Shown here: piece after piece, positions 1-33,650 of the stretch
Layout of the letters: the number at the start of each line of letters is the position of its first letter
How positions within the stretch are numbered: the first letter of the stretch is position 1
Source of the DNA: an uncultured bacterium
GTDB taxonomy: Bacteria; Patescibacteriota; Minisyncoccia; Phycocordibacterales; UBA9973
Length of the DNA stretch: 33,650 nucleotides
Assembly (NCBI GenBank): GCA_903834665.1
Contig: CAILJY010000078.1
Coordinates: forward strand, 1-33,650
Reading direction: 5' to 3'
The notes under the pieces: generated by a model
What the model was told of the DNA's origin: nothing
The model's database searches: none
What the model saw: the letters and a program-made list of their open reading frames with translations, nothing else
Program-made: the position numbers and the translations under genes

Positions 1-1
1 A

Positions 2-3000
2 ACTGACATCACAACAGTTGCAATGTCGGGAAGTGGAACAGTATATACTTATTCATACACAGTAGTCGCAGCTAATGGAAGTACATATGTTGATGGAGTT
101 GCAACAGTTAGTTTATCTACAATAGTTGATACTGCAGGGAACTCATCAAGTGCTCCAACAGAAAATACTTTTACAATAGATACCGTAGGACCAAGTACAA
201 CAATTTCTACAATAGAAATTGATCCAACAAAAAATTCTCCAATTCCAATTACTATTACATTTGAGGATTCAGTAACTGGATTTACTACAGCAGATATAAT
301 AGTAACTGGAGGTACAAAGAGTGTTTTATCTGGAACAGGTGCATCTTATAGTTTTGACTTAACACCAACTGGTGATGGTTTATTAACTGTAGATATAGGT
401 CCAGGTGTAGCATTTGATACTGCAAATAATGGAAACGTTATTGCTACACAACTCGCTATAAATTATGATGGAACTAGTCCATCTTCTGAAATTACAGCAA
501 TTTGTTCAACTGGGACAAATGGATGTACTTTGGTTGGAGAAAATACAAATCCTCAAGAGTCTTATAATGTACAGTCTATAACAGGTAATGCTTCAGATGT
601 TGTAGGAGGTTCAGGTCTTGACGTGGTAGTTATATCTATCAAAGATGTGACTGCCAATAAATGGTACAGTGGGTCTAGTTTTATAAATGACGTTGAAACA
701 TTTTTAGATACAACAGGAACTGATACTTGGTCATTTAATTCATCTGCTGTAGCCTTAACAATTGATCATACTTATATGATTAATTCAAAAGCTATAGATA
801 TTGCAAACAATGAACAAAGTTTATTAGGATCTTTGTCTTTTAAATTTACAAATGCTCCACCAACCGTTTCTTCTGTTACTGCTTCACAAGAAGCAAGTGG
901 TGTTGTTAATGTTACTTATGATGTTGATGATATTGAATCATCCGGAACAACCAACTATCTATTTTATGGAGTTGAAGCTACTTTAAATGGAACTATTTCT
1001 GATTCAGTAAATTCTTTGACAGTTTCTAGTGGAACAAATTTTCCCTTATCAGGAACCATCTTGATTGATGATGAGATAATTAGTTATACAAGTAAATCTG
1101 GTAATGTTTTACAAGATCTAACAAGAGGAGCTTTAAGTACAACAGCTTTTTCTCATGATACAAGTACTCAAGTATATATAAAAGCTAATAATGTGACTGG
1201 TAATGGTATTGGTTTATCTGGTATTGGCCCCAACAAAACTATTGCATGGTCAGCAAGAGATGATGCCTATGGTTATTATAGTAGTAATGGAGTTATTAAA
1301 GTAGTCGCAAATGACGGATCAACTGGTTCAATGATTGGGTCACTTTCTTCTCCGGTTTTTGCTATTGATGCAGCAAGACCTTTAACAGATTCTTCTACTT
1401 TATTAATCAATGATTCTGCCACTAGTATTTTTGGTGCTTCTCCTGAAGTTGTTTTAAAAATTCAAAATGTTACTGGTCAACCAGAAAATGAAAATATATT
1501 TGTTCAATTTTCAAGAAATGCAGGTGGTACATGGTATGGAGCAAATGAAAATGGGACACTTTCTGGAGAAGGAACTCTAGGCTCAGGGTTTGCCTCAAGT
1601 TTAGCAAATACAGGATCTATTTCTTGGCCATGGACGATGCAATCAAGAGCAGAAACTTTAGTGGTTAGAATTACTGATAGTTTTCAAAATACTTCAATAG
1701 AAGATATGAATACTACAGAGTATAATGCTCCTCCAGAATTTAATATTAATTATCCAGCAACTGGAAATGGAGGTTTGACGGTATCTCAAATATCAGATCC
1801 AGATGATATAAATTTTGGAAAAGTTAAAATTCAATATTCAATTAGAAATATAGATACAGAAGGAGATGTGGTTCCTTATTTTGTCACACCTTCTTTTAAT
1901 TATGATACTGGAAGTGGTTGGAACTTAATATCACAAGGGGATATAACTTATGGTGATGTTCCTTTGGGAGGACAAGTTGTAGATCAAAATACTGATGGAT
2001 TATTAGATAATAAAGTTTCGTCATCTTCATTTCATATTTATACAGCTTATTGGACAATTCCACTTGGAGTTGAAACAGAAGCTGGTCAATTTAAAATAAC
2101 CTTAAACGATCTTGGCTCAAGTAATAATATTTCTAGTAATACAGTTTCTAATTTGATTTTTGATACCGAAGAACCTGATGGTGGAGTTGTTTATTTTGAC
2201 GCAGGAGTTGCAGGTTCTGTTGGTACAGGATTGGTTACCATCCCATTACCAACAGACGTATCAAATGTTTTTTACCGAATCAGTGATGATATTACAACTA
2301 ATTCATCAGTAGAAGATACAGGCTGGGTTAGTATGACTAGTAGTACAACTATTCCTTGGACTTTTGATATCGATACAGAAATAAAAACTTTGAAATATCA
2401 ATATAGAGATTCATATGGAAATACAACTAATGAGATAACCCTAGCAACCCTTGCTCCAATTTCTGGAACTTCATTTTTAGTTCAAGATGCGTCTAACCCA
2501 AATATTCCTTCTTATGATATGTATATCGGATGGGAATCAGTAGCTAGTTCAACTGGGTTTGCTTCTTATAAATTAGAATTTGCTACGTCAACAGATAATT
2601 CCACGTATACAGCATATAGTTCTGTTGGTGGTGGTGGAATGTCTGATACAATGACAAATTATTATGTTCATAGAAATTTAAACTCTAGCTGGTATTATAA
2701 ATATCGTTTAGGTGTTACTGGGACAGATGGCAATACTTCTATTCGTGCTGGTTCACCAGTTACAGCAAAACCTGATGGAATTCAAAATTACGGAGAGGGT
2801 GGTGGAGGTGGAGGAGTTGCGACTGCTTCTCAAGTTGAGAATGTTGTTCCATCTCAAGATCCTACAACAAAAAATGTTACGGTAAATTATCGTTTAACAG
2901 ACGGATCATTTTCTAAAAAAATATCTCCTTCTTATGAAGCCCGTCTTTTCTATAATATCGGTGTAACTCTACCAGCAAATGCATATGGAGATAATACTCT

Positions 3001-6000
3001 TGCTGTTTCTGATGCTTCCAAATTGAAATCTTCAGGTTACATTCAAATTAATAATGAAGTTATCGCTTATAGTGGAAAAACAGGAAATGTTTTAACTGGA
3101 TTAACTAGAGGCACTTGGCCGACATCTCCTCGAGGAACTAGACAAAATTCTATTTTCTTCCAAGGTACACCTGTTTGGATAATGGCTTCGACCGTAGCTC
3201 CAACAACTATTACAAATTCTTCAATACCTACAGGTCAAAACAGTTCTATTGTTTGGACTACCTACGATGAGTCTAGTCTTGCCGGAGGAAATTATAGTAA
3301 TGTCGGAATAAGAGTTTTAGTTCATGATAATCAAAGTGCAGGATCTGGTCCATTATCAACTCAATCTGATTATTCTGAAATTGGAACATTGGATTCTTTG
3401 AATTTAACTGCTCCAACTATTTCTTTTGACGCATTATCTTCAAATGGAGATGAAAATGTTTCTTCGGTTGATATTCCGTTAACTCTAGGAAGAGCTTACG
3501 TCATTAATTCTACTGTTGATTATACAGTTACAGGTACAGCTACAGGAGGTGATGTAGATTTTACTTTAATAAATGGCACTGCAACAATAATAGCAGGAAC
3601 TACAAGTACAAATATTTCATTAGCAATAATTGAGGATTTGTTGAATGAAGTTGATGAAAACATTGTTATAACATTATCAAATCCAACAGGATCTATTTTG
3701 GGAACCAATACGGTTTACACTTATACCATCAATGATAATGACAATGATCCAGAGATTCAATTTACTTCTACAAGTTCAAGTGGCCAAGAAAATATAACGC
3801 CTATTGATATAAATGTTTCAATACCTAGTATTTCAAGTTCAGACGTAACTGTTGATTATACAGTTACAGGTACAGCTACAGGAGGTGATGTAGATTTTAC
3901 TTTAATAAATGGCACCGCTACTATAACAGCAGGAAATACGAGCACCAATATTTCTCTTGCGATTATAAATGATAGTATTTATGAATCAAATGAAGATGTT
4001 GTAATTACTTTATCAAACCCAAATGGAGCAATATTAGGAGCCAATACTATTTACACTTATACAATTACAGACAATGATACAACTCCAATAATTAGTTTTA
4101 CTAATACAAATGAAAGTGGAGTAGAAAGTGTTACTTCTGTTGATTTACCTATCAGTATTTTATTTGCATCTTATCAAGATACAACAGTCTCTTATACTGT
4201 CACAGGTGGGACAGCAACGAGTACTGATGACTTTGTTCTAGCCTCTGGTACTGCAACAATAACTGCAGGAACTACAAGTACAAATATTTCATTATCTATA
4301 ATTGATGATACCCTCAAAGAAATAAATGAAACTGTTATCGTAGAATTATCATCTCCCGTAAACTCAACTCTTGGAGTCAATACTATTTATACTTATACAA
4401 TTACAGATAATGATTCTCTTCCAACTATTGCTTTTACAAACACAACAGGCTCTAATCTTGAAGATGTAACTTCTATTAATATACCTGTAAGTATTTCAGG
4501 AATTTCTGGAATAGAAGCAGTTGTTTCTTATGCTGTCACAGGTGGAACAGCAACGAGTACTGATGACTTTGTTCTAGCCTCTGGCACTGCAACAATAATA
4601 ATAGGTCAGACAAGTGTAGATATATCACTTTCAGTTGTGGATGATTTACTTAGTGAAGCAACTGAAAATATTGTTATAACATTATCAAGTCCAACTGGAG
4701 CAACACTAGGAACAAATACAGTTTATACTTATACAATTACAGACAATGATACTGACCCAACTATTGCATTTACTAATACTACAGGGAATGGATTAGAAAA
4801 TGTTTCCTTGGTTAATATTCCAGTTTCTTTGCCTTCAGTTTCTGCTAAAAATTCAACAGTTGGATATTCTATTAAAGCAGGAGGAACTGCAACTTCAGGA
4901 GTCGATTATATTCTTTCTTCTGGAACTGCAACAATAAATGCCGGACAAATGAGTACAAATATTTCATTAGCTATAATTGATGATACACTCAAAGAAGCAA
5001 ATGAAACTGTTATTGTAGAATTATCATCTCCCGTAAACTCAACTCTTGGAGTCAATACTATCTACACTTATACAATTACAGATAATGAACCTAATCTAAA
5101 TGTTGCTTTTGTAAGTTCTAATTCTTCTGGTTTTGAAAGTATTACTTCAGAAGGAATTAATTTAACTTTGGCTTCTGTCTCATCTCAAGATGTAACTGTT
5201 GATTATACAGTCACAGGAGGAACAGCAACAGGAGATGGAACAGATTTTACTTTAGCAAATGGTACTGCCACAATTACAGCTAATACAACTACCGTTGAAA
5301 TTCCTTTCACTGTTGTAGATGATTTATTAATTGAATCAAACGAAACAATAATTGTAACATTATCTAATCCTACAAATGCATCTTTGGGGACAAAAACTAT
5401 TCATACTTATACTATTATAAATAATGATACAGATACGGTATCTCCGACAGTAACGTTAAATGGAGATGCAACTATTTCAGTTACAAGAGGAGATTCTTAT
5501 ACAGAATTAGGATCAATCGTAACAGATAATGTCGACGTAGGGTTAACGGCGACTATTACTGGATCTGTTAATACTAGTTTAATTGGCTCTTATGTATTGA
5601 CCTATACAGCGACAGATAGTTCTAATAATATCGGGACGGCAGAAAGAACAGTAAATGTTGTACTTGCTTTGGCTTATGATATTACATCAACTGCGGGAGC
5701 AGGTGGAACAATTAGTCCACTTGGCATTACTGCTGTGACTTCAACTGCGAATCAAGCTTATACTATAACTCCAGAGGCTGGGTATGGAGTAGATACTTTA
5801 GTTGTGGATGGAGTACCTTTGGCTTCAGCTCTTACTTATACATTTACGAATGTAGTGACTACTCATACTATCGATGTGACGTTTTCTCTTGATCCAGATG
5901 TTACTCCTCCAGTTATAACACTACTTGGAGATAATCCTATGACTGTTATAAAAGGAGAAACATATGTTGAGCCAGGAGTAACAGTTCTTGATGGTATTGA

Positions 6001-8314
6001 TGGAGTAATTGTTCCTGTTATAACTGGATCGGTTAATATAAATAGTATTGGTTCTTATACAATAACTTATACCGCGACTGATTCATCTCATAATAAATCT
6101 ACAGAAACAAGAATTGTTAACGTTGAATATGCTTCTAGTTATATAATAAGATCATCCTCTGGTTCTAATGGAACTATTGACCCATTAGGAGAGACAGCTG
6201 TTCCTTCCACGACTAGTCAAACTTACACAATTGCTCCTAACGAAGGATTCAAAATAGCCACTCTTGTAGTTGATGATGCAAACCTAGTTGTAGAATCTAG
6301 TTATACATTTACAAACGTTGTAGGACCACATCAGATAGATGTGACATTTTCTCCTGTTGATGGTTTACCTCCTACTATAACCATCTTAGGAGATAATCCA
6401 ATGACGATTAATACAGGGGAAGCCTTTGTTGATCCAGGAGCAACTGCTGTTGATTCTACTACCAATGAAGCTTTAGTTGTTACAACTGTTGGTAATGTAA
6501 ATAATTCAACAGCTGGAACTTATCAGATAACTTACTTTACAAGTGATTCATTAGGAAATACTGCAACAGCTGAAAGAACTGTTAATGTTGTAGATATATC
6601 TCCTCCAATTATTTCTGGGATAGAAACTCCTGTTAAATCAGCCAATGCTGCTGTTATAGTTTGGCAAACAAATGAACCAGCAACTTCTCAAGTTATTTGG
6701 GGAACAGCAACAGGTAATTTAACAAGAAATACTGTTATAGATGAAGTCTTATCTGTTTATCATGTTATATCACTTAGTTCAGGTACATTTGATTTAGATG
6801 ATTCTTCTAATATTTTGGAACCTACAACTAATTATTTCTTTACAGTTAAATCTGCTGATAATGCTGGAAATGAAACTGAATCCACTGAACAAACATTTAC
6901 AACTACAGCAGATGGACAAGTTGTCGTAGTAAGTTCTTCCTCTAACAATAACGATAATACTTCTAATCTAATTCCAGATATTACTGCTCCTTCTATCTCT
7001 AATGTAAAAGTTTCAGACATAAATGCTTTTGGAGCAACTATTTCTTTTGATACAAATGAAGAGACAATGTCATTTGTGGAATATGGAAAAGAAACAACTT
7101 ATGGAGATACTATGGGTAGTAGTAAATGGTTAACTTCTCACTCAATAAAATTAAGTGGGCTAAGAATAGGAACAGATTATCATATGAGAGTTACGGTGGT
7201 AGATAAATCTGGTAATTCAACAACAACAGAAGATGAAGTATTTAAAACAAAATATTTCAATGAAGTAACTGACAGTCTTAAAACTATTGATAATCTTGAA
7301 CAATTTCAAGCTGAGATAGAAGCAACAATTGAATCAATTCTTCCATCATTAATTCCTCCATTTATTGAAAAACCAAACATCGTTAATATTACAGAAAATG
7401 GAGCAATGGTAACATATCGTACAAATATTAAAGCTTATCCAGCTGTAAGCTTCTCGACTGATGAGTTCTATAATAAAACAAAAGATAAACCTTATGATGG
7501 AGAAATATCAGATACAACAGCAGAAAAAAGTTTTTCTCATAGTTTAGTTCTTTCAGGTTTGAAAGCAAATACTAAATATCATATTATGGCAAAAGCTTTC
7601 TCTCTCCCTCAAGTAGTTGGACAGTCTGATGATATAGTCTTTACAACTTTACCTTCAAAAATTTCAGGAGCAATAATAGATAAAAAGAAAGATTCATTTA
7701 CTGTTGTGTGGACGACAGATGAACCTACTACTTCTATTGTTGATTACAAAAACACAATTACAGGTAGAGCTTCTAGAACAATAGATAATAGCCAAAATAC
7801 TTCTCACTCTATAAAGATAGAAAATCTAACTCCTGGAACTTCGTATCAAGTCGATATCTCTGGTCTTAATAAAGAGGGCAATATATTTGAAGCAGCCGCA
7901 TCTTTATTTGTGACAACTTCTGTGGATGTTATCGCCCCAGTAATTAATAATGTGAAAGTTGATAGTGCTTTAGTTCTCGGACGTACAGATAGAATTCAAA
8001 CAATAATCTCATGGCAAACAGATGAACCTTCTACTTCAATTGTTTATTATGAAGAAGGATCTGGAATTTTGAGTAAAGAATTAGCAAATAAACAAGAGGA
8101 TCTAAATACATTTACCACAAATCATTCTATCGTCTTAACCTCATTAAAACCAGGAACAGTTTATCGTTTCCAAGTAGCTTCGACAGATAGTGCCAATAAT
8201 ACCGTTAAACCTCCTATACGTACTATAATTACCCCTCGTAGAACTGAATCTATCGTTGATGTTATCTTTAAGAACTTCAATGAAACGTTCAATTTTATAA
8301 ATAATTTCAAATAA
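2..8314 (+). CDS. Giant surface/adhesin-like protein (Ig-like, 6x Calx-beta, 3x DUF5011-like, FN3/purple-acid-phosphatase-N-like repeats); 5'-truncated by the window
   Basis: 2763 aa ORF; the frame is open from position 2 (TDITTVA-M), so ATG 23 is probably internal. T/S/G/V-rich. Calx-beta units (VDYTVTGTAT...DF...GTATI.AG.TS.NISL.II.D...E..E.....LS.P....LG....YTYTITDND), PPVITLLGDNPMTV units, W.TDEP.TS.V.Y FN3-like units. Confidence 0.9.
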   Translation, partial: TDITTVAMSGSGTVYTYSYTVVAANGSTYVDGVATVSLSTIVDTAGNSSSAPTENTFTIDTVGPSTTISTIEIDPTKNSPIPITITFEDSVTGFTTADIIVTGGTKSVLSGTGASYSFDLTPTGDGLLTVDIGPGVAFDTANNGNVIATQLAINYDGTSPSSEITAICSTGTNGCTLVGENTNPQESYNVQSITGNASDVVGGSGLDVVVISIKDVTANKWYSGSSFINDVETFLDTTGTDTWSFNSSAVALTIDHTYMINSKAIDIANNEQSLLGSLSFKFTNAPPTVSSVTASQEASGVVNVTYDVDDIESSGTTNYLFYGVEATLNGTISDSVNSLTVSSGTNFPLSGTILIDDEIISYTSKSGNVLQDLTRGALSTTAFSHDTSTQVYIKANNVTGNGIGLSGIGPNKTIAWSARDDAYGYYSSNGVIKVVANDGSTGSMIGSLSSPVFAIDAARPLTDSSTLLINDSATSIFGASPEVVLKIQNVTGQPENENIFVQFSRNAGGTWYGANENGTLSGEGTLGSGFASSLANTGSISWPWTMQSRAETLVVRITDSFQNTSIEDMNTTEYNAPPEFNINYPATGNGGLTVSQISDPDDINFGKVKIQYSIRNIDTEGDVVPYFVTPSFNYDTGSGWNLISQGDITYGDVPLGGQVVDQNTDGLLDNKVSSSSFHIYTAYWTIPLGVETEAGQFKITLNDLGSSNNISSNTVSNLIFDTEEPDGGVVYFDAGVAGSVGTGLVTIPLPTDVSNVFYRISDDITTNSSVEDTGWVSMTSSTTIPWTFDIDTEIKTLKYQYRDSYGNTTNEITLATLAPISGTSFLVQDASNPNIPSYDMYIGWESVASSTGFASYKLEFATSTDNSTYTAYSSVGGGGMSDTMTNYYVHRNLNSSWYYKYRLGVTGTDGNTSIRAGSPVTAKPDGIQNYGEGGGGGGVATASQVENVVPSQDPTTKNVTVNYRLTDGSFSKKISPSYEARLFYNIGVTLPANAYGDNTLAVSDASKLKSSGYIQINNEVIAYSGKTGNVLTGLTRGTWPTSPRGTRQNSIFFQGTPVWIMASTVAPTTITNSSIPTGQNSSIVWTTYDESSLAGGNYSNVGIRVLVHDNQSAGSGPLSTQSDYSEIGTLDSLNLTAPTISFDALSSNGDENVSSVDIPLTLGRAYVINSTVDYTVTGTATGGDVDFTLINGTATIIAGTTSTNISLAIIEDLLNEVDENIVITLSNPTGSILGTNTVYTYTINDNDNDPEIQFTSTSSSGQENITPIDINVSIPSISSSDVTVDYTVTGTATGGDVDFTLINGTATITAGNTSTNISLAIINDSIYESNEDVVITLSNPNGAILGANTIYTYTITDNDTTPIISFTNTNESGVESVTSVDLPISILFASYQDTTVSYTVTGGTATSTDDFVLASGTATITAGTTSTNISLSIIDDTLKEINETVIVELSSPVNSTLGVNTIYTYTITDNDSLPTIAFTNTTGSNLEDVTSINIPVSISGISGIEAVVSYAVTGGTATSTDDFVLASGTATIIIGQTSVDISLSVVDDLLSEATENIVITLSSPTGATLGTNTVYTYTITDNDTDPTIAFTNTTGNGLENVSLVNIPVSLPSVSAKNSTVGYSIKAGGTATSGVDYILSSGTATINAGQMSTNISLAIIDDTLKEANETVIVELSSPVNSTLGVNTIYTYTITDNEPNLNVAFVSSNSSGFESITSEGINLTLASVSSQDVTVDYTVTGGTATGDGTDFTLANGTATITANTTTVEIPFTVVDDLLIESNETIIVTLSNPTNASLGTKTIHTYTIINNDTDTVSPTVTLNGDATISVTRGDSYTELGSIVTDNVDVGLTATITGSVNTSLIGSYVLTYTATDSSNNIGTAERTVNVVLALAYDITSTAGAGGTISPLGITAVTSTANQAYTITPEAGYGVDTLVVDGVPLASALTYTFTNVVTTHTIDVTFSLDPDVTPPVITLLGDNPMTVIKGETYVEPGVTVLDGIDGVIVPVITGSVNINSIGSYTITYTATDSSHNKSTETRIVNVEYASSYIIRSSSGSNGTIDPLGETAVPSTTSQTYTIAPNEGFKIATLVVDDANLVVESSYTFTNVVGPHQIDVTFSPVDGLPPTITILGDNPMTINTGEAFVDPGATAVDSTTNEALVVTTVGNVNNSTAGTYQITYFTSDSLGNTATAERTVNVVDISPPIISGIETPVKSANAAVIVWQTNEPATSQVIWGTATGNLTRNTVIDEVLSVYHVISLSSGTFDLDDSSNILEPTTNYFFTVKSADNAGNETESTEQTFTTTADGQVVVVSSSSNNNDNTSNLIPDITAPSISNVKVSDINAFGATISFDTNEETMSFVEYGKETTYGDTMGSSKWLTSHSIKLSGLRIGTDYHMRVTVVDKSGNSTTTEDEVFKTKYFNEVTDSLKTIDNLEQFQAEIEATIESILPSLIPPFIEKPNIVNITENGAMVTYRTNIKAYPAVSFSTDEFYNKTKDKPYDGEISDTTAEKSFSHSLVLSGLKANTKYHIMAKAFSLPQVVGQSDDIVFTTLPSKISGAIIDKKKDSFTVVWTTDEPTTSIVDYKNTITGRASRTIDNSQNTSHSIKIENLTPGTSYQVDISGLNKEGNIFEAAASLFVTTSVDVIAPVINNVKVDSALVLGRTDRIQTIISWQTDEPSTSIVYYEEGSGILSKELANKQEDLNTFTTNHSIVLTSLKPGTVYRFQVASTDSANNTVKPPIRTIITPRRTESIVDVIFKNFNETFNFINNFK
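3413..5430 (+). repeat. Six tandem Calx-beta-coding repeats (~335-340 bp each)
   Basis: Repeated protein motif; long near-identical DNA blocks, e.g. 3512-3579 vs 3848-3915, ~4196-4262 vs ~4533-4598, ~4277-4413 vs ~4952-5088. Confidence 0.9.
5440..6600 (+). repeat. Three DUF5011-like Ig repeats alternating with two small beta-repeat units (ITSTAGAGGTISPLG / IRSSSGSNGTIDPLG)
   Basis: Repeated motifs in the translation: PTVTLNGD, PPVITLLGDNPM, PPTITILGDNPM ... AERTVNVV. Confidence 0.75.
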
Positions 8315-8372
8315 TATTGAAACAACATACAAGATGGTGCAAGAGCCATATTGTATGTTATATTAAAAGAAT

Positions 8373-8816
8373 ATGGATAATAAAGAAAAGAAAATAAAAA
8401 TCCTTCTTATTGATAACGATGAGATGATGTCTATCTACTTTCGTGATATTTTTTGGGTACATGGTCATAATAATAAATATGAAATTTCTGTTGTATCTTC
8501 TTTATTAGGAGCTCGTAAAAGAATAACAGAAGAGGAAACCCGTCCAGATATAATATTTCTTGATGCAATGATTCCTACGGAAGGAGGAAATAGTAATTCA
8601 GAATCACACATAAAGGCATCTTTAGAATTTATAAAAGAAATCAAATCGCATCCCGAATTATCTAAAATAAATATAGTTATTTATTCAGGACATATACATA
8701 AATCTTTAGAAAAAGAAGCTTATGATTTAGGAATAAATGGTTACATTATAAAAGGGGAATTTACCCCAAAAGAGATAATTGCTTATACAGATAAACTTCA
8801 TGGATCCAATAATTAA
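8373..8816 (+). CDS. Single-domain response regulator (CheY-like receiver)
   Basis: KILLIDND acidic pocket, PDIIFLDAMIP phospho-Asp motif, IVIYSG, GYIIKG. Confidence 0.88.
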   Translation: MDNKEKKIKILLIDNDEMMSIYFRDIFWVHGHNNKYEISVVSSLLGARKRITEEETRPDIIFLDAMIPTEGGNSNSESHIKASLEFIKEIKSHPELSKINIVIYSGHIHKSLEKEAYDLGINGYIIKGEFTPKEIIAYTDKLHGSNN

Positions 8817-10131
8817 ATTAGAAAAAGTTAATCTCTGGTATGAATTAGGAAAACCGAATGAAGTTCATGCCTTAAAAGATATTAATCTTGAGATAAATAA
8901 GGGAGATTATGTAGCCTTTTTTGGCTCATCTGGTTGTGGTAAAACAACCATGCTTTATGCTATTTCTGGTATTGATCGTTTTCAGGATGGTAAAATTTTT
9001 ATAAATGGAGTAGATATTTCAGGTTTTACAAATCAAGAATTAGCAATTTTTAGACAGACAGGTATTGGTATTGTTTTTCAACAATTTAATCTTGTTCCTT
9101 CTTTAACTGTTCTTAAAAATGTTGCATTACCAATGCTTTTCGTTGGAGTATCATCAGAAAAAGCAGATGAGGAGGCTCGTAAACTTCTCGAGAGATTAAA
9201 TCTTACTTCTTTAGCTGATAGATACCCATATGAACTTTCAGGGGGCCAACAACAAAGAGTTGGAATTGCGAGAGCTTTAATAAATGATCCCCCAATTATA
9301 ATTGCCGATGAACCTTTAGGTAACCTGGACTCTGTTAATGCAAAAAAGGTTTTAGAATTTTTGAAAGAATTAAATGAAAAAGATGGACGAACTGTCATCA
9401 TGGTTACTCACGAAGCTTGGAGTTTAAGAGATGTGAAAACTATTTTTCATTTAAAGGATGGAGTAGTTACTGATGTTGAGAAAATAAATCCAAAGACAGT
9501 GGCAGAAACACTTTCTGGTCATTTATATAAACAATTATCAAAAGAACTTTCAGAATCTGATAAACCTGTTGATGTTAAAACAGCCCAACTTTCTTCTCGA
9601 GTCCTTGCTAGCTTCTTATTGCGAGGATATTCTTCTGATGAGATAAAACGTTTTGAAGAAATTATTAATCAAAGATTAGAAGAAAAGATTGATCCAATAA
9701 CTTTAACTGATTTGTTGCATAAACCATTTAAAGATGGAGGAGTTGGTTTGTGGAAGAAAAAAGCCGAAAGAGTGGTTCATTATTTAGATGAAATTATTGA
9801 TAAAAGAAAAGATATTGAAGCTGTTTATAATGTTATAGAGAAACATCCTGAATTAACTATTTCTGAAGAAGTTCGTCGTATTCGTGATTGGTTATTAGAA
9901 GAACATAAATTAAAACTTTCCTCGGCTCAAATCATGTCTATTGATCAACTGATTTCAGATCGATTAAGAGGATTTGTTTCTCCTGAAAAATTTATTGAGT
10001 TACTTGATCTTTCTAAAAACAAATTTGGAGCTGGTTTAACATTTCGTACTTCTCACCAGATGGGAGAAAAATTTGAATCTATTTTAAGCGGAGGAAGAAG
10101 TATTGAAGATGTATTCCAAAAAAGTTTATAA
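8800..10131 (+). CDS. ABC transporter ATP-binding protein, MacB/LolD/FtsE family, with ~210 aa C-terminal extension
   Basis: Walker A GSSGCGKT, Q-loop FQQFNL, LSGGQQQRV signature, IIADEP Walker B, VTH switch. ATG 8800 preferred over the track's TTG 8779. Confidence 0.92.
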   Translation: MDPIIKLEKVNLWYELGKPNEVHALKDINLEINKGDYVAFFGSSGCGKTTMLYAISGIDRFQDGKIFINGVDISGFTNQELAIFRQTGIGIVFQQFNLVPSLTVLKNVALPMLFVGVSSEKADEEARKLLERLNLTSLADRYPYELSGGQQQRVGIARALINDPPIIIADEPLGNLDSVNAKKVLEFLKELNEKDGRTVIMVTHEAWSLRDVKTIFHLKDGVVTDVEKINPKTVAETLSGHLYKQLSKELSESDKPVDVKTAQLSSRVLASFLLRGYSSDEIKRFEEIINQRLEEKIDPITLTDLLHKPFKDGGVGLWKKKAERVVHYLDEIIDKRKDIEAVYNVIEKHPELTISEEVRRIRDWLLEEHKLKLSSAQIMSIDQLISDRLRGFVSPEKFIELLDLSKNKFGAGLTFRTSHQMGEKFESILSGGRSIEDVFQKSL

Positions 10132-10140
10132 TTAAAAAAC

Positions 10141-11355
10141 ATGCTTAACCATAAATTAAAATTTCATGAATTAATAATACTTTCTCTTAGAACTTTTAAA
10201 ACTAAGCCACAGAGAGCTTTTTTGACGATTATGGGCATGTCAGTAGGTATTGCAACAGTTCTTCTTTTGGTTTCGTTGGGTTATGGTTTCCAATATATTT
10301 TGATAGGGAAGTTGATGACAACAGAAGATTCACTTGTTACTATGGAAGTTTCTTATCCTTCAGAAAGTAATTTATTAATTAAAAAAGATACCTTAGATCT
10401 TTTAAAAAATTCATTAGATGTAGCAGAAGTTAGTCCTATAGCTGAATTCCCGGGAGAGATTAGAATAGATGGAACGACAGGAGGTCTCTTGATTGATACT
10501 CGTATTGTTGAACCTTCTTATTTTAGGCTTGCAGGTTTATTGCCAGACATAGGAACAATCCCCACTGAAGAAAATCCAGGGTTGGTATCTTCTAGTCAAA
10601 TGCTTGTTCCTATTAACTTAACTGTAGATGAATCATCTTTAAATAAATTACTTAATTTTAAAATATTTTATCAAGATCAAATAAGCATGGTTGCAGATGA
10701 AGCCGATTCTACTGCTCCAGTTCCTATTAAAGGAATTATAACTGACGATTCTATTTCTCCTACGGCAATTATTTTTAATAACACTCTTTCCAAAGAGCCA
10801 CCTTTTTATAGTAAAGCTTTAGTTAAAGCTCAAAGTATTGAAGTTATAGAAAAGCTTCGAGATAGACTTTTAGGAGAAGGATATTTAGTTTCTGCTCGTA
10901 TTGATTTGGTGAATCAAGCTCGTAAGATAACAAATATAATTACTATTATATTAGGAGTTTTTGGAGTTACAGCTTTAGTTGTTTCAGCGATTGGAATGTT
11001 TAATACAATGCTTGTCGGTTTCCTTGAACGTATATATGAAGTTGGTATTTTAAAATCATTAGGAGCAACAGATAGTGATGTTAGAAATTTATTTTTAGTT
11101 GAAGCTTCAATCATGGGATTTCTAGGAGGAGCAGGGGGGATATTAATTGGATTTGGTATTGGTAAAATTTTAAACTATGTTTTGAGTTTGGTGGCAACTA
11201 GATTCGGAGGGAAAGCAATCGATTTATTTGTCTCACCAATTTGGTTTATCTTCCTTATTTTAGGATTTTCAATAGTTATTGGTTTCGTTTCTGGATGGTG
11301 GCCAGCCCACCGTGCCGCCGGACTTTCTCCTAAAGAGGCCTTCACTAAAAAATAA
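10141..11355 (+). CDS. ABC transporter permease, MacB/FtsX family
   Basis: N-terminal TM (RAFLTIMGMSVGIATV), extracytoplasmic domain, ERIYEVGILKSLGA and PAHRAAGLSP motifs, three C-terminal TMs. Confidence 0.92.
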   Translation: MLNHKLKFHELIILSLRTFKTKPQRAFLTIMGMSVGIATVLLLVSLGYGFQYILIGKLMTTEDSLVTMEVSYPSESNLLIKKDTLDLLKNSLDVAEVSPIAEFPGEIRIDGTTGGLLIDTRIVEPSYFRLAGLLPDIGTIPTEENPGLVSSSQMLVPINLTVDESSLNKLLNFKIFYQDQISMVADEADSTAPVPIKGIITDDSISPTAIIFNNTLSKEPPFYSKALVKAQSIEVIEKLRDRLLGEGYLVSARIDLVNQARKITNIITIILGVFGVTALVVSAIGMFNTMLVGFLERIYEVGILKSLGATDSDVRNLFLVEASIMGFLGGAGGILIGFGIGKILNYVLSLVATRFGGKAIDLFVSPIWFIFLILGFSIVIGFVSGWWPAHRAAGLSPKEAFTKK

Positions 11356-11378
11356 AAATATTTATTATCATATATTTT

Positions 11379-11407
11379 CCCAGATAGGCCTTAAGGGCCT
11401 ATCTGGG
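11379..11407. terminator. Hairpin between convergent genes, probable terminator
   Basis: cccagataggcc-ttaag-ggcctatctggg, 12-bp stem. Confidence 0.65.
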
Positions 11408-11429
11408 TGTAAAGAACAATTTTATAATT

Positions 11430-11457
11430 TTACATCTACGCTATAGCTGAGATGTAA
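11430..11457. repeat. Imperfect palindrome abutting the stop codon of Cys-rich paralogue 1; related to 27546-27583
   Basis: Minus strand reads TAA-ttacatctcagctatagcgtagatgtaa. Confidence 0.75.
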
Positions 11458-13245
11458 TTAATATACTTCTTGCTGATAACACTTCTCACAATACACTATC
11501 TCAGGTCTTTCTGGAGAGTATGATGTGTCAAATTCGTTTTGACATTTTTCTTTTCCATGAGAATGTTCAATAGTATTACTATACTTACTATTTGATGAAT
11601 GATCTCCACTACAACAACACTGTCTTTTATAGAGTTTACTTTTATTTCTTTGAGAAATGCGTTCTTTGTGACGACAATCAACACAATAACGTGGAATTGG
11701 TAATTTGCTATACCTTAAAAATTGTAATTCATTAGGAATTATTTTATAGGCACGTTTACATTTATCACAAGAAATAATCTCTTTTAAAATATCGTCAGAT
11801 ACATCTATTATATCGTCAGATATATTGATAGAATTTATTGAGACAGTATATTCATTTTTAGGAACCTCATACCAATTAGCACCATAAGATAGTATTTCTT
11901 CTTTTGATAAAGGAAATTGTTCAGGAGTTATTGTATCATTGTATGCAAACGGAGAGAATTCGGGTGGGAAAAACTCACCATATTTATAAACTCTACCCTT
12001 ACTATCTATATATGGCATATCATTCATATGTTTACGTATTTCATCTCTCAATTTATAAAATTCTTCTTTATTGTATTTTTTATTTAAAATAACATAATCT
12101 CCACTGTTAACACTAACACTTCCAAAAATATGATTAGCCTTTTTACCACAAAACATACTATATTCAAAATCTATTCCTCCATCCCAACACTCAAAAGAAA
12201 AACGTACCTGTGAGGAATTCCAACCACAAGTCATGCTCTCATATATCTGTTCACTATTATAACCACTTACAGTCGCATCAAAACAGTCTTTACTCCCTGG
12301 TGTTTGGCTATAATGCACATATTTTAAATCCTCTCCTCCTCTAATTAAGTAACTATTTCTAACATTCTTAGAATTTGATATATATTCACCTAGGCAATTA
12401 TAATTTTTAACTCCCTGAGTATATTTTACAGGAAAATTTAACCAAAAATTATTAGCTTTTTCTTTTATTTCCTTAAGGTTAGACCATTTTGATATATTTA
12501 AAGATTTTATTTTTTCATTATATTTTTCTTTAGATAGTTGTTCATTAAAATAACAATAGGATTTATTCCTTAAATTTACACAACCAAAACAATTAGAACA
12601 TCCGGTACAATTCTTAGAAAAATAAACAGATACACATTCGTCACATTGTGATGAAAAATGAGTATCAAAACATTTATTTAACCAAAATGATTCATAACAT
12701 CTTTCTGATGAGGTTATATGAGAATTATCAAAACAATTTTTACAAAAATCTATAGCATTACCGTAAGCTGAATCCTCATCAGTTGATGCATTAAAAATTA
12801 AATAACAATTCTTTAAATTATCAGCATTGCCAGAATAATCGCTTTTTACCATGTTTGTAGCATCTAATTGACGGTGTGGAACTTTTAAACTCAATTCATG
12901 AAGTTGAAATAGAAAGGGTTTTGATCTATCAAAATCTATTCCATAAGAAAATGGATCCCAATTATCGCTAAACCAATAACTGTCTTCATATATTGGGAAT
13001 TTAGCTTCGGGAGGGAAAAGAGCAAGTATCGGGTTGCCAGTAACACCATCTACATTTCTAAAAAGTTTTCTCTCATTACGGAAAAGACATCTTCTTTGGA
13101 ATCTACATTCCGAACACCAAGTGGGTGCTGGTATTTTATATTTAGCAGAAATTGAAATTTTCTCATAGAATAGAAAATCATCCGGCTCGATGATAAATTT
13201 AAGTTTGCAATTCTGACATATTCTAGTTTCTTCTTTATATTCCAT
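11458..13245 (-). CDS. Cys-rich zinc-ribbon/solenoid protein, paralogue 1 (595 aa), function unknown
   Basis: ATG 13245 (MEYKEETRICQNCK) matches the paralogue starts; the track's TTG 13290 lies inside a palindrome. CxxC..F.I...D..FYEK....P..CxxCR ribbon, NCFGCVNLRNK motif, C-terminal YSPERPEIVYCEKCY. Confidence 0.88.
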   Translation of the reverse strand: MEYKEETRICQNCKLKFIIEPDDFLFYEKISISAKYKIPAPTWCSECRFQRRCLFRNERKLFRNVDGVTGNPILALFPPEAKFPIYEDSYWFSDNWDPFSYGIDFDRSKPFLFQLHELSLKVPHRQLDATNMVKSDYSGNADNLKNCYLIFNASTDEDSAYGNAIDFCKNCFDNSHITSSERCYESFWLNKCFDTHFSSQCDECVSVYFSKNCTGCSNCFGCVNLRNKSYCYFNEQLSKEKYNEKIKSLNISKWSNLKEIKEKANNFWLNFPVKYTQGVKNYNCLGEYISNSKNVRNSYLIRGGEDLKYVHYSQTPGSKDCFDATVSGYNSEQIYESMTCGWNSSQVRFSFECWDGGIDFEYSMFCGKKANHIFGSVSVNSGDYVILNKKYNKEEFYKLRDEIRKHMNDMPYIDSKGRVYKYGEFFPPEFSPFAYNDTITPEQFPLSKEEILSYGANWYEVPKNEYTVSINSINISDDIIDVSDDILKEIISCDKCKRAYKIIPNELQFLRYSKLPIPRYCVDCRHKERISQRNKSKLYKRQCCCSGDHSSNSKYSNTIEHSHGKEKCQNEFDTSYSPERPEIVYCEKCYQQEVY

Positions 13246-13250
13246 ATTTT

Positions 13251-13294
13251 TAATTTGGTACAAACTCTGCACGTGCAGAGTTTGTACCAAATTA
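13251..13294. repeat. Perfect 44-bp loopless palindrome between paralogues 2 and 1
   Basis: taatttggtacaaactctgcac|gtgcagagtttgtaccaaatta. Confidence 0.9.
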
Positions 13295-13303
13295 TTTATT
13301 TAA

Positions 13304-15025
13304 TTAATATACTTCATTTTGATAACACTTCTCACAATACACTATCTCAGGTCTATCTGGTGCATAAGAAGTTTCAAAGGTGTTTGTACATCCTTCTTTC
13401 ATACAAGAGCGATGCCACAATTTCATAGGGTTTCTTTGAGATAAGCGTTCATAGTGTCTACAGTTAGGACAAAGATGTGGTAATGGTAGATTCATTCGTT
13501 TATAGAAAGATAGTTCTTCAGGGATGATCCTGAAGGCTTCTGTACACTGTTGATTGCATTCTCCCTTATGATCACATTCTATTATTTTGGTGGTTATATC
13601 ATCATTTACATCATTAATATCATCTGGTATGTCTTTACTATATATATCTATATTGTAATTACGTTCTTCTTTGTCTTTCCACTTATATCCTTGTTCTATG
13701 GCTTGTTCTTTGTTTAATGGAAAATATTCTTGAGCTACTGTCTCATTGTAAGCAAATGGGGATAATTCACTTGGGAAGAATTCTCCGTATTTGTATACTC
13801 TACCACAACTGTCTATGTAGGGCTGATCTGACATATGTTTGATGATTTTGGGGACTAGTTCTTCGTATTGTTCCTTGGTGTATTGTTTATTGAGGATGCA
13901 GTATTGTTTGGAATTGAGTCCGACACAACCAAAGAGATTTCTGGAATTAGACACGCAACTATAAATAAAAGAAGAGTCTGATGTATTACTAATCGCGACT
14001 CCAAATTTTGTATTACTGGCTGATCCTGGTCCATTACATTCATAACAGAGTTCAGGACTAGTAGCAGTAGTAATATCATAATTATCTGAGCCTCCTCCTT
14101 TTAAGAAACGCCAAACATATTTTGAATTATTTGTTTCATAAATATCAAATGAATTATGACAATTATGAGAATGTTCAATACTGTTACCAGAAACATCTTT
14201 AGAGTTTGTGATATCAGCAAATTTTCTAATTGATTTTAATAATTTGTTTTTATAAATACCTTTTATTTTTTCGAGATTAATAAATGAATTTAATTTTAAA
14301 GATTTTATTTTTTCAAAGTATTCTTCTTTTGTGTATTTTTCATTAAAAATATAATACTGTTTATTTCTTAGATTCCAACAACCAAAACAATTTGAACAAT
14401 TTTTACAATTATATAAAAACATAGAATCAATACAGATACTTGCTTTTATACTCAAATAAACATTAAAACAATTATTACAATCAATGCATTCATATAATAA
14501 ATCACTATTACGTGAAGAAAGTAAGTCTAAAGAATTTTTACAATCATTTATACCATCTGAGTAACAGCAATTTTCATTTCTATTTGCAGAAAAGACAAGA
14601 TAACAATTTTTTGAGTCAATCGTCATATTAGTGTAATCACTATTTATCATATTTATTCCACCAACATTAGGAAGTGGTACTTCTTTAAAGAGATCAAAAA
14701 ATTGGATAAAAAATGGTTTAGAAAAATCATAATCTTTTCCGTAAACTAAAGGATCAAACTTATCAGACCACCAAAATTCTTTATCTGACACTTTTAGATC
14801 TTTATCGTTAGAATAGACGGAAATAACCTTTTCACTATGACCTTCTATTGAACAATTAGTTTTATATAGATTTCTAACATTTCTCCAAATCATTCTTCTT
14901 ATCATTCTACATTCCGGGCAAAAGGTTGGAGGGGGGACTTTGATTTTTTCATAGAAAGAGAAATCATTAGGCTCAATAATGAAATCATTCTTACAATTCT
15001 GGCATATTCTAGTTTCGGGATTCAT
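13304..15025 (-). CDS. Cys-rich zinc-ribbon/solenoid protein, paralogue 2 (573 aa)
   Basis: Same architecture; ETRICQNCK start, YAPDRPEIVYCEKCYQNEVY end. Confidence 0.9.
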   Translation of the reverse strand: MNPETRICQNCKNDFIIEPNDFSFYEKIKVPPPTFCPECRMIRRMIWRNVRNLYKTNCSIEGHSEKVISVYSNDKDLKVSDKEFWWSDKFDPLVYGKDYDFSKPFFIQFFDLFKEVPLPNVGGINMINSDYTNMTIDSKNCYLVFSANRNENCCYSDGINDCKNSLDLLSSRNSDLLYECIDCNNCFNVYLSIKASICIDSMFLYNCKNCSNCFGCWNLRNKQYYIFNEKYTKEEYFEKIKSLKLNSFINLEKIKGIYKNKLLKSIRKFADITNSKDVSGNSIEHSHNCHNSFDIYETNNSKYVWRFLKGGGSDNYDITTATSPELCYECNGPGSASNTKFGVAISNTSDSSFIYSCVSNSRNLFGCVGLNSKQYCILNKQYTKEQYEELVPKIIKHMSDQPYIDSCGRVYKYGEFFPSELSPFAYNETVAQEYFPLNKEQAIEQGYKWKDKEERNYNIDIYSKDIPDDINDVNDDITTKIIECDHKGECNQQCTEAFRIIPEELSFYKRMNLPLPHLCPNCRHYERLSQRNPMKLWHRSCMKEGCTNTFETSYAPDRPEIVYCEKCYQNEVY

Positions 15026-15031
15026 GGGGTA

Positions 15032-15040
15032 ATTATAACA
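15032..15040 (-). promoter_or_regulatory. Extended -10 box (TGTTATAAT) 6 nt upstream of the paralogue 2 ATG
   Basis: Minus strand TGTTATAAT-tacccc-ATG; no Shine-Dalgarno. Confidence 0.6.
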
Positions 15041-15120
15041 AAAAAAATTAAAATGCTACAGGACTCTCGGTCAAACAAGACCGCGAGTACATATTATGGT
15101 GTTAAGTCTATATTTATATA

Positions 15121-15154
15121 GCAAAAAACAGCACGAAGGTGCTGTCTTTCTTAA
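15121..15154 (-). terminator. Intrinsic terminator-like hairpin, near copy of 15851-15884
   Basis: Minus strand acagcac-cttc-gtgctgt followed by a T run. Confidence 0.7.
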
Positions 15155-15168
15155 TATTATTAGTTTGG

Positions 15169-15519
15169 CTAAAGTAAAAGTTGTTCATTAAGGAAACCTT
15201 TACCTTTTTTTCTTAAAGAATCAGGATAATGTTTAATTAATAATAATTTACATTTTTTACTATTAATAACATCCTGATATTCTTCTTCTTCAAGAGCGTC
15301 TAATTGACGGGTTGATTCTTTTGGGAACACCATGTCAAACATATTTTCATAATCAAAAAATAAACGCCCTATCCATGAATCAAGAGTCTCTCCATAGATA
15401 AGACAAAGATGAGGTATAGGATAAATAGGTTTTCCCAACCCCAAACCATGAGTTGCGGTTATTGCCATTTTAAAACAAAAATTAACCCCAATAAATTCTA
15501 TTCTGTCCTTGGCTGTCAT
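15169..15519 (-). CDS. Hypothetical protein (116 aa)
   Basis: ATG-started ORF with an AT-rich upstream region and a terminator directly downstream; no recognisable motif. Confidence 0.5.
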   Translation of the reverse strand: MTAKDRIEFIGVNFCFKMAITATHGLGLGKPIYPIPHLCLIYGETLDSWIGRLFFDYENMFDMVFPKESTRQLDALEEEEYQDVINSKKCKLLLIKHYPDSLRKKGKGFLNEQLLL

Positions 15520-15620
15520 AAAAATTATTTTAAATTATTTTTTTATCACATTATCACTTCTAATACCCAGTGTCAATTACTGATATACGCAAAAATCATT
15601 ATCAAATAATATTATTTTAA

Positions 15621-15852
15621 GCAGTGGGGACTACAGGACTCTTCCATTACATGGACAGTATACCTTTCGTATTTTCTATAATTATTAAATTCCAGAAAAT
15701 ATACTCAAGGTCTTCTCGTCCTGTACGAAAAGTAAAGAGGTTTGGAGTCTAATTGTGGTCAGGAATATTTTTGTTGTCGCCACAACAAAAATTTCACGAC
15801 CCTGGCTCATTAGTTTCGTCTGGTAACGAAACATAACTCCGCCTTCCACAGC
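15621..15852 (-). other. Structured non-coding element downstream of tRNA-Ala, ending in a degenerate copy of the tRNA 3' end
   Basis: Nested stems: tacaggac/gtcctgta, gtattttct/agaaaatatac, ggagt/actcc, tttttgttgt/acaacaaaaa, gtttcgt/acgaaac. 15621-15641 matches 15886-15906 at 17/21 positions. Confidence 0.6.
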
Positions 15853-15884
15853 TAAAAAACAGCACGCAGGTGCTGTTTTCTTAA
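15851..15884 (-). terminator. Intrinsic terminator of tRNA-Ala
   Basis: aaaacagcac-ctgc-gtgctgtttttt immediately 3' of the tRNA. Confidence 0.75.
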
Positions 15885-15889
15885 CGCTG

Positions 15890-15962
15890 TGGACCCTACA
15901 GGACTCGAACCTGCCACCCCCTCATTGCAAATGAGGTGCTCTACCAGATGAGCTAAGGGCCC
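15890..15962 (-). tRNA. tRNA-Ala(TGC)
   Basis: GGGCCCTTAGCTCATCTGGTAGAGCACCTCATTTGCAATGAGGGGGTGGCAGGTTCGAGTCCTGTAGGGTCCA; cloverleaf, G3:U70 Ala determinant; CCA not encoded. Confidence 0.96.
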
Positions 15963-16042
15963 ATGACAATTAATAATTACTAATTAAGAATTAATAATTA
16001 AGATATTCATATATTACTATATTTATATTTTTTTGCAATAGT

Positions 16043-17389
16043 CTAAAACATTGAAATTATTGCGGCGATTGCTGTGATACTCATCAGTACTGTCGTTACC
16101 CATCCTATTATTTTTGTTGTTAATGAATTTTTAAATTCTCCCATAATTTTTTTACTACTACTTATTTTCACAATAAATACAAGTATTACAGGAGCGATAA
16201 TCCCATTGGCAATAGCGGAATATAAAAGAGCCTTTATTGGATCGATACCAATAAAATTAATTAAGATACCAATAATTATTGAGACAGCTATAACTCCATA
16301 GAAAGCATGAGCAGTTTTAAATTTACGATATAGACCTTCTTTCCACCCGAAACTTTCAGTTATTGCATATGCGGCAGATCCTGCAAGTACAGGGATTGCC
16401 AATAATCCTGTACCAATAATTCCTATTGCAAAAAGAAGAAATGCCCATGATCCAGCAAGAGGTTGTAATGCTCGAGCGGCATCAGCGGCTGTTTCGATAT
16501 TTGTAATTCCATTTGCAAAAAGAGTGTGTGAACATACTGCGATTATAAAAAACATTACAAGATTAGATAGAAACATTCCAACCCATATATCTATCCGCAT
16601 TTCTTTTATTTCAGCATGATTTGTATTTTTACGAGAGAGAATAGTTTTTTTACCCATTGATATTTCTTCTTCTATTTCTTGCGAAGTCTGCCAAAAAAAC
16701 AAGTAAGGGGATATGGTTGTTCCTAGAATCCCCGTAATGAGAAGGATTTGGCTCTTAGAGAGGGTAATTTGGGGTATAAATCCATCTTTCAATAATAAAA
16801 GCCAATCCATGTTTATAATCAATCCTGTTACAATATATGCGAAAACAGCAATAACTAACCACTTAAGATATTTTGTATATATTCTGTATGGGACAATTAT
16901 TTCTAACAGTAATCCAGCTAACCCCGTAAAAATAACTAAAAATATAAAAGAAAATTTTGGAGCAAGGAGTTGAATAGCTTTTGCCATCGCTCCTAAGTCT
17001 GCTCCGATATTTAGAGTATTAGCAAAAAATAAAAGTATAGTACAAACATAAAGTATCTTCTTAGAATAATTGTGTTTTATATTAGAGGCTAAACCACGAC
17101 CAGTAACAAGAGCAATTCGAGCACACATTTCTTGCACCGTTGCTACAAGTGGATATACCCAAGCAGCCATCCAAATTAAACCATTACCGTACTGAGCACC
17201 AGCTTGTGAGTAAGTTGTAATTCCAGAAGGGTCGTCATCAGCTGCCCCGGTTATAATTCCGGGTCCGAGTTTTTTTAAATAGTTTTCTCCTTCTTTAATT
17301 AAATTTTCTCTTTTATTAATTTCGGGAGGCGGAAAAGATTGAACTTGTGGTATTGTTTCTAAAGGGGATATTGTTTCTTCTTCGTTCAT
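16043..17389 (-). CDS. NRAMP-family divalent metal cation transporter
   Basis: LGPGIITGAADDDPSGITTYSQAGA, QEMCARIALVTGRGL, GTTISPYLFFWQ; many hydrophobic helices. DPSG rather than the MntH DPGN motif, so not called mntH. Confidence 0.9.
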   Translation of the reverse strand: MNEEETISPLETIPQVQSFPPPEINKRENLIKEGENYLKKLGPGIITGAADDDPSGITTYSQAGAQYGNGLIWMAAWVYPLVATVQEMCARIALVTGRGLASNIKHNYSKKILYVCTILLFFANTLNIGADLGAMAKAIQLLAPKFSFIFLVIFTGLAGLLLEIIVPYRIYTKYLKWLVIAVFAYIVTGLIINMDWLLLLKDGFIPQITLSKSQILLITGILGTTISPYLFFWQTSQEIEEEISMGKKTILSRKNTNHAEIKEMRIDIWVGMFLSNLVMFFIIAVCSHTLFANGITNIETAADAARALQPLAGSWAFLLFAIGIIGTGLLAIPVLAGSAAYAITESFGWKEGLYRKFKTAHAFYGVIAVSIIIGILINFIGIDPIKALLYSAIANGIIAPVILVFIVKISSSKKIMGEFKNSLTTKIIGWVTTVLMSITAIAAIISMF

Positions 17390-17442
17390 GATAAATCTAT
17401 TATACTTTTTATTATAATTTGATACAATGTATAAGTAACATT

Positions 17443-18930
17443 ATGTCTTTAAATAAACCGAATAAAATTCAAATAATTAAATATGCTCCTCCACCTCCTG
17501 ATTTACCCACACTTGGCAAATCAGATTCGAGTGAGGTTGTTTTTATTGGCAGAACAAATTATGTCGCAGCTCTTGAAGAAAAGAAGTTTGTCTTTGGGAT
17601 CAAGCGTATTGATCGTAGACGCCATATGTATATCATTGGTAAATCAGGAGTTGGTAAATCTAAACTTCAAGAATTGATGATTCGTCAAGATATCGCTTAT
17701 GGGCATGGTATTTGTATTATTGACCCACACGGAGAATTGATTGAAGATATTTTAAATTTTATTCCTGAAGAAAGAATCGAAGATGTTTGTGTTATTGATC
17801 CGGGTGATATTGAATATCCCTCATCATTTAATCCACTTGCTAATATTGATCCTACTTTCAAACATCAACTCACTCAAGGATTGATAGAAGTTTTACGTAA
17901 ACAATTTGGAGCAAATTGGACACCACGTCTTGAGCACGTTTTTCGTTTTACGGTTTTAGCTTTACTTGATTATCCTCATGCGACAATGAGGGGGATGATC
18001 TCAATGCTGACTGATCGTAATTATCGTCAAAAGGTTGTTGAGTATATAGAAGATGACATGGTAAAACGTTTCTGGGCAATAGAATTCGCTGATTGGTCTG
18101 AAAAGTTTGATACAGATGCTATTATTCCTTTGGTTAATAAATTAGGACAGTTTCTTTCTGATCCAATGCTTCGTAATATTTTTGGACAGAAACAAAATAA
18201 AATAGATATAGAGCAATTGATGAATGAACAAAAGATTCTTTTGATTAATTTATCAAAAGGAAAAATAGGGGAGGAAAATTCTTCTTTCTTTGGAGCTATG
18301 TTTTTGACTAAGATTAAACAAGCTGGTATGGCTCGTGCCAAATTAGAACCCAAAGATCGTCATGATTTTTATTTATATGTAGACGAGTTTCAAAATATAG
18401 TGACAGATACATTTGAAAATATTCTTTCTGAAGCTCGTAAATATGGGATCAATCTTATTGTGGCACATCAATACGTAGGTCAATTATTGCCGAAAGTGCA
18501 ACAAGCTGTTCTTGGAAATATTGGATCAATTATTTCGTTCCGTGTTGGTGGAGATGATGCGACCAAGCTCAAGCCAGAATTTGCTCCGGTTTTTGATGTT
18601 AAAGATATGATCAATCTGGGAGTTGGAGAATTTTATATAAAAATGACAATAGATGGAGAGAGTTATGATCCATTTTCAGCTGAGACTCTTAAAGTGCTTC
18701 CTGCTACTCATCCTTCCTACCGCAAGCAAGTTATGGATGCTTCTCGTCGTAAATACGCAATTCTAGCAGATGAAGCTCAGAAATTAATCGCGGAAGAAGA
18801 AGCAACTATTATCCGAAGTGCTCAAGAAAAGGCCGCTATAACTGGTAATAAAACAAAAGAAGAAGATACTGATAAAGAGCAAGAAGATAAAATAGTCAAA
18901 GAAGAAAAAGGTGGAGAGCCACTAATTTAA
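17443..18930 (+). CDS. VirD4/TraD/TrwB-like (HerA-FtsK superfamily) P-loop ATPase 1, no TM anchor
   Basis: DRRRHMYIIGKSGVGKS Walker A, IDPHGEL, YLYVDEFQN Walker B, LSEARKYG, AHQY. ATG 17443 preferred. Confidence 0.88.
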   Translation: MSLNKPNKIQIIKYAPPPPDLPTLGKSDSSEVVFIGRTNYVAALEEKKFVFGIKRIDRRRHMYIIGKSGVGKSKLQELMIRQDIAYGHGICIIDPHGELIEDILNFIPEERIEDVCVIDPGDIEYPSSFNPLANIDPTFKHQLTQGLIEVLRKQFGANWTPRLEHVFRFTVLALLDYPHATMRGMISMLTDRNYRQKVVEYIEDDMVKRFWAIEFADWSEKFDTDAIIPLVNKLGQFLSDPMLRNIFGQKQNKIDIEQLMNEQKILLINLSKGKIGEENSSFFGAMFLTKIKQAGMARAKLEPKDRHDFYLYVDEFQNIVTDTFENILSEARKYGINLIVAHQYVGQLLPKVQQAVLGNIGSIISFRVGGDDATKLKPEFAPVFDVKDMINLGVGEFYIKMTIDGESYDPFSAETLKVLPATHPSYRKQVMDASRRKYAILADEAQKLIAEEEATIIRSAQEKAAITGNKTKEEDTDKEQEDKIVKEEKGGEPLI

Positions 18931-18953
18931 TTAAGAATTAAAGATTAAGAATT

Positions 18954-20603
18954 ATGGATAGAAAATGCGAACACTGCCAGAAAGAATTCCACATTTCAGT
19001 AGGGGAACTTTCTATGTATGAAAAGGTTGGGATAGAGATACCGATACAGTGTTTTTTGTGTAGAATAAAACACCTATTATATTTTTGGACATTTGGAAAG
19101 TTTAGAAAAGGAACATCTGATTTATCAGGAGAAAGTTTAATTACAGTTCTTCCTGTTAATAGTAGATATCCAATTTATACTCTACATGAATGGTATAGTG
19201 ATAATTGGGATGCAATGGATTTTGGGGTTGATTATGATCCGATGCAACCATTTTTTAAACAGTTGCAAAATTTACAAGAAAAAATTCCACGTCCACATCA
19301 AAATGGAGCGAAGAGTACTAACTGTGACTGGTGTGATGATGTTTGGAGTTGTAAAGATTCTTATCTATCTCGCTCAATGGTTGATTGCGAAAATTTATTC
19401 TATTCATACAGAAACATAAAAGTAAAGAATTCAATTGACCTTGTTGTTTGTTTTGATTCAGAAAGGTGTTTTGAGTGTTTTAATTGTTATAATTCTTACA
19501 AACTTTTTTATTCTAGAAATTCAAAAGATTGTATAGAATCTTACTTCTTGGGAGATTGCCGTAATTGTCAAAACTGTTTTATGTGTTGGAATTTAAGAGG
19601 GAAATCATATTGTATAGAAAATATTCAATATACCAAAGAAGAATATTTTGAAAAGTTAAAATCTTTTAATATTGATTCATATAATTCGGTTAAAAATTAT
19701 AAAAAAATATTTGAAGAAATTGCTCAAAAAGAAATAGTGCACAAGGAGAATTTTAATTTAAGATCTTATAATTGTAGTGGAAATTATTTATTAGATACAA
19801 AAGATTGTAGCAATTGTAATACAATATCAGGATCTGAAGATTGCTATAATTGTGTTCGTAATGGTTGGTTAAAATCTTCTATTGATATTGTAGGGTGTAT
19901 GAATTTGGAATTATCAGGGAATTGTAGTTCTTGTCAACCAAGCGGTTATTCTCTAAAGTACTCTAGTTGGTCACCATCAAGATTCTCTGAATATCTTGAC
20001 CTATGTGTAGAATGTGAATATTGTTTTGGTTGTGTTGGATTGAAAAAGAAGAAATATTGTATTTTAAATAAACAATATGAAAAAGATGAGTATGAAAATC
20101 TAAAAAATAAAATAATAGATGATATGAAAATGCGGGGTGAATATGGACAGTTCTTACCATATTCTATGTCAACTGGGCCTTTTAATTTTTCGACAAGTTT
20201 TTTATATTTTCCTAAAACCAAAAAAGAGGATGTTTTGAAACTTGGTGGTTATTGGGAAGATTTGGATGAAAGTCACATTGAAGGGATACCGACTAGTCAT
20301 TTGCCTGATTCGATTAATGATGTTGATGAAAAAATTTGCTCCCAAGCCTTGATTTGTCCGGAGACAGGTTGGCGTTTTAATATTGCTCAAAATGAATTAA
20401 TTTTTTATAAACAAAATAATATTCCCTTACCCAGGTATCATTTTGATGTTCGAATAAAAGAATTACTTAAATATTCAACTGTTTTAGATACATCATTGTA
20501 TGAATGTTGTTATTGTAAGAAAGAAATAGATGCTTATTATCCGAAAGATTGGGGATATAAAAATATTGCTTGTGAAAATTGCTATAAGCAAAATCTAAAC
20601 TAA
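18954..20603 (+). CDS. Cys-rich zinc-ribbon/solenoid protein, paralogue 3 (549 aa)
   Basis: CEHCQKEF...CFLCR, NCFMCWNLRGKSYCIEN and YCFGCVGLKKKKYCILNKQY motifs, C-terminal CCYC...CENCY; 23 nt after ATPase 1. Confidence 0.88.
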   Translation: MDRKCEHCQKEFHISVGELSMYEKVGIEIPIQCFLCRIKHLLYFWTFGKFRKGTSDLSGESLITVLPVNSRYPIYTLHEWYSDNWDAMDFGVDYDPMQPFFKQLQNLQEKIPRPHQNGAKSTNCDWCDDVWSCKDSYLSRSMVDCENLFYSYRNIKVKNSIDLVVCFDSERCFECFNCYNSYKLFYSRNSKDCIESYFLGDCRNCQNCFMCWNLRGKSYCIENIQYTKEEYFEKLKSFNIDSYNSVKNYKKIFEEIAQKEIVHKENFNLRSYNCSGNYLLDTKDCSNCNTISGSEDCYNCVRNGWLKSSIDIVGCMNLELSGNCSSCQPSGYSLKYSSWSPSRFSEYLDLCVECEYCFGCVGLKKKKYCILNKQYEKDEYENLKNKIIDDMKMRGEYGQFLPYSMSTGPFNFSTSFLYFPKTKKEDVLKLGGYWEDLDESHIEGIPTSHLPDSINDVDEKICSQALICPETGWRFNIAQNELIFYKQNNIPLPRYHFDVRIKELLKYSTVLDTSLYECCYCKKEIDAYYPKDWGYKNIACENCYKQNLN

Positions 20604-20704
20604 AAATACCAATAAGTCCGTCTTAGTTATATGTTATTAACAAATTTATATATAATGTTATAATTAATTTGTAAAGGTCGTAATCTAATATATCTATATA
20701 TTTT

Positions 20705-21010
20705 ATGGTATTTATATATACAACATGCAAAAATATGGATGAAGCAGAAAAACTCGGGACTCTAATTGTAAGTAAAAAAATAGCTGCTTGTGTTGATTTT
20801 TGGCCTATCTCATCTTGTTATGATTGGCAAGGATCTTTTCAGTGTGTATCTCAAGCAATGCTTTTAATTACAACTTTTGAAGCTAAATTAGAAGAAGTCA
20901 ATCAAATTATTTCTGAGAATCATACTTATAGTATTCCACTTATTGCAGGAGTAGATGTTCGTCGTATTAATCACCCATATAAAGAATGGATGATGGAAGT
21001 TATAGAATAA
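20705..21010 (+). CDS. cutA: Divalent-cation tolerance protein CutA
   Basis: YTTC....EAEKL...IV.KKIAACV...PI.S.Y.WQG ... H.YSIP ... Y.EW, 101 aa. Confidence 0.88.
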   Translation: MVFIYTTCKNMDEAEKLGTLIVSKKIAACVDFWPISSCYDWQGSFQCVSQAMLLITTFEAKLEEVNQIISENHTYSIPLIAGVDVRRINHPYKEWMMEVIE

Positions 21011-21012
21011 TT

Positions 21013-21432
21013 ATGCCTAATAAAAAAGTTGTAATTTTTGGAGTCTTTGATGGTATTCATGAAGGACATTTAGCTTTTATAAAAGAAGCAAAAAAGCAAG
21101 GCAATAATCTTGTGGCTATTGTCGCACGTGATGAAATGGTTCAGAAATTAAAAGGTAAAATTCCAAAATATAATGAGGTTGAAAGAATTAATTCACTTTT
21201 AGAAATAGAAGATATTGATTTAGTTCGATTGGGAGATCTTTATATTGAAACATATAATACACTTATGGAAATTAATCCAGATATTATTTATCTTGGTTAT
21301 GACCAACAAGATCTTTCTAATAATTTAAATAAAGTAATAAAAAAAGGAATTCTTAAAAATATAAAAATTATACACTGAAATCCATATAAGCCAGAAATTT
21401 TTCATTCATCAATTTTAAATAAAGATAAATAA
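21013..21432 (+). CDS. Cytidylyltransferase-family protein (FAD synthase RibL/TagD-like); in-frame TGA at 21376-21378
   Basis: FGVFDGIHEGH (HxGH), VARD, PDIIYLGYDQ. The frame continues past TGA as NPYKPEIFHSSILNKDK to TAA 21432. Confidence 0.8.
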
Positions 21433-21470
21433 TCATTATAAAATTAAAATAACCGAACACATTGGGACGG

Positions 21471-22082
21471 TTATTTTTTTAAAATATTATTTTCTTTTTC
21501 GTTTCTCCATTTTCTAATTAATGGAATTAAAATTACAGATGATAAAATCATTTCAGAGACAGCAAAGCCAACTTCTGCTATTGTCCATGCTTTTGTGAGA
21601 ATTATTGATATGAAGCTAACAATGACAAAAAATATATACCCAGTCAGATTATATTTAACTTTAGGGTATTTAAATGTTTGTATTATTAAATATACTCCAA
21701 TAATAGTTTCTGACGAAACTGAAAAAATAAAAGTTACATATGAACCTAGTATTACCCATACAATAAGACAAATGCTTATGAGTATTATTGTAGTGATTTC
21801 AATGATGGTACATTTTATAAATCGTCTTTGGTAAAAAAGTATCGAAGACATAATAAGTGAACCAACAGTAAAACCAAAAGCCATAGGATCCATTTCAATT
21901 CTAATTTTGCCACCAGAGAACATTGTTATTCCGTCTAGTATTAAATATAGAATCCAGGTTAAAAATGTATGACTTTTGTCTTCTGGCTCTTTTACCAACC
22001 CTACTATTAATGGGGTGTAAGGGAATAGGGCTATTACAAATGTCAGTCACCATGTAAATGAATAGGGAATCATTGCTTCCAT
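21471..22082 (-). CDS. Multi-pass membrane protein; in-frame TGA at 22047-22049 near the N-terminus
   Basis: Hydrophobic ORF. Upstream of the track's TTG 21998 the frame reads MEAMIPYSFTW*LTFVIALFPYTPLIVGLVKEP, adding a first TM helix. Confidence 0.65.
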
Positions 22083-22165
22083 TGTTTGTAAATTATAGGT
22101 TTTCTCTTTAAGATAATCCTATAAATTGATATTGTCAATCGATTAATATATAATATATATAATAT

Positions 22166-24403
22166 ATGGGAACTGAAATTCCACACAATCGAGATATAAC
22201 TTATTTTGGGAAGACGAACTTTCGTAATAGTGAAGATGTTTTTGGTATAAAAAGAAAAGATCGTCGTCAGCATATGTATATCTTAGGAAAATCTGGTACA
22301 GGTAAATCTGTACTCCTTTCTAATCTAATTGTTCAAAATATTCAAAACGGAGAAGGTGTTTGTGTGGTTGATCCACACGGGGAGCTTGTAGAAGAAATAT
22401 TACATTTAATTCCAGATCATAGGGTTAAAGATGTTATTTATTTTAATCCAGCCGACTCCGATTTTCATATAGGTTTTAATGTTATTCAATTAGATGATCC
22501 AAAATATAAGCATCTAGTGGCTTCTGGTCTTATGGGAATTTTTACAAAGATTTGGGCTAACGCTTGGAGTTCTCGTATGGAATATATTTTAAATAATGCA
22601 ATTTTAGCTTTACTTGATACTCCAGGAACAACTCTTTTAGGTATTCCAAGATTGTTAGTGGATAAAGATTATCGTCAAATGATAATAGGGAATTTAAAAG
22701 ATCCTGTTGTTAAGGCTTTTTGGATTCATGAATATGAACAATGGAGAGAACAATTTAGAAATGAAGCGATTGCTCCGATTCAAAATAAAGTTGGACAATT
22801 CCTTTCAACTTCAATTATTAGAAATGTCGTTGGTCAGCCAAAATCAACAATTGATATTTTTAAAATAATGAATGAAGGAAAAATTTTCTTGGTCAATGTT
22901 TCGAAAGGACGTATTGGAGAAGATAATTCTGCTCTGTTAGGAGGAATGATAATTACTAAGATCCAGCTTGCAGCAATGGAGCGTGTTCGTATTCCTGAGG
23001 ATGAAAGAAAAGATTTTTATTTATATGTTGATGAATTCCAAAATTTTGCAACAGATTCATTTGCCAATATTTTATCTGAAGCTCGTAAATATAGACTCAA
23101 TCTAACTATTGCTCACCAATATACAGCTCAGCTTGAGAATAAAGATGGGTCTAAGGTTCGTGATGCTGTTTTTGGGAACGTTGGGACAATGATTATTTTT
23201 CGTGTGGGGGCTGATGATGCAGATTTTCTAGAAAAAGAATTTGAACCAGAATTTACAGCTCAAGACTTAGTGAATCTTCCAAACTTTTATGTTTATTTAA
23301 AATTAATGATTGACGGAGTCACTAGTCGTCCTTTTTCAGCGACAACACTTCCTCCTATTAAAGTTGATTTATCTAAAGGGGTAAAAGATAAGATTATAGA
23401 ATCATCTCGTAAACTTTATACTCGTTCAAGAATAGAAGTTGAAAATGAAATATCTAAATGGAGTGGAATGCTTCAAGTTGGAGAAGGTGAAGCAAAATAT
23501 AAAGCAGATTGTTCTAACTGTAAAAAATCCACAATGGTTCCTTTTGAGCCGAAAGAAGGAAGGCCAGTATATTGTAAAGAATGTATGTTTAAAATTAAAA
23601 CTGGTGATTTGAAACCAGAACAGGGATTTTTGGCTTCCCGTTCTTCAAATCAAGAAGAAAAAGCTTCCAATGAGGCTTTAGCTATCTTAGGGATTGAATT
23701 TAATCAATCAGATTCAAAAAATAATGGTTTTCAGAAGAATAAATCTTCCGATTTGAGAGATTCGACAAAATCATCATTTAAAGATAAACCTCAATTTACA
23801 CCATCTAATAATACTAATAAAGTTAATCAACCAAATTTTATTGAGAAGAAGAAACATTTAGGACCATCTCCTTTACTTAAGGGATTGTTACAAAAAATTG
23901 CCTTAGGAAATAAAAAAGAAAAAGAAGAAAAAAATAATTTTGAAGTAAAAGAAGTAGTTACTCATCCTAAAGAAGTAATGTCTTTATCAAAATTGAAAGA
24001 AAATAATAATCATACTGTTAAAATCGAAACAAACGCTCCAGTAAAAGAGGCTTCAGAAGAAAAAAAAGCTTCCTTAAAAGACGCATTTTCTAAAATGATT
24101 ATGCATTCAAATCACATAGAAGAAAAAAAAGAAGAAGCTGTCATTGTAAAAGAAGAAATTAAATCTGATTTTGTAGAATCAAAAAAAGAAGAAGTTATAA
24201 AAATAGAAGAAAAACAAGAAGAACAAACAAAAGAGCAGGTTACCCCTTCTAAAGATGAAATTAAAAAACCAATAGAAGCTGAAAATATTGATAATAAAGA
24301 AGAAATTATATTAGATGATATAAAAAGTAAAGATGTTTCTTGGAAAAAACGTAAAGCACAAAAAGAGGTGCCAGAGGATATTTTATTAAAGGTCTTAGAA
24401 TAA
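22166..24403 (+). CDS. VirD4/TraD-like ATPase 2 with CxxC-x17-CxxC domain and K/E-rich disordered tail
   Basis: GKSGTGKS, DPHGEL, YLYVDEFQN, LSEARKYRL; CSNC-KKSTMVPFEPKEGRPVY-CKEC; ~260 aa low-complexity C-terminus. Confidence 0.9.
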   Translation: MGTEIPHNRDITYFGKTNFRNSEDVFGIKRKDRRQHMYILGKSGTGKSVLLSNLIVQNIQNGEGVCVVDPHGELVEEILHLIPDHRVKDVIYFNPADSDFHIGFNVIQLDDPKYKHLVASGLMGIFTKIWANAWSSRMEYILNNAILALLDTPGTTLLGIPRLLVDKDYRQMIIGNLKDPVVKAFWIHEYEQWREQFRNEAIAPIQNKVGQFLSTSIIRNVVGQPKSTIDIFKIMNEGKIFLVNVSKGRIGEDNSALLGGMIITKIQLAAMERVRIPEDERKDFYLYVDEFQNFATDSFANILSEARKYRLNLTIAHQYTAQLENKDGSKVRDAVFGNVGTMIIFRVGADDADFLEKEFEPEFTAQDLVNLPNFYVYLKLMIDGVTSRPFSATTLPPIKVDLSKGVKDKIIESSRKLYTRSRIEVENEISKWSGMLQVGEGEAKYKADCSNCKKSTMVPFEPKEGRPVYCKECMFKIKTGDLKPEQGFLASRSSNQEEKASNEALAILGIEFNQSDSKNNGFQKNKSSDLRDSTKSSFKDKPQFTPSNNTNKVNQPNFIEKKKHLGPSPLLKGLLQKIALGNKKEKEEKNNFEVKEVVTHPKEVMSLSKLKENNNHTVKIETNAPVKEASEEKKASLKDAFSKMIMHSNHIEEKKEEAVIVKEEIKSDFVESKKEEVIKIEEKQEEQTKEQVTPSKDEIKKPIEAENIDNKEEIILDDIKSKDVSWKKRKAQKEVPEDILLKVLE

Positions 24404-24419
24404 CTTATTTATTATTTTT

Positions 24420-25847
24420 ATGAATAAAAAAATAATCAAACTACAAATTGTATTTGTCGTTATGTTTTTGTTTGGTATAAATTTTGCAGACGCTAGTGTC
24501 GTAATTAATGAAGTTCAATTAAGTCCGACAGAAAATAGATTTATTGAATTATATAATAATGGAAGTTCATCGGTTGATCTTACCGATTGGTATATTCAAA
24601 GAAAAACAATAGGAGGAAGTACTTTTGGGTCTTTAGTTTCTAAAACATATTTTCAAGGTAAAAATATTCAATCAAATAGTTATTTTGTAATTTCAAGGAG
24701 TGATATGAATGAATCAGATATTATTTATCCAGGGTTAACTTTAACTGAATCTAATACAATACAATTAAAAAATTCTAACCAAGAATTGGTAGATAAAATT
24801 GGATGGGGAGATGTAACTGATTGTGGAAAAATTTGTGCCCCAAATCCAATTGATTCTAAAAGTATTCAACTTGTAGAGGGTAGTTGGGTTACTAATACTC
24901 CAACTCCTGGTGAATCAAATCTAACTGAGAGTAATACTTCTGATCAAGATATAGAAGAAAATGAAAACAATAATGAAAAGGATCAACCAGAAATATTAAA
25001 AATATCATCTAAAATAATATCACCTAAAATAGCAATAGCAGGGATTCCTTTTTATCTCAATTCTTTGACGACATCAAATAGAGGCAATACTTATGCTGTT
25101 GGAAAATTTGTTTGGAATTTTGGAAATGGGACTTCTAGAACTCTAAATACATCAGAACCATTTTTGTCCTCGTATGAATATGAAGGTGAATATATGGCCA
25201 CTTTGTCATATTTTAGTAGTGTCTTTAGTAAAGTTCCTGATGCAACTGATAAAATAATAATTAAAGTCGTACCATCTGAGATTTACATAAATTCTGTTGG
25301 AGATATTAGTGATCCATTTATTGAAATTGGGAATAAATCAAATTATGATATTGTTTTATCAAACTGGGTAATTATGGCCGGAATTCATTATTTTTTGATT
25401 CCAGATGGGACTGTTATTATGTCTGGAAAGAAAATTAAATTATCACCAAAAGTTACTGGATTTACTAAAGAAGATCTTTCTTTTATAACTATTACAAACC
25501 CCAATAAAGAGATAATTGTAACTTATCCGCAATTGAATAAAAAGTTAATTTATAATACAAATTCGGTATCTAAAAATACAAATAACAATTCAATATCTTC
25601 CATTACAAAAAATGAGCTTGATCCTATATTGGCTGATTCTAAAATTATAAATTTAAATGATTTAAGTGCCAATGCCTTAGATTCTAGTAAAAATATTCCA
25701 AAATCAGCTTATCCACTTATTGGGTTACTTGTGATTATTGGTATTGGGATCACTTCTTTTTTTATAGTTAAACAAAAAACTAATACAAATGAGATTAATT
25801 ATAAAGAAAGTGGCATCAGAGCCGAAGATATGACAATAGTGGAGTAA
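24420..25847 (+). CDS. Secreted, membrane-anchored lamin-tail-domain + PKD protein
   Basis: Signal peptide ending ADA, VVINEV...FIELYNNG...VDLTDW (LTD), TPTPGESN, WNFGNG (PKD), second LTD-like FIEIGN...LSNW, C-terminal TM. Confidence 0.82.
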   Translation: MNKKIIKLQIVFVVMFLFGINFADASVVINEVQLSPTENRFIELYNNGSSSVDLTDWYIQRKTIGGSTFGSLVSKTYFQGKNIQSNSYFVISRSDMNESDIIYPGLTLTESNTIQLKNSNQELVDKIGWGDVTDCGKICAPNPIDSKSIQLVEGSWVTNTPTPGESNLTESNTSDQDIEENENNNEKDQPEILKISSKIISPKIAIAGIPFYLNSLTTSNRGNTYAVGKFVWNFGNGTSRTLNTSEPFLSSYEYEGEYMATLSYFSSVFSKVPDATDKIIIKVVPSEIYINSVGDISDPFIEIGNKSNYDIVLSNWVIMAGIHYFLIPDGTVIMSGKKIKLSPKVTGFTKEDLSFITITNPNKEIIVTYPQLNKKLIYNTNSVSKNTNNNSISSITKNELDPILADSKIINLNDLSANALDSSKNIPKSAYPLIGLLVIIGIGITSFFIVKQKTNTNEINYKESGIRAEDMTIVE

Positions 25848-25883
25848 TGGACAAAATAATGCTAAAAATGTAAGATTCTTATT

Positions 25884-27548
25884 ATGGAAACAAAAAATTG
25901 TCAAAAATGTAGGCAGAATTTTACTCTTGAACAAGATGATTTTTCTTTTTATGAGAAGATGAAAGTGTCAGTACCAAACATTTGTCCAGACTGTCGTTTC
26001 AAAATGCGAGCAATGTGGAGGAATGAAATGACTTTATATTCTGGTCAGGAATGTGAAATGTGTGGGAAGAAGGTTATAACTATTTATAATCCTAAATCAT
26101 CATATATTAAATATTGTCATGATTGTTTTTATTCTGAAAAGTGGAGCCCCAAAGATTATACTAAACCATATGATAAATCAAAAACTTTTTTTGATCAAAT
26201 GGGAGAATTTTTAAAAGAAGTTCCAAAGAATTGCTTGGGTATTTCTACTGGTGATGGTCAAAATATAAATAGTGATTATATAAATATGGCTTCTGGTTGC
26301 AAGAATTGTTATCTTGTTTTTAACACAAGTCCTGCTGAAGAATTATTATACTCAAGAGGTGTAAAAAATGGAACTTTTTCTTCTGATGTATATTTTGGAG
26401 TGAAATTTGAGAATTGTTATGATTGTGTCAGTGTTCAAGAATCAGCTAATGTCTTCTGGGGGCAAAATGTTACAGGTTGTGTTGAATCCTATTTTATATT
26501 AAATGGTAGTGGACTTACAAACTGTTTTGGCTGTGTAAATTTAAGGAACAAAAGTAATTGTTGGTTCAATGAACAATTAACATCAGAAGAATACAAAAAA
26601 AGATTGAGTGAGGTAATGGGTAGTTATACAAAAATTGTGGAAGCTCAGAAAAAGTTTCAAGAATTTTGTTTACAGCATCCACATAGAGAGAATAATAATT
26701 TAAAAACAGTAGATTGTGTAGGAGATTATCTAACAGAATGTAAAAATGTTGTTAACTCTTTTGAAGTTTCTAAATCAGAGAATTGTCGTTATCTTTTTTC
26801 TTCAAAAGTGATAAAGGATTCATTAGGCACTACAGGTTTTGGAACAAAATCAGAACAATTATTGGAAGTAGTTGCCACTGGGTATTGTAGTAATGTAATA
26901 GGTTCATATTGGGCAGAAAATTCTAGTAATATAATGTATTCTTTTGATTTGAGAAATTGTCAGGATTGTATTGGTTGTGATGCATTAAGAAATGGTAAAT
27001 ACTCTATTTTTAATAAAGAATATACAAAAGAAGAATATGAAGAACTTAAAAATCATATAGTGAAAGAACTTATAGCTTTGGGTATTCATGGATTAATGAT
27101 GCCACCAGAGATTGCTCCATTTGCATATAATGAAACAATAGCACAAGATAATATACCCTTAACTAAAGAGGAATCATTATCTCAAGGCTTCAGATGGGAA
27201 GATGACATACAAATGACTAAAGGCAAAGAGACTATACAGTCAAATGAAATAGAAGATAATATAAAAGATATTAAAGATTCTATAACAAGTGAAATATTGA
27301 AATGTATAAATTGTGAGAGGAATTATAAAATTATAGAACAAGAATTATTATTTTATCGAAAGATGAATTTACCAATTCCAAGAAGATGTTTCTATTGTCG
27401 TCATCAAGATAGAATTAAAAGACGAGGGCCTTATAAATTCTGGGATCGCAAGTGTGATCATTGTGATAAAGATATAAAGACAAATTATTCTCCAGAAAGA
27501 AAAGAAATAATTTATTGTGAAAAATGTTATCAACAAGAAGTAATATAA
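25884..27548 (+). CDS. Cys-rich zinc-ribbon/solenoid protein, paralogue 4 (554 aa)
   Basis: All four ribbons intact: CQKC..CPDC, CEMC-x17-CHDC, CINC..CFYC, CDHC-x17-CEKC. Confidence 0.9.
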   Translation: METKNCQKCRQNFTLEQDDFSFYEKMKVSVPNICPDCRFKMRAMWRNEMTLYSGQECEMCGKKVITIYNPKSSYIKYCHDCFYSEKWSPKDYTKPYDKSKTFFDQMGEFLKEVPKNCLGISTGDGQNINSDYINMASGCKNCYLVFNTSPAEELLYSRGVKNGTFSSDVYFGVKFENCYDCVSVQESANVFWGQNVTGCVESYFILNGSGLTNCFGCVNLRNKSNCWFNEQLTSEEYKKRLSEVMGSYTKIVEAQKKFQEFCLQHPHRENNNLKTVDCVGDYLTECKNVVNSFEVSKSENCRYLFSSKVIKDSLGTTGFGTKSEQLLEVVATGYCSNVIGSYWAENSSNIMYSFDLRNCQDCIGCDALRNGKYSIFNKEYTKEEYEELKNHIVKELIALGIHGLMMPPEIAPFAYNETIAQDNIPLTKEESLSQGFRWEDDIQMTKGKETIQSNEIEDNIKDIKDSITSEILKCINCERNYKIIEQELLFYRKMNLPIPRRCFYCRHQDRIKRRGPYKFWDRKCDHCDKDIKTNYSPERKEIIYCEKCYQQEVI

Positions 27549-27583
27549 TTACATATATCAGCTATAGCTGATATATGTAATTA
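27546..27583. repeat. Perfect 38-bp loopless palindrome starting at the stop codon of paralogue 4
   Basis: taattacatatatcagcta|tagctgatatatgtaatta. Confidence 0.9.
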
Positions 27584-27592
27584 ATAAAAAAT

Positions 27593-28396
27593 ATGATAAA
27601 AAAACAAAAACAAAATAAAGATACTTCTTGGAATAAAGTTGCAGATTGGTATGATGAGTTATTAAAAAATGATGATAGTTATCAAGCTAAGGTTATATTA
27701 CCCAATTTACTCAGAGTGCTTGATTTAAAAAAGGGGGAGAAGGTTTATGATCTTGCTTGTGGACAAGGTTATTTTGCTAATGTTTTTGCACATATGGGGG
27801 CAGATGTTGTGGCTTCTGATTTATCTAAAAAGTTGATTGAAAAAGCCAAAGAAGAAGTAAAATTTACTTCGCATAGGTCTGACCTAGGCGAAGGGGGAAT
27901 AGCTTTTTATATTACACCCGCTCATCGTGCACAATTTTTGAAAGATAATTCTGTAAATACAGTTGTAATTGTTTTAGCAATTCAGAATATTGAAAATATA
28001 AATGAAGTTCTAGTTGAATGTAAAAGAATTTTAAAAAAAGATGGACGTATAGTTATGGTTTTAAATCATCCAGCTTTTCGTGTGCCACAGGCTAGCGACT
28101 GGATTTTTCAAGATGGAGTACAATCACGAATCGTCTCAAAATATTTATCGGAATCAAAACTTTCAATTGATATGACTCCAGGAGAGAAAAATCTAAAAAA
28201 GAAAATTTCAACTATTTCTTTCCATCGATCACTTCAGTATTATGTTAAATTATTTGCTAAAAATGGTTTTGCAATTACTCGACTCGAAGAATGGATCTCA
28301 CATAAACAAAGTGGTACTGGTCCTCGCCAGCTTGCCGAAGATAAAGCCCGTAAGGAAATCCCAATGTTTATGTGTATAGAAATTAAAAATATTTAA
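27593..28396 (+). CDS. Class I SAM-dependent methyltransferase
   Basis: WNKVADWYD, VYDLACGQG motif I, VVASDLS, LKKDGRIV..LNHP, FHRSLQYY. Confidence 0.88.
   Translation: MIKKQKQNKDTSWNKVADWYDELLKNDDSYQAKVILPNLLRVLDLKKGEKVYDLACGQGYFANVFAHMGADVVASDLSKKLIEKAKEEVKFTSHRSDLGEGGIAFYITPAHRAQFLKDNSVNTVVIVLAIQNIENINEVLVECKRILKKDGRIVMVLNHPAFRVPQASDWIFQDGVQSRIVSKYLSESKLSIDMTPGEKNLKKKISTISFHRSLQYYVKLFAKNGFAITRLEEWISHKQSGTGPRQLAEDKARKEIPMFMCIEIKNI
27867..27893. repeat. GC-rich palindrome embedded in the methyltransferase CDS
   Basis: cttcgc-a-taggtc-t-gaccta-g-gcgaag; shares the aggtcWgacct core with 28401-28441. Confidence 0.7.
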
Positions 28397-28400
28397 AAAT

Positions 28401-28441
28401 AATAAAAAACTGCACAGGTCAGACCTGTGCAGTTTTTTATT
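28401..28441. terminator. Bidirectional terminator / palindrome with 1-nt loop between convergent genes
   Basis: aataaaaaactgcacaggtc-a-gacctgtgcagttttttatt. Confidence 0.8.
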
Positions 28442-29948
28442 TTAAAATTTTAATATCAGCTCCAATAGAATTTAATCGTTCGGCGATTTCTTCATAGCCA
28501 CGATTAATCATATAAACATTGCGTAAAATTGAGGTACCAGGTGCTCCAAGCATACCGATTAGTATTATCATCGCAGGACGGAGAGCGGGAGGGCAAACAA
28601 CTTGAGCTGGCTTTAAGGGTGTCCCACCTTGAATGTAGACCCGGTGTGGATCAGCGAGAGTAATACTCGCTCCGAGCCGATTTAATTCTGTAAAATAAAT
28701 TGCACGATTTTCATAGACCCAGTCATGAATCATTGTCTGACCCTTGGCTTTTATTGCAATTGGAACAAAGAATGGTAGGTTGTCCATATTTATTCCAGGA
28801 TATGGATTTGCATGAATCTTATCTTCAAGAGCTTTTAGTTTTGATGGAAATATTTTTATATCAACGAGATTTGTTCTTTCGTTATATGATTTATATTTTC
28901 GTAAAATTTTATATTTTAATCCCATCCTTTTTAATTTTTCAAGTTCTAAAGATAGAAAATCAATAGGAGAGCGAGTTATTGTGAGTTCAGAATCAGTTGT
29001 TATAGCTGCGGAAATAAACATCATTGATTCTATTGGGTCTTCACTATTATAGTATTCAATATTTTGATTTAAATCTTTTAGTCCATGAATAGTAAGAGTG
29101 CTTGTCCCTATCCCTTCAATTTTAACCCCAAGTTTTTCTAAGAAAAAACATATTTCTTGAACCATATAATTTGCACTCGCAAATTTTATTGTTGTTATTC
29201 CATTTATTTTAGAAGCGGCTATTAAAATATTTTCGCAAGCAGTATCTCCTGCTTCATACATAACAATATCAGCTCTTTTTAGATTAGGAGTCTCAATTAT
29301 ATATTCATTATTTGTAGTTTTTATTTTTACTCCAAAATCGGAAAGAGCATAAGTGTGAGCACTGATAGTTCTTTTTCCAAGCTTACATCCAGAAACATGC
29401 GGAATAGAAAATTTAGGAAGTAAATGTATAAGTGGTCCAATAAGCATTATAACAGAACGGGTTTTAATAGCTGACTCAATATTTATTTTATCGAGAGCTA
29501 ATTTTTGAGGAGGAATTATTTGAACTGAATTTTTATCTATCCATTTTACTGACACCCCAATACTTTCCAAAATTTCAATCACACGGTTTACTTCCTCGAT
29601 GCGAGCAATACCATGAAGAGTTGTTGTTCCTTTATTTAAAAGGGAAGCACAAAGAAGACCAACCGAGCCATTTTTAGAAAAATTTGTTTTTATTGTCCCA
29701 CTTAATTTTTTACCACCCTTAACTTCAAAATCAATTGAACTATTAACTGAAACAATTTTATGGTCAAGAACATTGCTTATTTTTAATAATAATTCTGTGG
29801 TGAAGTTTTGTTCACCTTTTTCCATGCGGGGGATAGAGCTTTGGGAAGTCTCAAGAGCTTTAGCAAAAGCTTCTTGGGTCATCCCGCGACGTTCACGTAA
29901 TTCTTTTATAAAATAACCAATTTTTTGTTGCTCTGTTTGTTTTTTCAT
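28437..29948 (-). CDS. murA: UDP-N-acetylglucosamine 1-carboxyvinyltransferase with N-terminal XRE-type HTH
   Basis: IKELRERRGMTQEAFAKALETSQS..RMEKGEQN HTH; GGKKLSGTI..SKN, GCKLGKR Cys loop, PYPGINMD, YENR, INRGYE. Confidence 0.92.
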   Translation of the reverse strand: MKKQTEQQKIGYFIKELRERRGMTQEAFAKALETSQSSIPRMEKGEQNFTTELLLKISNVLDHKIVSVNSSIDFEVKGGKKLSGTIKTNFSKNGSVGLLCASLLNKGTTTLHGIARIEEVNRVIEILESIGVSVKWIDKNSVQIIPPQKLALDKINIESAIKTRSVIMLIGPLIHLLPKFSIPHVSGCKLGKRTISAHTYALSDFGVKIKTTNNEYIIETPNLKRADIVMYEAGDTACENILIAASKINGITTIKFASANYMVQEICFFLEKLGVKIEGIGTSTLTIHGLKDLNQNIEYYNSEDPIESMMFISAAITTDSELTITRSPIDFLSLELEKLKRMGLKYKILRKYKSYNERTNLVDIKIFPSKLKALEDKIHANPYPGINMDNLPFFVPIAIKAKGQTMIHDWVYENRAIYFTELNRLGASITLADPHRVYIQGGTPLKPAQVVCPPALRPAMIILIGMLGAPGTSILRNVYMINRGYEEIAERLNSIGADIKILK

Positions 29949-29959
29949 ATTTTAATTTA

Positions 29960-30058
29960 AAGAGTTTCATATATTAAAATTTTACTCATTTATCCCTACC
30001 TCGCTTCGCTCGGCGCGCGCCCACACCTATTCGTAAAATTTTAATATATGAACCTCTT
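29960..30058. repeat. 26-bp inverted repeat (1 mismatch) enclosing a 47-nt GC-rich core; MITE/REP-like or operator
   Basis: aagagtttcatatattaaaattttac (29960-29985) ... gtaaaattttaatatatgaacctctt (30033-30058). Confidence 0.8.
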
Positions 30059-30113
30059 CTCTTGTTAATAATATATTGTATATTTTATCTCATATATGAT
30101 ATAATTGCAATAT

Positions 30114-31145
30114 ATGGAAATACAAGAATATGTGGATATCAAAAATTATTCAACTTTTAAAATAGGAGGCCAGTTTCGCTATTTTGTAGTTATTTCATCC
30201 ATAGAAGAACTTTCACAAATCTACGTTATCGCGCGTGAAGATGTAAAATATAAAAACACTCCAATTTTTATATTAGGGGGAGGATCTAATATTGTTTTTT
30301 CTGATGGAGTTATAAATGTTGTAGCTTTAAAAATTGAAATTAAGGGTTTTGAAATTATAAATGAAACAGATGAATATCTTGATATAAGGGTAGGAGCTGG
30401 TGAAAATTGGGATGATTTCGTGAAGAGATCAGTAGAGATGAATTTATCTGGGGTAGAAGCAATGTCTATTATTCCTGGCACTGTGGGGGCGGGCCCAGTC
30501 CAAAATGTCGGGGCTTATGGGGTAGAAGTCAAAGATATTATTTTGAACGTTGAAGTCTTTGATAAAAATATAAATGAATTTAAGATTCTTTCAAATCTAG
30601 ATTGCAAATTTGGATATAGGGATAGTATTTTTAAAAATGAAGAAAAAGATAGATATATTATAACTTATGTAATTTATCGTCTTTCTAAAAAAGAACCAAG
30701 GATCCCCAATTATCCAGATGTTCTTAAATATTTTGCAGATAAAAATCTTTTAAATCCAAGCTTAGAAAACATAAGAGAAGCTATTATTTTTATAAGGAAT
30801 AGTAAATTACCAGATTTTAGAAGATTACCTAACGTTGGATCTTTTTTTAAAAATCCAATCATTGAAAATATCTTAGCAGATAAATTAAAGGAAAATTATT
30901 TAAATATTAAAATTTTTCCAATAGACGAGAATTATTCGAAAATTCCTGCTGGCTGGCTTATTGAGAATGCTGAGTTAAAAGGGAAGTCATTTGGCAATAT
31001 TTCTGTTTATGATAAAAGTGCGCTTGTTCTAGTCAACAACAATAATGCTAGTTTTGATGACTTAATTTATGCAAAGAATGAAATAATCAAAATAGTTTTT
31101 GATAAATTTAAAATAACCTTAGAACAAGAGCCTGAGATTGTATAA
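30114..31145 (+). CDS. murB: UDP-N-acetylmuramate dehydrogenase
   Basis: STFKIGG, LGGGSN, IPGTVGAGPVQNVGAYG, FGYRDSIFK, GSFFKNP, LEQEP. ATG 30114 preferred over TTG 30105. Confidence 0.95.
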   Translation: MEIQEYVDIKNYSTFKIGGQFRYFVVISSIEELSQIYVIAREDVKYKNTPIFILGGGSNIVFSDGVINVVALKIEIKGFEIINETDEYLDIRVGAGENWDDFVKRSVEMNLSGVEAMSIIPGTVGAGPVQNVGAYGVEVKDIILNVEVFDKNINEFKILSNLDCKFGYRDSIFKNEEKDRYIITYVIYRLSKKEPRIPNYPDVLKYFADKNLLNPSLENIREAIIFIRNSKLPDFRRLPNVGSFFKNPIIENILADKLKENYLNIKIFPIDENYSKIPAGWLIENAELKGKSFGNISVYDKSALVLVNNNNASFDDLIYAKNEIIKIVFDKFKITLEQEPEIV

Positions 31146-31164
31146 TTGATTTTAAGTTAAAAAA

Positions 31165-31228
31165 TTACAATTTAGAAATGGCCGTTTCTAAATTGTAAAA
31201 TGACTAAATTTAAAAATTTAGTCATTTT
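31165..31228. terminator. Two tandem hairpins between murB and convergent tRNA-Leu
   Basis: ttacaatttagaaatgg|ccgtttctaaattgtaa and aaaatgactaaattt-aa-aaatttagtcatttt. Confidence 0.7.
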
Positions 31229-31234
31229 AGTTTG

Positions 31235-31316
31235 TGCCGGAGGAGGGACTCGAACCCTCAAGTCTTACGACACGCGATTTTGAGTCGCGCATGGTTACCA
31301 ATTTCATCACTCCGGC
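31235..31316 (-). tRNA. tRNA-Leu(CAA)
   Basis: GCCGGAGTGATGAAATTGGTAACCATGCGCGACTCAAAATCGCGTGTCGTAAGACTTGAGGGTTCGAGTCCCTCCTCCGGCA; long variable arm, anticodon loop CTCAAAA. Confidence 0.95.
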
Positions 31317-31368
31317 AAATACATGGCTAGTATACCAAATTTCTGCCAAAATGCTAGAATACTAAAAT

Positions 31369-32505
31369 ATGCAGAAAAATTTACCGCTTTCATATATAGA
31401 GATTTCGAAAGAAAATTTGATCCATAATATCAAACAGTTTAGAAGTTTGGTAGGGGAAAAGACAAAAATTGCTTCTGTAATAAAAGCCAATGCTTATGGT
31501 TATGGGGATTGTGAGGTTGCTCGCATAATCGCTCCTTATACTGATTATTTTCAAGTAGATAGTATCGAAGAATTGGAAAGAGTGAGAAATGTAACAAAAA
31601 AACCAATTTTAGTTTTTGGTTATTTAAATGAGGATGGAATAAAAAGAGCAATAAAATTAAATGCAATTATTTCAGCTTTTGATCTTATTCACCTTTTAAA
31701 AATAAATTATATTTCTGGACTTTTGAAGAAAAAGACAAAAGTTCATGTTGCGATAGATTCATATCTTGGACGAGAAGGAATTATGCCTTCACAAATTGAA
31801 AATTTTATAATTGAAATTAAAAAATTAAAGAATATTGAACTTGATGGGGTTTATTCTCATTTTGCCAATATTGAGGATACAATGAATTTTACTCATGCAG
31901 AGAAACAAATTGATATGTACCATAAATATGTAGAAATCTTTAGACAGAATGGATATATAAATATAAATACTCATATTTCTGCTACCTCTGGAATTCTTGT
32001 TTATGAAAAAGGAAATAGTTTACATAATATTGTTCGTCTTGGGATAGGTCTTTATGGTATGTGGCCAAGTGAGCATTTACAATTTTTAAATAAAAAGAAA
32101 ATAGTTTTAAAACAAGTGATGAAATGGATTACTCATGTTGCTCAAGTTAAAATTCTTCCAGCCAATCATCCAATAGGTTATGGGTTAACTTTCATAACAA
32201 AAAAAATCACAAAGATTGCAGTAATTCCACAAGGTTATGCTGATGGCTTGCCTAGATTATTGTCTAATAATGGTGAAGTTTTAATAAAGGGTAAGAAAGC
32301 AAAGATTTTGGGGCGTGTAGCCATGAATATGATTGTGGTGGATGTTTCAAATATAAAAGATATTATGCCTGATGATGAAGTTGTGATTTTAGGAGAACAA
32401 GGGAAAGGTAAGATAACTGCTGAACAAATAGCTAAAGAGTCAAATACTATAAATTATGAGGCCACAACGCGCATAAGTGCCTTATTGCCAAGGGTTATAA
32501 AATAA
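31369..32505 (+). CDS. alr: Alanine racemase
   Basis: VIKANAYG PLP-lysine motif, GVYSHFA, VRLGIGLYG, GYADG, GRVAMN, TINYE. Confidence 0.95.
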   Translation: MQKNLPLSYIEISKENLIHNIKQFRSLVGEKTKIASVIKANAYGYGDCEVARIIAPYTDYFQVDSIEELERVRNVTKKPILVFGYLNEDGIKRAIKLNAIISAFDLIHLLKINYISGLLKKKTKVHVAIDSYLGREGIMPSQIENFIIEIKKLKNIELDGVYSHFANIEDTMNFTHAEKQIDMYHKYVEIFRQNGYININTHISATSGILVYEKGNSLHNIVRLGIGLYGMWPSEHLQFLNKKKIVLKQVMKWITHVAQVKILPANHPIGYGLTFITKKITKIAVIPQGYADGLPRLLSNNGEVLIKGKKAKILGRVAMNMIVVDVSNIKDIMPDDEVVILGEQGKGKITAEQIAKESNTINYEATTRISALLPRVIK

Positions 32506-32543
32506 GGTTGCTTTTTTAGGTCTTTTATAGTATTGTATATGAC

Positions 32544-32708
32544 ATGTCACAAGATAGACTTTTAAAACTTAAGTGTACTACTTGCAAGAATGGTAATTAT
32601 TTTACAAGTAAAAATAAAAAATTAGTTACAAAAAAACTTGAACTGAAGAAGTTTTGTAAAACTTGCAAAAAGAACGTTAAACACAAAGAAGCAAAAATTA
32701 CAGGTTAA
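32544..32708 (+). CDS. rpmG: 50S ribosomal protein L33 (Zn-binding form); not in the ORF track
   Basis: MSQDRLLKLKCTTCKNGNYFTSKNKKLVTKKLELKKFCKTCKKNVKHKEAKITG; lies upstream of tRNA-Trp as is usual for rpmG. Confidence 0.95.
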   Translation: MSQDRLLKLKCTTCKNGNYFTSKNKKLVTKKLELKKFCKTCKKNVKHKEAKITG

Positions 32709-32742
32709 ATTTAAAAATCCCCAATTGGGGATTTTTAAATTT
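32707..32742. terminator. Perfect 36-bp palindrome/terminator after rpmG
   Basis: aaatttaaaaatccccaa|ttggggatttttaaattt. Confidence 0.8.
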
Positions 32743-32778
32743 TGAATTCATTTGATATAATGTTATGTAGCCCTTTAT

Positions 32779-33447
32779 ATGGGTTCTATTATGAAAAAGG
32801 AATTAGAGAAAAAAGCAAAAGAATTAAGAAAAGAAGGATATTCGATAAATGAGCTAAAAGGAACACTAAATGTATCAAAGAGTACAATTTCTAGATGGGT
32901 TGCTGATATAAAACTTTCCAATGAAGCTCAAGTTAGAATTGATAAAAATTATTCAAAAGGTCAGTTGGCTTCTCAAAAAACAATTAAAGAAAAAACAAGA
33001 TTAAAAAATTTTGAAGCTGATAATTTTGCAATTAATAAACTTAAGGATTTAAATATAAATTCGGATTGCTCACTACTTCTGTGTTCTATGTTATATCAAT
33101 GTGAAGGAAGTAAATATATAAAAGATCCTGTTACTTTTACAAATTCTGGCCCTGAACTAATAGGAACATTTTTACATTTATTTAGAAAAAGTTTTGTTTT
33201 AGAAGAAGATAAATTTAGGGTTTTAATGCATTTACATGGTTATCATAATGAAAAGACACAAAAGAAATTTTGGTCTAAAATTACAGGAATTCCGATGAAT
33301 CAATTTTTAAAAACATATAATAAACCAAATACAGGTATTTATAAAAAAGATGGATATCAGGGTTGTATTCAGGTTAGATATCATAATGTTAAAATTGGTA
33401 GAATTATTAATGCAGTTGCAAAAAAGTTTATGGAAAGGTATAAATAA
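32779..33447 (+). CDS. HTH + LAGLIDADG-like domain protein
   Basis: AKELRKEGYSINELKGTLNVSKSTISRWV HTH; SMLYQCEGSK helix then FTNSGPELIGTFLHLFR, FWSKITGIP; very basic; stop 6 nt before tRNA-Trp. Confidence 0.7.
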   Translation: MGSIMKKELEKKAKELRKEGYSINELKGTLNVSKSTISRWVADIKLSNEAQVRIDKNYSKGQLASQKTIKEKTRLKNFEADNFAINKLKDLNINSDCSLLLCSMLYQCEGSKYIKDPVTFTNSGPELIGTFLHLFRKSFVLEEDKFRVLMHLHGYHNEKTQKKFWSKITGIPMNQFLKTYNKPNTGIYKKDGYQGCIQVRYHNVKIGRIINAVAKKFMERYK

Positions 33448-33453
33448 GGCTAT

Positions 33454-33524
33454 GGGCGATTAGTATAGTGGTAGTACAATTCTCTCCAAAAGAATTGGCG
33501 AGGGTTCGATTCCTTCATCGCCCG
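33454..33524 (+). tRNA. tRNA-Trp(CCA)
   Basis: GGGCGATTAGTATAGTGGTAGTACAATTCTCTCCAAAAGAATTGGCGAGGGTTCGATTCCTTCATCGCCCG; anticodon loop CTCCAAA, G73 discriminator. Confidence 0.95.
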
Positions 33525-33629
33525 CAATTGACAGCTAGCACGAGATGTGTTAATTATAAAAATATTTTATTAGTTCTAAATTTATAAAATTTCTTTTATT
33601 CTAAGTAATTTTTTGTTATAATAATTAAT

Positions 33630-33650
33630 ATGACACCACAAGAACAAGCT
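33630..33650 (+). CDS. Start of a gene running off the window (MTPQEQA...)
   Basis: ATG 7 nt after TGTTATAAT; only 7 codons visible. Confidence 0.45.

What the first reader, a model, noticed from the sequence alone, without database searches (positions are those of the whole stretch)
11458..27583. Candidate system: four Cys-rich zinc-ribbon/solenoid paralogues interleaved with two soluble VirD4-like ATPases sharing a CxxC-x17-CxxC module
Seen: four ~550-595 aa paralogues within 16 kb. Paralogue 3 starts 23 nt after ATPase 1. ATPase 2, the LTD/PKD membrane protein and paralogue 4 form a tight co-directional run. ATPase 2 carries CSNC-x17-CKEC (..P.EGRPVYC..C), and paralogue 4 ends in CDHC-x17-CEKC (..PERKEIIYC..C); paralogues 1-3 end in variants of it. 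Known: VirD4/TraD proteins recruit and pump DNA/protein substrates and normally have TM anchors and relaxase/VirB neighbours; none are seen here. Inference: a CPR translocation, DNA-handling or sensing system in which the Cys-rich proteins are variable substrates or adaptors of the ATPases, with the shared ribbon as a docking or nucleic-acid-binding module. Alternative: a metal-handling cluster (NRAMP and CutA are interspersed), or mere coincidence of two large gene families.
Basis: partly seen in the sequence, partly recalled or inferred. Interest (0 to 1): 0.78.

Follow-up and report, generated by a model that had tools for sequence, protein, structure and literature searches.

The report
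Orphan coupling-type ATPases with zinc-solenoid partners
In this tiny-genome Paceibacteria (CPR) bacterium, soluble motor ATPases related to conjugation "coupling proteins" sit among copies of a large, unnamed family of zinc-finger-capped beta-solenoid proteins, and the two gene families are inherited and placed together across many species, which gives a first clue to what these widespread orphan ATPases handle.

Summary
The window has four paralogues (30-45% identical) of a Cys-rich ~550-595 aa family and two soluble VirD4/TrwB-like ATPases (46% identical). ATPase 2 carries a canonical CxxC-x17-CxxC ribbon.

- In an even draw of 151 genomes of the class, the short ATPase type (ATP1) and the Cys-rich family co-occur: both 19, ATP1 only 5, Cys only 3, neither 124.
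- In 14 of the 19 genomes with both, a Cys-rich gene lies within 2 kb of ATP1. About 1 is expected by chance.
- The arrangement ATPase, Cys-rich genes, ATPase recurs in three unrelated flanking contexts.
- ATP1 carries stop codons or is divergent in genomes that lost the family.

The long ATPase type (ATP2, with ribbon) is near-universal and does not need the family. In this order it pairs with the LTD membrane protein.

The Cys-rich fold is zinc ribbons capping two narrow beta-solenoids, with no solved relative. The function is unknown. My best guess is that the Cys-rich proteins are clients or adaptors of the ATP1 motor.

The shared-ribbon docking idea and the metal-handling idea are weakly supported. 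This scan has noted the same module in at least 21 other genomes. I found no paper describing it.

The parts
11458..13245 (-). Cys-rich paralogue 1 (595 aa from the ATG at 13245; the ORF is open to a TTG at 13290). It belongs to a subfamily that is mostly found away from ATPases elsewhere.
   Evidence: Tree clade counts: 2 near, 5 far.
13251..13294 (.). Perfect 44-nt palindrome (22-nt arms, no spacer) in the spacer between the stop of paralogue 2 and the ATG of paralogue 1. It is terminator-like; its role was not tested.
13304..15025 (-). Cys-rich paralogue 2 (573 aa, 33 Cys). This is the protein that was modelled.
   Evidence: AF2 model pLDDT 90.8, pTM 0.90. Its subfamily scores 13 near, 0 far from ATPases.
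17419..18930 (+). ATPase 1, the short 'ATP1-type' soluble T4CP-like P-loop ATPase (probable start ATG 17443). It has no zinc ribbon and has the conserved C-terminal end EPLI.
   Evidence: Pfam T4SS-DNA_transf, TrwB_AAD_bind, TraG-D_C. Foldseek best match TrwB, E 1.8e-10. 65-91% identity across 27 loci. No TM segment. Tail motif in 28 of 28.
18954..20603 (+). Cys-rich paralogue 3 (549 aa, 38 Cys), 23 nt after ATPase 1. It belongs to a subfamily always found near ATPases.
   Evidence: Clade counts 13 near, 0 far.
20705..21010 (+). CutA1-family small protein, a recurrent neighbour of the short ATPase in other lineages.
   Evidence: Pfam CutA1, E 1e-24. Cluster 9 occurs in 9 loci; 8 of them are visible in the gene maps, all with an ATPase and 7 directly beside the short type.
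20986..21378 (+). Cytidylyltransferase-like protein. It follows CutA in window-like loci.
   Evidence: Pfam CTP_transf_like. Cluster 6 occurs in 11 loci.
22166..24403 (+). ATPase 2, the long 'ATP2-type': T4CP-like ATPase core, then a CxxC-x17-CxxC zinc ribbon (nt 23498-23593), then a ~265-aa low-complexity K/E-rich tail ending in KEVPEDILLKVLE.
24420..25847 (+). LTD-domain membrane protein (N-terminal signal-like segment, C-terminal TM segment and a short cytoplasmic tail). It is the conserved downstream partner of ATPase 2 in this order.
   Evidence: Pfam LTD, E 1e-20. Hydropathy. ATP2-LTD pair in 10 of 12 loci of relatives, including 7 genomes with no Cys-rich gene at that locus (6 of them lack the family altogether).
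25884..27548 (+). Cys-rich paralogue 4 (554 aa). Its tail CDHC-x17-CEKC (nt 27447-27539) is a sub-threshold PF23477 match.
   Evidence: Clade counts 8 near, 1 far.
27546..27583 (.). 38-nt palindrome (17 pairs) just past the stop of paralogue 4. A related sequence lies just past the stop of paralogue 1 (11420-11453). These are terminator-like elements duplicated together with the 3' ends of the genes.
   Evidence: (D15, I11).
16043..17389 (-). NRAMP transporter, transcribed divergently from ATPase 1. It is a flank marker of the window-like context only and is not part of the module.
   Evidence: Pfam Nramp, E 2.5e-83. Cluster 22 occurs in 6 loci, all window-like.

Best explanation
The region holds an accessory two-part module that is widespread in Paceibacteria. 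One part is a dedicated soluble ATPase of the type IV coupling protein (T4CP) fold, the short 'ATP1-type', which is ATPase 1 here. The other part is one to many paralogues of a zinc-finger-capped double beta-solenoid family. The module sits next to a near-universal second ATPase, the long 'ATP2-type' with a zinc ribbon and a disordered tail, which is ATPase 2 here and is paired with an LTD membrane protein.

Shown: the two families are co-inherited, adjacent and co-oriented across many species. The Cys-rich family almost never occurs without ATP1, whereas the ATPases can occur without the family.

Inferred: the Cys-rich proteins are the specific clients or adaptors of a hexameric ATP1 motor.
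- Their conserved ends (zinc ribbons, solenoid caps) would serve as the constant docking parts.
- Their variable solenoid bodies would serve as the cargo or recognition surface.
- The motor would recruit, remodel or hand them on, possibly to the T4SS whose VirB4-like ATPase is encoded elsewhere in the genome.

I put the functional coupling itself at about 0.85. The client/adaptor mechanism is at the confidence given here.
For: Co-occurrence:
- In an even draw of 151 genomes of the class, ATP1-type and the Cys-rich family fall as: both 19, ATP1 only 5, Cys only 3, neither 124. ATP1-type was defined by the E-value gap between 9.5e-170 and 1.9e-138.
- Fisher odds ratio 157. By family code the counts are 9/3/2/68, p 4e-8. 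Kin are not independent.

Adjacency:
- A Cys-rich gene lies within 2 kb of ATP1 in 14 of the 19 genomes with both; 1.1 is expected.
- Genomes with a single copy (G021, G059, G105) keep it beside ATP1.
- 36 of 80 Cys-centred loci from different species hold an ATPase within 10 kb, nearly all co-oriented.
- The ATPase is by far the commonest neighbour family: 33 loci, against 13 for the next.
- The arrangement recurs in three unrelated flanks: dnaK-dnaJ, secDF-sigma, and NRAMP/LTD/murAB.

Co-loss or decay among close kin:
- G003: ATP1 with 2 stops and no Cys-rich gene.
- G011: divergent ATP1 and no Cys-rich gene.
- G001 and 8 other genera: neither.
- G073: ATP1 with a stop next to a broken Cys-rich gene.

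Folds and sequence features:
- The ATP1 model best matches TrwB, DotL and Cag-beta, with a helical insert between the Walker motifs.
- T4CPs are known to bind adaptors and substrates. A subfamily without a TM domain exists (TraJ/TraI of pIP501; passages of PMC7434980).
- ATP1-type proteins all end in EP[LMI][IV] after a disordered linker (28 of 28), the look of a docking motif.
- In the Cys-rich family the ribbons and caps are conserved and the solenoid bodies are variable.
- At least four old subfamilies are almost always ATPase-linked: 13/0, 13/0, 11/0 and 8/1 near/far.
Against: - No physical evidence of any kind.
- ATP1 persists intact without the family in 4 genomes: G168, G128, G029, G072.
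- One 99%-complete genome (G037) has 5 Cys-rich copies but neither ATP1- nor ATP2-type. Its only ATPase match is of the third, long type.
- 44 of 80 Cys-centred loci, and 7 of the 11 copies in this genome, have no ATPase nearby.
- Both ATPase types are as conserved as DnaK: 88.0 against 85.3% in 8 loci. ATP1 and the ATP2 core both average 76% pairwise identity. The subfamilies are old orthologous groups. This fits a housekeeping machine better than host-directed effectors.
- Zinc-stabilised rigid solenoids are awkward substrates for threading.
- The co-occurrence could largely reflect one origin plus shared descent. I had no species tree to correct for that.
Confidence: 0.4

Rival explanations
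1. A nucleic-acid-handling machine. The T4CP-like hexamers translocate or remodel DNA or RNA. The Cys-rich proteins are zinc-ribbon nucleic-acid-binding specificity or loading factors, not cargo. ATP2 with its ribbon, its disordered tail and the extracellular LTD partner would belong to DNA uptake or processing for nucleotide salvage.
For: - T4CP, FtsK and HerA relatives are DNA motors. After the T4CPs, the structural matches are HerA, DndH-C and VirB4.
- NCBIfam gives weak matches to the DNA-translocating ATPase CedD.
- The canonical ribbon of ATP2 also occurs in this genome in a small RGG-repeat/lysine-rich protein, a nucleic-acid-binder look.
- The first ribbon region of the Cys-rich protein (residues 1-60) is net basic, +4. 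Arg-rich stretches follow both FY-type ribbons in the family consensus.
- The LTD protein weakly matches the extracellular nuclease ExeM.
- The third ATPase of the genome sits among Adk, an amino-acid-kinase-family protein, Ndk, an HD protein and a beta-CASP RNase.
Against: - The Cys-rich proteins are acidic overall, pI 5.7-6.5.
- No nuclease, helicase, relaxase or recombinase was seen among the recurrent neighbours.
- A canonical FtsK exists elsewhere in the genome.
- Neither the ribbon nor the LTD domain has a tested DNA-binding role here.
Confidence: 0.25
2. A proteostasis or metal-buffering function. The Cys-rich proteins are zinc (or other metal) stores or redox/zinc-dependent holdases. 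The ATPases load, unload or unfold them, in concert with DnaK/DnaJ, CutA and NRAMP.
For: - Members average 36 Cys each, range 19-49.
- In one clade the module lies between dnaK and dnaJ, with further copies after grpE; the dnaK-dnaJ context is seen in 11 loci.
- CutA recurs beside ATP1 in two other contexts.
- NRAMP is the divergent neighbour here.
- The CxxC-x17-CxxC domain binds zinc in Methanosarcina small proteins (passages of PMC12704099).
Against: - The chaperone context is confined to one of the three contexts. NRAMP is confined to the window's close kin.
- Only the ribbon cysteines and a few cap cysteines are conserved. Most solenoid cysteines vary, which is unlike a dedicated metal-site array.
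- The family is missing from 129 of 151 genomes of the class, which would be odd for basic metal homeostasis.
Confidence: 0.12
3. A conflict system (defence or offence). The variable solenoids act as sensors or effectors and the ATPase as the motor, in the manner of HerA-containing defence systems.
For: - Patchy, accessory distribution with 0-30 matches within one genus.
- Tandem arrays of up to 11 copies.
- Variable solenoid bodies.
- Weak matches of the ATPases to PADLOC mad8 and HerA models.
Against: - No PADLOC match for the Cys-rich proteins beyond one weak Csx20 hit at E 0.002.
- No nuclease, Sir2, TIR or other effector domain nearby.
- The subfamilies are old and orthologous, about one copy per locus.
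- ATPase conservation is at DnaK level.
- No relative was found in 2.9 million viral contigs.
- The flanks are housekeeping genes, not defence islands.
Confidence: 0.1
4. No functional link. Two expanded CPR families sit together because of inherited synteny or a permissive insertion site.
For: - Many copies lie away from ATPases: 44 of 80 loci, and 7 of 11 copies here.
- In G008, G011, G168 and G128 the two ATPases are directly adjacent with no Cys-rich gene between them.
Against: - Adjacency in 14 of 19 genomes against 1.1 expected.
- Three unrelated flanking contexts.
- Single-copy genomes keep the copy beside ATP1.
- Co-occurrence 19/5/3/124 and co-decay cases.
Confidence: 0.08

Closest known systems
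Type IV coupling proteins (TrwB of R388, VirD4, TraD, DotL, Cag-beta)
   Same: P-loop core with a helical insert between the Walker motifs. Pfam TrwB_AAD_bind, T4SS-DNA_transf and TraG-D_C score above cut-off. The best structural matches are TrwB (E 1.8e-10), DotL in the Legionella coupling complex, and Cag-beta (TM 0.51). Known T4CPs work with dedicated adaptors and accessory proteins.
   Different: No N-terminal TM domain. No VirB or relaxase genes nearby; the VirB4-like gene is on another contig. Three ancient chromosomal paralogues conserved at DnaK level. No sequence match to any solved chain.
T4CPs lacking a TM domain (TraJ with the small membrane protein TraI of plasmid pIP501)
   Same: A soluble T4CP that depends on a separately encoded membrane partner (passages of PMC7434980). 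Here ATP2 is followed by a membrane protein (LTD). In another lineage the short ATPase is preceded by two small TM proteins (clusters 7 and 13), and cluster 7 is homologous to the N-domain of the third ATPase.
   Different: Not plasmid-borne and not inside a tra operon. No homology of the partners to TraI was tested.
Orphan VirD4-type T4CP homologues of Patescibacteria (PMC12102498)
   Same: Very probably the same proteins. [quoted passage not shown]
   Different: In the passages I read, the paper does not link them to a Cys-rich family, to LTD proteins or to CutA. Its supplementary tables could not be opened.
CxxC-x17-CxxC domain (TIGR04272 / Pfam PF23477 zf_Tbcl_2) and PF13451 zf_Tbcl
   Same: The ATP2 ribbon is a full member. 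The paralogue tails keep the spacing and the ..P....[IV]YC..C signature. The N-terminal and third ribbons weakly match PF13451.
   Different: The paralogue ribbons score below the curated cut-offs. No function is known for these domains beyond zinc binding in Methanosarcina small proteins (PMC12704099).
Narrow beta-solenoids (Tenebrio antifreeze protein; left-handed beta-helix acyltransferases LpxD/GlmU)
   Same: The two central domains of the model are beta-solenoids. Best matches are 1ezg (Z 5.7, rmsd 8.3 A, 82 aligned residues) and LbH proteins (Z 3-3.6). Foldseek gives weak LpxD/GlmU rows.
   Different: The scores are in the range of a common arrangement only. There is no catalytic signature and no trimer evidence. 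The proteins are cytoplasmic, with no signal peptide.

Membership tests
Type IV coupling protein (VirD4/TrwB/TraD) | FtsK/HerA/VirD4-clade P-loop nucleotide-binding domain with Walker A and B | tested here: met
   Pfam T4SS-DNA_transf 35.4 bits (cut-off 20.1) and TrwB_AAD_bind 31.6 and 56.3 bits (cut-off 20.5). GKSG[VT]GKS and DEFQN are read in the sequences.
Type IV coupling protein (VirD4/TrwB/TraD) | All-alpha domain inserted in the NBD; overall TrwB-like fold | tested here: met
   The AF2 model of ATPase 1 has helices 145-269 between the Walker motifs (mean pLDDT 70, core 84-94). The top Foldseek hits are TrwB (E 1.8e-10), DotL and Cag-beta, ahead of HerA and VirB4.
Type IV coupling protein (VirD4/TrwB/TraD) | N-terminal transmembrane anchor | tested here: not met
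   A 19-residue hydropathy scan finds no segment in either ATPase. A TM-less subfamily (TraJ of pIP501) is recognised (PMC7434980).
Type IV coupling protein (VirD4/TrwB/TraD) | Genetic linkage to a T4SS (VirB4 and others) or a relaxase | tested here: not met
   No such gene is in the window. A VirB4-like gene (PF19044, 88.7 bits) lies on contig C12 and occurs in 19 of 21 relatives. Relaxases were not searched for.
Type IV coupling protein (VirD4/TrwB/TraD) | Recruits substrates to a secretion channel | not testable with these tools
   Needs experiments.
CxxC-x17-CxxC zinc ribbon (TIGR04272 / PF23477) | Match over the curated cut-off, ATPase 2 | tested here: met
   TIGR04272 50.8 bits (cut-off 36) and PF23477 48.8 bits (cut-off 27), residues 444-476. 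Present in 26 of 28 long ATPases.
CxxC-x17-CxxC zinc ribbon (TIGR04272 / PF23477) | Match over the curated cut-off, tails of the Cys-rich paralogues | tested here: not met
   Paralogue 4 scores 18.4 and 15.8 bits. In the whole-genome scan six Cys-rich tails are listed at 16.5-24.1 bits, under the 27-bit cut-off. The spacing and the [IV]YC..C signature are kept, so they are likely divergent relatives.
PF13451 zf_Tbcl (probable treble clef) | Match over the curated cut-off for the N-terminal ribbon | tested here: not met
   Paralogue 2 residues 5-44 score 17.1 bits against a cut-off of 24. The other paralogues give no hit.
Left-handed beta-helix / Cys-rich beta-solenoid proteins | Structural match of the central domains | tested here: inconclusive
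   Best Z 5.7 (1ezg) and 3.0-3.6 for LbH proteins. No Foldseek E-value at or below 1e-3. The domains were not folded separately.
Known anti-phage defence systems (PADLOC) | Match of the components to a defence-system model | tested here: inconclusive
   The ATPases give only weak mad8 (E 1e-14 to 1e-16) and HerA matches. The Cys-rich proteins give none, except Csx20 at E 0.002.
FtsK/SpoIIIE | FtsK alpha/beta/gamma domains and the 4TM region | tested here: not met
   The two window ATPases give no FtsK_SpoIIIE match, and the third ATPase scores below the cut-off (18.1 bits against 24). The true FtsK of the genome is at C85:3878-6082.

The most novel reading that the evidence does not exclude
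ATP1-type ATPases are dedicated coupling motors of a so far unrecognised protein-delivery route in Paceibacteria. They select zinc-finger-capped solenoid proteins by their conserved ends and feed them to the Patescibacteria type IV secretion machine (VirB4-like gene elsewhere in the genome) for export or injection into host cells. On this reading the huge Cys-rich family (5,017 representative clusters) would be the first effector family of CPR episymbionts with an identified recruitment ATPase.
Probability: 0.18. Interest if true: 0.9.

Novelty: new variant of a known kind. Interest (0 to 1): 0.72.

Why it matters
Patescibacteria carry thousands of 'orphan' T4CP homologues whose role is open: 5,713 in 2,918 genomes, only 148 near virB4 (PMC12102498). 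This locus and its relatives show three things.
- These ATPases fall into distinct old types.
- One type (ATP1) is tied by inheritance and position to a very large, unnamed protein family. The family has 5,017 clusters at 50% identity and takes up to about 3% of this 687-kb genome.
- Another type (ATP2) is near-universal and pairs with a membrane protein in this order.

That turns an open question into testable pairs of proteins, with defined conserved ends as candidate docking sites. If the Cys-rich proteins prove to be cargo, this would be a handle on how ultra-small episymbionts deliver proteins. If they are nucleic-acid factors, it would bear on DNA or RNA salvage in these bacteria.

Tried and rejected
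- Complex prediction of ATPase 1 (residues 30-460, 28-row alignment) with paralogue 3 (45-row alignment): score 0.00, no verdict. This is no evidence either way.
- Sequence search of solved structures: nothing for ATPase 1. For the Cys-rich profile only LIM-type chance rows at E 0.035 or weaker.
- Foldseek of the Cys-rich model against PDB and BFVD: no row at E 1e-3 or better. The VIA wide search gave only generic beta-helix rows.
- ESM Atlas: only unnamed clusters or clusters labelled 'putative zinc-binding'.
- Viral contigs: 92 pattern stretches, none a relative.
- PF03135 (VirB4): 0 of 21 relatives over the cut-off. This proved to be the wrong model, because PF19044 finds a VirB4-like gene in 19 of 21.
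- NCBIfam gave no family for paralogues 1-3.
- A test of whether ATPase-adjacent copies form one clade: they do not. There are 23 changes of state on a 206-copy FastTree, against 29.8 +/- 2.0 for shuffled labels. Several old subfamilies are, however, consistently adjacent.
- HGT of ATP1 alone is rejected. ATP1 and ATP2-core pairwise identities are equal (75.8 against 75.9%) and correlated, r 0.92, in 23 loci.
- The LTD protein as a general member of the module is rejected: it occurs in only 3 of 80 Cys-centred loci.
- Literature searches for 'CxxC-x17-CxxC', 'PF13451', 'TIGR04272', 'Patescibacteria + cysteine-rich + zinc' and 'Parcubacteria / coupling protein / TraD' found no description of the Cys-rich family or of its link to the ATPases.
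- One call failed on my own coordinate slip and was corrected.

Full report
**What is in the window.** The window is contig C78 of a 687-kb, 86-contig genome of about 30% G+C. The closest protein hits are from Paceibacteria/Nomurabacteria-type CPR bacteria. Between 11.4 and 27.6 kb lie these genes:
- Four paralogues of a Cys-rich family: 11458-13290(-), 13304-15025(-), 18954-20603(+), 25884-27548(+). They are 30-45% identical to the first and carry 32-38 Cys each.
- Two soluble P-loop ATPases: 17419-18930(+) and 22166-24403(+), 46% identical over 414 residues.
- Interspersed genes: NRAMP(-), CutA1, a cytidylyltransferase-like protein, a 175-aa membrane protein, and an LTD-domain membrane protein.

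There are three small corrections:
- Paralogue 1 most likely starts at the ATG at 13245, because the TTG extension runs over a perfect 44-nt palindrome.
- ATPase 1 probably starts at the ATG at 17443.
- No PKD domain was detected in the LTD protein.

**The ATPases.**
- Both score above Pfam cut-offs for T4SS-DNA_transf, TrwB_AAD_bind and TraG-D_C.
- Neither has a hydrophobic segment, and neither matches any solved chain by sequence.
- An AlphaFold2 model of ATPase 1 has mean pLDDT 70, with the core at 84-94. It shows a helical insert between the Walker motifs. Its best matches are TrwB (E 1.8e-10), DotL and Cag-beta, ahead of HerA, DndH-C and VirB4.
- The genome holds a third paralogue of 949 aa on contig C83, set between map and ndk after secY-adk. 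It also holds a canonical FtsK and a VirB4-like ATPase (PF19044) on other contigs.
- Across loci the ATPases split into two types. The short type is 470-530 aa, and 0 of 29 have a ribbon. The long type is 540-850 aa, and 26 of 28 have a canonical ribbon at about residue 450-480, followed by a low-complexity tail.
- Every complete short one ends in EP[LMI][IV] (28 of 28). Most long ones end in KE[VI]PE[DE][VI]L.K.LE (19 of 26).
- Both types are as conserved as DnaK. In 23 loci the mean pairwise identity is 75.8% for ATP1 and 75.9% for the ATP2 core, r 0.92. In 8 loci ATP1 averages 88.0% against 85.3% for DnaK.
- A published survey counted 5,713 VirD4-type T4CP homologues in 2,918 Patescibacteria genomes, only 148 near virB4, and left their role open (passages of PMC12102498).

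**The Cys-rich family.**
- It has no Pfam or NCBIfam model over cut-off.
- All named database relatives are 'hypothetical', apart from one stray CcmH/NrfF label.
- A four-sequence profile finds 5,017 representative clusters (50% identity) at E 1e-3 or better, and 2,209 at 1e-30 or better.
- The AlphaFold2 model of paralogue 2, from 85 sequences, is confident: pLDDT 90.8, pTM 0.90.
- The order of parts in the model is: an N-terminal zinc ribbon; a helical linker; two beta-solenoids (about 120-230 and 266-380), each closed by the repeated motif FGC..L..K.Y.I.N.QY.KEEY and a helix; a conserved YGEFFP..SPFAYNET segment; a second ribbon like the first; and the terminal CxxC-x17-CxxC-like ribbon.
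- The ribbons and caps are conserved, while the solenoid bodies are variable.
- Structure searches give only generic beta-helix matches (1ezg Z 5.7; LbH proteins Z 3-3.6) and nothing in Foldseek at E 1e-3 or better.

**Is the association real?** In this genome 4 of 11 copies lie beside ATPases 1 and 2. The other 7 are dispersed.

Evidence from loci centred on the Cys-rich family:
- I examined 80 loci centred on a family member, taken from different species.
- 36 of them hold an ATPase within the flank of up to 10 kb, almost always co-oriented.
- That is 61 ATPase ORFs in 1.32 Mb, against 3 in 0.687 Mb genome-wide here.
- After clustering all ORFs, the ATPase is by far the commonest neighbour: 33 loci, with the next families (DnaJ, CysS, DnaK) at 13, 12 and 12.
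- The order ATPase, Cys-rich x n, ATPase recurs in three unrelated flanks:
  - grpE-(Cys)-paaX-dnaK-ATP2-Cys x n-ATP1-dnaJ (11 loci);
  - secD-secF-sigma-two small TM proteins-ATP1-(CutA)-Cys x n-(ATP2) (9 loci);
  - the window-like NRAMP-ATP1-(CutA, CTase)-Cys-ATP2-LTD-murA-murB (4 loci and the window).

Evidence from the unbiased class sample:
- In an even draw of 151 genomes of the class, the ATPase family is in 149.
- ATP1-type is in 24. It was defined by the clear E-value gap between 9.5e-170 and 1.9e-138.
- The Cys-rich family is in 22.
- The table is: both 19, ATP1 only 5, Cys only 3, neither 124. The odds ratio is 157. By family code the counts are 9/3/2/68, p 4e-8. Kin are not independent.
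- Of the three 'Cys only' genomes, two are 84% complete with fragmentary hits. The third (G037, 99% complete) lacks even the otherwise near-universal ATP2-type.
- In 14 of the 19 genomes with both, a Cys-rich gene lies within 2 kb of ATP1, against 1.1 expected.
- The three genomes with a single copy keep it there.

Evidence from close relatives:
- The family is present in the 10 genomes that have an intact ATP1-type.
- It was not found in G003 (ATP1 with two stops), in G011 (ATP1 only 64% identical), in G001, or in 8 other genera that have no ATP1-type.
- G073 has an ATP1 with a stop codon next to a broken Cys-rich gene.

Results that cut the other way:
- Four genomes keep an intact ATP1 without the family: G168, G128, G029, G072. 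In G168 and G128 ATP1 and ATP2 lie directly side by side.
- 44 of the 80 loci show no ATPase within reach.

**Structure of the family's history.**
- A FastTree of 206 copies of 450 aa or more resolves clades with about one copy per locus, that is, old orthologous subfamilies.
- Four clades are almost always ATPase-linked: near/far counts of 13/0, 13/0, 11/0 and 8/1. They include those of paralogues 2, 3 and 4.
- Others are mostly dispersed, such as that of paralogue 1 at 2/5. In these counts, 85 copies too close to a locus end were left unlabelled.
- The family is therefore not a fast-evolving array. It is a set of old, distinct members, some of which form the core next to the ATPases.

**What does not depend on the family.**
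- ATP2-type is near-universal. In the window's order it is followed by the LTD membrane protein in 10 of 12 loci examined.
- Seven of those loci come from genomes with no Cys-rich gene there; six of those genomes lack the family altogether, and G008 has copies elsewhere.
- Outside that order the LTD gene is rare next to the family: 3 of 80 loci.
- In the secDF context, the 461-aa TM protein upstream of ATP1 aligns collinearly with the N-terminal domain of the third ATPase (E 4e-6, 23% identity). This suggests that membrane-associated partners are supplied either in cis or in trans.

**Reading.**
- Shown: a conserved, co-inherited, adjacent partnership between ATP1-type T4CP-like ATPases and the zinc-ribbon/solenoid family, docked beside ATP2.
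- Inferred (0.4): the Cys-rich proteins are clients or adaptors of the ATP1 motor. Their conserved ends would be the docking parts and their variable solenoids the cargo or recognition surface. This is by analogy with T4CPs that work with adaptors and accessory proteins, and with TM-less T4CPs such as TraJ/TraI of pIP501 (passages of PMC7434980). That the C-terminal tail of F-plasmid TraD binds TraM, and that DotN is a zinc protein of the Legionella coupling complex, I recall and did not test.
- Rivals: a nucleic-acid-handling machine (0.25), proteostasis or metal buffering (0.12), a conflict system (0.10), and no functional link (0.08).
  - The best-linked ATPase has no ribbon.
  - The canonical ribbon also sits in a small RGG/lysine-rich protein of this genome.
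  - The paralogue tails are only sub-threshold relatives.

**Novelty and earlier notes.**
- My literature searches found the orphan T4CPs mentioned once (PMC12102498). They found no description of the Cys-rich family or of the partnership. The supplements of that paper could not be opened.
- This scan has noted the same module on other DNA at least 21 times, mostly in the dnaK-dnaJ context.
- I reached the association independently before reading those notes.
- New results here:
  - the non-chaperone context of this window;
  - the split into ATP1-type (family-linked) and ATP2-type (universal, LTD-paired here);
  - the 151-genome co-occurrence table with co-decay cases;
  - the conserved C-terminal end motifs;
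  - the recurrent CutA neighbour.

Noticed in passing
window 2-8314 (+): A giant ORF of at least 2,770 aa, open at the 5' end. It has 6 Calx-beta, 3 bacterial surface Ig-like and several Fn3/purple-acid-phosphatase-N-like repeats, so it is probably a cell-surface protein.
   Followed up: partly
window 28437-29948 (-): A MurA-like protein (EPSP_synthase family) with an N-terminal Cro/C1-type HTH domain fused to it, next to murB and alanine racemase. The same cluster (42) recurs in window-like loci.
   Followed up: partly
window 13251-13294; 27546-27583 and 11420-11453; 28401-28441: Long AT-rich palindromes of 17-22 pairs at gene ends. One is a perfect 44-mer between paralogues 2 and 1. Related copies follow the stops of paralogues 1 and 4. 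They may be terminators or a dispersed palindrome family. An earlier scan note (e1-813075) describes dispersed 34-base palindromes in such genomes; I did not compare them.
   Followed up: no
window 15123-15148 and 15854-15879, around ORF 15169-15519 (-) and tRNA-Ala 15889-15962 (-): Two 26-nt hairpin-containing direct repeats, 92% identical and 731 nt apart. They bracket a 116-aa ORF with no family, just downstream of tRNA-Ala. They are either repeated terminators or the scar of a small insertion.
   Followed up: no
own genome contig C70:33434-33982 (locus L094:5435-5980): A small 182-aa protein made of RGG repeats, a canonical CxxC-x17-CxxC ribbon (PF23477, E 1e-16) and a lysine/valine-rich tail. 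It looks like a nucleic-acid binder. It lies 4.2 kb upstream of another Cys-rich copy.
   Followed up: partly
own genome contig C83:20529-23375 (locus L093:8530-11376): The third T4CP-like ATPase (949 aa) with a ~520-aa N-terminal domain, set between map and ndk at the end of the secY-adk cluster. Its N-domain is homologous to a separate TM protein that precedes the short ATPase in other lineages.
   Followed up: partly
loci L081-L092 (relatives), window 22166-25847: The pair of the long ATPase and the LTD membrane protein is kept in 10 of 12 loci of the order, with or without Cys-rich genes. The LTD protein has a short cytoplasmic tail after its C-terminal TM segment and could be the membrane tether of the soluble ATPase.
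   Followed up: partly
locus L080 and others: Tandem arrays of up to 11 co-oriented Cys-rich genes, several with 4-bp start/stop overlaps, ending at a long ATPase.
   Followed up: partly
window 8373-11355 (+): A stand-alone response-regulator receiver protein, followed by an ABC ATPase with a ~220-aa C-terminal extension and a MacB/FtsX-type permease.
   Followed up: no
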